Positions 1-64,000 of a DNA stretch of 64,000 nucleotides are shown piece after piece. How positions within the stretch are numbered: the first letter of the stretch is position 1; each line of letters begins with the position of its first letter. The notes beneath the pieces were generated by a model. That model made no database searches and had not been told where the DNA came from. It saw only the letters and a program-made list of their open reading frames with translations. The translations under genes were made by a program, and so were the position numbers. The stretch is taken from positions 5,988-69,987 of IMG/VR virus record IMGVR_UViG_2551306257_000001. The stretch is one strand, 5' to 3'. This DNA comes from a virus (Duplodnaviria; Caudoviricetes).

Positions 1-1
1 T

Positions 2-826
2 GGCATTTGCAACCGCATCTGTCAATGTGGTATAGTCGCCAGTGCCGTCTTGCGCAACGATGGTTTTGGTATCGAGCCTTGATGATGCAAATTCACGGAC
101 GATTGCCGAGATTTTAACCATACCTACCAATGATACTGTACTTGCACTCTTAGCTTGTGTTGTCAATATCATATAGACTGCGTTGTTTGGTATCGGCAAT
201 GTTTGGTGCTGATATACCACTTCTTTATTTGCATCAGTGATACCGCTAATAAACTGCTTATCTTTGTCATAAAACGCAATATGCAGACCTGCTCCTAAAG
301 AGGGAAATGTTCCACTTAGTGAAACTGTGGAATAATCACTGATGCCAATGTAGTCACTTCGGTTCCAATCAGCGTTCGTTGTGTTGAAAGTCCCTGCTGT
401 TCGGACAAATCCAGGGATCCATTTTATCAAAATATTATTTTGCAATTCTGACAGATTCATGTTTACTTCCTCAAATTGTTTTCTAATAGCTTCCCCGGCC
501 GTTAAATATTGACGGCCGCTTCTGGCAATTCGCAAATCTATTAGCTCGCTCGGTACTGTTCCATTACCTGCAGTAGCTATGAGATTCTCAATCTGACCAC
601 TGACAACGCTAACATCCTGGGCTGTTGATTTGTCAGTCAGCTCCATTTGGTCCAGTCGCTCGAAAAGTGTATTTGCATACCCCCTCGCCTTTGCGACTTC
701 CATATTGACATTGCCGTTAGCCGTTGCATCTTCATACACTTGCTGGATTCCGTCATGAATGGCTTGTCGGACATCACGGCCAAAGACGCCATCTTTGATT
801 ACTTTTAAGTGGTTATCAATTCCCAT
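2..826 (-). CDS. Tail spike / receptor-binding protein, 5' part (runs off the left edge)
   Basis: Hand-translated open frame MGIDNHLKVIKDGVFGRDVRQAIHD...IVAQDGTGDYTTLTDAVANA, directly after the Tal gene; absent from the ORF track because it has no stop in the window. Confidence 0.8.
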   Translation of the reverse strand, partial: MGIDNHLKVIKDGVFGRDVRQAIHDGIQQVYEDATANGNVNMEVAKARGYANTLFERLDQMELTDKSTAQDVSVVSGQIENLIATAGNGTVPSELIDLRIARSGRQYLTAGEAIRKQFEEVNMNLSELQNNILIKWIPGFVRTAGTFNTTNADWNRSDYIGISDYSTVSLSGTFPSLGAGLHIAFYDKDKQFISGITDANKEVVYQHQTLPIPNNAVYMILTTQAKSASTVSLVGMVKISAIVREFASSRLDTKTIVAQDGTGDYTTLTDAVANA

Positions 827-829
827 TTA

Positions 830-2179
830 TCATTTCCTTTCTAATACTTCTACTCTTCTTATCAATTCATCCAGATTGATTTCTTTGGTCACAAGCAGAT
901 AATCTAATTTCTGCTTATCTTGGGCTGACAAAAGCTGACTTGATTGCTCCGAGACCACTGTATTGACAGTCTCAACGGCTTCTGCAGTCGAGCTGGCAAT
1001 GACTCGAACCTCTTCCAGCTGGCTCTGTTGCTCTTTCAGCTGCCTAGTCGTGACTAGTTGCTTGGTCCTTTTTCGGACATTGTCCAATTGCCACTCTTCA
1101 GCAGACTTAAACTTGTCGCCAATCGTAAGATTTGACCGCTCAACGCTTACCAGGTCAATCTGACGTGCAACAACTCTCAATCGCTCGTCAATAAACATAA
1201 CGGGATTGATAACCCTGTAGGTATTCCCTTCCTCGAACTCATCAAAGTTTGGGTTGATGTGCGACAAGTTGACTGCCGATACCGAGTATTGATAGGATAC
1301 AGCCTTCTGAGTAGCTAACTGGCTCTCTCCTGCGTGTTTTAAGGCCGTAGGATCTTCTATGTCATCAAACGTGACAGTTTCCATTTTGATACCGTACTCA
1401 GCAATCAAGTCCGGTCTATCGATGTAGTCTTTCCCGTTGTTAACAGATGCAATGCTGACACGCTGATTTGTCTCGCTATTTTGCTTACCATAAACCAGCA
1501 AGCGTGACACAATGCCCTCTGGATTGATGTGTTGCTTTAGAGATAGCAAATTGACAGAGAGCTTGATTTCCGTGTCGCTGTCGATGCCAATCTGTTTCTT
1601 AAAGTCAAGGTACCTCTTGCCGTTTTCTTTGCGAATCTGTATCTCAAGTCCGTACTCATTCAGGATGAGGTCTGTTAGCGTGGCAAATGTAGATTTTGCA
1701 GGATCTACATCAGCTTCCATGTGGTCGCCTGTCGCGATCAAGTCTGACAAGTCCCCTGGGAAAAATTCCTTGTAAGATTCCAGATTGTCGTTGTGGAATT
1801 TTAATATCTGCTTTACAAAATCAGATTTCTTCCCACGGTAAATCTGTTGCCGTTGCTTGCTATCGTTCAGGAAGTCAAGTTCAGATTTGGCATTGTATGC
1901 GAAGGTAAACACTCCGCTCTCGGCCATATCGTTCGTAATCGGTGCGATACGACCAAAAAATACTTCTCTACCTGTCCGCATATTGACAACTTGAACCATG
2001 GTCTGCAAGGGCTTGATAAGAGCCTTGTAGCCAGCGTTATTTGGCAAAAACTGGAAATCAAACTGGGCAATCTTATTGATTTCAAATTTAACAATGGCCG
2101 ACAAGAGCTTATTCCCGCCGGCCATTGAATCGTGTATTGGTGTCACGTTGGCACCGTTTATCAAACTAACTGCATACAT
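830..2179 (-). CDS. Tail-associated (Tal / prophage endopeptidase-like) protein
   Basis: 449 aa, position after Dit, typical prophage tail protein sequence with a C-terminal coiled coil. Confidence 0.8.
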   Translation of the reverse strand: MYAVSLINGANVTPIHDSMAGGNKLLSAIVKFEINKIAQFDFQFLPNNAGYKALIKPLQTMVQVVNMRTGREVFFGRIAPITNDMAESGVFTFAYNAKSELDFLNDSKQRQQIYRGKKSDFVKQILKFHNDNLESYKEFFPGDLSDLIATGDHMEADVDPAKSTFATLTDLILNEYGLEIQIRKENGKRYLDFKKQIGIDSDTEIKLSVNLLSLKQHINPEGIVSRLLVYGKQNSETNQRVSIASVNNGKDYIDRPDLIAEYGIKMETVTFDDIEDPTALKHAGESQLATQKAVSYQYSVSAVNLSHINPNFDEFEEGNTYRVINPVMFIDERLRVVARQIDLVSVERSNLTIGDKFKSAEEWQLDNVRKRTKQLVTTRQLKEQQSQLEEVRVIASSTAEAVETVNTVVSEQSSQLLSAQDKQKLDYLLVTKEINLDELIRRVEVLERK

Positions 2180-2899
2180 TTAGATCAGCTCCTTAAACCA
2201 TTTGAAAGAAATTCTGCCGTTTCCTTCAATGCGAATTTCATTTTCTTTTTCGAGTGTGAAAAAGTCATATACACGACTTCCTGGAATAATACTGAACTGT
2301 TGGTTCCGCATAGTCAATGTCATATTGCTAGTTGATGTAATCTCTGGCCGTGCCAAGCTGATGCCTGTGTTGACCAATAGAATATCAAGCGAACCATTGA
2401 CCTCAAATGCGACATTCTGAAATGCATCGAGCTCAAAATTAAAATCATCCCAGATGTCGCTACCTTCGGCCCTTTCGGAAATCATGAAGGGATAGGCTGT
2501 GAATGTGATTTTAAGCACACCATGAGCCCAATCTTCCTCAAAAGCACTATCGCCTTGGACCTCGGCCAAGAAGTAGTATCCAGGTATCGCATCATCATAG
2601 AGAGGTGATAGGCCTGTTGTTCCCATCAACCAATTGATTGCATTGGTTTTAGCCATATTCATGGCTTCTTTCGTACCATAAATTGTATTCTTGATTTTGA
2701 TTTGATAGGTCAAGGTTCTCTGTTCATAGAGCTGGCCGCCATAGACTGTTGAAAAATCATATTTTTCATTGGAGAATGGAATTGGCACCAATACCTTCTT
2801 CTTGTTGGGAATGCTGATTGACCGCTCGTTCAGCAAAAGCAGGCCTTCATCTTCAAACGAATGCCTGCCGTTGTATCGAATACCATAGTGTTTAGCCAA
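2180..2899 (-). CDS. Distal tail protein (Dit)
   Basis: Position after the tape measure gene; probable TTG start at 2899 behind GGAGG. Confidence 0.8.
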   Translation of the reverse strand: MAKHYGIRYNGRHSFEDEGLLLLNERSISIPNKKKVLVPIPFSNEKYDFSTVYGGQLYEQRTLTYQIKIKNTIYGTKEAMNMAKTNAINWLMGTTGLSPLYDDAIPGYYFLAEVQGDSAFEEDWAHGVLKITFTAYPFMISERAEGSDIWDDFNFELDAFQNVAFEVNGSLDILLVNTGISLARPEITSTSNMTLTMRNQQFSIIPGSRVYDFFTLEKENEIRIEGNGRISFKWFKELI

Positions 2900-5699
2900 C
2901 TGTCCCACCTCCTTCAATGATTTGAATACGTTGTGCTTGTGCATCTGAAACATGCCCTACAATCAATTGAGCGAATGTTTTACCGTCGATATTTAAAATA
3001 ATTGGTTGTGGCTGTGGCTGTTCCACATTCACAACAATCTTATCTTTGACAGTTGACATGATATGATCAGCAACCATGCCAAGTGTACTTTCGTTCAGTG
3101 GTAGAATAGCCTCTTTACCAGCCTCACCGCCACCCATCAAACCATTACTATTCATGCCGAAAATAGTGGGCTTGGTCAAAATACCACCTTTCGCAAACCA
3201 TGTAATATCAATAGACGGCAAGGACCCTTTGCCACCAAATCCCCACGGAGCCTCACCGCCACTGATGTCAAATCGTGGTAGTTTCGGTCTAGGAAGCGAC
3301 CATTCAAAGTTAAAGAAACCTTTTATCGCATTGATAGCGTTGGAAACAGCGTCCCTGGCACCGTTAATGGTGTTAGTAATGGTATCTTTGATGCCGTTCC
3401 AAACACTACTTACAGTATTGAAAATGCCAGACATTACACCACTAATTGTGCTGGATATCCCGTTAAATACATTAGAAATTGTGTTTGAAATTGAGGTTAC
3501 TATATTGCCGATGAATGACAATATGCTATTCCAAATCGTAGACACAATGTTGAAGATCATGTTGAGTACAAATTGGATATAGGTCACAATCGCTTGCCAG
3601 GTTGTTTGAATGAATTGCTGAATAGCTGTGAGAACTGTCTCAATGATGGACTTGATTGCATTGATTAAGCCGTCTACAACACCTCTCATGGTCTCCCATG
3701 CGCCAGACCAGTCTCCGTTAATCGCCTGCATAACTGCCTTGATGATGCCAAGTACAGTGTTGATTGCTGTTTCTACAATTGTTTTGATAACTGTCCAGAC
3801 TGTCTCGATGACTAGTTGGATATTGGACCAAGCGGCTTGAATGAGTGGCTGTAGTGCTGTCATAACTGTGTTGATGACAGACATGATGGCATTCCAGACT
3901 ATTTCTGCGGAGGACTTAATCAACTCTTGATTTTCGGTCCACCAGGCAACCAATGTGCCCCAGATAGACATAACAAAAGCTGAAATCTGCTGAATAACAG
4001 CATTGATGACCGACATAATCGCATTCCAAATTTCGATTACTGCTGTTCGGAAGGCTTCGTTATTGTTCCACAAATATGTGATAATTGCTATTAAGGCGGC
4101 AATTGCCCCTACAATTCCAAGAACTGGAGCAATAATAGGTGCAGCCGCTCCTGCAATTCCGGCTAAAAATCCCATCATTGTCGGCAAGGCTGTTACAATG
4201 CCAACAATTATTGGTAATAGTAGACCAGCAATTGCAACAATCCCACCAAAAGCCACAATCGCTGTCTTTACAGGTCCTGGCAAATTCCCAACCCATTGTG
4301 CAACGGATTTGAAAATCCTTGCCATACTTTCCAAAACTGGAGCAACGACTTCTGCAATCATACCACCAATTTCAGCCATTGCCTCAGTGCTCATATTTTG
4401 AGCGGTTGTAAATTTGTCAATTGGATCAAGTGTCGAGTCAAATGTTTTGCCGACCGTTCCGGCAGCATTCTCAGCTGTTTTTGCTAAGTCATCAAAATTA
4501 AATGTCCCTCGTTGAATTGCATCAACCATTCGAGGTGCAGCTTTTGAGCCAAATACATCGGAAGCAATTGTCAAAGCTTCAGTTTCGCTCGTTGAATTTT
4601 GGATAGCTGAAATTGTCTCGTTCAATCCTTGCTCAAGTGTCTTCCCGTCTTTAGCGTAGTTGACCGCTGCTTTTGACAATGAGCCGAGAGCGGCAGATGA
4701 GTCAACCCCAGCTTTCTCAAATTTACCTATTAAAGCGACACCTTGGTCAAATTCCAGACCTAATGCTTTGATTTGCGGAGCTCCGTCAACCGCTTTGGTC
4801 ATCAAGTCATCAACAGAGACACCCGTATTTTGAGCGACATAGGTGGCACTATCCAACACATCCGAAAGATAGTCAACAGATAAGCCGTACGCTTCCAAAG
4901 CCTGCTTCGAAGTCTGTGTAGCAGAGGTCACATCGGTACCATTGATTTCTGCAAACTTAATCATGTCAGCAGCCGTTGTCTGCAATGCATCGCCAACTAA
5001 GTCAAATTGGGCACTGACTTCCCCGACTGCATTTCCTGCTGTTGTAAAGTCGGTAGGGATTGTGGTTGCCAGGTTAGATGCGATGTCTTGCATTTCTTGC
5101 AATGATTCACCGCTAGCTCCCGTTTTGGTGACAATTGTGTCCATGCCCTCATCGACCGTTCGAAATGCTTCTAGCGAACTTTCGCCAAATTCAATCAACT
5201 TTTGAGATGCATCAGCAATCATCCCAGAGAAGTCATTCAGCAAATCAGCTTTTAAGAGATTGTTCGTCTCTTCCTGCAAGCCTTTCATAGTCTGAGCATT
5301 GTTTTGGACTGCATCTGCATTCCCTGCCAATGCTTGATTGACATTCTCTAGCTTGTTCTCATAACCTTTTAGCACATTCTGGGTAACTTCAACCTCGCGT
5401 TGAAATGCTCGATACTGATCCTCACCGATCTTGCCTTCTGCAAATTGCTTTTGGACTTGTTCCTCAGCAGTCTTCAATGTTTCAAGCTTTTCTTTGGCGT
5501 TGGAAACCTGCTTGGCCAAGAGTTCCTGCTTCTGCCCAAGCAAGACAACGTTACCTGGGTCAAATTTCAAGGCTCTGTCAATCTCTTTGATTTCCTTGCT
5601 GGCAGCCTCCGCTGACTTATTTACATTTTTTAAGGCCTTATCTAATCCAGTAGTATCGCCACCGATTTCAATATTGATACCCTTAATTTTTCCTGCCAT
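2892..5699 (-). CDS. Tail tape measure protein
   Basis: MAGKIKGINIEIGGDT start behind AAAGGAGG; long helical protein with W/F-periodic repeats and a hydrophobic central segment. Confidence 0.95.
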   Translation of the reverse strand: MAGKIKGINIEIGGDTTGLDKALKNVNKSAEAASKEIKEIDRALKFDPGNVVLLGQKQELLAKQVSNAKEKLETLKTAEEQVQKQFAEGKIGEDQYRAFQREVEVTQNVLKGYENKLENVNQALAGNADAVQNNAQTMKGLQEETNNLLKADLLNDFSGMIADASQKLIEFGESSLEAFRTVDEGMDTIVTKTGASGESLQEMQDIASNLATTIPTDFTTAGNAVGEVSAQFDLVGDALQTTAADMIKFAEINGTDVTSATQTSKQALEAYGLSVDYLSDVLDSATYVAQNTGVSVDDLMTKAVDGAPQIKALGLEFDQGVALIGKFEKAGVDSSAALGSLSKAAVNYAKDGKTLEQGLNETISAIQNSTSETEALTIASDVFGSKAAPRMVDAIQRGTFNFDDLAKTAENAAGTVGKTFDSTLDPIDKFTTAQNMSTEAMAEIGGMIAEVVAPVLESMARIFKSVAQWVGNLPGPVKTAIVAFGGIVAIAGLLLPIIVGIVTALPTMMGFLAGIAGAAAPIIAPVLGIVGAIAALIAIITYLWNNNEAFRTAVIEIWNAIMSVINAVIQQISAFVMSIWGTLVAWWTENQELIKSSAEIVWNAIMSVINTVMTALQPLIQAAWSNIQLVIETVWTVIKTIVETAINTVLGIIKAVMQAINGDWSGAWETMRGVVDGLINAIKSIIETVLTAIQQFIQTTWQAIVTYIQFVLNMIFNIVSTIWNSILSFIGNIVTSISNTISNVFNGISSTISGVMSGIFNTVSSVWNGIKDTITNTINGARDAVSNAINAIKGFFNFEWSLPRPKLPRFDISGGEAPWGFGGKGSLPSIDITWFAKGGILTKPTIFGMNSNGLMGGGEAGKEAILPLNESTLGMVADHIMSTVKDKIVVNVEQPQPQPIILNIDGKTFAQLIVGHVSDAQAQRIQIIEGGGTVG

Positions 5700-5831
5700 G
5701 GTTCCTCCTTTCTTCAATAAAGTTGGCTTGTTGAATACCTCCAGCTGTAAGGGTGTCACTAGTAGTTACACCCTTTGGATTGAGTCGTTCGAGCGTTTTC
5801 CGTCAAGATAGCCAACCAACCACCCAAAACG

Positions 5832-5857
5832 AAAAGCACCCGATTTCTCGAATGCTT
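5832..5857 (-). terminator. Intrinsic terminator after the antirepressor cassette
   Basis: - strand AAGCATTCGA-GAAA-TCGGGTGCTT followed by a U-rich tract. Confidence 0.6.
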
Positions 5858-5867
5858 ATTATTACTA

Positions 5868-6683
5868 TTAAGCTACCCCTTCTTGCTCAATCAGAGGCAG
5901 ATAGCCATTGTCTTTCAGCAACTCATACAAGAACAAGCGACCTTTTTGTGTCCAAGTTGTTGTCATATTGGCTCTAGCCTGACCGTTCTTGTCCAGATAA
6001 TCAAATGTCGTGCTATCGGTATATCCTTTGCCCATATACTTTTTGTACAAAATCCATTGTCCGTTGACCTTATGCTGAATACCCAGCTCGTGCAAGAGTT
6101 TATTGAACCGATTAGCACTCATACCATAGTCAGCAGCAATCTGTGTCACACGAACCGCTCCCTTGCTCTCAATAATCACATCTAGGTAGCGTGCTTGCTT
6201 ACGAGCTTCAAGCAGTTCCACCTCCAGCACCTCGTTTTTCTCAACTAGCTCCAAATTCTGCAATTCTAATTGCTTCACTTGGTTGGTAATGCCTTGCAAA
6301 AACTCAGCCAAAGCACTTGGATTAGTCGTAATCTCAACAGCTTTCTGATTGGTAACATAAGCCCCATGCTTGCGAATAGCTGGCAAGACTTCTGATGTGA
6401 CCCAACGTTTGAATTGCTTGGCTTGTGGCAACTTAGATTTCAAGATAAGCGAGTATAGACCGCTCTCGTTGATGATATAGCTATCTTGTAGACCGCCTTT
6501 TGTAAGGATAGGATGTTTCGTCCTATCCTCTTCATCAACGTGTCGTGTGATTGCTTTGTTTGGCTCTTTGTAAGCCAAAATCTCAGCAACATCTTTTCCA
6601 ACAAACCAAGGCTCATTGTTAATCTCCAACAGTTGCACTTCTCCAAACTGTTCATTCTTAAAAATTTGTAGTTCCATATTCAT
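5868..6683 (-). CDS. Phage antirepressor (BRO-N plus KilAC/ANT C-terminal domain)
   Basis: ELQIFKNEQFGEV..PWFVGKDVAEILAY..INESGLYSLILKSKLPQAKQFKRWVTSEVLPAIRKHG; C-terminal TTWTQKGRLFLYELLK; start 6683 behind AAAGGAA. Confidence 0.92.
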   Translation of the reverse strand: MNMELQIFKNEQFGEVQLLEINNEPWFVGKDVAEILAYKEPNKAITRHVDEEDRTKHPILTKGGLQDSYIINESGLYSLILKSKLPQAKQFKRWVTSEVLPAIRKHGAYVTNQKAVEITTNPSALAEFLQGITNQVKQLELQNLELVEKNEVLEVELLEARKQARYLDVIIESKGAVRVTQIAADYGMSANRFNKLLHELGIQHKVNGQWILYKKYMGKGYTDSTTFDYLDKNGQARANMTTTWTQKGRLFLYELLKDNGYLPLIEQEGVA

Positions 6684-6693
6684 TTCCTTTCTT

Positions 6694-6834
6694 CTAACAA
6701 TATTTTTGTAATAATTCTTTTCTTCGCTCCATTGAAACATCCTCACGAAAAGCCATTAATTGCAAACTTGGGATGTAAAAACCTTCTCTATCCCACTCGC
6801 TACGAGAATATTCAATGATTGTCATTTTTGCCAT
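6694..6834 (-). CDS. 46-aa micro-ORF directly upstream of the antirepressor
   Basis: Hand-translated MAKMTIIEYSRSEWDREGFYIPSLQLMAFREDVSMERRKELLQKYC; AAAGGAG RBS; stop abuts the antirepressor RBS. Confidence 0.65.
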   Translation of the reverse strand: MAKMTIIEYSRSEWDREGFYIPSLQLMAFREDVSMERRKELLQKYC

Positions 6835-6888
6835 AATAAAAACTCCTTTGGGTATGACAAAGAAGCTCGTTTCTGATATAATGATTTC

Positions 6889-6958
6889 AGAAAGAGTTTC
6901 TTTCGAGCGATAAGGTATGACCTACGGTTTGGCGATTGCGGGTTATACCTTATTTTTT
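6889..6958 (+). ncRNA. Putative antisense sRNA (sar-like)
   Basis: ATGACA(6854)-17-TATAAT(6877) with TG extension; terminator ATAAGGTATGACC...GGTTATACCTTAT followed by a T tract. Confidence 0.6.
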
Positions 6959-7111
6959 GATTTCATCATAAATCTTTTGAATACCGTCACGAATGACCTC
7001 AGATTTTTTTCTGTTGGTCTTTTTTTCTATGTATTCTAATTGTTCTACGGTCTTACTATCAACCCTAGCACGAATGACGGTATCCTTGTTGGATTTTTGA
7101 TTGTCAGCCAT
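6950..7111 (-). CDS. Ribbon-helix-helix (Arc/CopG-like) repressor, 53 aa
   Basis: Hand-translated MADNQKSNKDTVIRARVDSKTVEQLEYIEKKTNRKKSEVIRDGIQKIYDEIKK; alternating beta-strand pattern and SEVIR helix; GGAGG RBS. Confidence 0.8.
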   Translation of the reverse strand: MADNQKSNKDTVIRARVDSKTVEQLEYIEKKTNRKKSEVIRDGIQKIYDEIKK

Positions 7112-7128
7112 TGTCTCACCTCCTTGTT

Positions 7129-7174
7129 ATGTGGCTACATTTTTAATTATAGATAAATGTAGCTACATTGTCAA
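7129..7174 (-). promoter_or_regulatory. Consensus sigma-A promoter with two palindromic operators
   Basis: TTGACA(7174-7169)-17-TATAAT(7151-7146); AATGTAGCTACATT at 7156-7169 and ATGTGGCTACAT at 7129-7140. Confidence 0.85.
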
Positions 7175-7191
7175 GAGGTTTTTGAAAAAAA

Positions 7192-7784
7192 TTAGAAATT
7201 ATCAATATCAGCCTGTGTAGCTCTTCTTGTCTTAACTTCCGTTTGCTTATCTGGATCACGAAGATTGATATAGTCTGTTTGGTAGTCAAGAGCCATGCCA
7301 AGCGTGATATGTTGTAGTTCCTCGACCGACAGACCGACTTCTTTGCAACAAGATAGGTAGGATTCTACTGTAAAGATTTCATCGCTTGCAGATTCGCTGT
7401 CATCGAAGGCTTTTTTGTGGCCATGTTTGCCTCCAACATTTCCATTAAGACAGGAGCGACGTCTTGGACAGGGAAGTATTCCAAATCCATGTAAAAATTG
7501 TCGTAAGGCTTGACCGTAGGGTCTCCCGATTTCACAAAAGTCCAAAACAGTCGGTTAAAGAATGTCATATCGAAGTCTTTCAACATGGACATATCTAGTT
7601 GACTGACATCTACTTCTTTCTGTTCCTGCGATAAGGCTACCATTTTCAATAGGGCGTCGCCTTGGAACATATTCATCATGTCCTGGAAGTAATCACGTCC
7701 AAATTGATTCTTGTATGCAATTGGCGTATAGCCATTGGTCACCAGTCGAAATTCCTGACCTCCGATTTGGTAAAGTCGTTCCAT
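7192..7784 (-). CDS. Tail assembly chaperone pair (gpG 7365-7784; gpGT via -1 frameshift ending at 7192)
   Basis: Slippery heptamer A AAA AAG at 7416-7410 in the gpG frame, with an overlapping -1 ORF downstream. Confidence 0.85.
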
Positions 7785-8389
7785 TAGCCACCTACCCCTT
7801 CTGTTGCTCCAAATGTCACGCCATCTGCAGGTTTATAGACATTTTTAAACCAGCCGTCGTAAACTTCTTTTTTGGTGTTTGAAGTTGTCTTTGTTTTAAC
7901 AGCTTTATCAGAGGATCGTGGAACAGATGCGAATGATAGTTCTGTGGTATTTGGGTCACCTGACTTGGTTTTTGAGCCCTGTTTAGGACGACTGACTGTG
8001 CACTTGTAAAGTAAGTGACGAGTGGCATTCTTATCCCCTTCAATTTGGAACATCATCGCAAAGGATGCCTGTTCTGCATCAGCAAACTCAGATTGTGTTC
8101 CGTCTGAAGCTAACTTCTCTCCTAAAATTTCCGTTTGGAAGTAATCAGTCATGCGGGCAATCGTCAATGTGCCTGTATATCCCTTATTGGTTGAGCCACC
8201 ATGGTAGGTCACGTTGTCTGCTTGGAAGTCAATCGTTTCTCCTTGTGGCTCGATTGTCAACTCAACGGCACCAGGTAGAGCTTGTGGAGTGTCATAGGTC
8301 AAATTGCCCATGGCATCCTCTGAGGTGATTTTGGCAATGTGGACTTTCTCCAGACCGTATTCAATTTTGTTTTCTGGTTTTTTAGTCAT
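7784..8389 (-). CDS. Major tail protein
   Basis: NKIEYGLEKVHIA..PGAVELTIEPQGE..FQIEGD..RHLLYKC (phi13-like major tail pattern). Confidence 0.9.
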   Translation of the reverse strand: MTKKPENKIEYGLEKVHIAKITSEDAMGNLTYDTPQALPGAVELTIEPQGETIDFQADNVTYHGGSTNKGYTGTLTIARMTDYFQTEILGEKLASDGTQSEFADAEQASFAMMFQIEGDKNATRHLLYKCTVSRPKQGSKTKSGDPNTTELSFASVPRSSDKAVKTKTTSNTKKEVYDGWFKNVYKPADGVTFGATEGVGG

Positions 8390-8402
8390 ATTTTTCTCCT
8401 TC

Positions 8403-8726
8403 TTAAATTAGATTGACATTATAGATGACTTGGTAAAGCCCTTCGGACTCAATGTACATCTCATCGGAAAACTCAAAAAAGAGCTTGTTTTGATTAAACA
8501 GGCTCTTTAATGTATCTTCCAATGCTTCATTTTTCTTATCAGTAATCAGTTCTACCGTAACTGATTTGATAGTGTGATACGCTTCATTATCAGCATTGAG
8601 GTTGTCCTCTCCGTCCTGATAATAGACCGCGTAAGGTGGTTTGGGTTGCTCTCCTTTCTTGAATTGACGGTAACGGCACGGTATTCCCAATGCTTTTATG
8701 ATAGCTGCAAATTCTAATAGTTTCAT
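8403..8726 (-). CDS. Tail terminator / completion protein
   Basis: Position in the neck cluster, PKPPYAVY motif. Confidence 0.7.
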   Translation of the reverse strand: MKLLEFAAIIKALGIPCRYRQFKKGEQPKPPYAVYYQDGEDNLNADNEAYHTIKSVTVELITDKKNEALEDTLKSLFNQNKLFFEFSDEMYIESEGLYQVIYNVNLI

Positions 8727-9076
8727 TGGCCAATTCTCCTGATGCGTTCTTCAAATTCGGCAATGGCTTCTTCTTCCACTGGTGCGATATGAACCTGCGG
8801 GCTCGTTCGTCCACCATCACGATTAACGTGCCCGTTTTCGAGTAGATGAGTTAGGCGATAGTCAGGCCCTCTTACATGTGCCACATAAGTTCCATTCTTC
8901 AATCGTTTCTTGGCCCATTTCTTTCTGTAATTTCCTGTCATCTTTGGGCTACTGACCCTTAACTTGGCTACAGCCTTATCAACAACATCGCTAGCAGCTT
9001 CATCAACTTCTTGTTCAACCTCTTCCGACCACTCTTCTAGTGCAGACATGATTTCGCTAGTTAGATCCAGTGCCAT
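8723..9076 (-). CDS. HK97 gp10-like neck protein
   Basis: SPKMTGNYRKKW..YRLTHLLENGH motif. Confidence 0.85.
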   Translation of the reverse strand: MALDLTSEIMSALEEWSEEVEQEVDEAASDVVDKAVAKLRVSSPKMTGNYRKKWAKKRLKNGTYVAHVRGPDYRLTHLLENGHVNRDGGRTSPQVHIAPVEEEAIAEFEERIRRIGQ

Positions 9077-9374
9077 TTTTTACTACCTCGCAAGTCAATT
9101 CGATGATATCACCATTTTCAAATGTCTTGATGACCTCGTATCTTACTCCTTCAAAATCCACATACACCTGATTGTCATACTCAAAATCGTGGACCTCAAG
9201 TACCATGGAAGGATTCATGTTGGCTTGTGATGCAAAATAATACTCTGACCGTGTGAGAGACCGCTTATTGCATGATACCTCAATACCTACTTCTTCGTAG
9301 GTTGGCTGTAACAACTCATCCAATGTCGGCTCTTCAGAAAGCGAAATTAGGGTGCAATCTTCATTCCATCTCAT
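9057..9374 (-). CDS. Head closure (head-tail adaptor) protein
   Basis: Position and size; RSEYYFA..YEVIKT pattern. Confidence 0.75.
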   Translation of the reverse strand: MRWNEDCTLISLSEEPTLDELLQPTYEEVGIEVSCNKRSLTRSEYYFASQANMNPSMVLEVHDFEYDNQVYVDFEGVRYEVIKTFENGDIIELTCEVVKNGTGSN

Positions 9375-9649
9375 GACTCTGCCTGCTTCCTATATGTGAT
9401 TTGATAGTCGTGCAGTTTCTGCTGTAGATAGCGTGGCATGGTTGGCTGGTCTTTGTTGATGTACTGGTAGTAGGTCCAATCGGCAACGAAGGTAACATGG
9501 TGAGGTAGATTCAGGTCAATGGCAATGCCCTTGACTTGCTCTAACTCATCAATAGAGCTTTTGATAAGCTCTGTTAGATACTTGTCTCGTTTGTCAGATT
9601 TGATACCTTCTTTCATCTTGACCAGTTGCAAGACATTTGAATGTTCCAT
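9371..9649 (-). CDS. Head-tail connector protein
   Basis: Position; LVKMKEGI..RDKYLTELI..MPRYLQ. Confidence 0.75.
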   Translation of the reverse strand: MEHSNVLQLVKMKEGIKSDKRDKYLTELIKSSIDELEQVKGIAIDLNLPHHVTFVADWTYYQYINKDQPTMPRYLQQKLHDYQITYRKQAES

Positions 9650-9652
9650 GGC

Positions 9653-9982
9653 TTACTCGCTTTCTTTTGATGTTTTTCTACGAGGTTTGCGAGTTGTAAC
9701 GACTTCCGATGCCAGCTCACTTGCTAACTCGGATACTGATTCAGAAACGCTTTCGCTTACTGATTCGGACACTGACTCAGAAACACTTTCGTTTACTGAT
9801 TCAGAGTGCAGTCTTTCGATTTCCTCTAAAACAGCTACAAGCGGTTCTTCATTCAAACCGTTCAGGTAGTCTGCTCGGTCTTTGGCCGTCACAAACTCCT
9901 CATCTTTTCTCCGAAGGCCAATCGGAGATTGGCTATCGGAAAAAGTTACGAGCGCTTTAACTCTTACATCAACTGACTTCAT
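9653..9982 (-). CDS. Small post-capsid protein with SESV tetrapeptide repeats
   Basis: 109 aa with GGAGG RBS; SESVNESVSESVSESVSESVSESVSEL and a basic C-terminal tail. Confidence 0.75.
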   Translation of the reverse strand: MKSVDVRVKALVTFSDSQSPIGLRRKDEEFVTAKDRADYLNGLNEEPLVAVLEEIERLHSESVNESVSESVSESVSESVSESVSELASELASEVVTTRKPRRKTSKESE

Positions 9983-9992
9983 GGTTTGCCTC

Positions 9993-11408
9993 CTAACCTG
10001 GTGTGTTAGCCTTGTCAGCTGCGAATGTCACATCTGTTGGTTTAGGTGCAACAGCTCCATCTTTGCCAGATGCATTGACTGCCACAAAAGCCTCGCCAAA
10101 GATTGGACGACCATCATATCGTGCAATTCCCTTAAAGACAGTATTGTCTTCGATGAATTGAGCATGTTCAGATTGAGCCATGGTTGCTCCCTCACGTTCT
10201 GCCAAAATGTAAAGCGAACCAAAGCCACCGATAATATGTCCATCTGGGATGAAGTTTAGCTCTTCAACATCACCACCAATAACAGGCAAAGTATTGTCAA
10301 GGCCTGACGCGATCGCTGCAGCCGAGTTGAAACTCATCAGCTTAATCTTCAAAGCTTGATGTGTCTTACGTGACATTGCCCAGAAAACATTGCCGTCTGA
10401 GTAGTCGGCATCAATGACATTTAGCTTAGTAGCCAATTCCTGATAGTATTTGATAGGGTCTGTGATGTTAGCAGGTACTACTGACAAATGAGTAGAATGC
10501 AGATCCGTCCAGTCTGGCTCATTCTGACCCCAGTAGTTAGGTTTTTGGGTTTCTGCTAAGCGAGTCACAATACCGACAGGCATCTTAGTCCCTTTACCGT
10601 AAAGGATAGCCTTATCAAGAGCAAGACCGATAGCCTGAGCAAGCCCCAAAAGAATTTCATTGGCAAGGTTGAGGTCAGAGTCTTTCAAGATAGAATTTGG
10701 TACAGCTGTGAAACCACCAACCTTGTAACCATCCACTTCAACTTGATTGAATTTGAAATCAACTTCATTGAGTTTTCCAATCATTTCCGTCCAAATACCT
10801 TCTGGAATAGTCCCAGCGATATTCTGACGAGCTTCACCCTTGACAGGTTTAAGCCAAACTTTAGTGATCAATTTTGAATATTGGTCCATGTTGTTGCGGA
10901 GCAATTCCAAGAATACTTCTGGGATGGTCAATTCTGAGCCATTGACAGCACGTTTTTCTTGGATGAGGCTGCGAGTATTTTCCAAAAATGTCTTGACTTC
11001 GCTACGTTCAACCAATTCAGTCATAGCAGCACGAGTCAATCCGCCAAAATATTTGTTTCGAGTCATAGTTGCAAGTTCTCCTTTTTGTTTGTTGCGTTGT
11101 TCAGGTTCAGCAGCTGGTTCTTCTTTTGGTTCCACTTTAGGCTCCTTGCCCTCCAATTCAGCCAGTTCTGCTTCGAGTTCATCAATTTCAGCTTGGATAG
11201 CATCTACTTTTTCTTGATGTTCAGCTTGTTCCTGTGTCAAAGTGTCAATTTCTTCTTCGACAGCCTTGATTTCTTCATCAGACCGTGCTTCTTCGATAGC
11301 TGCTTCCAATTGGGCACTACGTTCATCAAAGTTCTTACCGTCGTTCAATTCAGTCAAGTTATCATTCAAGACTTTAATTTTGCGACGGAGCATGAGTTGT
11401 TTTAGCAT
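9993..11408 (-). CDS. Major capsid protein (HK97 fold, N-terminal delta/scaffold coiled coil)
   Basis: 471 aa; acidic coiled-coil N-terminus; FIEDNTVFKGIARYDGRP. Confidence 0.95.
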   Translation of the reverse strand: MLKQLMLRRKIKVLNDNLTELNDGKNFDERSAQLEAAIEEARSDEEIKAVEEEIDTLTQEQAEHQEKVDAIQAEIDELEAELAELEGKEPKVEPKEEPAAEPEQRNKQKGELATMTRNKYFGGLTRAAMTELVERSEVKTFLENTRSLIQEKRAVNGSELTIPEVFLELLRNNMDQYSKLITKVWLKPVKGEARQNIAGTIPEGIWTEMIGKLNEVDFKFNQVEVDGYKVGGFTAVPNSILKDSDLNLANEILLGLAQAIGLALDKAILYGKGTKMPVGIVTRLAETQKPNYWGQNEPDWTDLHSTHLSVVPANITDPIKYYQELATKLNVIDADYSDGNVFWAMSRKTHQALKIKLMSFNSAAAIASGLDNTLPVIGGDVEELNFIPDGHIIGGFGSLYILAEREGATMAQSEHAQFIEDNTVFKGIARYDGRPIFGEAFVAVNASGKDGAVAPKPTDVTFAADKANTPG

Positions 11409-11982
11409 AGTTTAGTTTCTCCTTTAGTTTTTGTTTACGGGACTCTAAGGTCCGTTCTTGTAGATCTTCAAAGTCTCGTTTCCGAGCCTGCACACCCGTT
11501 GCCTCATAGGCAGGGAAGGTTACGATGGACACTTCATGCAAATCAATCTTTTCAATGGTCCATTTTACAGTTCCATCTTCACGAAATTCAGTCGATTCCT
11601 CAACGATGTTGAAACCGAATGAACATTGGTCCACATCGCCACGTTGGACACGGGCGTATAGATTGAGTGCATCTGTATCTTGTTCGTTAATGACAACACG
11701 GGCCCATAGACCTTTGTCATCAACTTTCAAAGTCAATGTCCCGGCCTTATTACGACCAAGGACCAACTCTGTGTTGTGATTGATAAGGGCACGGATGTCA
11801 TTGTCAAGGGTATCATCAAATGCACCGATTTTTATTTCTTCAAAAGCACCAGGCCACAACTCTGTTTCAGAGCCATAGACTGCAAAATAGCCTTCGATAA
11901 CTTTCTCTTGTTGGCCTTCCTGTTGTTCACGGACAGCAAGATTAGATTTGAAGCTACGCGTCAGATAAGCTGCTCTCTCCAC
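11374..11982 (-). CDS. HK97-family prohead protease
   Basis: [38 protein letters not shown]. Confidence 0.95.
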
Positions 11983-13195
11983 TATCTTCTCCTTTCTCTA
12001 GTTTCTTCTGATCCCCAATTTTATCAGCAGGTATGAAGTTCTCAAGAATAACCAACTGGTCCAGACCTTCTTCTGGTGGCATATTCAGCCAGTTCCTCAC
12101 TTCATTCCCAGTCACAAGACCTCTGATGTAGAGGTTTTGCCCGACTTCAGCCAGCTCTTTCATGCTGTAGTTCAACAAACTTCGATAATTGAACAACCAG
12201 TAATGATTTGGGGAATAAAGGAGCTTGCTAGTCATCTCGTGTTGAATGATGTCTGCAAACTCCTTTATTGTATTAGTGACAAAGTTGTCATATTCTTCCT
12301 TGTTGAATTTACCTACGCCAAGGAAAAAGGCGGGTACTCTCAAAATACCTGCGAGCGTAGTCTTGTCAACTTCTACCGAATCCTTGATTGCTATATCATT
12401 TAGACTAAGAGGCTTGACCTGTTGAACTTCCATCATTTCTGCTGGGATAATCCACGGTTTCCCAGCAGATGATTGTTTGAGATACATATCAAAGACTTCG
12501 TCACGACCTTCCTGTGAGGATAATGCGGCCGTATTGGCATCTGTTTTGACAATCAATGACGGCATGTACTTTCCTGACATAAACTCGTTTTTAGTGGCTG
12601 AGGCTTGCTTTAGGTTTCTAAGCAAATCAGAAAGTACGACACGATATCCTTGCCCTTTCCATGGTTTCTCTGGATCGGCATTGATGGAGAAGTGTAGCAC
12701 TTCGTCAGGCGAGAAGACCGTATCATAGTCATAGACTACTTGATAGTCAAATGCATCCCCTTGGAAGGATACTTTAGACGGTGGCAAAGGTTTTAGGTCT
12801 TGAATTAACCCCTCTTTGTCAACGATTGGATAGATGATGCTATTGCCGTCGCCCTCCAAAATCATTGTTCGGACAATGTTGTATATCCATTTCTTCCGAC
12901 TCATCCACTTGTAAGGATTGATATCAATCTTTCTGGACAGTTCGTTTTTGATTCGGACGTCGCCATTCTCTCTATTTTCCATGAGGTGAATAGTCATTGA
13001 CGAAACCAGGCTTGCAATCTTGTGGACTGCTATGTGCACCTCTGGGCAATCAGACAATCTGGTGTATCCATTGGTGACCATTGTTCTGAAGTAATCCTCG
13101 TTGACAAACATCTGAAAACTAGAAGACGGCTCGGACCGTATCTTGTTTGAATTTTTCGGTTTGCGTTTACTCAATTTTTTGCTCCTTTCAACCAA
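11954..13195 (-). CDS. Portal protein (HK97 family)
   Basis: Position between terminase and protease; [26 protein letters not shown]. Confidence 0.93.
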
Positions 13196-14910
13196 TCACT
13201 TACATATCCACCTTTCTCTGTGTCCTCTAGCATTTGGCATGCTGCAAAGACTGCTGCGTCAAAAAGGTCAATGCGTGATGTCTTTTCTACTTTTTCGTAT
13301 TGAATCATATCATCTACTTTTTCAATTCCTCGAACATTCGACACGCAGTATTCGAATGCGGTGCTGTGGCAATAATAAAGCTGACCGTTATAGGCCTTGA
13401 CTTCTATACGGCGGAATCCCTCTGACTTTTTCCAGTAATACTGCGGTGCATCGACAATCGTAAAGCCTGACCTCTTCATTCCAGTAAAAAAGTCTCGACC
13501 AAACTTCTTATCAAAGCCAATTTTCTGGATTTTGAAGCCCTTGTCCCTCATAGATTTAAACCAATTGATGACGTCATCATAGGAAACGGTTGGTGTGTTA
13601 CTCATAGTCAAATTGCCGTCCTGTTCCCAACCAAATAATGGGATACCGTCATCGTTAGCTTTCTCATGGGCGGCCATACGCGGAAAGAAGGCATGGGTGA
13701 TAACAATATCTATACCTTCATACTGCCCATATAGAGCAGCTGCTGTTAAGTCATGAAGCTTCGATAAGTCGGCACCACCAAACCACTTGATAGGCAACCG
13801 AGCCAACTCTTCTAAGCTCCAATTGTACTTATCATCCGAATTGATGAAGGTTTGGAGGTCGAAGTAAGCAGTCATCGAGTTCGTGAAAATATTCAAAGTC
13901 TTATTGAAAAATTCATTCCTGGTCTGTGGGTCGGCATAAGCAACCTCTGCATCATGCAACAACTCGCTCAACTCTACGGTAACTCCTAACGATGGATTGG
14001 CTCGTTGAATGTGGATTGGGTCCGTGAAGTCTATAATCTTTCCGTCCGCATCGGCATCGGCATCACAGATAAAAATGAAGAAGCTATCATCTTCAATCAA
14101 ATCATCTAGGACCTTGTCGCAATACTTCAACCGCTGGGCTAAGAAACCATTTGGTTTGTCCCCTGCCGTCGTAATCGCCATAAGCAATTTATTCCGAAAA
14201 GCCCGTTGGGCATTTTTCATCAGCGTGTACTTCTTAGATGACTTCATCCCATGGATTTCGTCCAAGATGATGATGTTACCGTTGAATGAGTCTAGGTTGT
14301 CCTCTTCTGAAGCCAGTGCATTGATGATGAATGAGCCATTGGAAAATTCTTTTCGGATGCTGTGCTCATTATTGTTATCCTTGATTCTGATTGACTTGTC
14401 CTTCCAGTATTTAACCGTGTGAGAAATGAAATCGAAACTTTCACGGGTCTGTTTTAATGAGTTTGCCAGGATATAAGCATTGGTCCCGCTCTTATTTTCC
14501 AGAACGGACATGGCCAAGCAGATTGCGGAAGCAAAGGGAGTCTTTCCGTTTTTACGAGGTAACATAAAAAGGGCCTCTGTAAATCTTCGGATGGAGGTCC
14601 CCTTTTTGAAAAATCCAAATAAATTGACAATACAGAATTTTTGCCAGTCTTGCAAAATGAATGGAACATTGGTCAGCGGTTTCCCTTCTAGCGATTCGCC
14701 TTTCCTGTGAACAACCAGCCCCTCAATGAACTTTATTACAAATTCAAATTGTTCTGAACGAAAATCAAACTTTCCACTGGCAAGGTCTTTTAGAAATCTG
14801 GCACAGGCCTTTGCCCGTCGCTTCCCTGCAATAATTGTGCCCGCAACAACATCTTCTGCATATTGCTTTGCGATTTGGAAGTCAGTGAGAATTTTTTGAG
14901 CTCTTGTCAT
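13171..14910 (-). CDS. terL: Terminase large subunit
   Basis: Walker A PRKNGKT, Walker B IILDEIH, ITTAG coupling motif, GADLS nuclease motif. Confidence 0.96.
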
Positions 14911-15272
14911 GTTAAGTTGGCAATCAACCCTTCCAGTCCACCAGCTTCCTTATCTGGTTTTATCACTTCCACATTAGCAGCTTTTGGATTCAGCTGCAGT
15001 CGGTCTGAGTATGTCAGGATATCCTTGCGAAGATTCTCCATGGTTTGAACTAGCGGAGTTTTTCGTTCCACGATCGTACCACGAGATGTCTCATGCTCTT
15101 CTGTCACTTGTGACCCGTTGGCAATAAACTCTTCCCGTGCTATGTGGTAGTCATATAGCAAACCTGAATAGATTTCTATGAGGTCGTCGTAGTGCTTAGA
15201 ATAGGTCCTCATTTCTTTCATTGACTTCACAGTCCTGTTCTTAAAAGTGTTCTGGGTAATTGGTCTAGCCAA
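14907..15272 (-). CDS. terS: Terminase small subunit (P27-like)
   Basis: Upstream of terL; TTG start behind GGAGGTG; LQLNPKA motif. Confidence 0.85.
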
Positions 15273-15364
15273 TTTCTCACCTCCTTCCCAATTTTGTGTT
15301 AGAAATCGTTGCACAAAATTCTCAAAATGTTGAAGGGAGGGAAAAACTTCTCCTTCCCGGTCCT

Positions 15365-15718
15365 CTAATGGCTTTGAGAATTTTTGTTATGAGGGGGGGC
15401 TTTCCTAGATTCGAAGAATTGTTCAAACTCTTTTTTTCTTTTCCGTTGCCAGTAAAGACCTTGCCCTATGACTTTGTCATTCTTCCTGTCATGGAATGTT
15501 CCGTGGATCTTGTTGGTCAAGCTAATCACATTCCACGACGTAAACTCCAATTCTGGATACTCTGAAACTGGGTAAATGTGGTGGACCATTTCAGCTTGTA
15601 CTTCAACTCCATACCTCAAAGATTCTTGACAGAGGTACTTGTCACGTTTCAAGGTCCGACTACGAAACTTCTCCCAGCGACTAGACTTCAATGTTTTTCG
15701 GACTGGTTTAAAGGGCAT
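15365..15718 (-). CDS. HNH endonuclease (packaging-associated)
   Basis: RWEKFR..RDKYLCQ..VHHIYP..NVISL..H..FH, adjacent to terS as in cos phages. Confidence 0.9.
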   Translation of the reverse strand: MPFKPVRKTLKSSRWEKFRSRTLKRDKYLCQESLRYGVEVQAEMVHHIYPVSEYPELEFTSWNVISLTNKIHGTFHDRKNDKVIGQGLYWQRKRKKEFEQFFESRKAPPHNKNSQSH

Positions 15719-15905
15719 CGTTAAGACCGGCAAAGATAATCGTGCCATTAAATAGTTTTGCTAACTCTTCTGCTTGCTCTAACGAAAATGTATCAGTACG
15801 CATGTAGCTATTTGTTATTGGAGACCCTACTACATACCCAAAAATACCACGAGGCCACTCTCGCTTAAATACATATCCATTCGTTGTCAAGACTCTGTAC
15901 ACCAT
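15708..15905 (-). CDS. Hypothetical phage protein
   Basis: 65 aa ORF with AAAGGAG RBS. Confidence 0.55.
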   Translation of the reverse strand: MVYRVLTTNGYVFKREWPRGIFGYVVGSPITNSYMRTDTFSLEQAEELAKLFNGTIIFAGLNDAL

Positions 15906-15996
15906 CGCCTTCTCCTTTCCGAAACAGAAAAAGACAACCTGTCCAGCTGTCCTAATTGTTTACAAAAATTCATGATACAAATATAACACTAAAATC

Positions 15997-16957
15997 GTGA
16001 GAAAAATAGTACCCTTTTTTCTCATTTTTTAAACAACCCTTGACAACAGAATTTTAGGTGCAAAAACTATACCAATTTCTCTTTGAATTATCTTCAACAC
16101 ATATTGTGTCAAATTTCTCTTTTTTTCAAACTGCTTGATATTATTGGTTTTCCAAACACTTGTTTTTTCGAATTTAACAATTCTCATTGTGTAACATTCG
16201 CTACTTGCCAAGTTTGAAACTAGCAAATGCTCGGTCCTGTTGGTCTTGGTTGATACCGATATATCTTTTTGTAATTGCTGGGCTGGAATGGTTGAATAGG
16301 TCCATAAGCATTGCGATGTCCTTATGCTTCTTGTAGTAGTGATAGCCAAAGGTCTTCCTCATTGTGTGAGTCCCGACATTTTCGATACCGCAGTCGAGAG
16401 CGGCAATCTTGATGATGCAGTAAGCAGCCTGTCTGGTAATTGGTTTGTTTTTTCCTTTTCGACTTTGGAAAAGGTAATCTCCTACTTTCTTACCTTTGAT
16501 GTATCTTTCTATCTCCCTCTTCAAAAGAGAGTTCATCTTGATTCGTTTTCGCTTTTTGGTCTTCTTCTCGATCACAATTATGTAATGACCACGGATGTTT
16601 GAGACTTTCAAAATAACGATGTCAGATATCCTCAAGCTCGTATTGATTCCTATCAAGAACATGATATAGTTGCGTTCATTCCATTCACGTAGATAGTCGC
16701 ACATCATATCAATGTCCTCAGTGCTTCGAATGGGCTCAACGTAGTTCATTTGATTCCCCTCCTTTCTTAACTCAAGTAAAAAGGCCAGTGCATTTCTGCA
16801 ACTGACCTACTGTTTGTCGGGCGAGTTCTGGTTTTTCTTGAAAGGTGTTCCTCTGAAAAATAAAAGGCTCTTGCGGGTATCTATCCTTCTTCTCGTTCCG
16901 ACATTATCATATTAACACCATTTTTGTGAGAAAAACAGTACCCTTTTTTCTCATTTT
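15997..16957. repeat. Two 32-bp direct repeats (15997-16028 and 16926-16957), each an imperfect palindrome; probable late-activator boxes
   Basis: GTGAGAAAAA(T/C)AGTACCCTTTTTTCTCATTTT, one mismatch between copies. Confidence 0.85.
16201..16749 (-). CDS. Small tyrosine recombinase (catalytic domain only)
   Basis: LRISD, HTMRKTFGY, FNHSS, TKRYIG: R-H-R-H-Y catalytic set. Confidence 0.92.
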   Translation of the reverse strand: MNYVEPIRSTEDIDMMCDYLREWNERNYIMFLIGINTSLRISDIVILKVSNIRGHYIIVIEKKTKKRKRIKMNSLLKREIERYIKGKKVGDYLFQSRKGKNKPITRQAAYCIIKIAALDCGIENVGTHTMRKTFGYHYYKKHKDIAMLMDLFNHSSPAITKRYIGINQDQQDRAFASFKLGK

Positions 16958-17360
16958 ACAAGTGACCTTTTAGCTCTGCGTACTGCTCAAGAATAATCGC
17001 TCGTCTCCTGTAGATTGTGGCTAAACTCATGAATTTCTTGTCTGCGATTTCTTCCCATTTTAGACATGGATACTCCCAGCGTAGATGAAACAGCTCTCGA
17101 TCTTCATCGGTCAACAAGTCAAGTAACTTCTCAACCAAGGTCTTAAATGCTTCGAGATATCTAATCGTTGGGTCGCTGTCCCACTTGATGACAATAGCTT
17201 CAGTTGGTTTACTTACCCCGCCTGAACGAATACCCATTTCATCATTGCTATTTCTAGCAGATAGTTCAAGTTGCATATTCCTGATTGAGCGGTCAATAGA
17301 CCGATACTTGTTGAGTTCTGAGTCGAGTCGCGATAGCTCTCTTTTGTCAAGTCGTGTCAA
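16956..17360 (-). CDS. ArpU/RinA-family late transcriptional activator
   Basis: SKPTE motif, C-terminal HTH WEEIADKKFMSLATIYRRR; probable TTG start at 17360. Confidence 0.85.
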   Translation of the reverse strand: MTRLDKRELSRLDSELNKYRSIDRSIRNMQLELSARNSNDEMGIRSGGVSKPTEAIVIKWDSDPTIRYLEAFKTLVEKLLDLLTDEDRELFHLRWEYPCLKWEEIADKKFMSLATIYRRRAIILEQYAELKGHL

Positions 17361-17571
17361 ATTGCTTACTCCAATCTTTAAAATTTTGCGATGCCTTCCG
17401 AGAGACTTCAGCGATTGCATTAAATACCTCGCTAAAGGCCACACCTATTTGGTGCAGTGCTTTATTGATTTCTGCTGGATTCTGACCTAGCTGTTCCAAC
17501 AGTTCTGCAATCTCCTGTTGTTTTTTTAGTTCAGCTTGTTTTGCCTTCTTTTTCCTTATCCTCTTGTTCAT
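17347..17571 (-). CDS. Hypothetical phage protein
   Basis: MNKRIRKKK start typical of streptococcal phage early genes. Confidence 0.65.
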   Translation of the reverse strand: MNKRIRKKKAKQAELKKQQEIAELLEQLGQNPAEINKALHQIGVAFSEVFNAIAEVSRKASQNFKDWSKQFDTT

Positions 17572-17689
17572 CTCGCCCCTCCTTGTAACCCGATAGATAC
17601 TTGATGCACTCTGCGAAATAGGTACAGGCTACCCACACAATAAATGCTGTCAGAAACGGATGTCGTGCCATAAATTCATAACCGTTCAT
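17531..17689 (-). CDS. Small membrane protein, 52 aa
   Basis: Hand-translated MNGYEFMARHPFLTAFIVWVACTYFAECIKYLSG..; AGGAG RBS. Confidence 0.55.
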   Translation of the reverse strand: MNGYEFMARHPFLTAFIVWVACTYFAECIKYLSGYKEGRDEQEDKEKEGKTS

Positions 17690-17699
17690 CTATTTTCTC

Positions 17700-18095
17700 C
17701 TAATCTACTGTCTTGACTTCCAGCGGCAGCCACATCTTCGGATTGAAGTTGATAGTGTAGTCGTAATTCGACACATCCTTTGTCTTCACATCCTGGACTA
17801 CATAAGACACATTATCAGATAGCCCGATGATATGTTTTTGATATTCCTCATCGGCAGTTTCGACTAAAATTTCCAGTTGATTATCTGTCGTGTCTGCTAC
17901 AATCGACATCCGACCGCTCATCTCGAACATCACATCATTTGTGATTGCGTTCAATACTGTAACCTTTCGGACCACGTTGAAATTGTCTGCCTCTTCCGAC
18001 AAATTGTGTCGGACCACATCGGCTTGTCTTTCACAACCTGCCAACACTCCGATAAGTCCAACAAATACTAATGCTAGTCTAATCTTGTTTTTCAT
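17700..18095 (-). CDS. Phage lipoprotein
   Basis: Signal peptide with lipobox LAGC. Confidence 0.75.
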   Translation of the reverse strand: MKNKIRLALVFVGLIGVLAGCERQADVVRHNLSEEADNFNVVRKVTVLNAITNDVMFEMSGRMSIVADTTDNQLEILVETADEEYQKHIIGLSDNVSYVVQDVKTKDVSNYDYTINFNPKMWLPLEVKTVD

Positions 18096-18107
18096 TATTT
18101 ATCCTCC

Positions 18108-18842
18108 CTACGCTAAAATAGTCAAATGCTCCTGCTCTCCTAACTTTTCTTTGAGGTAGGCAGCTACATTGTTGACAGCTTCCAAGGTCCATGCCCCTCC
18201 GTCAGCTTCAAAGAGTGCCAACTGGGCCCGACCATTGATGCGGAATACAAACTGGCTTTCGGGTTGAACAACTTCTGTAAATGTTCGGTAGGGAGCAAGT
18301 TGGATTGGATTTGGCACTATGCCTTTGGCTAGTGATGCGACACCATTTTTGACCGTGGCAACCTGGGACACGCCATTGTCAACAACTTCAGACCCTTCTT
18401 TGATTTCCAAGTGACTTGCAAAGTTAATCATAGAAGCTCTGTCTTCATTTGCGACAAAACCAGCCTGTGCCTGAATGATAAAGGCTTCTTGCGGCATAAA
18501 TTGCTCAAGCGTGATATGTGGTAGCGTGGCCACAACTTCGACTAGCTTGGTCCGATTCTCTAATTCGTCATTTTCAGAGTAGACACAAACGGTTGTTGGA
18601 TCTTCCACCAGCACAATCAATTGCTGTTTCTTCAGTTCGTCCAAGCCAGACTTGAGATAATCTACTAGACTTGCGAGGGTACGAAGATTGAGGGCTGCTG
18701 GATAGCGTTTGGGCTCTAGTTCACGATAGCTGTGGGTATTGGCATCATAATATTCTTTTCCGCTTTCGCTGGTGATAGTTTCACGAGCCATTTCGTGTAG
18801 CTCAACTGCGTACTCAAGTGCATCTCTTGTAATTTCTGACAT
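18108..18842 (-). CDS. Conserved phage protein (DUF2303-like)
   Basis: LAPYRTFTEVVQPESQFVFRI..ALFEADGGAW pattern; paired with the next gene. Confidence 0.65.
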   Translation of the reverse strand: MSEITRDALEYAVELHEMARETITSESGKEYYDANTHSYRELEPKRYPAALNLRTLASLVDYLKSGLDELKKQQLIVLVEDPTTVCVYSENDELENRTKLVEVVATLPHITLEQFMPQEAFIIQAQAGFVANEDRASMINFASHLEIKEGSEVVDNGVSQVATVKNGVASLAKGIVPNPIQLAPYRTFTEVVQPESQFVFRINGRAQLALFEADGGAWTLEAVNNVAAYLKEKLGEQEHLTILA

Positions 18843-18843
18843 A

Positions 18844-19269
18844 TTAGTTTCCTACTTTCTTTTTAAAATCAATGATTGCTGGATTGTCTTCTTTTTCTAT
18901 TTCGTCGATAGGTTGGCCTGTATCAGTCCGCAATACTGCGTCATTGTCAAAAAATGTTTGACCAGGCATTGCACTCAGCAATTCGTTCGCATGGATTTCG
19001 CCTGTCTCGTAATTTTGACCGACTAAGATAGTCGTCGATAGCTTGACTTGCGGAGCCAATTTAGATTTGACTTCCATGATAGTGTCGACAGAGTTCCGCT
19101 GGTCATTCGGTTTCAAGACCAGCTTGATAGACACTTCCCGCTTGACCGTCGGATCAGTATTGGGGTCCAAGATGTTCTCGATGACCCGTGCCAATTCGTT
19201 GTTGAGTTTTTCCTGCAGACCGCCGTCTGCAATGCTAGATAAATCTAGTCCGATAATATTTTTTGCCAT
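18844..19269 (-). CDS. Conserved phage protein (often annotated replication terminator-like)
   Basis: GGLQEKLN..VIENILDPNT..KREVSIKL..KSKLAP. Confidence 0.65.
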   Translation of the reverse strand: MAKNIIGLDLSSIADGGLQEKLNNELARVIENILDPNTDPTVKREVSIKLVLKPNDQRNSVDTIMEVKSKLAPQVKLSTTILVGQNYETGEIHANELLSAMPGQTFFDNDAVLRTDTGQPIDEIEKEDNPAIIDFKKKVGN

Positions 19270-19278
19270 GTCTTCCTC

Positions 19279-19905
19279 CTAGCTGCAACCACAGCCATTG
19301 CCGTTGAATTTTTCTTTCAGTGCTTCAATCTCTGCTGTTACGCGACCAAGTAGCCGCCCCTCTTGTTCCAGGTCTCCATCTCTAGGATTGGCCCTAGCCA
19401 TGTGTGTCTGGATTGCGTGTTTTACGATATGCAAGTCCCGATAATTTAGATTCATTTTGTACCCCACTTTCTACGATTTGCTTTCTGGGACATAGCAGAG
19501 CTTCTAGTCATGTCCCACTCAAATTCCAAGATTTTCTCTGCTAATCCGACAGCTACCTTATGCAATCGCTCCTTATCAGATTCCAGCTGCTCCACTTTGC
19601 TTTCTAATTCTTCAATTTCCGCGTAGGCTCTTGCTTTCTCCTCTTGCAAAAATTGATGTTCGCTCAGTAGACTTGCCAAGTTGATTTCAACTTGTAGACT
19701 ATTTGGGATAATCTTAATTCCCTTGTACACCATTTGTAACTCCTTTGTATTTATTGTCCTGACAATACTTTGTCATCCGATCTAATTCCTGACGAAATTC
19801 ATTGTCAGATAACTTCATCAGTCTGACTTTGTCCGACATCCGAATAATGCAGTCGTTGGCTACGGACCAGCTCTGCATCGCGAAAAGTCTATCAACACCG
19901 TCCAT
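19279..19905 (-). CDS. Three small hypothetical early genes (19279-19467, 19452-19733, 19714-19905)
   Basis: Overlapping, apparently coupled ORFs co-oriented with the early operon. Confidence 0.55.
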
Positions 19906-19937
19906 TATTCCTCCTTTGAAAATTCGTTATATACCTC

Positions 19938-20402
19938 CTAAAATTTTACAAATGTCATCCAGTGGGTAGTCCCACGCTGTTGACCAAAGAGTGGCTGATG
20001 CGGTACTAATTCCAAGATTTCTTTGACATTTACCTGGGCATCGGACCACTTAAAGATTAGCGTTCCACCCGTTTTCAGTACCCTAAAACACTCTTCGAAT
20101 CCTTGCTGTAGGTCAATTCTCCATGTTAGCAAATCCAGCTGACCATATTGAGCCCTCATAAACGATTTTTGGCCAGCCCATAACAAGTGCGGTGGATCAA
20201 ACACAACCACGTTGAAGGTTTCATCCTCGAACGGCATATCGCGAAAATCAGCAACCACATCTGGCTTTGCCTTTATTTTCTTTCCGTGGATTTCAAATTC
20301 TTCTTCTCGTTTATCCATATAGGTTGTGTGAGGTTCGGCCTTATCAAACCAAAACATACGACTGCCGCAACAGGCATCTAATATCCTTATTTCAGACATC
20401 AA
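19938..20402 (-). CDS. SAM-dependent DNA methyltransferase
   Basis: ILDACCGSRMFW motif I and VFDPPH catalytic motif. Confidence 0.85.
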   Translation of the reverse strand: MMSEIRILDACCGSRMFWFDKAEPHTTYMDKREEEFEIHGKKIKAKPDVVADFRDMPFEDETFNVVVFDPPHLLWAGQKSFMRAQYGQLDLLTWRIDLQQGFEECFRVLKTGGTLIFKWSDAQVNVKEILELVPHQPLFGQQRGTTHWMTFVKF

Positions 20403-21220
20403 TACCTCCTATCTTCCATATCATCTGGATACTTAAAACTATTCCCTGTCACGCCAGCAAGGATACGACTAGACAAGGCCCCGTTCCCGAAATCATCTGC
20501 ATAGAGAGCTTTGATTTCACTGCTGTTCAGATTTGTGTTGAAAATGGTGTTGGATCGATTGTCAAGTATCTCATAGAGCACTTGGTGTCGCCAGGCGTTC
20601 TTGGCAGTGTTACCGTCCTTCCTGCTCTCTTTGCCTAGGTCATCCAAAAAAAGGTAATCAACCCTAGTAAGCAAGTCAACCATTTTAGCCTTTGAATAGC
20701 CATTGTCAACCGAGAAACTCTCCTCGATTTTGTTAAATAGGCTAACCACAGACACAAAGAGGACCGACTTTGGATTGCCGTATGCCTTGAATTGCTCATT
20801 CATCCACTTGGCCAATCCATAAGTTAGATGACTCTTCCCAACTCCTGACGGACCAGTCACTATGCTGTTGCCTGTCTTACCGAGCCTATAAAACTCCTCG
20901 ATACGTTTGGCATAGTTGATAGCTTTTGGGTCTATATCAGACCTAATCTCATAGTTATCAAGAGACTTGTTTACCAAATTTGTGGATACCATGCTATCCC
21001 TTTCAAAGACAGAGTAGGTATCTGCTAATTTGCTGTTAATCTCAGACTGCCTTTGCAACTCTTTTTCAAAATTGCTAATTGCAGCCTTGGTGCATTCAGG
21101 ACAAGTCACAGTCTGTTCCCTTCGTCCATTTATCACAATATGGTAAGACCACAATTGACAGCCGTGGACCTCGCAGGTATCATCCAGAACTTGACGATTT
21201 CTAAATTCATTAAAGTTCAT
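20399..21220 (-). CDS. DnaC/IstB-like helicase loader ATPase
   Basis: N-terminal C-x2-H..C-x2-C, Walker A GPSGVGKS, Walker B LFLDDLG. Confidence 0.9.
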   Translation of the reverse strand: MNFNEFRNRQVLDDTCEVHGCQLWSYHIVINGRREQTVTCPECTKAAISNFEKELQRQSEINSKLADTYSVFERDSMVSTNLVNKSLDNYEIRSDIDPKAINYAKRIEEFYRLGKTGNSIVTGPSGVGKSHLTYGLAKWMNEQFKAYGNPKSVLFVSVVSLFNKIEESFSVDNGYSKAKMVDLLTRVDYLFLDDLGKESRKDGNTAKNAWRHQVLYEILDNRSNTIFNTNLNSSEIKALYADDFGNGALSSRILAGVTGNSFKYPDDMEDRRY

Positions 21221-21981
21221 CAGAAGCCCAACCTTTCATCGATTGCATTGGCAAAAGTTCCTCTGCTCTGCCGTGAATTTTGATTCACATAGTTTTCAAA
21301 CTTAGATCCAAATAAAGTGGTGGGCCTCAAATACTTGGCGAAATCAGTCCCCTTCCATTCGCTAACCTTGATATCAATAACATACTTGAAGTCTTCTAAC
21401 GTGTAACCCTCCTTTAGTCTGGCATTGATATGTCTTTGGGTAGCTTGTGAGCTGAAAGCAAATCTAGTCCCAGCAACCTGGTTAAGGTAAGCAATCACTT
21501 CTGTAATAATATCTATATTATTGTTCTTATCAGTCTTGTTATTCTCAGTCTTGATTGTGTGTACTTTTTGCACTTCCGAAAGTGTATTTTCTACACTTCC
21601 AGTGTGTATTTTTTGCACTTCCGAAAGTGTATTTTCTACACTTCCACTCAAAACCTCAAGATAGATGCGATTAGGAAGATTCATTCCCTGTCTTACTTCC
21701 GACAAAAGTCCTGCATCTTTAAGTTCTTTTTTTATCTTGATGATTGTCTTGTTGCTATTGCAATTAAGATCTATCATCAGTTGATCGTTGGTGTAATACT
21801 GAAACACATTTCCTTCTGAATCATGCCAACCATTTTTTACAGAAAGTTCAAGTCTGTCAAAGAGTAGCATATACATCAACTTAGCATTATTACTAAGAGA
21901 CTTGTACTTCTCGTCATAAATGAATGGTTTTGGGAATTTGAAGAAGGATAAGAAGCCTACGACATCTGTCTTTTTTATCAT
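21220..21981 (-). CDS. Phage replication initiator (RepA_N-like N-terminus plus conserved phage C-terminal domain)
   Basis: FFKFPKPF..LSNNAKLMYMLL..; YLRPTTLFGSKFENYVN. Confidence 0.88.
   Translation of the reverse strand: MIKKTDVVGFLSFFKFPKPFIYDEKYKSLSNNAKLMYMLLFDRLELSVKNGWHDSEGNVFQYYTNDQLMIDLNCNSNKTIIKIKKELKDAGLLSEVRQGMNLPNRIYLEVLSGSVENTLSEVQKIHTGSVENTLSEVQKVHTIKTENNKTDKNNNIDIITEVIAYLNQVAGTRFAFSSQATQRHINARLKEGYTLEDFKYVIDIKVSEWKGTDFAKYLRPTTLFGSKFENYVNQNSRQSRGTFANAIDERLGF
21557..21646. repeat. Two tandem 45-bp repeats (probable origin iterons) inside the initiator gene
   Basis: gtgtgta(c/t)tttttgcacttccgaaagtgtattttctacacttcca x2. Confidence 0.8.
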
Positions 21982-23312
21982 TTCCTTTCCTCCACATCTG
22001 AAAATTTCACATACTCTTTGTGGAAATAAAGCTGGATTGTTGTTAATTTTCCATGCCTGTTTTTTTCCAGAATGAGCTCTGTGATATTGTTTTCTGGTTG
22101 CCCCTGTTCATGTTTGGTGTAGTAAGATTCGCGGTGTAAAAATGCCACTATGTCGGCATCTTGCTCGATAGAGCCAGATTCCCGCAAATCAGAGAGCATT
22201 GGTCTTTTATTCTGCCGCTGCTCAACCCCACGAGATAGTTGGCTCAGGGCAATCACTGGAACATTCAGCTCCATTGCAATCACTTTCAACTGACGGGAAA
22301 TGTCTGAAACCTCCTGTTGCCGATTTTCAGAACGGCTTCCCGTGATAAGTTGCAAGTAGTCAATCACAATTAGCCCTAGTCCGCCGACATCACTGGCCAG
22401 CTTCCGACACTGCGAGCGAATCTCGCTGATTTTAATTCCAGGTGTATCGTGGATGTAAATCGGGGCGTTGTAGAGTTGCCCTTGGGCATATACCAGCCTC
22501 TCCCATTCGTCTCTTGATAATTGACCTGTTCTGATAGACTGGGATTTGACCGGGCCCTCTGCTGCCAACATACGCTCAACCAGGGCTTCTGCTCTCATTT
22601 CCAAAGAGAAGACAGCCACTGGCAAATCTGACTGGGTCGCAACGTTCTGAGCGATGTTGAGGGCAAATGCTGTCTTACCCATTGCAGGCCTAGCTGCCAA
22701 GACAATGAGATTCCCTTTGTGTAGTCCTGTGGTGGCCTTGTCCAAATCACGAAATCCTGTTGGTAAGCCAGTCACATCGCTAGATCTACTAGCTCTCTCC
22801 TCGATCGTATCGAAATTACCAAGGATGACCTGTGATATAGGTTGGAAGCTACCTTTACTCTTACTGTTATTGACTGAGACCAGTGTCTGCTCTGTCTTAG
22901 CGATTACATCGTCAATTGACAATGCATCATCATAGGCTGATTGAATAGCATCTGTCAGCTCTGCTATGACGGTCCTGGCTTTTGATTTGCTGGCCACAAT
23001 CTTAGCATATCCCTCGACGTGCTGACTTGTCGGGGTGCTGTTGACCACTTCTGCTATGTAAGGCAACCCACCTACTCCGCTCAGACTGCCTTGTGACTCC
23101 AAATACCCTTTGATCGTGACGGCATCTATAACTTCTCCTCGCTCATAAATCTCTAGCATAGCCTTAAATAAAATTTGGTGACTAGGCCTAAAGAAATCTG
23201 CAGGGGTGAGGTGTTCAGACACCGTCACAATCTTCTCAGGAGATATAAAAATAGACCCAAGGACCGCTTGCTCCGCTAAAATATCTTGAGGTGGAATGCG
23301 TAGATCATTCAT
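21978..23312 (-). CDS. dnaB: Replicative DNA helicase (phage-encoded DnaB family)
   Basis: PPQDILAEQAVLG, AARPAMGKT, FSLEM, IDYLQL, LSQLSR, DLRESGSIEQDAD. Confidence 0.96.
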   Translation of the reverse strand: MNDLRIPPQDILAEQAVLGSIFISPEKIVTVSEHLTPADFFRPSHQILFKAMLEIYERGEVIDAVTIKGYLESQGSLSGVGGLPYIAEVVNSTPTSQHVEGYAKIVASKSKARTVIAELTDAIQSAYDDALSIDDVIAKTEQTLVSVNNSKSKGSFQPISQVILGNFDTIEERASRSSDVTGLPTGFRDLDKATTGLHKGNLIVLAARPAMGKTAFALNIAQNVATQSDLPVAVFSLEMRAEALVERMLAAEGPVKSQSIRTGQLSRDEWERLVYAQGQLYNAPIYIHDTPGIKISEIRSQCRKLASDVGGLGLIVIDYLQLITGSRSENRQQEVSDISRQLKVIAMELNVPVIALSQLSRGVEQRQNKRPMLSDLRESGSIEQDADIVAFLHRESYYTKHEQGQPENNITELILEKNRHGKLTTIQLYFHKEYVKFSDVEERK

Positions 23313-24709
23313 TTCTCAATCTCCTGTGGATTGCCGTAAATCATATATACAGCTATTTCCATCTGTGCCATACCATAAGCGTGACCAACCCAGTCCTTAA
23401 ATTCTTGAGACATTGGCAACCAATCTTTAGTAGCTCCCAGATCATAGTCTTCCGGTTTTTGATTAGCAAAGATGCATTCCATCGCTCCCATAAATGTCAT
23501 TCCGTCTTCAGCCATATCCCAAAAGTAATCTACTCTATCCTTAACAACTGATGGTAACTCATGTGCTGGCGGAGACGGTTTGTCATTTTGTACTGTCCAG
23601 CCATAGACTCCTCTATACATATTTTTTAATTTTTCCATGTCCTACCCCTCTACTTTCTGGTTGGAGTTTTTCTCCATAATGTCAACAATATTTGTCAGCA
23701 TACTTTTGTGTAGAGTGATATAGTTATTTTTCTTGACTTGACTTGCAAAAATACAAATACGTTTTCCATAGTAGTTGCATTTTTCTGTCTCTCTATACCG
23801 CTCATCTTGTGTTATCTGGTCTTTATTTGCGAGGCTGAAAAGAATCACTTCGTCCGACTCTCTCCACTCTTTACTCAGGCACTTAGACAGACTTTCAAGT
23901 GCCAATTGAAGCATAAAATCTTTAGCCATGCTCACCCTCCGTTTTCTCCGTACAAGTTAAAAATCAAGGTCCTGTAAGTATTGACCTGTCCCTGCAAGCT
24001 ATCAACCTGATCTTGCAGTTGCTCGGTGAGATAGAGGATTCCGATAGACATGATAATTAGTAAAAAAATGATGCCCGTAAAAATATAATTGAGGGTTGAT
24101 TGTCTATTCATCATCCTTCTCCTCCCACATCTCAGCTGTAATGCCCTTATTCCAAAGGTCCTGTTGATAAACTCTGGCTTCTTGCCAGGTATCAAAAGAC
24201 TTCTTGTAGTGGTACTTTCGACCACGACTCTTTTTATTTATTTTTGCCACAATCCAAACCATAGCTAGCCCTCACGATCTGTCAATAGCTCAGCTTGGCA
24301 CTTATTGACATTCTCCAAGAAGTCAATCCGTCTGCGTAGCTCATCAATCAGCCTAGCCTGACCAACGCATTCCTGATTTTTCAGCAAAGCTAGTTTCTTG
24401 TATTCCTTGGCTGTGTGCCTAGCGTTGGCCAACTCACGTTCCAGCTCATGTTGGCTTTCAGGAATGTAGTCATCTTCCTCAACGCTCAAAAACTTTTTCA
24501 TCATGTCCCAAAATTTCATTCTATCCTCCGTAATATCTGCGAATTTGCAAGTATCTCAAATTCCGTTCTGTTTGCTTTTCTTCAATCACAGGCTCCTTGA
24601 CCTCTATTTCAATCTCAACAGGCTTACGAATCAGCCAGATTAAGATTGGGGTCAAAATAGCAATAAATGCCAAACCTTGCTCAGCTGTCAGCATCAATTC
24701 TTCTGTCAT
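23309..24709 (-). CDS. Cluster of small hypothetical early genes (23309-23638, 23642-23935, 23932-24114, 24265-24519, 24521-24709)
   Basis: Closely packed co-oriented ORFs; two have single TM helices. Confidence 0.6.
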
Positions 24710-24990
24710 ATCGCTGTCCTCTGCCAATTATTGTGATACCATTCAATCACTGCATCACGAGGGTACTTCTCGCGAGCATTCGGAATCCGTGGAAAATCTT
24801 TGTGACAATTAAATCGTGCATCAAAACTCCCTGTATCCTTTGTCCCAAGTAACATTTCTGCACATTGAGATTTGTTGAGTTCCATTGGATATCGTCGTTT
24901 TTCGTCCATGACAACGTGCATGACCTTTAACGCTCTATCCATTAGACCAGCTTCAAACTGGTCCAACATTTGAATCATTAGATCATTCAT
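24706..24990 (-). CDS. Putative DNA-binding / excisionase-like protein
   Basis: ELNKSQCAEML..FPRI..KYPRDAVIEWY (AlpA/Xis-like wHTH pattern). Confidence 0.65.
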   Translation of the reverse strand: MNDLMIQMLDQFEAGLMDRALKVMHVVMDEKRRYPMELNKSQCAEMLLGTKDTGSFDARFNCHKDFPRIPNAREKYPRDAVIEWYHNNWQRTAI

Positions 24991-25032
24991 GGTATAATCC
25001 TCTTGTATCTTTATATTTGAGCCTGATTGCCG

Positions 25033-25761
25033 TCAGGCTTTTTGCGTATCTTCGTTCAAAAACTTATTGATAAAGTAGGTCTGTCCTTTACCTGTCATCT
25101 TGGTCGTCTTGCTGATCCGAATGCTGCCATTAGGCTCATTATGTGTTCGCTCCTTGACCTCAAACAAGCTCATATCCATAGACCTCTGGGTCGGCATATT
25201 GTAGCTCTCTCCACGTTTCCGAATGAGAAAACCATTGTTCCGCAACCACTCAAACAAACGATTTTGACCGATATTGTAGCCATTTTGGCGCAAAATCTTG
25301 GCAAAGTCCCCAATCAAGATAGATGTAGCACTAGCCTCGACCGCATTCGCAAACAGCACCTTAGGCTTGTCAGCTTCAATCTGTGCTTCCAGCTGATGCA
25401 CCTTCTTGTCGGCTAATAGCAGAGCCCGTGCCATAATTTTCTCTGGACTGTTGAAGTCCTTTTCTATTTGGATAAAGTACTGACGAACCTGCTTGCCACG
25501 GTCTGTCCGTTGGATCATAGCAATTTCCTTGGCCATGTCCAGCTTGATAATGTGGTCAACCTTGTTATGACCTCCACGACCTGTTTGGTTTCCAAAATTG
25601 GAAAGCAAAACGTAGTCTTCATTTTCCGTAAAACCATATTCAGTCATACGGTCAAACCAGGTTGTGTAATTTGAATTGACTCCCAAAGCCTCATGCAACT
25701 GCCGACCAGACACCACAGGCTCTTGATTGTCGTTCACACTAACGTTGATAATTTCGTTCAT
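25033..25761 (-). CDS. Phage antirepressor (AntA/AntB plus KilAC)
   Basis: VSGRQLHEAL..LDMAKEIAMIQR..GKQVRQYFI; PKVLFANAV..IGQNRLFEWLR..TGKGQTYF. Confidence 0.92.
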   Translation of the reverse strand: MNEIINVSVNDNQEPVVSGRQLHEALGVNSNYTTWFDRMTEYGFTENEDYVLLSNFGNQTGRGGHNKVDHIIKLDMAKEIAMIQRTDRGKQVRQYFIQIEKDFNSPEKIMARALLLADKKVHQLEAQIEADKPKVLFANAVEASATSILIGDFAKILRQNGYNIGQNRLFEWLRNNGFLIRKRGESYNMPTQRSMDMSLFEVKERTHNEPNGSIRISKTTKMTGKGQTYFINKFLNEDTQKA

Positions 25762-25814
25762 AAAATTCCTTTCTAATTTGATATAATAAAATAAAAAACT
25801 ATTAGGAGACTAGC

Positions 25815-26348
25815 ATGACTACTTCTGACGTTATTGAAGTGTTATCAATCATTACCTCAACTATCATAGGACTAATCTCAATCTACTACTCCAACAAAGC
25901 CATCAAAATTGCTAGCGATGCAAACAAACTAACAGCAGAAATCACCGCAGAAACGAATAGACCTGTAGTCGTAGCCTATCTCGAAACCGTAGAAATTGAA
26001 AGTTTTCATAAATACATGGTTATCAAGAATTTTGGGAATACTCCTGCAACCATCCTAGATTTGAAATTCATGAAAAGCATTGACGAATATGATTTTAATA
26101 TGTCCTCATTGATTGGTTACACTATTGCTCCATCACAAAAATTTATGCATGTCATCGATAACGACCTAAAAGGAACTGTCATAGTAAACATCATCTATCA
26201 GACTGTGACTGGACAGAATTTTGATGAAGTTTATCAAGTCAAGCTAAATGCTACTGAAAAGCTGTTTTGGATTGGCAGTAATGATCAAGATAAGCAATTA
26301 AAATTCATGAAAAACGCTGCCGAGGCCTTTATTAAGGTTTTGAAATAA
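25815..26348 (+). CDS. Counter-oriented accessory gene with an N-terminal TM helix
   Basis: 177 aa, AGGAG RBS, TGnTATAAT upstream, AT-rich. Confidence 0.75.
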   Translation: MTTSDVIEVLSIITSTIIGLISIYYSNKAIKIASDANKLTAEITAETNRPVVVAYLETVEIESFHKYMVIKNFGNTPATILDLKFMKSIDEYDFNMSSLIGYTIAPSQKFMHVIDNDLKGTVIVNIIYQTVTGQNFDEVYQVKLNATEKLFWIGSNDQDKQLKFMKNAAEAFIKVLK

Positions 26349-26351
26349 CCA

Positions 26352-26825
26352 CTAAATACTCAATATTGAATGATTTTTTATATGTTCAATCGTCTCATTA
26401 AGTACAAAAATTGCCTTTCCGCTTGTGAACTCTTTTTTAGCTAATAATTGAATAATATCTTGCTTAGCATTTGCAAGCTCCTCGTTTGTAATATAATTAT
26501 TCACACCATTCCCCTCCTTATCTCACCAAGTGCTAAAATGGTTTCCCAAACATCTAGCCCTTCAAGGCTATCAACTATCAGTTGACTGAGCTGGTAGTTT
26601 TTCTTTTGCCAGTTCTGGATAAGCTTGCTAGTCATCATCTTCCACCACATTCTGTACTTCCACCACCTCAATATGAGCCTGCTTGACTTTCAAGTCTTTG
26701 GAAGCACAGTAGCGAATCAAGATGCTCACTGCCTCACCGATTTTTAAATCATGCTCATTAGCAAAATCTACAACGTATTCATATGCATCCGATTCAATAC
26801 GGACTACCTTTTCAGCTATTTTCAT
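26352..26825 (-). CDS. Three small early genes (26352-26504, 26501-26635, 26628-26825)
   Basis: Hand-translated 50-aa and 44-aa ORFs plus a track ORF, with overlapping stop/start codons. Confidence 0.5.
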
Positions 26826-26829
26826 GTTT

Positions 26830-27042
26830 CTACTCCTCCTCAAAACTTTCCCAGCTCTCAGTAATTCTGAGTTTCTTGTTTACTTTCAGCTTGAGGTCAT
26901 CGCTACCATGCCCTTCATTCAAAAGACGACTGACCATAGTAGGTGAAACACCAAGCACAATCGCAAGATCCGACTGCGACCAACCACGTTCGTGTAGTCG
27001 CTTTTTAACCAAATCAATCCATTTTTGATGTTGTTGGCTCAT
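26830..27042 (-). CDS. Cro-like XRE HTH regulator, 70 aa
   Basis: RGWSQSDLAIVLGVSPTMVSRLLN; start MSQQHQKW. Confidence 0.88.
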   Translation of the reverse strand: MSQQHQKWIDLVKKRLHERGWSQSDLAIVLGVSPTMVSRLLNEGHGSDDLKLKVNKKLRITESWESFEEE

Positions 27043-27100
27043 ATTTTCCCTTTCTATTTTTGGTATAATTGACTTATCATAACGGAAAGGAGGATAAGTC

Positions 27101-27445
27101 ATGGATAATGAAGTTCTGGCAGAGTTGAAAATATTAGTTATTGATTTAAAAAATGCAACTTCTAAACTACATTCCGAATTGATAAACAATACGGAAAAAC
27201 AAACAGCTGAAGTGTCAATCAGTATCAACGAACTATATAGTCAGTACACTGCACTCAAACTTTTTCTTTCAGTCTATCGTGAGTATGCACACTATGAAAT
27301 AACTTCTCTAATTTCATTTTTTGAGAGATACTACCATGAGCTCAAAAATACATTCATACACAACGATAGAAACACTTCGTGGCTAGTCAGCGAACATAAC
27401 AATTTCGATAAGCAAGCAGAAATTGTTATAAGAATGCTTAACTAG
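27101..27445 (+). CDS. Counter-oriented accessory gene of unknown function
   Basis: 114 aa, AAAGGAGG RBS, TGGTATAAT at 27061. Confidence 0.75.
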   Translation: MDNEVLAELKILVIDLKNATSKLHSELINNTEKQTAEVSISINELYSQYTALKLFLSVYREYAHYEITSLISFFERYYHELKNTFIHNDRNTSWLVSEHNNFDKQAEIVIRMLN

Positions 27446-27459
27446 TACCACAAATTATT

Positions 27460-27729
27460 TCATTCTCCCAATACAATCTTGTGTTGGGACTTTTCATTGT
27501 CAATATAGGCACTAGCCATTTTTCTAACTCGACTTGCAACCATCTCGCAAATCGTGGCTGTCTCTACTGGAAGATCTGGATACTTATCAAAATGAAACGT
27601 ACGAGTTTCCAATTCGGACAAGTTATCACACTCCTTCAAAAGTTCCAGAAATGCCGATTCAGCAATGGTGTCAATAAGTTTGACAGTTGTTTCAATGTCA
27701 GATAAAAAATTTGTTGTGAGTTTTTTCAT
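27460..27729 (-). CDS. First gene of the early lytic operon, hypothetical
   Basis: 89 aa, AAAGGAGG RBS. Confidence 0.65.
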   Translation of the reverse strand: MKKLTTNFLSDIETTVKLIDTIAESAFLELLKECDNLSELETRTFHFDKYPDLPVETATICEMVASRVRKMASAYIDNEKSQHKIVLGE

Positions 27730-27779
27730 CAGTATGTTTCCTCCTTTCTATAAAATTAGTTAAAAAGTTAGTAAAATGA

Positions 27780-27961
27780 TTGACAAAAAATAATCTATAG
27801 ATTAAAATATAACCATAAAGAAAACACTTGATAAAACCCAGTTCAATCAATACAATCTGCTCGCCAAAGCTATTATTTTTTTGAATTAGTTTTTACTTGT
27901 GTACTTACTAACTCTTTAACTTTACAAAAACTATTGTAATCTATTGATTAAATTATGTCAA
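27780..27961. promoter_or_regulatory. Genetic switch: face-to-face promoters, each with a palindromic operator
   Basis: + TTGACA(27780)-17-TAAAAT with TAATCTATAGATTA; - TTGACA(27961)-17-TACAAT with TAATCTATTGATTA. Confidence 0.8.
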
Positions 27962-28021
27962 GGGTTTTAATCAATTTATTTCAATATTTTTTGTCAATCT
28001 CTTAGAAAGGTTGATAAATCA

Positions 28022-28387
28022 ATGTTTCCAACGTTTGAAAAAATAAAGGAACTAGCTGACAAGCATGGGATTTCAATCAATAAATTAGAAGAACGACTAG
28101 GATATAGTCGGAATACAATATATAATTTAAAGACAAAAAAACCGAACGCTGAACGAATTGCAGAAATCGCCGACTACTTCAACGTATCGACAGACTACCT
28201 GCTCGGACGGACAGACAACCCACGGATTGCCAGTGATGAAACAGCGATCATTGACGGTCAAGTTGTGGACTTGAGGGAAGCAGCTGCCCATACCATGCTC
28301 TTTGACGGAAGGCCGCTTGATGAAAATGATATAGATTTCATCACAGCAGTTTTGACTGCACACTTTAAAAATAAACAAAAGGATTGA
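28022..28387 (+). CDS. CI/ImmR-like XRE repressor
   Basis: GISINKLEERLGYSRNTIY..IADYFNVSTDYLLGR. Confidence 0.92.
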   Translation: MFPTFEKIKELADKHGISINKLEERLGYSRNTIYNLKTKKPNAERIAEIADYFNVSTDYLLGRTDNPRIASDETAIIDGQVVDLREAAAHTMLFDGRPLDENDIDFITAVLTAHFKNKQKD

Positions 28388-28774
28388 TTGCCTATGAAAC
28401 TTGACCAACTCTGTAAAGAGTTTGGAGTGGAATTGTGCCTGTTCGATGCCAGCGACTGGCATAGTTCGGGATTTTACAATCCAATAACCAAGGTCTTAGG
28501 GGTTGATGTGAATTTGTCCGAACAGGAGCAAAAGCAAGTCGCCCTACATGAGTTACAGCATAAGAATCACTTTCCGTATCAGTATCAGCTTTTTAGAGAG
28601 AGATGTGAACTCGACGCAAATAGGAATATGATCCACCATCTTTTGAAAGAAGAGTTAGAAATTGCTGAGGATCGCACTCAGTTTAATTACCTGGTCTTTA
28701 TGGAAAAATACAAACTAAAAACCATAGCTGATGAGGCTATGATCAAAGAAGAGTATTTGAATTTAGTTGGATGA
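28388..28774 (+). CDS. ImmA/IrrE-family metallopeptidase (anti-repressor protease)
   Basis: HELQH zinc motif, E-x-x-A-N; follows the repressor. Confidence 0.88.
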   Translation: MPMKLDQLCKEFGVELCLFDASDWHSSGFYNPITKVLGVDVNLSEQEQKQVALHELQHKNHFPYQYQLFRERCELDANRNMIHHLLKEELEIAEDRTQFNYLVFMEKYKLKTIADEAMIKEEYLNLVG

Positions 28775-28787
28775 AAGGAAAAAGAAT

Positions 28788-28865
28788 ATGGTAAGCATCC
28801 CAATCGCATCCGATACCGACTTCCGAACCATTGGTGAAGTGGTGGATATTTATAGGGAGAAATGA
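28788..28865 (+). pseudogene. Relic of the C-terminus of an S24/LexA-type phage repressor
   Basis: MVSIPIASDTDFRTIGEVVDIYREK resembles the terminal strand of streptococcal S24-domain CI proteins. Confidence 0.5.
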
Positions 28866-28934
28866 CCCCTGTGGTGATTGAGGAGTTTAATAATTTAATT
28901 TGACAATTGAAACATATCATGATACAATAGAGAC

Positions 28935-29000
28935 AATCGAAGTGAATGCTCCCCCCTGGGAGCCCTAAAGAGCTATTGTGTCCGCACAGTAGCTCTTTTT
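28935..29000 (+). ncRNA. Structured leader / antitoxin RNA upstream of the Abi gene (abiF-like)
   Basis: TTGACA(28900)-17-TACAAT(28923); hairpin GCTCCC-ccct-GGGAGC; terminator AAAGAGCTATTGTG-tccg-CACAGTAGCTCTTT followed by TT. Confidence 0.7.
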
Positions 29001-29015
29001 GATTTTGAGGTAAAT

Positions 29016-29969
29016 ATGCTGACTAAACCATTCAAAACTATTGATGAACAGATTGAGATTCTAAAGTCCAGAAACCTCACTTTCCTGCATGAGCCTTCAG
29101 CCAAAAGAATATTGGCTACTGTTGGTTACTACGAACTTATCAACGGTTATAAGGATATTGGTATTGAGACAGGTGAGACTTTCAAAGATGGCTTTACATT
29201 TGAACAACTTTTCCATGTTTTTAATATGGACAAAGAAATCCGCTCAGCAGTCAATGCCGCGATACTTGAAATAGAAGCTCATCTAAGAACCGCCCTATCC
29301 TATACTGTAGCCAAACACTACACCGCAGACCAGAATATCTATCTGAACAGAGAAAACTACGAAAGAGGGGATGATAAATTTCAAACATCTCAACGAGACA
29401 AGTTATTAAAGAAATGTCATAAAATCATCAACGATGATTCTCATCCCTATAAACATTACCGAGAAAAACACGGAAATGTTCCGCCTTGGATTCTCGTAAA
29501 AGGAATGACATTTGGGAACTTGATAGCATTCTATAAACTTCAAAAAAGCCAAGTGAAATCAGAAATAGTCAGTGAATTGACAGGTATTCCAGTTGAATTA
29601 GTTTCTGACGATTTCAAGTCCCTTATTATTAACATTCTGTACTTCCTTTTAGCTTACAGAAACCGTTGTGCACACCTTGGAAGAGTCTTTAATTTTGAAA
29701 CAACCAAAAATAAGATTCACTACAACAAATTATTCCATGATAGGATGAAAATAACCGAATCTGAATACAAGCAAGGAAAAGGACAATTTGGTCTAGCAAC
29801 CCTTGTGTCAGCCTTATCTTGGTTTTCAACAACTGGAGAAGTTTACCAGGTAGTCACAATACTCAATTTTAAGATACAAGAAGCTATCAACAACTATCTT
29901 AAACTCTACCCAACAGACAATGATTTTATCTACAATCAGTTAGGTGGAGATTTGATACCAATCGTATAA
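29016..29969 (+). CDS. Abi_2 (AbiD/AbiF family) HEPN ribonuclease
   Basis: KPFKTIDEQIEILKSR, GYYELINGY, PPWIL..MTFG, HEPN R-x4-H motif RNRCAH. Confidence 0.9.
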   Translation: MLTKPFKTIDEQIEILKSRNLTFLHEPSAKRILATVGYYELINGYKDIGIETGETFKDGFTFEQLFHVFNMDKEIRSAVNAAILEIEAHLRTALSYTVAKHYTADQNIYLNRENYERGDDKFQTSQRDKLLKKCHKIINDDSHPYKHYREKHGNVPPWILVKGMTFGNLIAFYKLQKSQVKSEIVSELTGIPVELVSDDFKSLIINILYFLLAYRNRCAHLGRVFNFETTKNKIHYNKLFHDRMKITESEYKQGKGQFGLATLVSALSWFSTTGEVYQVVTILNFKIQEAINNYLKLYPTDNDFIYNQLGGDLIPIV

Positions 29970-29983
29970 TGAAGGAGCACTCG

Positions 29984-30514
29984 ATGAAAAAATTACTGAC
30001 AGGAACAATTACTCTATTATCTGTTGTAACACTTGTAGCCTGTTCTCAATCAAATAAAGAGATCACTACATCAACCAGTAATGCACAAACAACACAATCA
30101 GAAACAACCACACAAGAAAAGGTTGATAACAGCCAATATGACAGCATTGTAGCTGAAATCAAGACAGCTTTGGATCCAAATAATACTGGAGAAGTCACAG
30201 TTGAAATTGAAAATAATGTCATTGATTCTGAATATCCAGAAGGACATAACATTATCAAAGTCTTACTGACAGGTGAGTCACAAAAATCAGCTAAAGAAGC
30301 TCTGGATGCGGTCTATTCAAATACTGCAACAACAGAACAAAGCAATGCTATCACATTGCTCCGTATGACTATCTCCGAATTGGCTAAAAAATTGCCAGAT
30401 GACACAACGGTGATAAATTTTGGATATGAAATCTCTGCTGATCAGTATGACTTGATTGCAAAATCATCAAAAACGCAAGACATCATTCCAGTTGGTGAGT
30501 TGATTGTAGAATAA
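29984..30514 (+). CDS. Lysogeny-module lipoprotein (possible superinfection exclusion)
   Basis: Lipobox LVAC, S/T-rich linker, position before the integrase. Confidence 0.75.
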   Translation: MKKLLTGTITLLSVVTLVACSQSNKEITTSTSNAQTTQSETTTQEKVDNSQYDSIVAEIKTALDPNNTGEVTVEIENNVIDSEYPEGHNIIKVLLTGESQKSAKEALDAVYSNTATTEQSNAITLLRMTISELAKKLPDDTTVINFGYEISADQYDLIAKSSKTQDIIPVGELIVE

Positions 30515-30635
30515 AAAAGCCCTACGCTCAAATTTTGGTCGAGGAGAGCGTAAGGCAATATCGTATAGTAAAAACCTGCTTTGCAGTAGGCCTCTTTACT
30601 ATACCCATTTTATCAAAAAATGAGGTGAAAAACAA

Positions 30636-31706
30636 ATGGCATCAGTTAGAAAAAGGGGTAAATATTATGAGTACCGCGTTGTTTACCGCGATAGTTTAGG
30701 GGAGAGGCATGAGGCGACCTGTGGCGGGTTCAAAACGAAAGCACAAGCAAGAGCAGCTGGACAAGAAAGAGAAGTCGAGCTTCGAACTTCTCCCATGTCG
30801 AATAATGATGTCACACTGCTTGACTACTACATGGCTTGGGCAGAGCTATATAAAAAACCACACGTTGTTAAAAAAACATGGAATTCCTACGAACAAACCC
30901 GAAAGCACATCAGCAAGTATTTTGGTCACATTAAACTGAAAGAGATGTCCCCTGTACGCTACCAAGAATTTTTAAACCAGTTTGGCTCCAAGTATGCACA
31001 AGATACTATTGAGCGGACACACTATCATATTAAATCAGCTGTCAAAATCGCTGTCCGTGATCAGCTCATTCCATCGAATTTCACGGAAGGGGCTGTGGTT
31101 AAATCTAAGAAAGAAAAAAAGCCAGAGGCTGAAAGTTATCTTGAAGAGGATGAATACCTCTACGTCATCTCAAAAACGCAAGAGAACCCTCAATATATTT
31201 CACACATGACACTCTATATTTTGGCGGTTAGTGGAATGAGGTTTGCTGAAGCTATGGGGTTGACTTGGGATGATATTGACTTTGAAAGACAAGTCTTTAT
31301 AGTTGTTAACACATGGGACTATTCTGACTCACAAGATTTTAGTGCTACAAAAAATGAACAATCTGTAAGAGAGATCCCCTTTAATGATAACGTCGCTAAG
31401 CATTTACTCAATTTTAAAGAGCATTACTGGAAAGAGAATGAAGAGGGACGTATCTTATTCGGTGCGTCAAATAGAGCCACAAATACTGCTCTGAAAAGAA
31501 TGGTAAATAGAGATGTCCATCCACATACTTTAAGACACACATATGCTTCTTATCTCATTTTCAAGGAAGTACCAGTTGCAAGTATCTCTAAACTGCTAGG
31601 ACATAAAACTATTTTGATAACTTTGAAAGTCTATGCCCACCAGTTTGAAAAGATGAAAGAAAAACACCATGCAGAAGTGCGAGGTATCTTAGCAGACATT
31701 CATTAG
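30636..31706 (+). CDS. int: Prophage integrase (tyrosine recombinase)
   Basis: Arm-binding N-terminus, SGMRFAEA, HTLRHTYAS, LLGH, VYAH. Confidence 0.97.
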   Translation: MASVRKRGKYYEYRVVYRDSLGERHEATCGGFKTKAQARAAGQEREVELRTSPMSNNDVTLLDYYMAWAELYKKPHVVKKTWNSYEQTRKHISKYFGHIKLKEMSPVRYQEFLNQFGSKYAQDTIERTHYHIKSAVKIAVRDQLIPSNFTEGAVVKSKKEKKPEAESYLEEDEYLYVISKTQENPQYISHMTLYILAVSGMRFAEAMGLTWDDIDFERQVFIVVNTWDYSDSQDFSATKNEQSVREIPFNDNVAKHLLNFKEHYWKENEEGRILFGASNRATNTALKRMVNRDVHPHTLRHTYASYLIFKEVPVASISKLLGHKTILITLKVYAHQFEKMKEKHHAEVRGILADIH

Positions 31707-31708
31707 TT

Positions 31709-31778
31709 GGTGGGCAAACGGTGGGCAAATAGCCCTAAACCCTTGATATACCAATGGTTTCAAATCCGTCTACCGCCT
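31709..31778 (+). other. Prophage attachment site: arm repeats plus tRNA-Cys 3'-end core
   Basis: GGTGGGCAAA x2 (31709, 31720); TTCAAATCCGTCTACCGCCT (31759-31778) matches the T-arm/acceptor end of streptococcal tRNA-Cys as I recall it; the 5' half of the tRNA is absent here. Confidence 0.8.
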
Positions 31779-31812
31779 TTATTATAGGATTTTATCCGAA
31801 TTTATACAAGTC

Positions 31813-31839
31813 AAAAGCCCGATTTTTCGGGCTTTTTTT
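31813..31839. terminator. Bidirectional intrinsic terminator
   Basis: AAAAGCCCGA-tttt-TCGGGCTTTT. Confidence 0.8.
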
Positions 31840-31953
31840 GATTTTTCATTCGGTTAAATTCGGTTAAAACAGAAAAAGTTTTTGGACAAATTTTGGACAC
31901 CCAAAATATCAACAAACTCCCCATAGCTTGTCGCTATGAGGAGCATGGATATA

Positions 31954-32493
31954 TTACAACTCAGCAATCTGGTTCAAATTAACTTCAGCAATGGTATCAT
32001 TACCAAACATAGAGATAACCATCTTAACCTTGTTGTTGTCGATTTCTGTAATTTTACCTGTGTAGTCTGTGAAGGCACCGTCGATGATACGAACAGTGTC
32101 GCCAACTTTGACATCAATATCAAATTCTTGAACGGTTTGTCCCATAGACACCAAGATTTGACGAATTTCTTCTTCCAAAAGTGGAGTTGGTTTTGAACGG
32201 TTACCGTGTGAACCCACGAAACCTGTAACGTTTGGCGTGTTACGAACCACAAACCAAGCTTCATCGGTCATAACCATCTCAACCAAAACATAACCAGGGA
32301 AACGGTTTTCTTCCACTTCCTTGACCTCACCGTTTTTCTCAACTTGAACAGTCTGAGTAGGAATTTCTACACGAAGGATGTTTTCCAACATGTTATAAGT
32401 GTGGGCACGTTGGAGCAAGTTTTCCTTCACTTTATTTTCATATCCTGAGTAGGTCTGTAAAACAAACCAGCCTTTATCAAAACTATCGTACAT
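31954..32493 (-). CDS. nusG: Transcription termination/antitermination factor NusG
   Basis: WFVLQTYSGYENKVK, FPGYVLVEM, VRNTPNVTGFVG, KOW motif. Confidence 0.99.
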   Translation of the reverse strand: MYDSFDKGWFVLQTYSGYENKVKENLLQRAHTYNMLENILRVEIPTQTVQVEKNGEVKEVEENRFPGYVLVEMVMTDEAWFVVRNTPNVTGFVGSHGNRSKPTPLLEEEIRQILVSMGQTVQEFDIDVKVGDTVRIIDGAFTDYTGKITEIDNNKVKMVISMFGNDTIAEVNLNQIAEL

Positions 32494-32602
32494 TGTTACT
32501 TCCTTTCTTTGGAAACACGGAATTTTTAGACGCTAAAAAAAGCCCGAAGGCTTTCGCTTTTCTTTATTATATCACTTCCATTTTACAAATGGCAAGTATT
32601 TT

Positions 32603-32779
32603 CTAGAAAAGATTGATCAAGCTCATGATTCCTCGTGACAAAATCAAGTCAAAGAGGTAAACCACCGCTACGAAAAAGGCAGTATATTCCACTACAGACA
32701 CGAAATCCGTCCAGCTCTGCTTACGAGTTGGCCAAGACGTATCTTTTAAAATGCGGATAATGTCTTTGATAAATTTCAT
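32603..32779 (-). CDS. secE: Preprotein translocase subunit SecE
   Basis: Hand-translated 58 aa MKFIKDIIRILKDTSWPTRKQSWTDF.. with a TM helix; synteny with nusG. Confidence 0.95.
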   Translation of the reverse strand: MKFIKDIIRILKDTSWPTRKQSWTDFVSVVEYTAFFVAVVYLFDLILSRGIMSLINLF

Positions 32780-32788
32780 GCGTGACTC

Positions 32789-32941
32789 CTATCTGGTTTC
32801 CTTGTGAACAGTGTATTGTCCACAGTGTTTACAAAATTTATTTACTTCTAACCGTGTTGGCTTGGGATTGCTCGAAAGGCTGATTGAATAGTTTCGAGAA
32901 CCACAAACAGTACAGGCTAGGCTTGCTTTTTTTAGTGCCAT
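32789..32941 (-). CDS. rpmG: 50S ribosomal protein L33 (Zn-ribbon form)
   Basis: Hand-translated 50 aa [39 protein letters not shown]. Confidence 0.95.
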
Positions 32942-32960
32942 AAAGCCCTCCATCCTTTTC

Positions 32961-32989
32961 ATTCTACCATGTTTTTATGGATTTGACAA
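32961..32989 (-). promoter_or_regulatory. sigma-A promoter of rpmG-secE
   Basis: TTGTCA-17-TAGAAT with TG extension. Confidence 0.75.
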
Positions 32990-33076
32990 CTCTCCAAACC
33001 AAGACGTATGCGGTAGAATTTTTTAGAATGCCTTGTACTGCATTTTTTGAGGAGAACTAATTACCGAGATGCAAAG

Positions 33077-33103
33077 AAAAAACTGAACAATTTCTTGCTC
33101 AGC
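33077..33103 (-). terminator. Conditional (attenuator) terminator
   Basis: GCTGAGCAA-GAAA-TTGTTCAGT followed by TTTTT on the - strand. Confidence 0.7.
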
Positions 33104-33139
33104 CCTTGACAGTGATACCTTTATCCTGTATCATATATT

Positions 33140-33211
33140 AGAGACTGAGTAAGAAGTAGAGGTTCTTACTCGGTAAGTGGTACGCTGTAGGAGGCGTGCC
33201 GCTTTTTTTTT
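33140..33211 (+). ncRNA. Two-hairpin counter-transcribed sRNA
   Basis: TTGACA(33106)-17-TATCAT(33129); stems 33144-33174 and 33175-33204; T9 tail. Confidence 0.7.
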
Positions 33212-33230
33212 ATTCGATTAAGTTAGTTAG

Positions 33231-33259
33231 ATTATAGCACACTTAGGCACACTGTGCAA
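33231..33259 (-). promoter_or_regulatory. Outward-reading sigma-A promoter at the ICE end
   Basis: TTGCAC-17-TATAAT with TG extension. Confidence 0.75.
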
Positions 33260-33349
33260 GTGCCAATCTGAATTTGTACGCAACACAAAAAGCCTTTCGC
33301 TGGAAAGGTTATTTATATATATCTTGTTATATATCTTTTTATCTACTTG

Positions 33350-34678
33350 TCAGAGATTTTTCTTTCCTTCTCTATTGTATAGGTGATGGAGAGTATACTC
33401 TCGTTCAACCTGGTTAAGTTTTTGCTTGATTGTCGCAGCTGTAATAGATTCTAGTTCAGCGATCTTTTCATACTCTTCACGCCAGGAGCCGAAAAATAAA
33501 TCTCTGAGTTGTTCCTCGTGGTTGAGGACTATAATACGACTCATTGTCTCTGCTCCCAAAACGGTCCAATACATGCCACGTTTCTTCATCCTATACGTGA
33601 TTTTACGATGTTGTGACTCCATAATACCTATCCCTGCATGAGTAAAGCCTCTCAGCTCGGCTGGCTTAGTGTATTGAAAATTATTAAGAAGCTTCCTCTT
33701 GAACTTCTCGAACTCCTCCATTTCTTCTTCAGTCAATACTAACGATTCTGTAGTGTCTAACACTGTACGTAGTTTGCCTTTATCATGTTGTTTTATCGCC
33801 TGAAAAGCTTTGTCTAGCAACTCTTCTGAGTAGGGCTTGAAGAAGGATTTTAGCTTCTGGTTGACATGATACTCATCCCAAAAATGTTCGTGACGTTTAA
33901 TTTTCAAAGCCTTGGCAATCTCTTTGAAAACATAAGGGGTATAGCCATGACCACCGTCAGAATTGGTAATCAGCAGGGTATTGTCTGTTATCTCGTAAGT
34001 GTTATAAAGATAGTCTAGTACCTGTTCTCTGGCCAATCGATTATCTAGACCAACAAATTCCTTTTTATCTTTCAGCTCAAATCGGTTGCTCCCCACTTTC
34101 TGACTGCCAGTATGAACTACGAAATGAGATAAATCATAGTGTCGGTTATCCGTGTCTATGTCACGTGCCTTGACCATGACGCCGTCCCCCTCAATGTATA
34201 TCACATCGACCTTCCGCTTTTCTATCTCCTCAGTCTCTTTGTAAAAACGATAGACTTCACGTTCTGTCAGCAACTCGTTGCAGAGTTTGACAGCTTTAAC
34301 AACAATAGGTTTTGTGATAATGATATGGTAGGTCATCTGAATAACCTGGGTAACCTTCTCATAGGGCATCATTGTCGATAATTTAGCAATTTGATACATG
34401 AATTCCCAGGAGAAACGTGTATTCTTTGTTAATCCCAATTTCTCATCAACTGGTACACACCACTTATCACCCTTCTTCCATCGACGACGTCGAAAAGTAA
34501 ATTCACCAAAAGTAAAAGCGACTGTCCGCTCCATTGAGTGTATACAAGTATAACCCCTAGCCTTCATAACAGGAACCATTTCTTCATCATACTTGGCCAC
34601 AAAATCATAAAAATATAGTGCATTCTCATCAAACAATTGTTCTTTTAGCACTCGCTCATCAAAAATAGTGGTTAACAT
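33350..34678 (-). CDS. ISLre2/Mutator-like DDE transposase
   Basis: RTVAFTFGEFTFRRRRW, YIEGDGV, NSDGGHGY, FWDEYH, GIMESQHR, RMKKRGMYW. Confidence 0.93.
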   Translation of the reverse strand: MLTTIFDERVLKEQLFDENALYFYDFVAKYDEEMVPVMKARGYTCIHSMERTVAFTFGEFTFRRRRWKKGDKWCVPVDEKLGLTKNTRFSWEFMYQIAKLSTMMPYEKVTQVIQMTYHIIITKPIVVKAVKLCNELLTEREVYRFYKETEEIEKRKVDVIYIEGDGVMVKARDIDTDNRHYDLSHFVVHTGSQKVGSNRFELKDKKEFVGLDNRLAREQVLDYLYNTYEITDNTLLITNSDGGHGYTPYVFKEIAKALKIKRHEHFWDEYHVNQKLKSFFKPYSEELLDKAFQAIKQHDKGKLRTVLDTTESLVLTEEEMEEFEKFKRKLLNNFQYTKPAELRGFTHAGIGIMESQHRKITYRMKKRGMYWTVLGAETMSRIIVLNHEEQLRDLFFGSWREEYEKIAELESITAATIKQKLNQVEREYTLHHLYNREGKKNL

Positions 34679-34799
34679 CGACTCTCTCCTCTAATTTTAG
34701 AATAACGAGCCCTATTTTAATCGTTCGTTAAATACTTTTCAAATTTATTTTTATTTTGACATCAAAAAAGCCTTATCCCTGAAGATAAGACCCTTAACA

Positions 34800-35123
34800 T
34801 TATTTGATTTCTTGCTTTCGCTGCTTCATTGTAGAATGGATAGTTCCTGCAAAAGCATAACAGATTGGTAGTGACACAAGTCCCCAAAAGCCCCAGACAA
34901 TACCGTCAGCAATGAACGAGAAATCACCTGAGAAATGGACCCCCACCCCAATTAATAGAATCGGTAATACTAGAACTGGAACAAATTTCAATGCTAGTAG
35001 TCCGATAACGAGTAAGAAAAACATATTTAAACCAATAAACTGATAGAAAACATATAATGCTGCAGCCGTAAATAACCACAAAAATGTTTGGAACAGTTTT
35101 TTAAAAGAGACAAAAATGATCAT
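34800..35123 (-). CDS. Small polytopic membrane protein
   Basis: Highly hydrophobic; AGGAG RBS. Confidence 0.65.
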   Translation of the reverse strand: MIIFVSFKKLFQTFLWLFTAAALYVFYQFIGLNMFFLLVIGLLALKFVPVLVLPILLIGVGVHFSGDFSFIADGIVWGFWGLVSLPICYAFAGTIHSTMKQRKQEIK

Positions 35124-35125
35124 TT

Positions 35126-35398
35126 CTATTCTCCTGATAATTCTTGTTGAAGTTTCTCCCATTCCTGGATAATCAATTTTTCCAAGTAATCAGATGCTGA
35201 CCTCGCTCTATTGTGAACTACTAGGTCTTCTAGCTTGCTGTGACGTACGTCATGGTGTAGCGAAAAGACAAAACGCCCTTTTCTATCATAGCTATCAGGT
35301 GCTTTTCGATTAGCTCCTGCACGTGGAGCTGGCGTTCGTTCTTTTGGTGGTTCTTTCTCAAAGCTTTCTTTTAATTGAGCAAAACGATTATTTGGCAT
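35126..35398 (-). CDS. Putative centromere-binding partner of ParA (ParG/RHH-like)
   Basis: Coupled to parA; flexible N-terminus, then RFVFSL..SASDYLEKLI. Confidence 0.6.
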   Translation of the reverse strand: MPNNRFAQLKESFEKEPPKERTPAPRAGANRKAPDSYDRKGRFVFSLHHDVRHSKLEDLVVHNRARSASDYLEKLIIQEWEKLQQELSGE

Positions 35399-36216
35399 TA
35401 TGCAACTTCTCCTTCCAGTACTCTTAAGATATTTTGATAGACATACTCTATATTATCATAAAATTTTTGGTGTGCTTGTTTTTGTTTGTCTGTCATTTGT
35501 TCACGCTGCTCAAACACACTCTGGTTAATGACCAAGCTCTTAGCGACCAACTCTTTCTTCTGAATAGAACCCAGGTACGCCTCATCTTCTTGAATAACAT
35601 CCAAGAATTGGTTACAAGTATCTGTTACATTGTTTCCGTAATACTCGATTTTATTGCCAATAATATAAGGCTCTGCTTTGACATAACTCTTCTTGGTGAT
35701 AACCTCAATTGCCTCACTCTTAATCCGATCTACAAACCTTTTGAGAGCAAGCCAGGCACGAAAACCATTCGTTGAAGCATCAGTTACTCCTAAGACGATA
35801 TCAGAAACAGCAATAAAGTTAGCTGTCACAAGACTTTCGTCATTGTGGGTATCGATCAAGATAATATCAAACTGTTCTGCTAGCTCATCGTAATGCTCAC
35901 TAAACCACATGAACAGCTGAAGGTATTTATTATTTCTACTGGATAGGTCTAATTGTTCATCCGTTAAGCGTTCATCCCCACGAATGAGACTAAGATTATC
36001 GTTGATGCGACAAATTTCATACTCGCCAGATGTAAAAATATCATAGATAGTCTTCTCACTGGTTACGTCGAAGGAATGCGTTAAATTACATTCTCTTGCG
36101 CCATCAATCAACAGGGTCCGTTTATTTTTAATACGTGACAACCAATCACCCTGGTTGTAGGTCTGGCTGCTTTTTCCACCGCCACCCTTGTCTAGGTTTG
36201 TTGTTTGAATTTTCAT
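35398..36216 (-). CDS. parA: ParA-family ATPase
   Basis: Deviant Walker A KGGGGKS, LLIDG, IILIDT. Confidence 0.9.
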   Translation of the reverse strand: MKIQTTNLDKGGGGKSSQTYNQGDWLSRIKNKRTLLIDGARECNLTHSFDVTSEKTIYDIFTSGEYEICRINDNLSLIRGDERLTDEQLDLSSRNNKYLQLFMWFSEHYDELAEQFDIILIDTHNDESLVTANFIAVSDIVLGVTDASTNGFRAWLALKRFVDRIKSEAIEVITKKSYVKAEPYIIGNKIEYYGNNVTDTCNQFLDVIQEDEAYLGSIQKKELVAKSLVINQSVFEQREQMTDKQKQAHQKFYDNIEYVYQNILRVLEGEVA

Positions 36217-36242
36217 GAAGAGACTCCCTTATTTTTGATATT

Positions 36243-36333
36243 GTTATATAAAAAGTTGTATAACTTTTTATATACTTATTTTACAACATACAACTCCTTT
36301 TGTCAACAAAATATGCACAAATTGTTATATAAC
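36243..36333 (-). promoter_or_regulatory. parA promoter with GTTATATAAC-type operator array
   Basis: TTGACA(36306)-17-TAAAAT; boxes at 36243, 36255 and 36324. Confidence 0.75.
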
Positions 36334-36369
36334 TTTTTTGTGCATATTGTTATGCATTCTATTATTTAA

Positions 36370-36957
36370 TTAACCAAAAGTTCCACCAATGTTTCCACCA
36401 ACATAATTCTTCAGCTGAATCTGATTGACGGTAGTGTTGAAGTTTCCAACAAAGTAACAATTATCTTCCCCAGCCTTAGTCAATACAATAAGGAATTGGA
36501 CAACGTCCTCGCTTTCTGACTTTGTCACTTCCAACCGAGAGGCTTGGTAGCTGTATTCATTTACCAGGAGCGCCATCGTCAAAGTTTGAACCATAGCATC
36601 CTGACTCATTGACAGATGATTCTCTATCGTTCCTTTTACTTCAGTCAGGTGACTGGCTTGACCGATCATCTGAATGGCTTCTTCAAATGCTTGGGCTACC
36701 TGCTCTTTCTCCTCCTCACTGCTTTCTGTATACGGGTGCTCTAATTTCAATTTGGCAGTTCTATAGTTCTTTTCATCCGCAGTTTCTGGGACTGGTTCTG
36801 ACTCAGTTTCAGCCTCTGACGGGCTAGTTTGCTCACTTCTTGGTTCTTCCTGAAGCTTGCTGCTCGTGAAGTTCTTGGAGGCTGCTACTCCTGAGAAAAT
36901 AAGCATTAATCCAACAACGATTACATATACCCAATTTTCTTTCATCCATTCTTTCAT
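36370..36957 (-). CDS. Membrane-anchored conjugation accessory protein
   Basis: N-terminal TM helix; last gene of the VirB4 operon. Confidence 0.65.
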   Translation of the reverse strand: MKEWMKENWVYVIVVGLMLIFSGVAASKNFTSSKLQEEPRSEQTSPSEAETESEPVPETADEKNYRTAKLKLEHPYTESSEEEKEQVAQAFEEAIQMIGQASHLTEVKGTIENHLSMSQDAMVQTLTMALLVNEYSYQASRLEVTKSESEDVVQFLIVLTKAGEDNCYFVGNFNTTVNQIQLKNYVGGNIGGTFG

Positions 36958-36969
36958 TGATTTATCCTT

Positions 36970-38307
36970 CTACTTTCCTAGCTTTGGTTCTTTACCATCT
37001 GGGTAGGCAAAGGTTGTGATCGCTGCCTTTTGCTGTTCTGGACTCCATACACGGTAGTTCCAGGTATAAGGCTTCTTGAAATAATCCCAACCTGATAGCA
37101 CTGTATTTTGTTCTACAATCAAGATTGAACCATCTTCAAACACATGGCAGACAATCCCTGTATGGCCATATCCTCCGCCTCCAGTCTGCGTAGAGAAGAT
37201 AGCTCCTTTTTTAGGTGTTGTTGTAACAGTATTTCCAAAGATGTTAGCCCAAGCTGCAGCCTGGTCTTTCCCGTTTCCAATAACAGATCCTGAATGACCC
37301 CAGAGGTGATTACCCATGCTGATAGTTAGGTTGACACATTGACCTGCTAAAGAATCACTACCTGGGTTAAACCATCCCGTAGAGCTTGCGTATGCCATAC
37401 CGAGACTTTTCGGGTCAATAATATACTGCTTCAAACTCTCTGGAATATTATCTGGACTATAGCCCCAGGCAGTTGCATCTGCTGGAACCTTCCCTGTCCC
37501 ATCAGTAGCGACAGCTGAAGAAGAGTCACTACAATCTTTGCTTGTACTTGTGAATGTATCTGACGGACTACTATCACCAGAACTAGCAACAGCCTTGTAT
37601 GGCTTGTCTCCATGAGTACTGATAGCCTCTTTATCCAACCACTGGTACTTTTTACCAAGGGTGTTATACATATCTATCAGCTTGGTCTTATAAGTGGTAT
37701 CTGTAGCCCATCCACCATCAGCAATGGCACTTAAAGTAGCAATGCCGTCTGTATTATTGATCGCTCCAGTATAGAGAGTCTGATGGGCCATAAACTCTGC
37801 CTTACCGACGATCCCTGCTGCATAACTTGAAAACCAGGTATAAGCTCCACCTGTTCCATCTCCAACATTGGCCCCAGGCTTAGTACCCGATAGGTCCACA
37901 CTATCTTCGCCATAGGTGGCAATTGTAACTGGAAAGTCACTCTTCGTAGAGGTTTTTACCCCTCCCATATTGTGAGCTTGCCAGAAAGAAGTGCCGTTAG
38001 GATTAGAGAAATTGAATCCATTTTCAATCATCGTTTGAGTAATGGAGGCAGATGGCAAAAAACCACCTGCCTTCCAGGAGAGGATATAAGCCTCCTTGTG
38101 CTCCTTAACAAATGAATCGATGGAACCGTCACCTGAATATACAGAAGACTGCGTAGAGGTCGATGTTACTATTTCCGTTGAACAATTTTCTTGTGTCCCA
38201 CCAATAGCAGCACCTAAAACCCCTACTAATATCGTTACGCCTATGCTGATTAGAAAAAGGAATGAAATCAGTGGAACCAGTATTTTTAAGAAAACAACTT
38301 TTTTCAC
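36970..38307 (-). CDS. Conjugative peptidoglycan hydrolase (glucosaminidase-like plus CHAP; VirB1 role)
   Basis: ITQTMIE..HNMGGVK..GWATD; GQCV..GNGKD..YGHTGIV..VEQN. Confidence 0.88.
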   Translation of the reverse strand: MKKVVFLKILVPLISFLFLISIGVTILVGVLGAAIGGTQENCSTEIVTSTSTQSSVYSGDGSIDSFVKEHKEAYILSWKAGGFLPSASITQTMIENGFNFSNPNGTSFWQAHNMGGVKTSTKSDFPVTIATYGEDSVDLSGTKPGANVGDGTGGAYTWFSSYAAGIVGKAEFMAHQTLYTGAINNTDGIATLSAIADGGWATDTTYKTKLIDMYNTLGKKYQWLDKEAISTHGDKPYKAVASSGDSSPSDTFTSTSKDCSDSSSAVATDGTGKVPADATAWGYSPDNIPESLKQYIIDPKSLGMAYASSTGWFNPGSDSLAGQCVNLTISMGNHLWGHSGSVIGNGKDQAAAWANIFGNTVTTTPKKGAIFSTQTGGGGYGHTGIVCHVFEDGSILIVEQNTVLSGWDYFKKPYTWNYRVWSPEQQKAAITTFAYPDGKEPKLGK

Positions 38308-38320
38308 GTCACCCTACTTT

Positions 38321-38581
38321 CTACCACAAGCCTAGAATAGTTTTTATGACAGCATAGAACATTAGAAAGACAATGAATCCGATGCCTAACTTCTTCAGGC
38401 TTTTTAGAAACTCTCGATCACGGGCTTCTTGAGCAGCCAAACGTTCAGGGTCAGATTCTCCTTCAGAGGCAAAATACTCTCTAATTTCTTGGTTTCTAAT
38501 TCTACGGACCGTAAAATAGTTATTGATAGCTTGTTTTCGTCTTGCAATTGGGCCAAGTTTGTATTGTCTCTTATTTGACAT
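38321..38581 (-). CDS. Small membrane protein of the transfer operon
   Basis: C-terminal TM helix. Confidence 0.6.
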   Translation of the reverse strand: MSNKRQYKLGPIARRKQAINNYFTVRRIRNQEIREYFASEGESDPERLAAQEARDREFLKSLKKLGIGFIVFLMFYAVIKTILGLW

Positions 38582-38594
38582 ACCCTCATCCTTT

Positions 38595-40544
38595 CTACTG
38601 AATGCCACCATAACGTTGAATTTCTGGTGTCAATAATTGTTGGTTGAAGACTAAGTTCCCAACTCCTGCAATGTTCATAAAGAGCTGGCCCTTAGCTAAT
38701 CGAGGTAGTGTTTCCAACTCAGATTGGTTCATAGACCCTGCTAGAGCATTAGCAAGCAGAGGGATGCTCGTCTCATCTGTCTGTGCAAATACACGATACT
38801 GCATCAATCCAAAGATCCGCTGGACTGCTGTCACATAGGGATCCTTATGACTGCCGATTCCTGTTTCAAAAAGGATGCCTCGAAGAGAGTTTACAGATAA
38901 TACCACCCCTGCAAAGTTCTCTCCCATCGAATCAATCATATCCGCCAGCAATTCCACGCTGCTCTCATACTTGGGATTAATTAAGGTTTGAGCCTCGCTA
39001 ATGTTCACAATATAATGCTCCATATCCATTTCCATCAGACTTGGATTAGCCTTGATGAGCTGCTTACAGCGTTTACCATTATTGACAATATCAGCTGATA
39101 CCAAAGATAGAACTGAAAAGATCTGAGCGTTGAGCAAATGCGTTGTCCCCTTCAATCCTGAAAAGTCAAAGGTTACTACTTGCTCCGAAGAAATGTCCTG
39201 AAATTCTGTTGTACCTTCAAACATCTCAGCATTTGTTGTTAGCAGTTCATTGAAGGTCTTATGAATACGATTGACTGATTTAATTTCTATTTCATCAGGG
39301 TTACTTTGGCTCATCAAACTACGCTTATAGTCCTCTGCATACAAAATAAAATCAGATAGGATAGGATATTCTTCGTTTACCAAGTCCGTAGCCTTCAGTC
39401 TCTCTGGATTCAGCTTAGGATTACGGGCCCACAAGCCTTCTTCAATGTAAAATTCATTAAGCATATCGCCAAAAGTCGTCAGATCATCACCTGTTACTTC
39501 ACTATTAAGTAGCTTGAAAATGCTCTTGAGTTTTTGAATATGAAGATTATAGGATTTCTTCTTATCAACTTCTGTCCCTGCCTCGTTGGTAACTGTTGGA
39601 AACACCTGAAAAATGTTAATGCGGTTGGCTTCACCTGATAAATCAAGTATGATGCCATGTTGCTGCCTTGTTTGATCTAGGAACGTTCCATTGGCATCAA
39701 AATTACGAATATAGTTTCCTTTGGAATAGAGGCCGTCTGTATGCTTCAGAATGAAGGAGCGTTGTCCCATCTTCGGATTCCCTGAAATAATCATAAACGA
39801 GCGGGTCCGACGTTCATCCCGTTCTAGGAAATTGAAGTTTACAGCTCCCTTGGTCGGTGTCCATCCCATATAGACACCCCTTTGGTCTTCTAGCTTGGTA
39901 TGGTTAAAGAAGTATCCACCTGCCAAATCACGTGCTCTAATCGGAATACCTCTTCTATGATTAGGCAAATCTATTTGATATTGTGCTGGTATGAATGGTG
40001 CATGGTACTCAAAATCCAATTCACCTGAGAGAATTGTTGATTTGAAGTTAGAAGTCTTATCTTTAATGTCCTCTACTTTCTTAAAGAGACCTTCTTTAGT
40101 CGATGCTGAAGAATAATTCCGAACGTACATACCAAGCATTGCAATATTCTTCTTGGAGATCTCTCTATCCAATTGAGTCAAATCTTTAATTTCATCCATT
40201 TCTCGCTGGTTATCAACGATCTTGCTGTTGCCTGTAATACGAGTTGACTTTTCCTCGATGGCATCTTTTATGTCTTCCTTCAGTTCCTTATTATTTGCAC
40301 GGTAAAGCGATAGAAAAGAACGTGTTCCTGGAATCAGCATGAGGTCGGATAACCAAAAACGGTCCAAGTCTTCTGAGGGGTACTCATAAAAATGAAGCAC
40401 TGTATGGTAGCCATCTCCACTTACCCAGGAACGGTCATCCTTTTTGAAATCAATATTTCCTTGTGGTTGAATCCGACTGAGAAAGGCCAGGTCATATCCC
40501 TGGGCTTTTAACTGTCGCTGTCTACGCTTTGATAGTTCTGGCAT
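38595..40544 (-). CDS. VirB4-like conjugation ATPase (degenerate Walker motifs)
   Basis: 649 aa; ISGNPKMGQR at the Walker A position, INIFQVF, MFEGTT, VVTFD, LAKGQ. Confidence 0.8.
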   Translation of the reverse strand: MPELSKRRQRQLKAQGYDLAFLSRIQPQGNIDFKKDDRSWVSGDGYHTVLHFYEYPSEDLDRFWLSDLMLIPGTRSFLSLYRANNKELKEDIKDAIEEKSTRITGNSKIVDNQREMDEIKDLTQLDREISKKNIAMLGMYVRNYSSASTKEGLFKKVEDIKDKTSNFKSTILSGELDFEYHAPFIPAQYQIDLPNHRRGIPIRARDLAGGYFFNHTKLEDQRGVYMGWTPTKGAVNFNFLERDERRTRSFMIISGNPKMGQRSFILKHTDGLYSKGNYIRNFDANGTFLDQTRQQHGIILDLSGEANRINIFQVFPTVTNEAGTEVDKKKSYNLHIQKLKSIFKLLNSEVTGDDLTTFGDMLNEFYIEEGLWARNPKLNPERLKATDLVNEEYPILSDFILYAEDYKRSLMSQSNPDEIEIKSVNRIHKTFNELLTTNAEMFEGTTEFQDISSEQVVTFDFSGLKGTTHLLNAQIFSVLSLVSADIVNNGKRCKQLIKANPSLMEMDMEHYIVNISEAQTLINPKYESSVELLADMIDSMGENFAGVVLSVNSLRGILFETGIGSHKDPYVTAVQRIFGLMQYRVFAQTDETSIPLLANALAGSMNQSELETLPRLAKGQLFMNIAGVGNLVFNQQLLTPEIQRYGGIQ

Positions 40545-40559
40545 CTTATCCTTCCCTTC

Positions 40560-41207
40560 TTAAACCTTTTCATTCATGTTGTTATACTGCTTGATAATTT
40601 GTTCCTTCTTAACCCTAGTAATTTCACGTGGAACAAAATCGCCATTTCCATTCGTCTTGGCCTTACGGACCAGATCGTCTAGTTCTGTTGTAGTAGGTGC
40701 AAAGAGCCAGAGGATAAACTCTGTATTATAAATTTCTTGTTGAATGCTCTCTTCAACCTGAATTTCATTGATAAGCAATGTTTCACGATCCAGTAGTTGC
40801 AAATATCGACGAGAGTCAGGAAGTAGCTTCGCTTTTTCCTGCCGAACCTTGCTCAAATGGTGTCGAAGATCCATTATCTGAGTATCAGTGTTAGTTGGCA
40901 AAGTCGTGGTCTCGATCTGAATATCTGTGTTAAAGTTGGTTAGCCAGGTTTCAAAGTTATCAAGAGTACGTCTAATCTCGTTATAAGAGAGCGACCCCAA
41001 GTCTTTCCCTGGAATCTCCATCAGCTGAAGATAGCCATAATCAACCAATTGAATATAAGCTTGACGGTTATCAATGATTGATTTGACATCGAGCAGTTCC
41101 ACACAGGAATGAAGGTCAAAATACTCTTGACCGCCTTTCTTCGTATCCTGTTTTCGTCCCAACGGACGTTTTTCAATTGGCTGTGTTTGTGCCTGCTTAA
41201 TAGCCAT
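40560..41207 (-). CDS. Conjugation protein (TrsD-like)
   Basis: Position between the VirB3-like and VirB4-like genes. Confidence 0.55.
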   Translation of the reverse strand: MAIKQAQTQPIEKRPLGRKQDTKKGGQEYFDLHSCVELLDVKSIIDNRQAYIQLVDYGYLQLMEIPGKDLGSLSYNEIRRTLDNFETWLTNFNTDIQIETTTLPTNTDTQIMDLRHHLSKVRQEKAKLLPDSRRYLQLLDRETLLINEIQVEESIQQEIYNTEFILWLFAPTTTELDDLVRKAKTNGNGDFVPREITRVKKEQIIKQYNNMNEKV

Positions 41208-41512
41208 TAGTGAACCTCCCTTCTTTGATAATTAAGGCTAATATAACGTTTCCTTCGTCTTCTGAAAAAGAGAAGCATACTATGCCAATTTTTCTTTCCA
41301 CCATTTGTTGGTAGAACCAAGTAAAGGCACATCAGAGGTGTTAAGAGAATAAAAGCAAGCAACTGTGGCCACTGGCTAGTTGGAAATATCTTCGTCCCAA
41401 CAGATACCGCAGCAACCGCTGAACCTCCTACAAAGACTATATCAGCCATAAAGAGCCCTATAATTTTTACTTTGGCATAGATGTCACGTGGAACACCGTA
41501 TTTTTCATCCAT
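41207..41512 (-). CDS. Two-TM conjugation protein (VirB3/PrgI-like)
   Basis: YGVPRDIYAKVKI, two TM helices, basic tail. Confidence 0.65.
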   Translation of the reverse strand: MDEKYGVPRDIYAKVKIIGLFMADIVFVGGSAVAAVSVGTKIFPTSQWPQLLAFILLTPLMCLYLVLPTNGGKKNWHSMLLFFRRRRKRYISLNYQRREVH

Positions 41513-41540
41513 ATATCTAATTCCTTTCTCTTAATACTTC

Positions 41541-41582
41541 CATCATAAGAGATAATGACATTTCCTGCGTTAAGAGGACAAA
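41541..41582 (-). promoter_or_regulatory. 42-bp ICE promoter motif, copy 1
   Basis: TTTGTCCTCTTAACGCAGGAAATGTCATTATCTCTTATGATG. Confidence 0.85.
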
Positions 41583-41649
41583 CTGCCTAGCTGACAATCA
41601 CGATATTTGTTATATAAAAAGTTATATATCTTTATGCATAAAAAGAGCC

Positions 41650-41967
41650 TCAAAGCTGAGACTCTTTAACCATATTGAAAAATTCTTCTTCTGACAAAAT
41701 GATGATTGACTGCCCTTCTGCTATTCTAGACATAGCAGCCTCATATTTCTTGGAACGTTTATCAGGATCAAAGAGATTTAATTGCTTATGACCAGCAATA
41801 AGAATATCTGTTTGAGCCGAAATGTAATTCTGAACAACCGCCCCTCTACGCTCTAGAAAGGCAATTACGTCTTGCCTGGTCATTGGGCGTAAACTCCCTG
41901 TGATCACAATAACCTTACCCGCAACATCAAACATTGATTTACTCCTCATTTTCATCAATCTCTGCAC
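41650..41967 (-). CDS. Stand-alone BRCT-domain protein
   Basis: GKVIVITGSL..TRQDVIAFLERRGA..ISAQTDILIAG..SKKYEAA..ILSEEEF (ligase-type BRCT). Confidence 0.85.
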   Translation of the reverse strand: MQRLMKMRSKSMFDVAGKVIVITGSLRPMTRQDVIAFLERRGAVVQNYISAQTDILIAGHKQLNLFDPDKRSKKYEAAMSRIAEGQSIIILSEEEFFNMVKESQL

Positions 41968-44236
41968 CGCTGATATGCGATTGACCTTGCATGTATTGAC
42001 CTGCTTGCTGCATTTGGTGCTTCATGTAGTTCATTTGCTGCATCGATTGATCGAGACTACGTCTAGGAGGGGTTGAACCGCCAGTTGGTCGAGAGTTGTT
42101 GTGGGGATTATTTAGAAGTGGGCTATTTTCAATTGGATGAGTGCTTTTTTCAGATGAAGAAGCTGGGTCTTTAATTCCACCAGAGGAGTTACCAGATATT
42201 CCTGAGGGAGTTCCAGTTGGGTCACTGATGCCTCCAAAAGCTTCACCAGTTGGCTCTGTAGGCGGTGCCGTTGGATCTATAATACCTCCACCACTTGGAC
42301 CACTGTCGATGTTGTCAGATACTTCTGCTGACTGTATGTTTGGATCAGTAATACCTCCGTCATTCGGACTACTATCGCCATTGTCAACCGCCTGGGATTC
42401 ATAAGGAGCTTCAGGAGATAGTCCTTCACCACCGTACTGACCTGAAGGATTTAAAGTATACTCCCCATTATCATTAAAACCTGGTCGTGGCGGAACCGCA
42501 TCATTCTTCAAACCTTTGTAGACAGCATCATGAGCAGCTTGTTCTTTTTTACCTAAATTGTCCGCTATAGCACCTGTAAAGTCTTTCGCCTTACCTACTG
42601 CTTCTTTGCCCATCACATCAGCCAGGTCTACCATGTTGCTGACACCACCTTTAGCTGCATTCCAGGCTCCTTGATCCCTAGCAGCGTTGATAGCTCCTCG
42701 AATACCGCCACCTGTCGTTGCTAGACTGTTTCCAATGACTTTGCTCCCTGCTGCAAATGCGCCTGGGGCTTTCTTAGCCATATCAAGACCAAAACCACCC
42801 AATGCCATAGCACCGTTACCTACTGCACCCGCTCCAGTCGCAAAAGCGTTCCCCATCATCATCGCACCTAGCAATTGCTGTGCAGTGTCACTGTGGCCAG
42901 TAGAAACACCCAACCAACGTTCGATCATTGTCACTCCCTGCATGGCTGCCAGGAAAACGCCAATATATACCAAGGAGGCCGCTAGACACTGTTCCCACAT
43001 GTTCAGTCCATCAAAGAAACCGCCTGAAAGTTTTGTTACTGCCGAAACCGACAAAGTTGGCAAATCTCGGAAGATTTCAAGGGTTACACGCATAATCACA
43101 ACTTCAAAGAAGATACCTGCCAGTGCGCCTCCCATTGTACGTAAAAGCTCTTTATACTTCTTAGAGTTGGACAAGGAAGAGTATCCTTGGATTGGTGAAA
43201 TCATGGCTTCCACCACAATATCGAAGACCGACTTAACAAACTTGATTGACATAGAAATCAACAAAACAATCAGGATAATGTACTGCATGAACATCCCTAT
43301 CCAGTTGACCTTGTACCGCATATAGACTGGCTCAAAGGCATTTAACTGACCGACAACACGGTGTTGTGTGATAGTCTCAACACCGTCCTGATTGGCATTT
43401 AATTTATGCAAGAACAATCCCTTTATTCCTGGAAGCTTCTTTTCCAGCACCTCTAACAATCCAGAGCTAGTAGCTCCATAGGTTGCCCCAAAATCAATTC
43501 GTGTTGCAAAGTCGCTAGTATCTCGCTTATCAAGACTATCCGTAATATTATTGACGGGTGTTGAACCTTCTTTTGGTGGCTTAATGTAGCCATAATCATC
43601 TAGAGGAAAAAGCTCCGTTGAAAAGTCATTGTCAATCAGTACCTTGAGATCTACGATATTGTTCTTCATAGGCTGGATCGCCAAGGATGAATAATGCTTG
43701 CTTCCGTCCGGTGCATCGCTAGAAATCGTCTGGATATTCATCGCATCTTGGGCCATGACAGACGATATAGTCGTCAAGGCTAAAGGAAGAACTGCTGTCA
43801 CCATTGTAACTAAGAGGAAATTAGTAATCACCCCTTTATACTTGACTGGCTTTGTAAAGACTCCAGTGATAGCCGAAACAACAAGAATTAGGCTAAAGAG
43901 GCTGGTTCCGACAATTTGGAACCAAAAATAGAACTGACCTATAACCGTGTTGCTATCACCTAAGTAGCCAAATAAACCAAAGAGCTTGAACATATTGTTA
44001 AAGACATGTTCAAGGCTGGCTGTAATAGAATACAAGGCTTTGGCAATTCCACCTGGAATATAAGCTAAGAAAGATAGAAAAGCTGGAGTAGAATCCAGAT
44101 AGTTACTCCAATATTTATAAAAGGAGGCCATCTTTTCCGCATTTTCTCCTGTGATATTTCCATTTGTCGCACCATTAATATCCAAGAATCCTGTTTCTAA
44201 TGAATTGACCAGATCAGAGTAAGTATCATAAGTCAC
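41939..44236 (-). CDS. VirB6-like polytopic T4SS channel protein with a low-complexity tail
   Basis: Multiple TM helices, IERWLGV motif, G/S/P-rich C-terminus. Confidence 0.8.
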   Translation of the reverse strand: MTYDTYSDLVNSLETGFLDINGATNGNITGENAEKMASFYKYWSNYLDSTPAFLSFLAYIPGGIAKALYSITASLEHVFNNMFKLFGLFGYLGDSNTVIGQFYFWFQIVGTSLFSLILVVSAITGVFTKPVKYKGVITNFLLVTMVTAVLPLALTTISSVMAQDAMNIQTISSDAPDGSKHYSSLAIQPMKNNIVDLKVLIDNDFSTELFPLDDYGYIKPPKEGSTPVNNITDSLDKRDTSDFATRIDFGATYGATSSGLLEVLEKKLPGIKGLFLHKLNANQDGVETITQHRVVGQLNAFEPVYMRYKVNWIGMFMQYIILIVLLISMSIKFVKSVFDIVVEAMISPIQGYSSLSNSKKYKELLRTMGGALAGIFFEVVIMRVTLEIFRDLPTLSVSAVTKLSGGFFDGLNMWEQCLAASLVYIGVFLAAMQGVTMIERWLGVSTGHSDTAQQLLGAMMMGNAFATGAGAVGNGAMALGGFGLDMAKKAPGAFAAGSKVIGNSLATTGGGIRGAINAARDQGAWNAAKGGVSNMVDLADVMGKEAVGKAKDFTGAIADNLGKKEQAAHDAVYKGLKNDAVPPRPGFNDNGEYTLNPSGQYGGEGLSPEAPYESQAVDNGDSSPNDGGITDPNIQSAEVSDNIDSGPSGGGIIDPTAPPTEPTGEAFGGISDPTGTPSGISGNSSGGIKDPASSSEKSTHPIENSPLLNNPHNNSRPTGGSTPPRRSLDQSMQQMNYMKHQMQQAGQYMQGQSHISGAEIDENEE

Positions 44237-44268
44237 ATAAGGTACCTGCTTTCTCTATATGATACCCT

Positions 44269-44310
44269 CATCATAAGGGATAAATAAAATTCCTGCGTTA
44301 AGAGGACAAA
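44269..44310 (-). promoter_or_regulatory. 42-bp ICE promoter motif, copy 2
   Basis: TTTGTCCTCTTAACGCAGGAATTTTATTTATCCCTTATGATG. Confidence 0.85.
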
Positions 44311-44350
44311 TCATAGGAAAGAAAAAAAGCCTCAAATTGAGACTTTTCCT

Positions 44351-44833
44351 TTACTCAGCTTCACCTGTAAAGTCAAAATAACCATCAGAGGTATATCCAG
44401 TTTCAAACTCGAATATACGAATTGATTGTCCTTCCTCTGATAAAACAACACAGTAGAGCTGGTCGCCTAATTTCCCCCAGATATCATCTTCATGATATCC
44501 AACGTTAATAACGAAATAGTGTTCTCCCTTTAATTCTGACTCATGAGAAGCCAATATTCCTTTCATAGAGCTAGATAGTTTATCTTCAGGAACGACTTCA
44601 TAATAAACTTCTTCATCCCCTGACTTCAGTTTATGATTTTTCTTATCAAAAACGATTTCCTGTCCACCCCCAGTGAAGATTAAGCTATCATACCCTGGAA
44701 AACTTGAATAACCAACGTAGCTATCCTTTAATTCAGTTTTGACAATGTCCTCAGAGGTTTTTTGACCACAGGCTGCCAGAACAACCAGAGCGATACCAAG
44801 TACAAATAGACTTAGATAACGTTTCAACTTCAT
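44351..44833 (-). CDS. Lipoprotein (candidate entry-exclusion factor)
   Basis: Lipobox LAAC; own sigma-A promoter TTGAGC-17-TATAAT (44892-44864) and terminator. Confidence 0.75.
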   Translation of the reverse strand: MKLKRYLSLFVLGIALVVLAACGQKTSEDIVKTELKDSYVGYSSFPGYDSLIFTGGGQEIVFDKKNHKLKSGDEEVYYEVVPEDKLSSSMKGILASHESELKGEHYFVINVGYHEDDIWGKLGDQLYCVVLSEEGQSIRIFEFETGYTSDGYFDFTGEAE

Positions 44834-44919
44834 AGTGAACTCTCCTTGATATTTCTTGGCTTCATTATAACAGAAATATTATGTTCGCTCAATGGTTATA
44901 TAACTTTTTATTTACCTTG

Positions 44920-47900
44920 TTATATAACATCATCTACAAAGAAAATGTCATCTTCGTCCTCATCATCGAAAACTTCAGCAATTACAGCTTGAGTCAATTC
45001 AACTGGAGAGGTGAAACGGGCCTGACTCAATGGTTTATTCTCCTGCCTTCTCGTAGCCAATTTAGGTGTTTCTCCATTGGTCCTCATACGGTCCGTCAGA
45101 GCTATCCGCCAATCAATAATCTTACCAAAGGTACTTTGGGCCCCTACTGCAATATCCTGCAAGTCAAGCTCTCTATGGCCACTTTCTACAGGAATATCAG
45201 CCAAGGTCATCGAATGATCAAACTCTTCTTGAAGGAACATATAGCGATACGGTAGACTGGTTTTCTCGTGTAGGAAAATTGGGTCCGTTGTTATCTTGCG
45301 ACCTACATTGTCACGGCCCTTAACTCCACGTAAGATAACCGCTTCTCCTTCTTGTAGCTTGGCTAACTGTGTAGGCGTTAGAAGTTCCTGTTTTGGATTT
45401 TCAATGGCTACATTTGGATTAGCCTCATCTAGGATATTGCTTGACCGTCTCCGACGTGTGATGGTCCGAGTACCGAGGTCCTTACTAATGGAAGTGTTCG
45501 TAGTATTAGACGTTGATTTGATATAAACTGTGAGCGAACAGTTCTCCTTAATGGTTTCAGCAGTATTCTCACCGTACTTGTCAGTTAGCTGCTTGAGGTT
45601 CTGAATCCAGAGATAGTATAAGATATTTTGACCAAGACCGATTGAAATCTTGGTGTCCATATGAGGAATGGCTGGAATATTGGTGAACTCATCTAGAATA
45701 TGGAGGATGCGATTAACACATTTACGACCATTCGACAGGGCCAGCTCATAATTGGCATTAAACAGCTGATCCAGGAACAGAGATACAATACTGTTGTATT
45801 CTGTTCGGTTTGGCGGTGTGACCAGGTAAATCACTTTTGGATTATCTGAATACACAAACTCAATATCCTCTTCCTGGAGAAGACTGTCTGCTTGCTTATC
45901 TAGGATGGAGACTTTGATATAATCCAATATTGGTTTCTTCGTATACTCGTCCAGAGCAACTACCTTACCAAGTTTCTTATAAACTTTTTCAGCTGAAAAT
46001 TGGAAGGTGCTATCACGAATAATAGAGTCACCATTGTTCTCATGATCAAAATCGATCGTTACTACAAACTTATCAGGAAGTTTTGGCTCAATCACATAGG
46101 TTAGATAGCCCTCTCCATCGATAAGAGCCGTAGCTGCGTTTACGTGAACAACTTGTCTAGTTGATTTGCCCCAAGCTGTTTGACTGATAATCGTAACCTT
46201 GGCCGTCTTGTGGGCGTATTCGTTACGCATAGCGACATTAGAGCTTGATCGGAACTTAATCGACAGGCGACGTGGGAAACCAACCGATTCCAAGTCAATA
46301 GAATTTTTAGACGTGAGCTTGGCAATATTGTCTTGTAAGAAGAGGTTGATTCCAGACATCATACTGGAGAAGACGTTCCCCTTGGTCTCTTCAGAGGCAA
46401 AATCTGAGGACCTGAAGTTCAAGTCTGCCATATCTCTAAACTTAGAAAACTGTTCCTGGTTAATCTTACGTAAGTTATCAAAGTAAACTGTTATTTTTGA
46501 TTTCTTCTTAACTGGCTGATCACGGTCTGGATTCTCAACGATTTCTCCAAAGTCATTAACAAATACTTCTTCTGAACCCAAATCAGTTAGAAACTTGGCA
46601 ATGTTACGAACAGTGACCGTGTCCCAAGCATCCGTTTCTCCATTCTTAAAGGTTTCATTAGCACGATCAATTAAAGCCATAGCAATCGCATTGAAGAGGG
46701 AAATAGATGTATCTTCCCAGTATTTTGCGTTACCATTGCCAACACCTGGTTTTGTTTTACGATAGATTGCTTCAGCGACTGCATTTACCCTTGTCTGAGT
46801 CATTTCATAGTAGCCCTTCTTTGCAGCTGCAATTGCTAGAGCTAGAGGGTTATAAGACATTGACCAGTCCATATTCTGGAAAGATAGGACATTGACATCA
46901 TAACCACGTCGACGCATGGTTTTGTAAGAGGATTGATAATGCTCACCTTTCGGATCAGCCAAGACCATAGACGGCTGTATCTCAGCCCGACTATTAATAT
47001 CAATTGTTGTCGTGATATGCCCCTCACCTTTACCTGAACGAGTCATACCAATACCCAGCATGTTTGTTGTGCTGTCTTCTATATAGTAGTCCCCTGAAGG
47101 TTTGGAATAGATCCCTAGTATTCTTTCTGCGTTCGTCAGATAACGGCTAAACGTACGATTTTGCCAGAGCATTTGAGAACCTAGAGTTAGTCCTGATAGG
47201 CTCTTCCTTGTTTCGTGGAGAACAGGAACCCCTCCTTCACCTGGATAGATTTCTGTCTTGTTTGGGACCTTCTTATATTGTTGGTGGATTTCCTTGACTG
47301 TCGCAAAGCGATCATCACCTTCTTCATTGTGGTTATAGTCTCGATACTGCTCAAAGTTTACCCAAGCTGATCGCCAAGCTATCACCAAACTAACCAGAAA
47401 GATAGGCACTGCCAGAATTGGAGCAATCACAAATACCCTAGCATTGAATAGGTTTTGAATTAACAAGCTATCGATGTCAAAGCTATCTACTAGGCTACTA
47501 TCTCGCAAACTCATGACCGAGAAATAAAGAAAACGAATTGCTGCCCTTAATACAGTCACAAAATAGTTTGTGATAATAAAGGCTATGAAGCTAAACCCTA
47601 TCCCCATAAGCACAAAGCTACGAACATTTTTGAAATATAGCAGAGGCTTCATTTCTTTGTCGAAACGCTTCCTGTCTGGTTGAACAAAGGGCAGTTTGTA
47701 GATGAGCCGAAAAAGAATATTCCCCAGGAGCAGGAACAAGAATGAGGGAACAATTGTTGCACATCGTTTAAAATATCGCCAGGTTTTCTTCCCTATTTCT
47801 TTTCCAGCTGAGCCCCAGTCAACCTCACGTCGATGTCTCCAGGGATGTAGTAGCGCTTCCTTTTTGTCCATGAAGTATTGTTTTATGATATCTTTATCAT

Positions 47901-48078
47901 CTATAAAGCCTTTCATCACCTGAAGAAAGTCATGCAATGGCTTCCTGATAGTCCTAACCCCCTGGTAACAAAGATAGCTGACAAAACTGACTATGAGTAT
48001 TGCATTAAAGGGATTAATCTTTGCAAGCTGGACCAGAGTGTAATAAATCGCTTCTAGCCAACTAAACACGTTGCTCAC
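44920..48078 (-). CDS. VirD4-like type IV coupling protein
   Basis: N-terminal TMs, GMTRSGKG, ADPKGE, YNPL, ILDEFTN, IQNLKQL..YG. Confidence 0.93.
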   Translation of the reverse strand: MSNVFSWLEAIYYTLVQLAKINPFNAILIVSFVSYLCYQGVRTIRKPLHDFLQVMKGFIDDKDIIKQYFMDKKEALLHPWRHRREVDWGSAGKEIGKKTWRYFKRCATIVPSFLFLLLGNILFRLIYKLPFVQPDRKRFDKEMKPLLYFKNVRSFVLMGIGFSFIAFIITNYFVTVLRAAIRFLYFSVMSLRDSSLVDSFDIDSLLIQNLFNARVFVIAPILAVPIFLVSLVIAWRSAWVNFEQYRDYNHNEEGDDRFATVKEIHQQYKKVPNKTEIYPGEGGVPVLHETRKSLSGLTLGSQMLWQNRTFSRYLTNAERILGIYSKPSGDYYIEDSTTNMLGIGMTRSGKGEGHITTTIDINSRAEIQPSMVLADPKGEHYQSSYKTMRRRGYDVNVLSFQNMDWSMSYNPLALAIAAAKKGYYEMTQTRVNAVAEAIYRKTKPGVGNGNAKYWEDTSISLFNAIAMALIDRANETFKNGETDAWDTVTVRNIAKFLTDLGSEEVFVNDFGEIVENPDRDQPVKKKSKITVYFDNLRKINQEQFSKFRDMADLNFRSSDFASEETKGNVFSSMMSGINLFLQDNIAKLTSKNSIDLESVGFPRRLSIKFRSSSNVAMRNEYAHKTAKVTIISQTAWGKSTRQVVHVNAATALIDGEGYLTYVIEPKLPDKFVVTIDFDHENNGDSIIRDSTFQFSAEKVYKKLGKVVALDEYTKKPILDYIKVSILDKQADSLLQEEDIEFVYSDNPKVIYLVTPPNRTEYNSIVSLFLDQLFNANYELALSNGRKCVNRILHILDEFTNIPAIPHMDTKISIGLGQNILYYLWIQNLKQLTDKYGENTAETIKENCSLTVYIKSTSNTTNTSISKDLGTRTITRRRRSSNILDEANPNVAIENPKQELLTPTQLAKLQEGEAVILRGVKGRDNVGRKITTDPIFLHEKTSLPYRYMFLQEEFDHSMTLADIPVESGHRELDLQDIAVGAQSTFGKIIDWRIALTDRMRTNGETPKLATRRQENKPLSQARFTSPVELTQAVIAEVFDDEDEDDIFFVDDVI

Positions 48079-48319
48079 CTCGCATATCTTCTAAAAAGCG
48101 TTTGATTTTCTCACCATAAAGCGTAGAGAAAAGGAAAATTTTGAATTTCTGCTGAGAGGAAGCTAGCTGGTAACGCTCCAGATAGGAGCTAACACCTGCT
48201 TCGATGCCCAATTGAACAGTATATAGATGGCATGTTCTACCTTGCTTCAGGAAATTTTCTATTTGAAGTGAATCAGCCATCAGATCATCTGATTGATATT
48301 CTACTTGTTGCTTCATCAT
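48062..48319 (-). CDS. Hypothetical protein preceding virD4
   Basis: Start behind AAAGGA, downstream of motif copy 3. Confidence 0.6.
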   Translation of the reverse strand: MMKQQVEYQSDDLMADSLQIENFLKQGRTCHLYTVQLGIEAGVSSYLERYQLASSQQKFKIFLFSTLYGEKIKRFLEDMRGEQRV

Positions 48320-48354
48320 AAGCAACCATCCTTTCTTATATTTTTGCACACTCT

Positions 48355-48396
48355 TAGTCTAAGGGATATTAGCCTTTTCTGCGTTAAGGGGACAAG
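48355..48396 (-). promoter_or_regulatory. 42-bp ICE promoter motif, copy 3
   Basis: CTTGTCCCCTTAACGCAGAAAAGGCTAATATCCCTTAGACTA. Confidence 0.8.
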
Positions 48397-48485
48397 TAGA
48401 AACTATATATAAACAGCGGTTTCAGGACCCTGATTAAAACAAAAATAGCACGTGAGTGGTTTATCTCACATGCTACTTTGTTAGT

Positions 48486-48908
48486 TTAGAAGGGTTCTCC
48501 TGAATCAAATGGTTCTGGATAGTCAGTAGGCGGTGGCGGTGGAACCTGCATTCCCTGTCTACGTCTGTTGGCTACATCCTTAGTCTCCAGAAAAGTGATC
48601 CCTCGATTCTGGTCTGGGGAAATATATTGATAGTATCGACGTTGGCCTTGACTATCTTGATAAGGCCGTTGGATAATTTCTCCCTTTACCAGGATAGGAG
48701 AACCTTTTACAAGACTTTGAGCCATCACTTCAGCTTGTTTGCCATATATCTGAACATGAAAATAACTTGGTATTGGTTTTCCTTGTTCATCTTGTAGACT
48801 TGAATCACAAACAAACTCGAATTTGAAGCTGGCATTTCCTTTAGAAGTTCTGCCGACAGCATCATCTGGAATGCTCGCTACTCTTCCGTCAGCAATAAAA
48901 GTTTGCAT
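48486..48908 (-). CDS. ssb: Single-stranded DNA-binding protein
   Basis: OB-fold YGKQAE..KGSPILVKGEI..Y.D..GQRRY; acidic tail ending in PF. Confidence 0.88.
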   Translation of the reverse strand: MQTFIADGRVASIPDDAVGRTSKGNASFKFEFVCDSSLQDEQGKPIPSYFHVQIYGKQAEVMAQSLVKGSPILVKGEIIQRPYQDSQGQRRYYQYISPDQNRGITFLETKDVANRRRQGMQVPPPPPTDYPEPFDSGEPF

Positions 48909-48922
48909 CTCTTCTCCTCCTC

Positions 48923-49486
48923 TTACTTGATACGATAATTGGCTTTGGCATGGTGTACCGTTGGCTCCTCCGAACTGGAATCTGCAACAGTCAATCCTTC
49001 TGGAGAAGCTACTTCGCTTTCCTCTACTGTCCCAGCTCCCCGGCCATCGTCATTCAACCAGTCCATCACATTGCCATAACGTTTGATAGCATCATACTCC
49101 GCTATCAAAAACTCTGTCTTAACGTATGGCTGCAAAGCTTTAATGCTTCCAAGCTCCACCTCGGTAAAGAGTGCCGCCTTCGCCACGTCGGCCGTGACAG
49201 TATACACAACTTCGCCTGATAATGGATTATTATTTGTGGTTGCAGTGATAAAGCCTTTTTCCTGCAAAGGAGCCAATACATTGATTAAATAATGGCCCGT
49301 GTCAATGACCCAATCATCTGCCATGACTGCCTTCACAAACTCTTCTCGGTCATAATCACTCTGAAAAGTCAGTTCTGTATTTGCTCTGGCAATGGCATCC
49401 ATTTTGACAGCATAGCTTTTCAGCTCAAGATGTGCCAAAAATCTAGCTTGTTCCTTGGTAATAACTGCTTTTTGCTGTTCTGTCAT
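48923..49486 (-). CDS. Hypothetical protein
   Basis: 187 aa ORF inside the operon. Confidence 0.65.
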   Translation of the reverse strand: MTEQQKAVITKEQARFLAHLELKSYAVKMDAIARANTELTFQSDYDREEFVKAVMADDWVIDTGHYLINVLAPLQEKGFITATTNNNPLSGEVVYTVTADVAKAALFTEVELGSIKALQPYVKTEFLIAEYDAIKRYGNVMDWLNDDGRGAGTVEESEVASPEGLTVADSSSEEPTVHHAKANYRIK

Positions 49487-49489
49487 TTC

Positions 49490-50128
49490 TCACTCCATTT
49501 CTAGTGCTGCGATCAATTCAAATAGTACTGAAGGGCGCTTTTTATTTGTCACAAATCCGACTGGAAAATCCATCAGCTTTGTGTCTCCGTTCCTACCTGG
49601 AGTGAGGGCTACTGTCTTAATTTTACTTCGGTACTTTTCTTTAATGGAATTTCCCATCTGACTGGCTACCATCGCTGCTGACTTCTCAATATCGTGTGGA
49701 ATGTAGTCCAGCTCGTCATCAAGCTCAGATTTCAAGACAAGACTTGTAATCAATCGCTTAAATTGTCTATGGTAGAGCGTAAGAACAATCCAGGCACCCA
49801 CCAAATACGGCACGGAATTTACTAGGATAAGAACCCCGTCAGTCTGCCATACCAATATCCCTAACAAGGTCAGAGAGGCGCTCCAGAGAATCAACCGATA
49901 TGGATACTTGATATAGCGACGGTAATCCTCGGTTACGCTTGCGACAATGCTGCCAATGACCAACAAAATAGCGGACATTCCAAGGGTTCCCCACTTGATG
50001 ATTTCAGCAATCTCTTCACTTGTATAGGTCGTAACGGCATACGCTGCCGCTGCGACCAAAATAAGTGATACAAGCAAAGGTCTGACAATCTTCGTCACAT
50101 TTTTTGAAAAAATCAACAGTTCTAGCAT
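49490..50128 (-). CDS. Four-TM membrane protein
   Basis: Hydrophobic N-terminal half. Confidence 0.65.
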   Translation of the reverse strand: MLELLIFSKNVTKIVRPLLVSLILVAAAAYAVTTYTSEEIAEIIKWGTLGMSAILLVIGSIVASVTEDYRRYIKYPYRLILWSASLTLLGILVWQTDGVLILVNSVPYLVGAWIVLTLYHRQFKRLITSLVLKSELDDELDYIPHDIEKSAAMVASQMGNSIKEKYRSKIKTVALTPGRNGDTKLMDFPVGFVTNKKRPSVLFELIAALEME

Positions 50129-50131
50129 TGA

Positions 50132-52696
50132 TTAACCTTTCTTTCGTTTGTTTCCCAAACCAACCGCTGAGAACAAAGTCATCAAACCTACTGCCAGAAG
50201 TCCCATGCTTCCTGCATCACCTGTTTCAGGCAATGCTCCCTTCTTGCTAGATGAGGTAGAAACTGGACGAGCAGCAGCTTTGGTTGTTCCTGCTGGTGCT
50301 GGTTTGTTCCCAGCCACATAGTCAACAATTTTACCTGCTACATCTACAACTGGAATAGCAACTTGTCCTGTTGTCTCAAGGGCTACTCGCTTGGCTTCTA
50401 GTTCTGCTTGGCGTTTCGCTTCCTCTTGTGCTGTAAAGCGGGCCAAAAGGATATCGTAATTTTTTTGGTCAATCGCTTGTTTTTCGAGCAAATCAGCAAG
50501 AACTGACTTCGCTTTTTCAAGCGCTTCCGCTTTTTCTGCCAAGGTAGCTTTAGCCGCATCCAATTTCGCTTGTGCTTTGGCAAGGACGTCATCAGCATTT
50601 AGCAAGTCATTCAAGCGTTTCTCGCTTGCTACTTGGTTAGATTTTGTGGTTGCAAGAGCTGACTTAGCTTTTGCAAGAGTTGATTCAAACTCAGTGACTT
50701 TAGCTTGCAAGTTTTCAAGCTCTTGCTTTTCTTTATCCAAGTTAGCTTTAGCAGCTTCCAACTCTGCTTTTTGAGTTGCTAATTTAGCCTTCTTCTCATC
50801 GAGGTTAGCTTTTTTAGTCGCAACGTCGGCTGAGAAAGCATTTACCGCATCCTGTGCTGCCTTAGCACGTTCTTCAGCAGCTGTCAGGTTGTCTTTAGCA
50901 GTTTGAAGTGCTGCAAGGGCTCCAGGAGTTTGTACTGTTTTATTTTGCCAATAAGAAAGTTCTTCCTGTGCTCTTGTTTGAGCAACTAGAGCGCTGTTGT
51001 AATTGCTCTGAGCCAAGGTTTGAGCAGCCTTAGCATCAGAATCAGCTGTTTGAGCTTTTGAGAGAGCTACTTGGGCTGTTGATTGTGCAGACTTAGCCGC
51101 TGCTAACTCATCATCAATGTTGCGTGATGATAGATTTGAAGTAGTGTCAAACTTGCTAGCATCTTCGATTTGACTGTCAGCCACTCCCAAGATATGAACT
51201 CGTCCAAGTGGCATTGTATTTCCAGTTGAAAACTCATAGTCAAGCTTGCTCACATCAAGACCGATATATTTGGAGTTTGTTGTGGTACGAACTCCTGCAA
51301 GTGAAGTTGAATGGCCCCAATTTGAGTCTGCATCATCAAACAGCATTTCAGAAATCGTGTTGTAGACTGCTTTCTTCAGGTCATCCATCGTGACAGTTTG
51401 TCGTGGATCAAAGTAACCAGATGAGAAGTTCTCATAGTAGTTTACGCCATCTGTACCGCCTAATCCTTTTCTGCCTGCTGCAGCTGGGATAGCTTGCAAG
51501 TCATGGCCCAAAGATTTTGAAGTGTTTGCTACATCATCTGCAAATGAGATAGCAGACAGATTAGCAACAACAGCTGAAGTACCTACTTGTTTGCGAACTT
51601 GGTTCATCAAGTCAACCGCAAAAAGTGTCAACTCCTCACGTTGCGCTTGAGACAAATTATTGACATCAGAGATAACGATTTGCTTGTCACTGTCTAGTGA
51701 CTTGAATTGGTTCAACGAAACTCCCGTTGCAGATGCGTTAGCGACTGCTACCTTGTTGCTTTCAGATTTATCTGCTGCAAATGCTTTGAGTGCCTCCGCA
51801 TATCCTGATGGAACTGTGATGGTATTCTTGCTAGCCAATTCCTTAGTCAAACTGTCAACCAATTGTGTTGCTACTGCCAAGTCTTTGTTCGCTTCTGACA
51901 AGGCAGTTGCCGCATTTTGAGCGGTCACGTTTGATTGATCCAGAGCTTGCTTGGCGTTAGCCACGTCAACTCCTCTGTTTCTGAGACTTGTTTCGCTGGC
52001 ATCAAGCATGATGGCACGTGTTTTATCCGCTTCTTGCGCTGCTGCCAGATCACCTTCAGCTACTGTTACAGCAGCTTCCGCTTCAGCAACGGCAATCTCT
52101 GCTGCTTCTTTCTCTGCAATGAGCTTAGACTGTCCAGTACCATCTAGGATAGCTTGAGCATTGTCAACTTCAGCTTGTGCTTGGTCTACATCGGCCTGCT
52201 CTTTGGAAACAGTTTTTTCCGCTTCAGCAACAACGGTCTGTTGTCGAGTTACTGCACCTTTTGATTCTGTCACAGATGATTCAGCAGCTGTTACCGCTTC
52301 TTCAGCTTGGGTTACTGCTGCCTTTGTATCTACTACCTTAGTTTCTTGTGCTACAATTGCTTCAGGTGTTGCTTCATCTACAAGCGCTTGTGCTTCAGTA
52401 ACTTCAGTCTGGGCTTGCTCTACGTTGCTTTCAGTTTGAGTTGCTTGCTCTTGAGCAGTTTGCTCAACAGCTTGTGCCTTATTTACCTCTTGCGTAGTGC
52501 CTTCTAATTCTGCTTTCGCTTCTGACACTTGTTCAGCTGTTACTACTGTATCAGCAACCTTCTCAGCCTGGACAACTTCTGAAGCACTCTCAGCACCTGG
52601 AGCTTGTGTAGTTTCTTCTGCATAAGTTGTCACAGAACCTAATCCAAGAGTCAATACACCAACAGTTGCCAAACTTTTAACTAATTTCTTTTCCAT
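50132..52696 (-). CDS. SEC10/PrgA-like surface exclusion protein, LPxTG-anchored
   Basis: Signal peptide, coiled coils flanking a CAP-like domain (MNQVRKQVG..YYENF..MLFDD..WGH), LPETG. Confidence 0.88.
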   Translation of the reverse strand: MEKKLVKSLATVGVLTLGLGSVTTYAEETTQAPGAESASEVVQAEKVADTVVTAEQVSEAKAELEGTTQEVNKAQAVEQTAQEQATQTESNVEQAQTEVTEAQALVDEATPEAIVAQETKVVDTKAAVTQAEEAVTAAESSVTESKGAVTRQQTVVAEAEKTVSKEQADVDQAQAEVDNAQAILDGTGQSKLIAEKEAAEIAVAEAEAAVTVAEGDLAAAQEADKTRAIMLDASETSLRNRGVDVANAKQALDQSNVTAQNAATALSEANKDLAVATQLVDSLTKELASKNTITVPSGYAEALKAFAADKSESNKVAVANASATGVSLNQFKSLDSDKQIVISDVNNLSQAQREELTLFAVDLMNQVRKQVGTSAVVANLSAISFADDVANTSKSLGHDLQAIPAAAGRKGLGGTDGVNYYENFSSGYFDPRQTVTMDDLKKAVYNTISEMLFDDADSNWGHSTSLAGVRTTTNSKYIGLDVSKLDYEFSTGNTMPLGRVHILGVADSQIEDASKFDTTSNLSSRNIDDELAAAKSAQSTAQVALSKAQTADSDAKAAQTLAQSNYNSALVAQTRAQEELSYWQNKTVQTPGALAALQTAKDNLTAAEERAKAAQDAVNAFSADVATKKANLDEKKAKLATQKAELEAAKANLDKEKQELENLQAKVTEFESTLAKAKSALATTKSNQVASEKRLNDLLNADDVLAKAQAKLDAAKATLAEKAEALEKAKSVLADLLEKQAIDQKNYDILLARFTAQEEAKRQAELEAKRVALETTGQVAIPVVDVAGKIVDYVAGNKPAPAGTTKAAARPVSTSSSKKGALPETGDAGSMGLLAVGLMTLFSAVGLGNKRKKG

Positions 52697-52708
52697 TTTA
52701 TCACCTAT

Positions 52709-53065
52709 TTAACTTTCTTTATTTTTGATTTTATAGTGTGTTCCATTTTGTAAACTAGGATCGTACACCCCAGCTTTCTCTAGAATGCGTTTAACTTGCC
52801 ATCCAGATAGTCCATAAGGCTCTCCATGCCGAACATGATACCAGGTACCAGCTGAAGGGTTCTCTAGTTTTAACTTTTTCCAGGCGAGATATTCGTTTAC
52901 TAGAGTTTCCTCCACCTCAGGAGGTTTTTCACTCCTAGACCTAATGGTCATCTCCAAGGTACCATCCCGACTTCTAGTGGTTTCAAGCACCGTGTACTGC
53001 TCTTCAATGTATTTTGTTAATCTTGCATGAGCCTTACTGGATAGCTTGAGATGCAACTTTTTCAA
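52709..53065 (-). CDS. Putative DNA-binding regulator
   Basis: C-terminal YGLSGWQVKRIL HTH-like segment; first gene behind TTGACT-17-TATAAT (53154-53126). Confidence 0.55.
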   Translation of the reverse strand: MKKLHLKLSSKAHARLTKYIEEQYTVLETTRSRDGTLEMTIRSRSEKPPEVEETLVNEYLAWKKLKLENPSAGTWYHVRHGEPYGLSGWQVKRILEKAGVYDPSLQNGTHYKIKNKES

Positions 53066-53230
53066 TAAAGCGCCCCCCTTTCACCGTTGCTATTATTTAC
53101 CCTACACTTTTTCTAGGTCAATATTATTATACACTATAAAATCTGCAAAGTCAATGGTTTTTATTTTTTTTATCATTGACTTTTGCAAAAATCCAAGTCC
53201 TGTAAGAACCTGGATTTTTGCAATTAAAGA

Positions 53231-56200
53231 CTAGTCAACTTCTGAATCACGCTTGCGACGAGCTAATCCAAGCCCTGCGATTGCCATGCTTGCACCGAGT
53301 GCAGCCAAAGCCATAGAGCTTTCTTCACCTGTTGAAGGGAGTGTCTGCGCACGAGCTACTGGCGTTCCTGGAGTAACAGGAGTTTCTGGTACCTCTGGCG
53401 TTTCTTCCTTAGGCTTAGGTGTGTTAGTCGTAACAATATCCTTATCTACTTCAACATCGTTAACATAGACTATCCACTCATTTTCAATATTTTCACCGTA
53501 AGCGATACGTTTCAACATTGAGTAGACATCGATTTTGATTTCTTCTCCTTCTGCTAGAAGGTCATAGAACTCAGGATTCACAGTGTACTTAACCGCCACG
53601 ACTTGGCCTGTCTTTTCATCTCGAATCAACTCTTGGACAATGTAGCGAGTCAGTTCTTCATCTAGTTTAATGATCGAACCGTCTTTGAGCTTCATATCAC
53701 CAGAAGCAAAAGCATAAAACTCACCGTTGTACTCGTCAAAGTTTTCATCGAAGTTTTCGATTCCGTATAGTGATTTCAATTTGCCATCAATCGTTGTCTT
53801 GACAACTGGGAAAGAAAGTCTAGCTGGGTAGGTTTGGCCCAATTCAATAGTACCGCCTGTCAGGTCTTTATTAGAGCCGATTGATTCCAGGATTTTCTTA
53901 ATACCATCCAGTTTTGGCACATTGTTTTCTACCGTATTGCCTGCGTAGCCATTTCCAAAGTCGACTTGCCATACTTTATTGCTAAAGTCTCCAATGTAAT
54001 CCCCTGTCTTAACGTCAAAGGTATGGAACAGGTTCAAACCAGTGAACACGTACTTGTTAAAGTAGCCCTCAAAATCTAGACCTTTAGGAACTACAACTGA
54101 GAAATACCCATCTGGAGAAATTCTAGCAGCTTTTAGGATAGCTACAACTTCAGCATCCGCTTTTTCAAGACTTTCATAAGACCGCACTTCAAAGTCAGAA
54201 GATACGTCACGGCCATCAGCTAGGGTTGTCTTCAAGGTAGAGAAGTCAAACAGAACTGTATTGTCTTGAGGATCATCAACCAGTGGTAGGAAGCCTTTGA
54301 AAATTTCTCCCTGAGTTGCTTTTAGCCCTTTATATTGATTGTTGTCTGTGACAGCGGTATAGGAATAGGTTTTGTTTGGAAGTAACTGAAGACCATCCAA
54401 ATTAGCTCCGCTTATCTGGCCCACTTGGTAAAGGTGTTTCTCTGGCTCAATCAAGCTATCATTTGGAGTTGGTGTCTCTGGACGTGGTGTGATACGTTTG
54501 TACACGTAGGTCACTTCTGTTGTACCTTCGATAACTTCTCCAGTTTCCTGACCAATTGTCTTTTCAGGAACCAGTTCGTACTCGATTCCATCTTCAGTTG
54601 TAATCCTTCCAGGTTTGTAGTCTGTGGTATCGTAGCTTGTACCTGTTGGAACATTTGAAGAGTCTACAACGTCATTTGCGACTGTCTTTTCATCTTCGTT
54701 CACATAGTGGATAACTACGTTACCTTTTCCTGGTTCATTTTCAACCACTTTGTAGAAGTAATCAACATAGATGGTTCCGTCAGTCACCTTACCAGTTTCA
54801 GAACCAACTACTTTTGAAGTAAGTTTATACAGCTTACCTTCGTGCGCGATGACTTCTTGTTTTTGGTCCGTTGTATCATACGCTGTGCCAACTTTTGCAT
54901 CTTCGAGGTCTGCTTGGTTAGGGGCAATTTTGACGTTTGTATCTACGTCAAAGTAGCGCACGACTACGTTACCGTTGTAGGTACGAGTCTCAGAACCTGG
55001 TGTGTAGATCACTGGCGTGTTAGATGTTGCAGTATAGGTCTTACCTGACTTAGTTGTCAAAGTCATTGTGTAAGCGTTCTTGTACGTCGCAGCATCATTC
55101 AATACCGTGAAGATAGCATTAAATGTCGGAAGGACGAAATCTTTAGCCAAGTCTGCGTTGACCTTGGCAAGCCCGTTTGCAGATAAAGTCACAATTGCCT
55201 TGCCAGTTTCATCATAGGAAACTAGCCACTCTGGACTAAGTTTTGCCGTATCATCTTTGACGATTTTTGTTCCAGCTGGGAAAGGATCGGACAGGACAAC
55301 AGAGGTCATCGCTTCACGACCAGCCTTCAGTGCACCTGGATTGAGCACCCACGTTTCAGTTGAATTTTTAGCTACCAACTCACCATTGATGCTAGTGCCT
55401 TCAGTATTGACAACGTCTTTTGTGATTGCAGGAGCATCCTTGACCGCAACTGGATGGACCGTTGTTTTAATAGTTTTTACTTCTGGAACAGGTACATGTG
55501 GCTTCACAACTGGTGTGATTGGATTGTATACCTCTGGGGTAAATGTTTCAGGAACAAAGACTTCAGGAGTATATGGCGTAGGCGTGTACGTTTCAGGGGT
55601 AAAGACCTCTGGAGTGAAGGTTTCAAACGTAGGTTCGTTTGGAATTTTAGATGGCGCTGGTGGTTCTTCATTGAACGGTGTTGGGTTAAAGGTTACCGTT
55701 TCAAGTTTTGGTGGTGTAGCAGGAACTGGTTTCAGCTTCTCTGGGGTTACTTCTTTAAGAGGAGGTGGTGGTGTGACTGTGGGTGCCTTGACATTGGTGT
55801 TAAATGCAAACCAAACATAATTACGACCTTTAGAAGAGATATCAAAGTTTATCGTTTCAGAAGTTGTCCTACCCACAATTGCTCCATAGTATTCCAGAGG
55901 GGAGCCATCATAATCCCATTCCGCTTCAAAAAATTTGGAGCCCTCCTCAGTATATCTGTTACTTGCAATTGCACGAGCAACCCCGTCTATTACTTTAATT
56001 CCACTTCCAGTAATCTCAATAAATTCACCAATAAAATTAGAAATAGCTTCATAGTCAAGATCAACTATCGCAGTATTTAACGAAGCAAATGAAAGCAAAG
56101 AACCACTTGTATTTAAAATTTTATCAGTAGCGTCATAGAACTTGACGTCCATATTGATGACCGTTTCTTGCCCATCTATCCAATAATATAACGTTTTTGT

Positions 56201-57607
56201 GGGATCGTTTTGGAAATTAACTAAGATTTTATCTTTATTATCAAGTTCTGTTGATTTTAAAGTGTAAGTATACACAACTTTAGAAATTTCTGTTCCGTCG
56301 AAAGAAGAATTTTTAAGACCTGTGTAGGTAACAGAAATTGGTTCTCCTTTTTTCAAGATATAAACAGGACCATTCCCAGAATCGTCTCGAAACTGGTCAA
56401 TATAACGTCCATTGACAATCGTAGCAATTTCAGAATCTGTTGCCGCTTCTACAGATGAAATATAGCTAGCATCGGGTTCTGATTTAAAAATCAAATGTTG
56501 CACCACAAATTCGCTCAAAAATCCGTCTTTCCCCGTATTCGCCAGCATGTCTGCCAACTTTTTCTGATATTCTGCTTGCAAGCGATCGTTTTCTGCTTTT
56601 GCTTCTGCTGCAGCGGCATCGTTACGTTTTTGGATTTCATCATTCTCAGCTAGCAAGTCATTGTACTCTTTTAGATCCTTGTCATACTCTGCCTTTAATT
56701 CTGCATTTTTGGCATCAGCTTCAGCTTGGCCCTTGGCGTTAGCTTCTTCGTTAGCTTTTTTACGTTCGTTATAGCCAGCCATTGCTGCTTCATCAGCTGC
56801 GATGATGGTTTCTTTGTTAGCTTCCCATTCTGCAAGGGCGTTAGCATTACGTTCATCAACGGCTTTTTGACCCAACTTATTTCGTTGGACTGTCGCCGCT
56901 TGACCAGCCTTATTGCGTTCCTCAACTGCTAACTTTTCTGCTTCAATATCATCCAGTTTCACCTGATTGCGTTTATCAACTGCTTCTTGACCTGCTTTGT
57001 TACGTGCCTCTACTGCTTCCTGGCCAGCTTTGTTCCGCTGGTCTGTTGCTTCTTGACCTTGTTTATTGGCTTCTTCAACACGTTTTGCCTCTGCTGCATT
57101 GTCTGCATCGATTTGATCATTCGTAGCATTTGCGGCTGCGATTTCTTCGTTGTTTTCAACCTTTTCGGCTTCTGCATTTTTTACAGCTGCTTCCTGATTG
57201 GCAGTATCATTTTGAGCGGCTTCAAGGCTATCATGGACCGCTATTTCACCCTTGGTCACAACTACACCGTTTGCCTCTGCCTCTGCAACTGCTCGATCAA
57301 GCGCTGGTGTTTCAACAGGTGTTACAATTGCCCCAGTATTTGTATTGGCATGGGCTTGAAGGTCTGTATTTTCAACTGGTGTAGCTGGCTGAACTTCAAC
57401 CAGGTTAGTAGCTGGATTATCCGTTGTGACCACTGTCTCCGTCGCAACTGATGTCGTTACTTCATCTGCTGATACGGTATTAGCGCCAGCAACAGTAAGG
57501 GCACCTGCAAGAGCTATTGTTGATACGAGACCGTAAGCCTTCGTGGTTACCAAACGCTGCCGCGCTTGAGTTTCTGCCGATTTTTTAAAAAGTTCTTTTC
57601 TATTCAT
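53231..57607 (-). CDS. Antigen I/II-family adhesin with MucBP-like inserts, LPxTG-anchored
   Basis: Ala-rich repeats, GbpC-like V domain, Pro-rich repeats, C-terminal domains, LPSTG. Confidence 0.9.
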   Translation of the reverse strand: MNRKELFKKSAETQARQRLVTTKAYGLVSTIALAGALTVAGANTVSADEVTTSVATETVVTTDNPATNLVEVQPATPVENTDLQAHANTNTGAIVTPVETPALDRAVAEAEANGVVVTKGEIAVHDSLEAAQNDTANQEAAVKNAEAEKVENNEEIAAANATNDQIDADNAAEAKRVEEANKQGQEATDQRNKAGQEAVEARNKAGQEAVDKRNQVKLDDIEAEKLAVEERNKAGQAATVQRNKLGQKAVDERNANALAEWEANKETIIAADEAAMAGYNERKKANEEANAKGQAEADAKNAELKAEYDKDLKEYNDLLAENDEIQKRNDAAAAEAKAENDRLQAEYQKKLADMLANTGKDGFLSEFVVQHLIFKSEPDASYISSVEAATDSEIATIVNGRYIDQFRDDSGNGPVYILKKGEPISVTYTGLKNSSFDGTEISKVVYTYTLKSTELDNKDKILVNFQNDPTKTLYYWIDGQETVINMDVKFYDATDKILNTSGSLLSFASLNTAIVDLDYEAISNFIGEFIEITGSGIKVIDGVARAIASNRYTEEGSKFFEAEWDYDGSPLEYYGAIVGRTTSETINFDISSKGRNYVWFAFNTNVKAPTVTPPPPLKEVTPEKLKPVPATPPKLETVTFNPTPFNEEPPAPSKIPNEPTFETFTPEVFTPETYTPTPYTPEVFVPETFTPEVYNPITPVVKPHVPVPEVKTIKTTVHPVAVKDAPAITKDVVNTEGTSINGELVAKNSTETWVLNPGALKAGREAMTSVVLSDPFPAGTKIVKDDTAKLSPEWLVSYDETGKAIVTLSANGLAKVNADLAKDFVLPTFNAIFTVLNDAATYKNAYTMTLTTKSGKTYTATSNTPVIYTPGSETRTYNGNVVVRYFDVDTNVKIAPNQADLEDAKVGTAYDTTDQKQEVIAHEGKLYKLTSKVVGSETGKVTDGTIYVDYFYKVVENEPGKGNVVIHYVNEDEKTVANDVVDSSNVPTGTSYDTTDYKPGRITTEDGIEYELVPEKTIGQETGEVIEGTTEVTYVYKRITPRPETPTPNDSLIEPEKHLYQVGQISGANLDGLQLLPNKTYSYTAVTDNNQYKGLKATQGEIFKGFLPLVDDPQDNTVLFDFSTLKTTLADGRDVSSDFEVRSYESLEKADAEVVAILKAARISPDGYFSVVVPKGLDFEGYFNKYVFTGLNLFHTFDVKTGDYIGDFSNKVWQVDFGNGYAGNTVENNVPKLDGIKKILESIGSNKDLTGGTIELGQTYPARLSFPVVKTTIDGKLKSLYGIENFDENFDEYNGEFYAFASGDMKLKDGSIIKLDEELTRYIVQELIRDEKTGQVVAVKYTVNPEFYDLLAEGEEIKIDVYSMLKRIAYGENIENEWIVYVNDVEVDKDIVTTNTPKPKEETPEVPETPVTPGTPVARAQTLPSTGEESSMALAALGASMAIAGLGLARRKRDSEVD

Positions 57608-57633
57608 ACCTTAAATCTCATCCTTTTCTGATT

Positions 57634-58449
57634 TTACAAGTAAATGTAGCGTGATTCTGACGTATTATTTTTACCAGAAATAGTAAATCCAAATAGTAGG
57701 AGTAAAAATCCTAGTAAGGTTAGCGCTATATTTTCAACCACCCCTGTTTCTGGCAAGGTTTCCTTCTTCCCTTCTTTCGTAATGAAAGAAACGGTTCCGT
57801 TTTGATTAGTTACGCCACCAAAGTCTTCAGCTTTCCCTGTCGACTTTGTACCATCGACGTTAGCAATCGTAACAACACTATTCTCTGTGCTGATAACAGT
57901 GTACCCCTGATCCGTTACGATTGGTTCAAAATCTTCTTCAACCGTAGGAGCTGGATCTACTTGAGGCTGTAATGGTGCCGTTTGAGTGTTGTTATTTTCG
58001 GTTGTTTGTGGCGTAGTCGGTGTTGTAGGCTGGCTGTCAATTCCAACTGTCGTTGCTGGTTCTGTTGTGTTTGGTTGCTCACTTGGAGGAACAACGGTAG
58101 AGTCAGTTGGTGTCTCAGTCGTCCCTGGGGTAGTTGGAGTTTCTGACTCCTTTGGTGCTTCAGGCGTTTCTGTTGTCTCACCAGAAGTTTCCGCTGGCAA
58201 TGTCGGTTCGACTGGAATTTCTTCCGTCGTATTCATTGGTGTCATTGGAACAGTTGAATCAGTTGGAACAGGGGTAACTGGATCAGTTGGCAGTGCCACA
58301 ACTTCCGTTGCAGAAGTTTCTAAAGCGGTGTTCTCTGCATATGCAGGCTGACCATAGGTTAAGACCGCCCCCGTTGCCAACCCAAATACTACGGTTAGCT
58401 TCAGTGTGTTATTTTCATCATATAAGTCCTTGGTTCTCATATGTTGCAT
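57634..58449 (-). CDS. Pro/Thr-rich LPxTG surface protein
   Basis: Signal peptide, P/T/E-rich stalk, LPETG plus TM. Confidence 0.82.
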   Translation of the reverse strand: MQHMRTKDLYDENNTLKLTVVFGLATGAVLTYGQPAYAENTALETSATEVVALPTDPVTPVPTDSTVPMTPMNTTEEIPVEPTLPAETSGETTETPEAPKESETPTTPGTTETPTDSTVVPPSEQPNTTEPATTVGIDSQPTTPTTPQTTENNNTQTAPLQPQVDPAPTVEEDFEPIVTDQGYTVISTENSVVTIANVDGTKSTGKAEDFGGVTNQNGTVSFITKEGKKETLPETGVVENIALTLLGFLLLLFGFTISGKNNTSESRYIYL

Positions 58450-58461
58450 TTCCTTTCATTT

Positions 58462-59547
58462 TTATTTAAGATAACTGGTTTCCATTGGCTCTGTGGTCAC
58501 CACAAAACCGTATTTACTAGATTCCGAGACTTTGACCGTGAAACTAAGGCGTAGACTTGTGGTCTTCTCCTCCTGCTTGACGGCAAGAACATAGGTAACT
58601 TGATATTCCTTAGCATCTGAATCATAAGTCATCTGCTCCAGAATCACCGATTGCAGCGTTCCTATTTTTGGGACAGTATACTTTGCATCTCCATCAGACA
58701 GAAAATCCACCAGGTTTTCTTTTTGACCAGAATAATAATTTGGTAAAAAGTAGCGACTGAAGACATCTACTTGATGCTCCGTACTTACTAAGTGCTGGGT
58801 ATGCTTTAATTCTTGATAGAGATAAGCAACCTGTTCATTCTGCTTGGCCAGTTGCGTATATGCAATGATAGATGAAGCTATCCCTCCGAGAGCCAATACT
58901 CCAATAAGTCCCATGAGTAGGTACACCTTCTTCAGGGATTGTGTTTTAGGAGCTTGATGAGGGGCTGTTGGAGTTGCATTCATTGAAACGCTCAAGACTG
59001 GGCTCGGTTGATAGGATTTACCCAGCACCTGTTCCCCTTCCTCTGGAAAAAGTGGCAGGGCTGACTCTGGGATTCCCAGACTAGCTTTGTAAGATGGGTA
59101 AATCTGGTTGATGAAATACTCACGTTTTTCCTGATAAGTGTAATGTCGGAAATCTAGTCCAGTCATAATTGACTGAATCAGTGGTAAGAGCAAATTCTGG
59201 TACCTTTGATCAATGATAAATGGACTAGCATAGACTTCCCCTTCAGAGACAGCCTCTTTTCCTTCTAGGTGGCAAATAGCCACTTTTTTCAGCCGAAACT
59301 GACCGTAAGCCTCTTTTAAGGCTTGAAATAGCCGTTCTGCTTGCTGGAAGGTTATATAAGGCAGAGACTCTTCGATGGCATGCTGGAAATAATCTAGATA
59401 CTGTTGATCCAGTCCTTCGATAATGCCGAGAAGCTCACCATCATCATCTGGAGATTTTCCATCTTCCCATGTCACCTCAAGAAATAGGTCATCTGTCACC
59501 AAGCATTTATTGCTTTTCTTAAAAGGTATAAATGCCATCGTAACCAC
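58462..59547 (-). CDS. VirB8/TcpC-like conjugation protein
   Basis: Central TM; C-terminal VDVFSRYFLPNYYS..YQVTYVL (NTF2-like). Confidence 0.7.
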   Translation of the reverse strand: MVTMAFIPFKKSNKCLVTDDLFLEVTWEDGKSPDDDGELLGIIEGLDQQYLDYFQHAIEESLPYITFQQAERLFQALKEAYGQFRLKKVAICHLEGKEAVSEGEVYASPFIIDQRYQNLLLPLIQSIMTGLDFRHYTYQEKREYFINQIYPSYKASLGIPESALPLFPEEGEQVLGKSYQPSPVLSVSMNATPTAPHQAPKTQSLKKVYLLMGLIGVLALGGIASSIIAYTQLAKQNEQVAYLYQELKHTQHLVSTEHQVDVFSRYFLPNYYSGQKENLVDFLSDGDAKYTVPKIGTLQSVILEQMTYDSDAKEYQVTYVLAVKQEEKTTSLRLSFTVKVSESSKYGFVVTTEPMETSYLK

Positions 59548-59548
59548 C

Positions 59549-59896
59549 TTACCCTTTCACAAAGGTGAAAAGCCACTCAACAATACTTGGCCCAGCAGAA
59601 ACAGCAACAATGGCCACTGCAATAGCTACCCAGTGCTTCTTAATACCTGCTTTAAGATCACGACCACCGAAACCATAAATTAGACCAGTTACCACAACAG
59701 CCAAACCCAAAGTTACAATGCCAAGTCCCTGAACTTTAGTAATCCCCTGTTTTGCTAGTTCATCTGTTTTGGTGAAAGGATCATCTGCATAGACGGTATT
59801 TGTCAAGATGCCTGATAGAAAGAGTGATAGACTGAGCAAGTAGTTCCTGCCTTTGGTCTTCACTTCACCGAAATAATTTGTCAATGTGTCCTTCAT
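59549..59896 (-). CDS. VirB2/TrbC-like pilin
   Basis: Signal ending VYA-D, two hydrophobic helices; start behind AGGAGG. Confidence 0.7.
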   Translation of the reverse strand: MKDTLTNYFGEVKTKGRNYLLSLSLFLSGILTNTVYADDPFTKTDELAKQGITKVQGLGIVTLGLAVVVTGLIYGFGGRDLKAGIKKHWVAIAVAIVAVSAGPSIVEWLFTFVKG

Positions 59897-59926
59897 AGAA
59901 GCCCTCCTTATTTTTATTGACATGAT

Positions 59927-59968
59927 TAGTGTAAGGGATAAATAACATTCCTGCGTTAAGAGGACAAA
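59927..59968 (-). promoter_or_regulatory. 42-bp ICE promoter motif, copy 4
   Basis: TTTGTCCTCTTAACGCAGGAATGTTATTTATCCCTTACACTA. Confidence 0.85.
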
Positions 59969-59986
59969 TCGCAGGAAAAATATTTT

Positions 59987-61819
59987 TCAGCTGAAGAGAG
60001 AATCCATTTCTCCTTCAATATCTAGTTTGATCTGCCTCAAGTCTTTGCGGTGTTGGCCATCTGGTGCCTCCCCTTCCACCCATAAATGAACATTGTAAGT
60101 TTGTTTACTCCTATCCAACAATAGAATCTTAGCCGAGATCGGCGGCAATACTTTTTGTTTAATCAAATGCTCTAAGGGCCGTGCACCATTCTTTACATCG
60201 GTTCCCACGTCCGACAGATACTGAATCAAACTTGGTTCATAAGAGAGCGTTACATTTTGTTGGCTCAACCTAGCTTCAATCTCAGATAAATTTTTCTCTG
60301 CGATTTCTTCAATAACATCACGCTCCAGGAGATTAAAGATGAGTTTATTTTCAATCCGATTCAAAAACTCTGGTCTAAATTCATTTTGAAGCTCGCTGAC
60401 CATAGATTTCTCAAACTGAAGCCACTCACGATCGGATAAATTTTTGAAATTGCCTTTTAATTCCCACTTATTGATAATTTTCTTATCACCACTATTTGTG
60501 GTCATAATGACAATTGTGTTTTTGAAGCTAACCAGACGACCTGTACTGTCTGTCAAGCGCCCATCAGCAAGCACCTGGAGAAATAGGTCTATGACTTCAC
60601 CGTGCGCTTTTTCAAGCTCATCCAGTAGCAAAACACAATAAGGTTTCTGCTTGACTCCTTCCGTCAGCTGCCCTTTTGTTTTCGTAGCACGATTTCCGAT
60701 TAGTTTGGCCACATCTTCTTTCTGTTTATACTCAGACATATCAAAACGAATCATGGCATCTTCATCATCAAAAAGTGCTTCTGCCAAGGCTTTGGCTAAC
60801 TCTGTCTTCCCAACTCCAGTCGCACCAAGGAAGAGGAACGAGGAGATTGGTCTGTTTTCATCTTGTAAGCCTGCTTGAGCAATGGTCACAGCATCAACAA
60901 TTGCATCAATCGCTTCTTCCTGACCCTTGACTCGTCTCATCAATTTTTCCTTGAGACCATCTAGCCGCTCCTGGTCTCCTTTTAAAATTGTCGTAACAGG
61001 AATACCAGCTTTATCCTTCAAGACTTGGGCTATATCTACTTCTGTTACACTCTCTTTTCCTTCAACTGAAGCAATAGTTGCTGCTTCATCGATCAAATCA
61101 AAGGCTTTATCTGGTAAAAAACGATCTGTAATATAGCGAACAGACAAACGGACTGCTTGTCGAACTGCTTCTGAAGAAATTTTTAGCCCATGAAATGTTT
61201 CATAAACGCCTTTTGCCTGTTCGATAATCGCTATCGCTTGCGGAATTGTCGGTTCCTCTACCATAACTGGCTGGACCCGACGTTCCAATGCTCTATCTGT
61301 TTCGATATAGTCATGGAACTCATCTAAGGTAGTTGCACCGACCAACTGAATGTCGCCACGTGCCAAGACTGGCTTGATAACATTTCCTGCATCAAGAGCC
61401 TGACCGTCTTGGCCACCTGCACCAACAATAGTATGAAATTCATCTACAAAGAGGAGATTCTGTCCTCGTGTAGCAACCATCTCCTCAATGATTTTCTTGA
61501 ACTTGGCTATGAAGCCACCATCTTCTTCACTCATTAAGCTAGACAGTTCCAAAGAGCGTACCGTTAAACCCTTTAAGGCAGATGGAACCTGACCACGCAA
61601 GATAGCAAGAGTTAAGCCTTCGACAATAGCTGTCTTCCCGACTCCAGCCTCTCCAACTAAGACAGGATTGTTTTTCGTTCGCCTGAGAAGGGAAACGATG
61701 ACGGCCTGAACCTCTTTATCTCGTCCATAAACCTGGTAATCAGCCACCTTCTTTGAGACTTTGTCTGACAAATTGTCAGTGTACTTATCAAGATAGGGTG
61801 TCTTCACTTCGTCTTCCAC
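59987..61819 (-). CDS. ClpA/B-like double AAA+ ATPase lacking the N-terminal domain
   Basis: GEAGVGKT / FVDEFH and GATGVGKT / LLDELEKAH; FRPEFLNR; GARPL. Confidence 0.93.
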   Translation of the reverse strand: MEDEVKTPYLDKYTDNLSDKVSKKVADYQVYGRDKEVQAVIVSLLRRTKNNPVLVGEAGVGKTAIVEGLTLAILRGQVPSALKGLTVRSLELSSLMSEEDGGFIAKFKKIIEEMVATRGQNLLFVDEFHTIVGAGGQDGQALDAGNVIKPVLARGDIQLVGATTLDEFHDYIETDRALERRVQPVMVEEPTIPQAIAIIEQAKGVYETFHGLKISSEAVRQAVRLSVRYITDRFLPDKAFDLIDEAATIASVEGKESVTEVDIAQVLKDKAGIPVTTILKGDQERLDGLKEKLMRRVKGQEEAIDAIVDAVTIAQAGLQDENRPISSFLFLGATGVGKTELAKALAEALFDDEDAMIRFDMSEYKQKEDVAKLIGNRATKTKGQLTEGVKQKPYCVLLLDELEKAHGEVIDLFLQVLADGRLTDSTGRLVSFKNTIVIMTTNSGDKKIINKWELKGNFKNLSDREWLQFEKSMVSELQNEFRPEFLNRIENKLIFNLLERDVIEEIAEKNLSEIEARLSQQNVTLSYEPSLIQYLSDVGTDVKNGARPLEHLIKQKVLPPISAKILLLDRSKQTYNVHLWVEGEAPDGQHRKDLRQIKLDIEGEMDSLFS

Positions 61820-61820
61820 T

Positions 61821-63569
61821 TCAATCTCTCCTTTCTTTTGCGGCCAAAATTTGATGCGTTAATTTTTCCTTGATAGCATCCACAAATTCACGTGGGTTTA
61901 TCTCTCCTTCTCCAATTTGAGATAGAAACGTTTCCCATCCGCCTGTTGTTTCAGGACTGGCAAACTCATTATCATAGAGGTAATGAATCAAGAGGTAAGC
62001 CTGATTCGTTGGGAATAATTGCCCTGTCTTCTTGTCCTTTTTGATATAACCTCGATCTTGAATGGTTTTCAACATGGTTGCCCTAGTTGCCTGTGTACCT
62101 AAGCCGTACTTGGGTAGGATTTCACTAATCAATTGGCTTTCTGTAATCCTCTTTGGTGGCTTTGTCACTCCCTCAAGGATATTGACCTTTGTCTCAAACT
62201 GATCTCCTATACGATAATCTGGTAGCTCTACATCCCCTTTTAGTTTTTGCTGGCTAAGATCGGCCCAACCTGGGTCAATCATTTGACGGCCTTTTGTTTT
62301 GAAAACCATCCCCTGGTTTTCCACTTCAACCGTCGTTGTTAGATAGCGACAATCAGCAGCAAACATCAGAAGGGTTCTGCGAACAACAGCTTCATAGATT
62401 AGCCTTTCTTCTGGCTTCAGGGTTACTAGGTTCGGGATATTCTCAGTTGGAATAAGAGCATAGTGACTTGTTTTGGCTACTTTCTTAGGATTAACATAAT
62501 CTTCCCTTGGTTCCATATTTACTGGTTCAAAAGGACAATTAATCGCCTCTTGATAACTCTTCAGGTAATTTCTTAAATAGCTAAACTCTTCCTCATCGAT
62601 ATATCGAGTATCTGTTCTAGGATAAGATAAGTATTTTTTCAAATAGAGACTTTCTATTATGCTTTCTGTTTTAGTTGGTTCAAATCCCCACTGTCTAGCC
62701 GCTAATCCCTGAATATCGGATAGATTAAATAGATGTGGTGCTGCTCTCTGTTTCTCTTCTGTTTCAACTGAAGAAACGGTAGAAACTGTGCTTAGTTCTC
62801 GTGACGTTGTAAGGATAAGTTCACTATCCGAGTACTTATCCTTATTTGTGAAACTGATCTCCGTTTCCTTATCTTGCAATTGTAATTTCCAATAGGTTTC
62901 TGGCTGGAAATTTTGAATCGCTATATCGTTCTCACAGATTAGCCGTACTCCAGGAGTTTGAACACGGCCGACAGACAAACTATTTCCCTTCCCTTTTGGA
63001 AGTCGCCCCTTACTTTGTAATTCTAAAGTAACTAGAGGAGACAAATTCATGCCTACTAGCCAATCTGACTGTGCACGTGCTTCAGCTTCCAGATAGTAGT
63101 TATAGGTTTCCATAGGTTCTCTTAAATTTTGAAAGGCTTTCTGAAGGCCTCGTATAGTCAACGAGTTGGTCCATAGGCGCTTAGTTACTTTATCTTTCCC
63201 TTCTGGAATGTGGGACAAGATTGAATAGGCAATCCGCTCCCCTTCCCTATCAGAGTCTGTACCGATAATCACCTGACTCGCTGCTGTTACTTCCTGATAG
63301 ATCTGTTTGAAAGTATCTTTAGATATTTTGTCCTGCTTTAAGGTCTGCTTAAAGGAAACATCGACCAATGGTAGTTTATCCAAATCCCAGTTATCCTTGG
63401 GTAGCCCATATTCAAACAAATGCCCCTCTGCTGCAATGATATGCACCTCATCTGAAAAATAGGGTGTTTGTTTAATAATGTGTACCTTTCCTTTTTTACT
63501 AGCCTTGCCCAAACACTCTGCATAAGCCACTGCCTGTGTTTCTTTCTCAGCTAGAATCACTGTTACCAT
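61821..63569 (-). CDS. Type IA DNA topoisomerase (TopB-like)
   Basis: ILAEK, GTDSDREGE, SVGRVQTP, SYPRTD, HYALIPT, GLGTQATRA. Confidence 0.94.
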   Translation of the reverse strand: MVTVILAEKETQAVAYAECLGKASKKGKVHIIKQTPYFSDEVHIIAAEGHLFEYGLPKDNWDLDKLPLVDVSFKQTLKQDKISKDTFKQIYQEVTAASQVIIGTDSDREGERIAYSILSHIPEGKDKVTKRLWTNSLTIRGLQKAFQNLREPMETYNYYLEAEARAQSDWLVGMNLSPLVTLELQSKGRLPKGKGNSLSVGRVQTPGVRLICENDIAIQNFQPETYWKLQLQDKETEISFTNKDKYSDSELILTTSRELSTVSTVSSVETEEKQRAAPHLFNLSDIQGLAARQWGFEPTKTESIIESLYLKKYLSYPRTDTRYIDEEEFSYLRNYLKSYQEAINCPFEPVNMEPREDYVNPKKVAKTSHYALIPTENIPNLVTLKPEERLIYEAVVRRTLLMFAADCRYLTTTVEVENQGMVFKTKGRQMIDPGWADLSQQKLKGDVELPDYRIGDQFETKVNILEGVTKPPKRITESQLISEILPKYGLGTQATRATMLKTIQDRGYIKKDKKTGQLFPTNQAYLLIHYLYDNEFASPETTGGWETFLSQIGEGEINPREFVDAIKEKLTHQILAAKERRD

Positions 63570-63596
63570 ATCTTATCTCCTCTCTCTTGATAGCTT

Positions 63597-63638
63597 CATC
63601 ATAAGAGATAATGATAATTTGTGCGTTAAGAGGACACT
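63597..63638 (-). promoter_or_regulatory. 42-bp ICE promoter motif, copy 5
   Basis: AGTGTCCTCTTAACGCACAAATTATCATTATCTCTTATGATG. Confidence 0.85.
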
Positions 63639-63700
63639 TAATTCTTTTTATTAAAAACAACATAAATTGTTATATAACTTTTTACGCTATTTCTTATATA

Positions 63701-63734
63701 CAATCAGGCACCCTCGAAAGAGAGTGCCTGATTG
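63701..63734. terminator. Hairpin terminator
   Basis: CAATCAGGCAC...GTGCCTGATTG. Confidence 0.7.
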
Positions 63735-63735
63735 A

Positions 63736-63930
63736 TTATCGACTAGGCCCTTTCACTTGGGCTTTAGGAAAATTTGGTGCTTGTCCTCTCATTTTCCCAA
63801 CCTGATAGGGCTTGGTGCGAGTTTCAACCTGCTTCAGCATCGTAGAAACTGTTTTATGAATTCGTTTCAATGAATCTGCCAACTGCTTATCGTCTAAGAC
63901 TGTCAAATTCTTTGTCCAACTTGCTATATA
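63736..63930 (-). CDS. 3' end of an ArdC/LtrC-like gene
   Basis: Hand-translated YIASWTKNLTVLDDKQLADSLKRIHKT..KGPSR*. Confidence 0.5.
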   Translation of the reverse strand, partial: YIASWTKNLTVLDDKQLADSLKRIHKTVSTMLKQVETRTKPYQVGKMRGQAPNFPKAQVKGPSR

Positions 63931-64000
63931 GACAATATGTAAAGACCCCCAGTTGAGAATTCGTGGATTTACCTGTACACTAGAATAAAAAAAACAATCA

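Follow-up and report, generated by a model that had tools for sequence, protein, structure and literature searches.

A predicted countertranscript attenuator at the right end of a TnGBS-family conjugative transposon and its possible coupling of rep-operon transcription to circularisation

How an integrated TnGBS-type ICE silences its plasmid replicon, and then activates it after excision, is the question raised by a short non-coding segment in the 64,000-nt stretch of viral-record DNA analysed here (the window). TnGBS-type elements are common in streptococci, and published accounts report that they replicate as circles prior to integration (PMC4701971, PMC3942029). Using computation, we describe the anatomy, conservation, covariation, strand asymmetry and gene order of this segment, together with a deposited circular record. 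We consider it probable that the right end of the ICE is a pT181-like countertranscript attenuator that couples transcription of the rep operon to circularisation.

The window carries the right end of a streptococcal conjugative transposon with a DDE transposase of the TnGBS family. Specifically, the last ICE gene (33350..34678, minus strand) reads toward the right end and encodes a DDE transposase of TnGBS/ISLre2 type, matching Pfam UPF0236 (PF06782, E = 2.7e-21) and the NCBIfam model transpos_ISLre2 (NF033529, 227.9 bits, cut-off 200). A UPF0236/ISLre2 transposase at the right end (p-MULT 3 / ISLre2 type) is one mark of the family; plasmid-type replication and partition genes are another and are also found, including a ParA-like AAA_31 gene of plasmid partition type at 35398-36216 of the window. 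A terminator scan places a terminator-like hairpin 3′ of the transposase gene (33293..33308, minus strand). The non-coding right end spans 33006-33349 (344 nt).

An earlier note on this DNA, made from the sequence alone, described the right end as far as 33077; loss of homology in other copies and an empty site put the ICE end at 33006 and not near 33077. This is the point at which homology stops in 51 other aligned right-end copies, with unrelated flanks beyond it. The empty site appears in an RNA-seq run of an ICE-free S. suis strain (X13), in which 389 reads cross it and diverge from the window at 33007; the reads cover rpmG and stop at 33007 because the strain lacks the ICE. The contig RNA runs (X1-X3) hold nothing within the ICE part, which has no bearing on expression either way, and one contig of X1 ends at 33007. 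The right terminal inverted repeat (33006..33028; from its outer to its inner end, GTATGCGGTAGAATTTTTTAGAA) is placed by the homology stop and by conservation, 20/23 positions being invariant among the 52 right ends of the window's clade (clade A). Next to it lies a probable 9-bp target copy, AACCAAGAC (32997..33005), judged from related copies; the second target copy would flank the left end, which lies outside the contig. Near-identical or related elements have both terminal repeats and 9-bp duplications at both ends, and the family is marked by terminal inverted repeats ending in C and by target duplications of 8-9 bp.

The ICE end lies 16 nt upstream of the −35 element (TTGTCA at 32989) of the host rpmG promoter, which a promoter scan gives as TTGTCA-17-TAGAAT (32961..32989, minus strand). 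Related copies have the same spacing, in agreement with the rule described for the family, by which insertion is oriented and falls 15-17 bp ahead of the −35 element of a sigma-A promoter (PMC3942029). The genes next to the ICE end are rpmG and secE, an order that fits the read-through into rpmG-secE proposed earlier for the integrated state. The orientation toward the host promoter, fixed in the aligned right ends, and the 15-17 bp rule would also suit a reading in which the outward promoter (Pout), terminator and sRNA described below set ICE-derived transcription into the host gene and have no role in the circle. Such an insulator or tuner would block entry, or replace upstream transcription severed by the insertion. 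Consistent with this, minus-strand reads of the ICE-free strain, at a depth of 380-500, cross the insertion point upstream of the rpmG promoter, so that ICE insertion cuts off upstream transcription; furthermore, a TnGBS2 insertion without significant change in downstream gene transcription is on record (PMC4701971). However, insulation requires a terminator alone and makes superfluous a strong Pout, a dedicated sRNA and a pre-emptor found in 32/32 leaders; the layout fits plasmid rep control, and rep genes come after the circle junction. We regard pure insulation as unlikely. The insulator and attenuator roles are compatible, and insulation may thus be the integrated-state side of the same device.

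The scans returned 8 promoter sites, compared with 3.2 +/- 1.9 in shuffles, and 6 terminators, compared with 1.2 +/- 1.1. An outward minus-strand promoter at 33259-33231 is present where it had been placed, both in the promoter scan and by eye. The scan reads Pout as TGCACA-16-TATAAT with TG (33258-33231), and by eye it is TTGCAC (33259-33254), a 17-nt spacer and a TG-extended TATAAT (33236-33231). Its −35 element is of CTTGC type in 52/52 clade-A right ends, with a −10 element of TG(T/C)TATAAT in 50 and TGTTATACT in 2; four clade-D rows have, by eye, TTGACA, a 16-nt spacer and TATAAT. In one element (L007), Pout has itself been a target: a second ICE copy lies 16 nt from its −35 element, on the upstream side, matching the family's target rule for sigma-A promoters as given in PMC3942029.

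The leader RNA is predicted to start near 33224, judging from the −10 element, and to run to the U-run of the terminator T1 (33077..33224, minus strand); 33225-33070 folds at −38.7 kcal/mol (z = −3.4). No minus-strand ORF of at least 30 aa lies between the promoter and the end, in accordance with the earlier observation of no convincing ORF before the element end. The sole ATG frame in the outward RNA has 11 codons and, by eye, differs in length between clades. A type I toxin-antitoxin system was rejected because this frame is so short, lacks a ribosome-binding site and varies in length among clades.

A plus-strand, two-hairpin sRNA with its own promoter and terminator had been proposed at 33140-33211, and scans and folding find it as placed. 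Its promoter, TTGACA, a 17-nt spacer and TATCAT (33106..33134, plus strand; 11/12 consensus matches in the scan), sits within the leader region, between the pre-emptor and T1. The predicted antisense sRNA of ~71 nt (33141..33211, plus strand) is composed of hairpin H1 (33144-33174), hairpin H2 (33175-33204), which the terminator scan also reports on the plus strand, and a U-run (33203-33211). The segment 33140-33213 folds into the two hairpins and the U-run at −35 kcal/mol (z = −6.5), a value equalled by 0/200 shuffles.

For comparison across clades, we used 32 distinct right ends, whose transposases are 50-100% identical to that of the window. An antisense RNA complementary to the leader, with its own promoter and terminator, is predicted in 32/32, and all 32 have a TTGAC(A/T/G/C) −35 element, a 17-18 nt spacer and a −10 hexamer. 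Both Pout and the sRNA promoter are retained across all clades. The two hairpins and the U-run occur in all 14 further distinct sRNA versions, from diverged clades with transposases 50-65% identical. Within clade A, the sRNA −35 element is invariant at 6/6 positions in 52/52 right ends, and the H1 arms are invariant at 24/24 positions, while the H1 loop is invariant at 1/7 and exists in 14 versions. Across clades, 94.5% of H1 cells are paired and both sides have changed in 5/12 pairs, a score reached by 0/500 shuffles. H2 shows compensatory change at 5/9 pairs within clade A, and its sequence is wholly different between clades with the hairpin retained; H2 and T1, whose MAFFT columns are out of register across clades, were judged there by per-sequence folds. 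In addition, folding favours the sRNA strand over its reverse complement in 32/32 (−28.5 to −35.7 versus −18.9 to −26.1 kcal/mol).

The sRNA is probably already on record, as an RNA of SQ340 type, rather than new. In S. agalactiae NEM316, SQ340 (Pichon et al. 2012) is described as a 78-nt sRNA with a rho-independent terminator and a RACE-mapped 5′ end, intergenic, adjoining the TnGBS2 transposase gene gbs1118 and convergent with it (PMC3326304). SQ340 and the window sRNA agree in position, orientation and size, a comparison of descriptions rather than of sequences. A search model derived solely from ICE sRNAs (R1) reaches 77.7 bits on the window sequence and matches in 20/151 sampled Streptococcus genomes; 17/20 fetched sites are convergent with the 3′ end of a TnGBS-type transposase gene, 120-239 nt apart. 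In one genome, a 76-nt R1 match arranged as SQ340 lies at 1,168,140, and the NEM316 coordinate of SQ340 is 1,163,702 (PMC3326304). Rfam holds no family for the sRNA or the leader, the window region giving chance matches only (E = 1.7 or worse), and blastn of 33006-33349 against 72,556 plasmid records returned no match. Our literature search found an sRNA beside a TnGBS transposase only in PMC3326304; Brochet 2009 and Guerillot 2013 lay outside its scope, and these may place the TnGBS rep promoter elsewhere.

The account in PMC3326304 catalogues SQ340 as an intergenic sRNA with its target unassigned, and proposes for it no function, attenuator or link to circularisation. It is thus compatible with an sRNA that acts elsewhere, its targets being other mRNAs of the ICE or the host (in trans) or transcripts that read through from the transposase gene, or with a ~150-nt outward RNA that is itself a stable regulator, the alternative fold being incidental. 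The H1 stem, invariant in 52/52, likewise suggests sequence-specific recognition, beyond structure alone. Against such a role, the T1 5′ arm tracks H1 between clades with pairing kept, and the outward RNA has no coding potential, its 11-codon frame not being conserved in length. We judge action in trans to be quite unlikely, and favour the leader as the partner of the sRNA.

The leader terminator noted earlier at 33103-33077 forms in the leader fold. T1 (33077..33105, minus strand) has a stem (33102-33095 / 33090-33083) extended by G-U pairs, a GAAA loop and a T6 run (33082-33077); this hairpin, CTGAGCAA/GAAA/TTGTTCAG with T6 (33102-33077, minus strand), is absent from the list of the simple terminator scan. 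Variants of the 5′ arm preserve pairing (CTGAGCAA in 48, CTGGGCAA in 3 and CTGAACAA in 1 of the 52 right ends). A T1 hairpin with a U-rich tail was parsed in 32/32 distinct leaders, the tail being weaker, UUUCGUG or UUGUGUAU, in five clade-D rows.

The pre-emptor (33141..33155, minus strand) comprises the 3′ arm of H1′ (the copy of H1 in the leader) and the bases that follow, and pairs with the T1 5′ arm. This alternative pairing, first seen as 11 of 12 positions, is real and longer, joining leader 33155-33141 to 33107-33092. When the window leader is cut before the T1 3′ arm, its lowest-energy fold has 11 pairs between the pre-emptor and the T1 5′ arm, and the duplex is worth −12.0 kcal/mol versus −7.0 for shuffles, 10/300 of which are as good. 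Likewise, all 32 distinct leaders so cut have 8-16 such pairs in the lowest-energy fold, with duplexes of −10.9 to −17.1 kcal/mol versus shuffle means of −5.4 to −10.3 (0-24/300 shuffles equal), and the pairing is present in 7/7 clade representatives. The T1 5′ arm varies in step with H1 across clades, and pre-emptor pairing is thereby preserved. The lowest-energy fold of the window's full-length leader is H1′ with T1, the terminated form, even without the sRNA; the outcome between pre-emptor and T1 in this leader is a matter of kinetics. The layout of Pout, sRNA, T1 and pre-emptor is found, with different sequences and compensatory changes, in 32/32 distinct right ends.

Three copies of one 12-nt motif lie within 33092-33176, and the segment could in principle work as DNA: as a single-strand origin, as part of an origin, or as sites for the transposase or the partition protein, with the CTGAG..AAGAA repeats as the protein sites. 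A box in the right end and a hairpin in the left end resemble subterminal repeats, and the interval between transposase and repeat in Mycoplasma ICEs is described as resembling a plasmid single-strand origin (PMC3942029). Yet two full promoters with correct spacing are present in all clades, U-runs follow the hairpins on the fitting strand, H2 is still a hairpin after replacement of its sequence, and the spacing differs between the two CTGAG palindromes. Furthermore, G-U pairs are strand-specific: T1 has 1-4 of them, formed on the outward strand only, and the folds of H1 and H2 favour the sRNA strand, that of T1 the outward strand. A DNA-level element is therefore, in our estimate, very improbable compared with an RNA device. 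A TAGCG-like loop resembles a single-strand origin motif, and the H2 loop is TAGCG-like in many copies; the idea of a single-strand origin drawn from it was dropped, as the loop is not conserved.

The earlier note likened the architecture to that of pT181 and pIP501. The pT181 layout is matched point by point, but the RNAIII and CopR features of Inc18 are not found. The pT181 mechanism involves an antisense RNA (RNAI), the repC leader, stem-loop IV and a pre-emptor (PMC5703833). The ICE follows pT181 as described there: the transcript of the sense promoter begins with a leader that is not translated, and a convergent promoter located within this leader gives a short antisense RNA of two hairpins that carries its own terminator. 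Beyond the antisense target lies an intrinsic terminator, and the target itself includes a pre-emptor that pairs with the terminator 5′ arm. In pT181, a rolling-circle plasmid, the attenuator lies directly before the rep start codon, whereas that of the ICE stands at the end of a 45-50 kb transposon and is followed by the ICE end and rpmG when integrated, and by the joined repeats and a further hairpin, T2, in the circle; no rep start codon follows it immediately. Unlike in pT181, the rep genes of the ICE are of theta type (RepA_N, or RepR-like with PriCT_1) and are reached only across the circle junction. R1 also gives a match on the antisense strand of a RepD-like_N/Rep_trans rep leader of pT181-family type, weak at 27.3 bits (E = 9.7e-4 for one genome, with 151 genomes searched). 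This leader folds into the same two-hairpin countertranscript, pre-emptor and attenuator, and Rfam finds no family in it at E below 0.2. Sequence kinship of the ICE sRNA and the pT181-family RNA is weakly indicated and not proven.

In pIP501, RNAIII and CopR control repR by attenuation and convergent transcription (PMC4981023). The ICE resembles Inc18 in its convergent promoters and in antisense-RNA attenuation, which for the ICE is a prediction and in Inc18 acts in the rep leader. It differs from Inc18 in that the gene upstream of Pout encodes the transposase, with no Cop-like repressor gene and no small ORF between, in that its sRNA is 71 nt versus 136 for RNAIII, and in that four ORFs and the junction separate the attenuator from the repR-like gene. 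Searched with R1, an Inc18 leader yields no match (9.4 bits at best, E = 0.25), and homology to the Inc18 leader was rejected. A similar logic operates in the Gram-positive conjugative element pCF10, whose long conjugation operon is gated by the prgQ/Anti-Q pair, an attenuator that has convergent promoters and is driven by a countertranscript. Unlike the ICE device, the pCF10 system is under pheromone control by way of PrgX, and no transposon ends divide it.

The gene order and strand of the ICE fit circularisation-dependent transcription of the Tn916 type, in which transfer genes are promoterless when integrated and are transcribed from the other end after circularisation (PMC5812530). Tn916 uses a tyrosine recombinase and read-through from Porf7/Pxis under a tetracycline-sensitive cascade, whereas in the ICE the DDE transposase gene is followed by a dedicated Pout with an antisense-RNA attenuator, and outward transcription would first reach genes for replication and maintenance. 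An IS-ancestor origin of the right-end device was also considered. A Ligilactobacillus plasmid carries an ISLre2-family IS in which 188 nt separate the transposase gene from the end; this interval contains a TG-extended −10-like site and motifs of loose similarity, and R1 has no match in this IS or in a second one.

After excision, the leader had been expected to join a gene at the opposite end, probably the replicase. The deposited circular form NZ_CP046625.1 has the order transposase, Pout, sRNA, T1, IR-R/IR-L, T2, 55-aa ORF and RepA_N, the last being the second ORF past the junction. In the window's clade, left-end genes are on the same strand as outward transcription, and an Inc18 RepR-like gene is fifth past the junction, preceded by four ORFs. 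Its product, with PriCT_1, is encoded where the same ICE continues in another S. suis genome, and is 57-59% identical to RepR-type proteins of plasmids, one of these plasmids being typed Inc18. A replicase does follow the junction, although it is not the first gene in the window's clade; in a TnGBS2-like element, the first 2.4 kb contain only ORFs of at most 144 aa. The far end also has the expected same-strand, inward genes with no conserved promoter before them: in the interval from IR-L to the first ORF, the two left ends scanned have no promoter-like site of the inward strand in common. Weak 9-of-12 promoter matches occur at these left ends, and internal promoters in the region are not excluded.

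Overall, every prediction of the earlier note that computation can address was borne out, and its interpretation is supported in part: the replicase is not first in this clade, and segments had been missed, namely ~70 nt of ICE past T1, the terminal repeat and hairpin T2, all between Pout and the first left-end gene. T2, the second hairpin of terminator type, lies close to the left end of related elements, on the inner side. By comparison, a GTTCTCCTC box (33049..33057, minus strand) is complementary to the T2 5′ arm of those left ends; the box is GTTCTCCT in 50/52 right ends and GTTCTTCT in 2/52. With the terminal repeats, which by folding would make a long hairpin in the junction transcript, and T2 intervening between T1 and the first left-end gene, read-through may be slight. 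T2 forms in the fold of a left-end-only transcript, and the NZ_CP046625.1 junction transcript folds as one long hairpin with T2 not formed (−40.5 kcal/mol, z = −5.1). In the long hairpin, the T2 3′ arm remains paired beside the U-run, and termination may consequently persist; junction-specific antitermination of T2 was for this reason set aside as a separate claim.

We infer from this organisation that both promoters are active, that termination is driven by the sRNA and that some transcripts read on into the left-end genes. Pout, which looks strong and constitutive, would fire outward, and its leader would contain H1′, the pre-emptor (the 3′ arm of H1′ and the next few bases) and the intrinsic terminator T1. 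The convergent promoter between pre-emptor and T1 would yield the 71-nt sRNA, whose full length is complementary to the leader's 5′ part. When the sRNA is absent, the pre-emptor would pair with the emerging T1 5′ arm and transcription would continue; with the sRNA on H1′ and the pre-emptor, T1 would form and transcription would end. In the integrated ICE, nothing lies downstream but 70 nt of the element, its terminal repeat and the targeted host genes (rpmG-secE-nusG), and the device would mainly limit read-out. In the circle, the outward transcript would cross the joined terminal repeats into the same-strand left-end operon, which holds the replication initiator, as RepA_N in the second ORF (one clade) or as the Inc18 RepR-like fifth gene (the window's clade). 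As the initiator genes follow Pout only across the junction, the replicon would be transcribed only in the circle. The sRNA, whose dose would follow ICE copy number, would exert negative feedback on the replicon.

A fuller reading can be offered only tentatively, as possible but not favoured: a copy-control attenuator, perhaps of pT181 ancestry, has been split from its replicase by the transposon ends. The replicon and the long same-strand operon behind it would then be licensed in the excised circle only, and the sRNA dose would count every ICE copy, the integrated one included. Two further layers are conceivable. First, cross-repression between co-resident elements, or against incoming ones, may owe its specificity to the hypervariable H1 loop (14 versions, all on the same invariant stem), much as loops determine incompatibility in plasmids. 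Second, T2 may be refolded by the right-end box together with the joined repeats, in which case a transcript would have to span the junction to pass it.

Because promoter and rep genes are adjacent only in the circle, a split control region would need no extra regulator, and the module is compact. If the coupling proposed here is true, it would give a function to the orphan sRNA SQ340 and would extend countertranscript attenuation from small plasmids to ICEs that move as DDE transposons. It would also predict RNA-based immunity between related elements.

The 69,987-base record that contains the window is filed as viral, probably because of a prophage-like gene block on the minus strand from window position 1 to ~27,000. 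Host genes, among them nusG, secE and rpmG, fill the ~6 kb between this block and the ICE, which itself is an array of minus-strand genes running from 33006 to the window end. The first gene of the array encodes a 442-aa transposase of the UPF0236/ISLre2 type, which, according to excerpts of PMC3942029 and PMC4701971, is the enzyme of the TnGBS streptococcal ICEs, a family whose insertions lie 15–17 bp upstream of sigma-A promoters. Among genomes, Streptococcus suis gives the closest match, and the transposase is 100% identical in one fetched locus (L002).

Relatives of the transposase were confirmed at 93 loci, of which the best 80 were retained and fetched. A 410-nt minus-strand query reaching from the transposase stop to rpmG matches the relatives' loci with 73–98% identity, and in most rows the match stops at query base 344 (window 33006) or a few bases off. 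The right-end alignment comprises the window and 51 copies from 50 loci; the remaining 30 loci comprise 25 with diverged or interrupted copies, which were analysed separately, and 5 that stop short of the right end. The aligned copies share a conserved ...TTCTAAAAAATTCTACCGCATAC at the terminus; the flanks beyond it are unrelated and, among the alignment rows listed, mostly carry a −35-like hexamer after ~16 nt and then a −10. In the window, 16 nt lie between the ICE end and the rpmG −35 (TTGTCA at 32989). RNA-seq of an ICE-free S. suis strain provides 1,487 mapped reads spanning 32800–33009 and zero beyond, and 389 reads share a loose end from 33007 on, corresponding to the empty site. The empty-site reads and the homology stop thus place the ICE end at 33006. 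T1, the terminator that the earlier note had described in the outward leader, is thus not at the element edge: ~70 nt of ICE follow T1, including a 23-nt terminal repeat (33028–33006). In the same ICE-free strain, minus-strand read depth is 380–500 upstream of the predicted rpmG promoter, across the insertion point (32947–33009), indicating that the ICE severs rpmG-secE-nusG from upstream transcription.

The region between 33349 and 33006 contains a compact set of elements. On the minus strand, a terminator-like hairpin (33308–33293) follows the transposase stop, and the predicted outward promoter Pout (33259–33231) consists of TTGCAC, a 17-nt spacer and a TG-extended TATAAT. The leader, with a predicted start at ~33224, contains in order an A-run, a weak hairpin H2′, a hairpin H1′, the sRNA promoter in reverse and the T1 hairpin with its T6 (33105–33077), beyond which lies a GTTCTCCTC box (33057–33049). 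On the plus strand, a predicted TTGACA-17-TATCAT promoter (33106–33134) precedes a predicted antisense sRNA of ~71 nt (33141–33211), which is composed of two perfect hairpins (H1 and H2, the counterparts of H1′ and H2′) and a U9 tail, with a folding energy of −35 kcal/mol (z = −6.5). The sRNA itself has probably been reported before: SQ340, as described in an excerpt of PMC3326304, is a 78-nt terminator-bearing sRNA that converges with the TnGBS2 transposase; its 5′ end was mapped by RACE, and no function was assigned to it. In a complete genome, a 33.6-kb element shows the arrangement of SQ340 and the TnGBS2 transposase at a coordinate near that in NEM316, a likeness of position. In S. caprae (L007:5323–5932), exactly 16 nt separate a complete right end from the −35 of the outward promoter belonging to a second, partial one, a spacing which indicates that a TnGBS-type element used Pout as insertion target, as with host sigma-A promoters. 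This natural experiment favours Pout being a genuine promoter.

Comparison of the 52 right ends of the window's clade (clade A) reveals that the H1 arms are invariant at 24/24 positions, the sRNA −35 at 6/6 and the terminal repeat at 20/23, while the 16-nt host flank has no invariant position. The Pout −10 is TG(T/C)TATAAT in 50/52 right ends and TGTTATACT in the other two. The H1 stem (window 33144–33176 and 33092–33103) is the same in 52/52, in contrast to the 7-nt loop, which is invariant at 1/7 positions and occurs in 14 versions; this is what one would expect if recognition between related elements owed its specificity to the loop. Clades whose transposases are only 50–65% identical have the parts in the same order but in different letters, and each of the 14 additional distinct sRNA versions folds as two hairpins and a U-run. 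In an all-clade alignment of 32 sequences, 94.5% of H1 cells are paired, compared with 27–45% in slid controls, and 5/12 pairs are altered on both sides; none of 500 shuffles reached the H1 pairing score, a count that is not a probability owing to the kinship of the sequences. H2 is swapped wholesale between clades, but in every case its stem has 9 or more pairs and sits directly against the U-run.

The sRNA strand folds better than its reverse complement by 4.5–15 kcal/mol in 32/32 distinct sequences, and an invariant U-G pair of H1 would become a C-A mismatch if read on the opposite strand. T1 contains 1–4 G-U pairs that are possible on the outward strand only, and its A to G and G to A variants preserve pairing. 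The strand-specific pairs and the fold advantage of the sRNA strand favour RNA structure on both strands over an element that acts purely at the DNA level. Two natural variants depart from this layout: L042:5336–5610 is without the stretch from just past the pre-emptor (leader 33155–33141, inside the sRNA target) to the T1 U-run and consequently has neither sRNA promoter nor T1, and L010:5336–7498 carries a ~1.8-kb insert between H1 and T1.

The leader is predicted to have an alternative fold. The earlier note had described a pairing at 11 of 12 positions between the T1 5′ arm and an upstream segment; our leader folds recover it as part of a longer pairing, in which the H1′ 3′ arm and the next bases (33155–33141) pair with 33107–33092, which lies partly inside the T1 5′ arm and partly immediately ahead of it. 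Leaders were folded after cutting just before the T1 3′ arm, corresponding to the RNA present once polymerase has made the 5′ arm. In 7/7 clade representatives, the lowest-energy fold of the cut leader contains the pre-emptor pairing and loses H1′. The pairing is likewise part of the lowest-energy fold in 32/32 distinct cut leaders (8–16 pairs; duplex −10.9 to −17.1 kcal/mol), compared with averages of −5.4 to −10.3 kcal/mol for shuffled T1 5′ arms, of which 0–24 of 300 are equally good. Furthermore, the T1 5′ arm covaries with H1 across clades, for example GAGTAAGAA occurring with GAGCAAGAA and GAGTAACACAA with GAGCATACAA. In full-length leaders, the terminated and read-through folds are near-equal in energy: the window's version has its minimum in the terminated form, the commonest oral-streptococcal version in the read-through form. 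The same pre-emptor logic is described for pT181 in an excerpt of PMC5703833, and the pre-emptor here lies inside the sRNA target.

The window contig ends before the left end, and left ends were taken from other genomes: ten distinct ones, eight from related elements together with those of a circular record and the 33.6-kb element. In two complete genomes, 9-bp target duplications locate the left ends and give element lengths of 44.5 and 48.4 kb. The ICE of another S. suis genome overlaps with window 59907–63931 at 99.4–100% identity and extends ~20 kb further. In 10/10 left ends, the left repeat is followed 45–75 nt inside by an inward-read hairpin with a U-run (T2). In the 9/9 traced further, inward-strand ORFs follow T2, on the strand that Pout would read once the ends are joined. 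Promoter scans of two left ends, from the repeat to the first ORF, found no recurring site. The circular record, a 41.6-kb S. ruminicola 'plasmid' (NZ_CP046625.1; L101), is a TnGBS-like element in joined form, with the order transposase, Pout, sRNA, T1, right repeat, 3 nt, left repeat, T2, 55-aa ORF and RepA_N initiator. It also has a 9-of-12 promoter-like match across the junction, with TAGACA in the right repeat and TAGAGT in the left. In the window's clade, the first left-end ORFs are a small variable ORF and 164-aa and 160-aa proteins of no family, followed by a DUF2786/DUF7168 protein and a 503-aa PriCT_1 protein, which is 57–59% identical to enterococcal plasmid replicases, one annotated RepR and one on a 5.8-kb Inc18-typed plasmid. 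The co-oriented rep gene that the earlier note had anticipated beyond the junction is thus found directly in the clade of the S. ruminicola record and in fifth position in the window's clade.

A transcript from Pout would meet T2 before these genes. The junction transcript of NZ_CP046625.1 is predicted to form one long hairpin absorbing T2, whereas its left-end-only transcript is predicted to form T2, and the T2 5′ arm is complementary to the right-end box (window 33057–33049) in four different sequence versions. Such complementarity would be equally expected of subterminal transposase sites, so we retain circle-specific passage of T2 as a possibility only. Terminator-like hairpins inside the repeat occur in L083:2941–3020, L099:19796–19720 (minus strand), L101:5884–5966 and L125:2326–2250 (minus strand); the left-end hairpins may serve as subterminal transposase sites, may block transcription reading in from outside, or may do both.

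R1, a covariance model built from the 52 clade-A sRNAs only, detects all clades, on the sRNA strand, and matches 23 places in 20/151 sampled Streptococcus genomes. Twenty places were fetched; of the other three, two share their contigs with right ends L002 and L008, and the third comes from a short contig. Seventeen of the 20 are convergent with the 3′ end of a TnGBS-type transposase 120–239 nt away. Among the three without, one place is riddled with other IS genes, and another has no transposase within 2 kb upstream, the stretch analysed. The last place (27.3 bits), identical in sequence to enterococcal plasmid segments, is antisense to the leader of a replication gene with RepD-like_N/Rep_trans domains, which an excerpt of PMC5703833 gives as the domain type of the pT181 family; a chloramphenicol acetyltransferase gene lies beside it. 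With E = 9.7e-4 for a single genome in a search of 151, this match is weak, and it is notable for its position; the leader is predicted to fold into a two-hairpin countertranscript, pre-emptor and attenuator in the order of the ICE right end. In the Streptococcus contig (L124:1040–3259), these rep and acetyltransferase genes stand beside a topoisomerase gene, and the rep leader is identical to the enterococcal plasmid segments. Rfam named no family for the ICE sRNA and leader or for the Rep_trans leader. An ISLre2-family IS on a Ligilactobacillus plasmid (L102:2167–2354), inserted 16 nt upstream of a TTGACA-17-TATGAT promoter, has 188 nt from transposase stop to IS end, in which a TG-extended −10-like site occurs along with motifs of loose similarity to the ICE leader; R1 found no match in this IS end.

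The device would work like the attenuation of pT181 and pIP501, but a defining feature of those systems, an attenuator directly before rep, is absent in the ICE right end, and no homology of the ICE sRNA to Inc18 RNA was found. Expression coupled to circularisation is already known for Tn916, according to an excerpt of PMC5812530. We found no description of the attenuator, its split from the replicase by transposon ends or the hypervariable loop in the literature searched. The main weaknesses of the proposed mechanism are the uncertain kinetics of the pre-emptor against H1′, and the obstacles that the junction hairpin and T2 would form on the way from T1 to the first gene. Judged by its sequence comparisons, the right-end device is real and conserved; we moderately favour its reading as a countertranscript attenuator, and with less confidence the full chain by which such an attenuator would control rep.

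Follow-up and report, generated by a model that had tools for sequence, protein, structure and literature searches.

A fixed-geometry putative promoter module repeated before the transfer operons of a streptococcal TnGBS-type ICE

How are the genes of a mating apparatus turned on together when they are distributed over several separate operons? This question is raised by the stretch of 64,000 nucleotides analysed here (the window), in which a sequence-only reading had noticed five copies of a 42-bp motif before groups of transfer genes. The window contains the right-hand portion of a TnGBS-type ICE, which is truncated at base 64000, and the element carries a pLS20-like type IV secretion system together with a DDE transposase. 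TnGBS-type elements are widespread among pathogenic and commensal streptococci; their insertion sites lie 15–17 bp ahead of the −35 of sigma-A promoters, and they contain a plasmid-type replication initiator and ParA. Here, the right end of the ICE lies a few tens of bases past the transposase stop, just before the rpmG-secE-nusG promoter (TTGCAC-17-TATAAT), ParA is encoded in the window, and an initiator of 503 aa that contains a PriCT_1 domain is seen in the left part of the element in relatives. The transposase is also of the kind by which such elements are defined in the available part of the source, that is, a UPF0236/ISLre2-type DDE enzyme at one end and not an integrase (PMC4701971).

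33350–34678, minus strand: DDE transposase (UPF0236/ISLre2 type) at the right ICE end (PF06782, E=2.7e-21)
35398–36216: parA, with the gene for a 90-aa protein after it at 35126–35398

The motif had been described as an upstream box followed by ten bases and TATCYCT. The five copies and their coordinates were reproduced, but the spacer was not: the N10 version has no match in the window, even with three mismatches allowed. With one more base, TGTCCYCTTAACGCA-N11-TATCYCTTA matches five times without mismatch, always on the minus strand (41546–41580, 44274–44308, 48360–48394, 59932–59966, and 63602–63636), and has no match in 100 dinucleotide-preserving shuffles of the window. All five matches fall within the 42-bp intervals originally given, whose spacer count was off by one base. 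As had been noted, each copy ends in a −10-type hexamer, with TAnnnT 3' of all five (TATGAT in three, TAGACT and TACACT in the others). The copies were also said to be intergenic and about 30 bp before operon-first genes, in agreement with their position between ORFs, where the start codon lies 28–36 nt downstream and each copy heads a co-oriented string of genes. Domain and homology searches bear out the labels assigned to these operons (virB3/B4, virB6, virD4, pilin/adhesin, and topoisomerase/Clp). The predicted modules, two neighboring hairpins, and the operons are as follows.

41533..41585, minus strand: putative promoter module P1; motif position 1 = 41580, TAnnnT = 41547–41542, predicted start ~41535
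44261..44313, minus strand: putative promoter module P2; motif position 1 = 44308, predicted start ~44263
48347..48399, minus strand: putative promoter module P3; motif position 1 = 48394, predicted start ~48349
59919..59971, minus strand: putative promoter module P4; motif position 1 = 59966, predicted start ~59921
63589..63641, minus strand: putative promoter module P5; motif position 1 = 63636, predicted start ~63591
44350–44322: terminator-like hairpin just upstream of P2
48479–48442: terminator-like hairpin upstream of P3
36370–41512, minus strand: P1 operon; 101-aa membrane protein, 215-aa protein, VirB4-type ATPase (649 aa), 96-aa protein, CHAP-glucosaminidase (445 aa), 195-aa protein
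41650–44236, minus strand: P2 operon; 765-aa pLS20_p028-family transmembrane protein (GTG 44236) and 105-aa BRCT-domain protein
44920–48349, minus strand: P3 operon; 95-aa ORF and 1052-aa VirD4 coupling protein
48486–59896, minus strand: P4 operon; TrbC/VirB2-like, TcpC-like, and LPXTG proteins, antigen I/II adhesin, and further genes to SSB
61821–63569 and 59987–61819, minus strand: P5 operon; topoisomerase and ClpB-like AAA protein, respectively

The 765-aa protein of the P2 operon is the VirB6 analogue (pLS20_p028 family, E=3e-97). Hairpins are also visible upstream of P1 and P5; P4 follows immediately on the stop of the ClpB-like gene, and no hairpin separates the two. An Rfam search of positions 33000–64000 (E≤1) returned nothing relevant.

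The scan was extended to related ICEs and host genomes. In each of nine distinct complete relatives, the count is exactly seven copies on the gene strand and none on the other, one preceding each transfer operon; the two beyond the five of the window stand before the relaxase (MobL) operon and the operon of a 1792-aa primase/polyvalent protein. A tenth relative (G001), near-identical to the element of the window, also has seven copies, and in G277, a complete chromosome in which the element of the window itself resides, all seven (7/7) are inside the ICE. We infer that the five copies serve as promoters for five transfer operons out of seven, the remaining two lying beyond the end of the window. 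The motif occurs in 15 of 401 Streptococcus genomes, always clustered, and eight of the 15 have exactly seven copies at one mismatch or less; a backwards control pattern was found in none of the 401. Among the genomes searched, the elements are confined to Streptococcus and the motif is absent outside such elements and their remnants. One reduced relative of 10 kb, in G002, retains a single copy, whose sequence variant is the one found in the full ICE of that genome. An element-specific transfer regulon built on one promoter module of fixed geometry is thus well supported. Such a cis module before seven transfer operons defines the regulon, predicts where its transcripts begin, and offers a bait for its regulator.

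The anatomy of the module was derived from 71 unique sites, in all of which the 11-bp spacer is given by construction of the search. The conserved stretch is about 53 bp long and reads TGAyTTGTCCnCTTAAyGCA-N11-TATCYCT-TAnnnT-N5-T-R. T39 is invariant although it lies outside the search pattern, so that all 71 sites read TAnnnT. Further downstream, T45 is present in 65 of the 71 sites and a purine at position 46 in 69; this conserved T/purine step likely marks the start of transcription, which would give a predicted 5' leader with a median of 24.5 nt (60 of the 71 sites, those with a ribosome site and a start codon found). At the −35 position, reported earlier as ACGCA(G/C), the sites read AyGCAr, which is unlike sigma-A. 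In a sigma-70 consensus scan of positions 44100–64000, none of the four motif sites passed, and the promoter of a lipoprotein gene and one at 53154 did. The module has a sigma-A-type −10 (T-12, A-11, T-7) and no usable −35, as expected of an activator-dependent promoter. It is at the same time bipartite, conserved, fixed in spacing, and unlike the housekeeping consensus, as are the promoters of alternative-sigma regulons; of the sigma-70-family gene that such a regulon would call for, six-frame and Pfam scans of the element gave no sign. Internal dyads, MerR-type spacing, and CiaR, WalR, CodY, AdcR, and CtsR boxes were considered by eye and rejected. No RNA run was found that contains positions 41300–48500. 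Reads of four RNA runs labelled as the same species, mapped to 44100–64000, reached only short conserved segments of the Clp-like gene and positions 63927–63992, so the strains used lack the element.

Variation among the copies divides the module in two. Across 63 sites from nine elements, the variable columns −3, −1, 6, 7, 11, 12, 16, 18, 19, 20, and 22 track the element (p≤0.0025), and columns 36–38, 40–44, and 46–50 track the rank of the promoter (p≤0.001). The upstream half is therefore element-dependent and uniform within an element, even in its spacer columns, while the downstream half is promoter-dependent. Gene conversion among the copies could give the same uniformity without a co-evolving factor. 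That the two parts evolve in different ways points to control specific to each lineage and to a route by which reduced elements could hitch a ride.

We give about an even chance to a reading in which these are composite promoters under one element-encoded positive factor that works with the host sigma-A polymerase. The downstream part would be the core promoter, a sigma-A-style −10 (T-A-N3-T) with TATCYCT before it and the T/purine start after it, tuned for each operon. The upstream part (TGAyTTGTCCnCTTAAyGCA and the A/T-rich spacer), at −50 to −26 in place of a −35 box, would be the docking site of a single trans-acting protein encoded by the element. Once docked, this protein would act positively, bringing the host polymerase to promoters too poor to be used alone, and the entire mating apparatus would thereby be turned on together. 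Promoter role, position of the start, origin of the factor in the element, and sign of control are all inferred. Of the earlier proposal that a dedicated activator or an alternative sigma factor turns on the mating genes, the shared regulon holds (nine relatives with seven copies each); such a factor is plausible as the cause, and no sigma or regulator domain was matched in the ICE ORFs scanned.

Positive control is the preferred reading, and repression is its main rival. Repression is common in Gram-positive conjugative elements, and it is the logic of pLS20, ICEBs1, and RK2. It is possible, though on balance doubtful, that the sites are repressed sigma-A promoters, with TTGTCC (positions 0–5) as −35, cATTAT (24–29) as −10, and an 18-bp spacer, in which CTTA..GCA within the spacer and CYCTTA across the start would serve as operators for a single repressor, encoded by the element, that silences the seven operons until induction. 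Room for such a weak promoter is left by this second register, which matches the sigma-A consensus at 8 of 12 positions and has its own pyrimidine/purine step at 36/37; A at −11 is found in 66 of the 71 sites, T at −7 in 71 of 71 (fixed by the search pattern), and T at position 0 in 67 although it is outside that pattern. The element-linked columns 6–22 all fall within the spacer between TTGTCC and cATTAT. The upstream and TATCYCT boxes look like an imperfect direct repeat (TGTCCnCTTA / TATCY-CTTA) that flanks cATTAT; in the composite reading, the second of these boxes lies across the −10, where repressors typically bind, which speaks against positive control. However, the register fails a 9-of-12 consensus scan, whereas the element's maintenance promoters are near-consensus; it has no T at −12, its 18-bp spacer is suboptimal, and no repressor was found in the ICE ORFs scanned. 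It also leaves unexplained why T34, A35, and T39 are invariant while positions 36–38 differ per promoter, the pattern of a working −10.

An element-encoded sigma-like factor that replaces sigma-A and reads the whole module, with TGTCCnCTTA as an extended −35 and TATCYCTTAnnnT as an extended −10, would fit two blocks at fixed spacing and without a dyad from −46 to −7, which resemble the footprint of a holoenzyme more than an operator. The middle positions of the −10 are also unusual for sigma-A, with C as the fifth base at 46 of the 71 sites, and for a 164-aa protein from the left end of the element, 3 of 10 distant homologues show sub-threshold HTH matches, Sigma70_r4_2 among them. Against it, T-12, A-11, and T-7 are signature bases of the housekeeping sigma factor, and a six-frame search of G277 with Sigma70_r2 and Sigma70_r4_2 (PF04542, PF08281) gave no match inside the ICE at E≤10; no PDB structure matches the fold of the 164-aa model significantly, and covariation singles out no protein. 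We consider this explanation improbable. Still more remote is a host factor, whether a streptococcal regulator or a sigma, that reads sites merely carried by the element. That no regulator can be named in the element, and that no genus other than Streptococcus yielded these elements in the genomes searched, would be in its favor, but in the same genomes the motif is absent outside these elements and their remnants, and the upstream half varies between elements in related hosts while it is uniform inside each. In G277, the one sigma found besides the housekeeping factor is ECF-like and lies outside the ICE; with that query, it was found in only two of five other motif-bearing genomes. No sequence resembling the competence cin-box is apparent in the module.

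Which protein might serve as the positive factor of the composite reading? In the ICE ORFs scanned, Pfam matched neither an HTH nor a sigma domain, PHROGs and NCBIfam matched no regulator, and PHROGs gave nothing useful for 10 ICE ORFs without assignment. A DUF2786/DUF7168 protein matches phrog_421, a family of unknown function, and the titles and abstract openings found assign no function to DUF2786. The 164-aa protein is the product of the leftmost gene of the element and is conserved in all nine elements. The ribosome site of this gene lies within ~30 bp of the left end, and for this reason its only transcripts may be those that cross the circle junction. There are 84 close homologues, of which those with a named source are all from Streptococcus, often labelled 'modification methylase Sau96I'; a profile searched against 1.84 billion proteins retrieved no more than 41 representatives, and in none of these is the family fused to a further domain. 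The protein had no match at E<0.3 among PDB sequences and no named relative in the ESM Atlas, and its AlphaFold model (pLDDT 76) matched no PDB fold significantly, the best being Trp repressor (E=5.4). The sub-threshold HTH matches of its distant homologues lie at residues ~93–137 and include Sigma70_r4_2 at E=0.011. Covariation with the upstream-half variant (eight elements, six left-end families) was seen for the 164-aa family only (r=0.42, p=0.027 uncorrected), but with nine elements and all 36 universal families nearly every family correlated (mean r of 0.67) and this one ranked sixth, so that the test is not specific. A 148-aa family was set aside as a regulator: its model (pLDDT 80) was closest to the PriA N-terminal domain (E=0.27, not significant), and a role in replication is more likely. 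It is a speculative and rather unlikely proposal that a family without a recognisable sigma or activator domain, for example the HTH-like 164-aa candidate, redirects host RNA polymerase to the 53-bp module, its binding half evolving in concert within each element. If so, each TnGBS lineage would have a private, mutually insulated transfer regulon that is open to reduced satellite elements.

A parallel in logic had been drawn with SetCD of the SXT/R391 ICEs and AcaCD of IncC plasmids, where one element-encoded master factor acts through one box at or near −35 before many transfer operons, and satellite elements carry such a box too. The parallel holds as logic, with one box repeated before many transfer operons and shared by reduced elements, and fails as relatedness: SetCD and AcaCD are Gram-negative activators of the FlhDC type, no homologue was seen in the ICE, and no FlhC/FlhD-like family appeared in the ICE ORFs scanned by Pfam. 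The streptococcal module is also longer than their box, runs through the −10 region, and has no dyad. The use of AcaCD by a satellite is exemplified by SGI1, which hijacks this activator complex according to the available part of the source (PMC7826253). The transfer machinery itself is of the pLS20 type, as indicated by the pLS20_p028 protein and the MobL relaxase (E=1e-52), by a VirB4 ~28% identical to Bacillus subtilis plasmid copies, and, by eye, by small ribbon-helix-helix-like proteins before the relaxase. In pLS20, however, transfer genes form one very long operon with a single sigma-A promoter (Pc), the repressor Rco, Rap/Phr, and antitermination, whereas the streptococcal ICE divides them among seven units, all headed by separate copies of the non-consensus promoter. 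Among Gram-positive conjugative elements, it is a rare case in which the transfer system is split over many co-regulated units and not gathered into a single long operon. The Mor/C promoters of phage Mu and the MotA middle promoters of T4 similarly have a −10, no −35, and a conserved box centred near −40 throughout the set; these phage systems have known activators and shorter boxes, and the streptococcal module adds an invariant TATCYCT at −19 to −13. Element-carried sigma factors, such as that of Tn1549-family ICEs, Tn916 Orf7, and SigN of pBS32, share the idea of specificity encoded by the element, but no sigma domain is detectable here. A sigma factor is listed among the conserved genes of Tn1549-family ICEs in the available part of PMC4701971. 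No published description of the motif was found in the searchable literature, including a full-text search for the motif letters. As far as its accessible portions show, the searchable TnGBS literature treats transposition, replication, and classification, and nothing on the switching of transfer genes was found in it.

The maintenance genes are arranged differently. As previously claimed, parA and the lipoprotein gene have ordinary sigma-A promoters, and a second motif, the palindrome AAAAGTTATATAACTTTT, occurs at both of these and at three transfer promoters (P1, P5, and, in relatives, P3).

36306–36278, minus strand: parA promoter, TTGACA-17-TAAAAT
44892–44864, minus strand: lipoprotein promoter, TTGAGC-17-TATAAT with TG (gene 44351–44833)
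63665..63682, no strand: palindromic box (AAAAGTTATATAACTTTT type), beginning 44 bp upstream of the P5 start
41617..41634, no strand: palindromic box, beginning 52 bp upstream of the P1 start
44891..44908, no strand: palindromic box, abutting the −35 of the lipoprotein promoter
36251–36268 and 36320–36337, no strand: two palindromic boxes, flanking the parA promoter

It is this palindrome, and not the 53-bp module, that resembles the KorA/KorB (RK2) and omega (pSM19035) networks, in which a partition-linked DNA-binding protein has operators at both maintenance and transfer promoters. The putative binder would be the 90-aa protein encoded after ParA, which, as a guess from its sequence, looks like a ribbon-helix-helix protein.

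With a spacer of 11 bases, the pattern TGTCCYCTTAACGCA-N11-TATCYCTTA gave five perfect matches in the window, all on the minus strand, and no match in any of 100 dinucleotide-preserving shuffles of it. The sequence-only reading had located these five copies of the module correctly; its spacer, typed as N10, gave no match even with three mismatches.

41546–41580, minus strand: P1, heading the VirB4 operon, 0 mismatches
44274–44308, minus strand: P2, before the pLS20_p028-family gene, 0 mismatches
48360–48394, minus strand: P3, before VirD4, 0 mismatches
59932–59966, minus strand: P4, before the TrbC/VirB2-like to adhesin gene string, 0 mismatches
63602–63636, minus strand: P5, before the topoisomerase/ClpB-like genes, 0 mismatches

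The signal is that of the full bipartite module, because the short core CYCTTAACGCA alone, with two mismatches allowed, was no commoner than chance (24 observed, 24.3 expected). As had been claimed, each copy lies about 30 bp before a first gene (28–36 nt from module to start codon of a co-oriented gene, 5/5) and is followed by a −10 hexamer, TAnnnT.

The record, 69,987 bases filed as viral, supplies its bases 5988–69987 to the window. A prophage-like region runs from position 1 to ~31,700, and this region (1–31706), adjoining the ICE, probably explains the filing. The right-hand part of a TnGBS-type ICE extends from ~33,300 to the window end, where the element is cut.

29016–29969: Abi_2 protein, prophage-like region
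30636–31706: integrase, prophage-like region
33350–34678: DDE transposase (PF06782)
35398–36216: ParA

The ICE part also encodes a CHAP/glucosaminidase hydrolase, a VirB4-type ATPase (649 aa), a pLS20_p028-family membrane protein (765 aa), a VirD4 coupling protein, SSB, LPXTG surface proteins including an antigen I/II adhesin, TcpC-like and TrbC/VirB2-like proteins, and a ClpB-like ATPase and topoisomerase. The element ends shortly ahead of the TTGCAC-17-TATAAT promoter of rpmG-secE-nusG, as may be expected of a family that inserts upstream of sigma-A promoters (PMC3942029, PMC4701971).

Scanning one genome per species, the exact pattern was found in 18 stretches, from Streptococcus only (suis, hyointestinalis, orisratti, oralis, sp. 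LysM4, and one MAG). Five of these genomes, searched whole with three mismatches allowed, held 7 copies (G001 and G003), 7 plus 1 elsewhere (G002), 7 split 6 + 1 over two contigs (G004), and 5 (G005), clustered and co-oriented in all; a reversed control pattern had no match in them. A scan of TnGBS-family ICEs and host chromosomes had been proposed, and the looser pattern TGTCCNCTTANNNCA-N11-TATCYCTTA, with one mismatch, was present and clustered in 15 of 401 Streptococcus genomes, the control in none. Exactly 7 copies were found in eight of the 15, and 5, 4, 4, 3, 3, 2, and 1 in the others. In G277, the complete chromosome carrying the window's own element, the five copies are joined by two more, all within 35 kb. 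In nine distinct full elements, assembled from sequence stretches, the count is again exactly 7 per element, every copy lying on the gene strand and none on the opposite one. Beyond the window, one copy heads a 91-aa gene, small proteins, a nuclease, and a MobL relaxase, and the other an 85-aa gene and a 1792-aa primase/polyvalent protein; there is, therefore, one copy for every transfer operon. Maintenance genes have none, and in the genomes searched the module is exclusive to these elements and their remnants.

A logo of 71 unique sites (position 1 being the T of TGTCC) showed conservation reaching past the searched pattern:

−4 to −2: TGA (57/71, 48/71, 57/71)
0: T (67/71)
11 to 13: A, y, G (G13 in 65/71)
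19: A (65/71)
25: A (66/71)
26: T (68/71)
39: T (71/71)
40 to 41: purines
45: T (65/71)
46: purine (69/71)

TAnnnT occupies positions 34–39, as TACACT (21 sites), TATGAT (20), TAGACT (11), TATACT (9), or one of seven rarer forms. The T/purine step at 45/46, 7 nt past the hexamer, is the expected start-site place, and the predicted leader to the start codon is 22–28 nt at most sites (median 24.5, from the 60 of 71 with a ribosome site and start codon found). In this register TATCYCT falls at −19 to −13 and TTGTCCnCTTA at −46 to −36; the −35 position reads AyGCAr and is indeed unlike the consensus. Together, the two conserved boxes look like a direct repeat, although an imperfect one (TGTCCnCTTA / TATCY-CTTA). 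None of the four module copies in 44100–64000 passed a sigma-70 consensus scan at 9/12, which the lipoprotein promoter and one at 53154 did. The parA promoter is near-consensus too, so that the ordinary sigma-A promoters ascribed to parA and the lipoprotein gene are confirmed.

The two halves of the module vary differently. In 63 sites (9 elements × 7 ranked promoters), columns were tested by mutual information, with 2000 shuffles, against element and promoter rank. Columns −3, −1, 6, 7, 11, 12, 16, 18, 19, 20, and 22 follow the element (p≤0.0025) and none of them the promoter; columns 36–38, 40–44, and 46–50 follow the promoter (p≤0.001) and none of them the element. Mean differences between sites of the same element at different promoters, and of the same promoter in different elements, were 6.48 and 8.05 for the upstream half and 7.78 and 4.55 for the downstream half. 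The upstream half is therefore uniform within an element and the downstream half inherited per operon; the division was unchanged in a run to which a near-duplicate element had been added. This fits a factor-binding half and an operon-specific core. Spacer columns, however, are homogenized as well, and certain copies in one element share 30 identical bases, so gene conversion between copies could be the cause instead.

Our preferred reading, with about an even chance of being right, is positive control by an element-encoded activator and sigma-A polymerase. The protein would bind the upstream half and recruit the polymerase to a core that keeps T−12, A−11, and T−7 and would otherwise be too poor to fire. 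Geometry, location, confinement to these elements, and two-part variation of the module are established; its function as a promoter, its start site, the source of the factor, and the direction of control are inferred. A shared repressor acting on a weak sigma-A promoter is possible, though rather unlikely: a second register can be read, TTGTCC (0–5), 18 bases, cATTAT (24–29), with 8/12 consensus matches and a pyrimidine/purine step at 36/37. It is improbable that an unrecognized sigma-like factor reads the module; sigma region 2 and region 4 models, in a six-frame search of G277 at E≤10, found nothing within the element. An ECF-like sigma elsewhere in G277 was rejected, being found in only two of five other motif genomes. 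A host-encoded factor is the least probable reader, hardly to be expected for a module confined to these elements.

The earlier proposal of an ICE-specific transfer regulon is well supported. A dedicated activator or alternative sigma is plausible as its cause; no regulator was found among the ICE ORFs scanned (Pfam, NCBIfam, PHROGs). The best lead to the factor, a weak one, is a 164-aa protein encoded by the first gene at the element's left end in 9/9 elements and a reduced relative. Its C-terminal stretch resembles a helix-turn-helix, and three of ten distant homologues have sub-threshold matches to such domains (HTH_Tnp_1, E=3e-4; HTH_23; Sigma70_r4_2, E=0.011). A fold search with its predicted model gave no significant match, and a covariation test places it 6th of 36 and so does not mark it out. 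The relaxase operon encodes small proteins that look ribbon-helix-helix-like by eye, and another such protein is encoded after ParA.

The palindrome AAAAGTTATATAACTTTT occurs five times in the window versus 0.13 expected:

36251–36268 and 36320–36337: flanking the parA promoter
41617–41634: upstream of P1
44891–44908: abutting the −35 of the lipoprotein promoter
63665–63682: upstream of P5

It is conserved in relatives at the same kinds of place, plus before P3, starting a variable 33–57 bp from the module start. Its probable role is that of operator or centromere for a partition-linked protein which would act on both promoter classes.

SetCD/AcaCD regulons resemble the module regulon in their logic. 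With pLS20 the likeness is in transfer machinery; its conjugation genes have a single promoter, whereas the ICE has one module per transfer operon. The motif is absent from a TnGBS-like element of Ligilactobacillus salivarius (L078, CP104730.1 39558–81495; VirB4 54% identical). There, a different repeat of ~230 nt, matching no Rfam family at gathering score, occupies each gap between operons (near 5900–6179, 13400–13764, 14400–14663, 16090–16338, 17400–17650, and 18600–18850 of L078), and may play a comparable part as a leader RNA or cis element. In keeping with the earlier remark that no description for TnGBS elements was known, none was found in searchable full text, although one may exist elsewhere: passages of PMC3942029, PMC5812530, PMC4701971, and PMC7168690 do not mention it, and the words 'TnGBS', 'ICE', and 'conjugative' are absent from a paper on start sites in S. 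agalactiae (PMC4448216).

The reduced relative, of ~10 kb (L074, G002:C1:1707001–1723000), keeps the 164-aa-family gene, replication initiator, small relaxosome-like genes, and transposase, and lacks relaxase and secretion ATPases. Its one motif copy (8035, minus strand) precedes a p028-like gene. The relative is a candidate satellite that would use the same promoter as the full ICE co-resident in G002.

Right after the replication initiator gene, 9/9 elements have a conserved stretch of ~45 nt, AAACCCGCAAACTGCCATTACATTTATATCTCTGATAMT (~4440–4500 of L034, a stretch from G277). It reads cTGcCA-16-gATAAT, shares TATCTCT and a −10 with the transfer module, and may serve as promoter for the operon that follows. 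The first ORF of the element begins, ribosome site included, within ~30 bp of the left end (L034 7700–7830 and the left ends of eight other elements), so its promoter must be outside the element or arise when the circle junction forms; the ORF, a small one, is cut to 14 codons in G277. At L034 7027–7200, the reading frame of a 105-aa ORF (147 aa in its G003 homologue) stays open upstream into a Cys-rich stretch that lacks a standard start codon.

In the window, only a 65-base piece at 63927–63992 is matched here by reads of four RNA runs from strains without the element, with unrelated sequence on either side, and is therefore a short conserved segment shared with something else in those strains. 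Within the P4 gene string, a near-consensus sigma-A promoter, TTGACT-17-TATAAT (53126–53154), precedes a 118-aa gene, so that independent expression of the distal surface-protein genes is possible as well.
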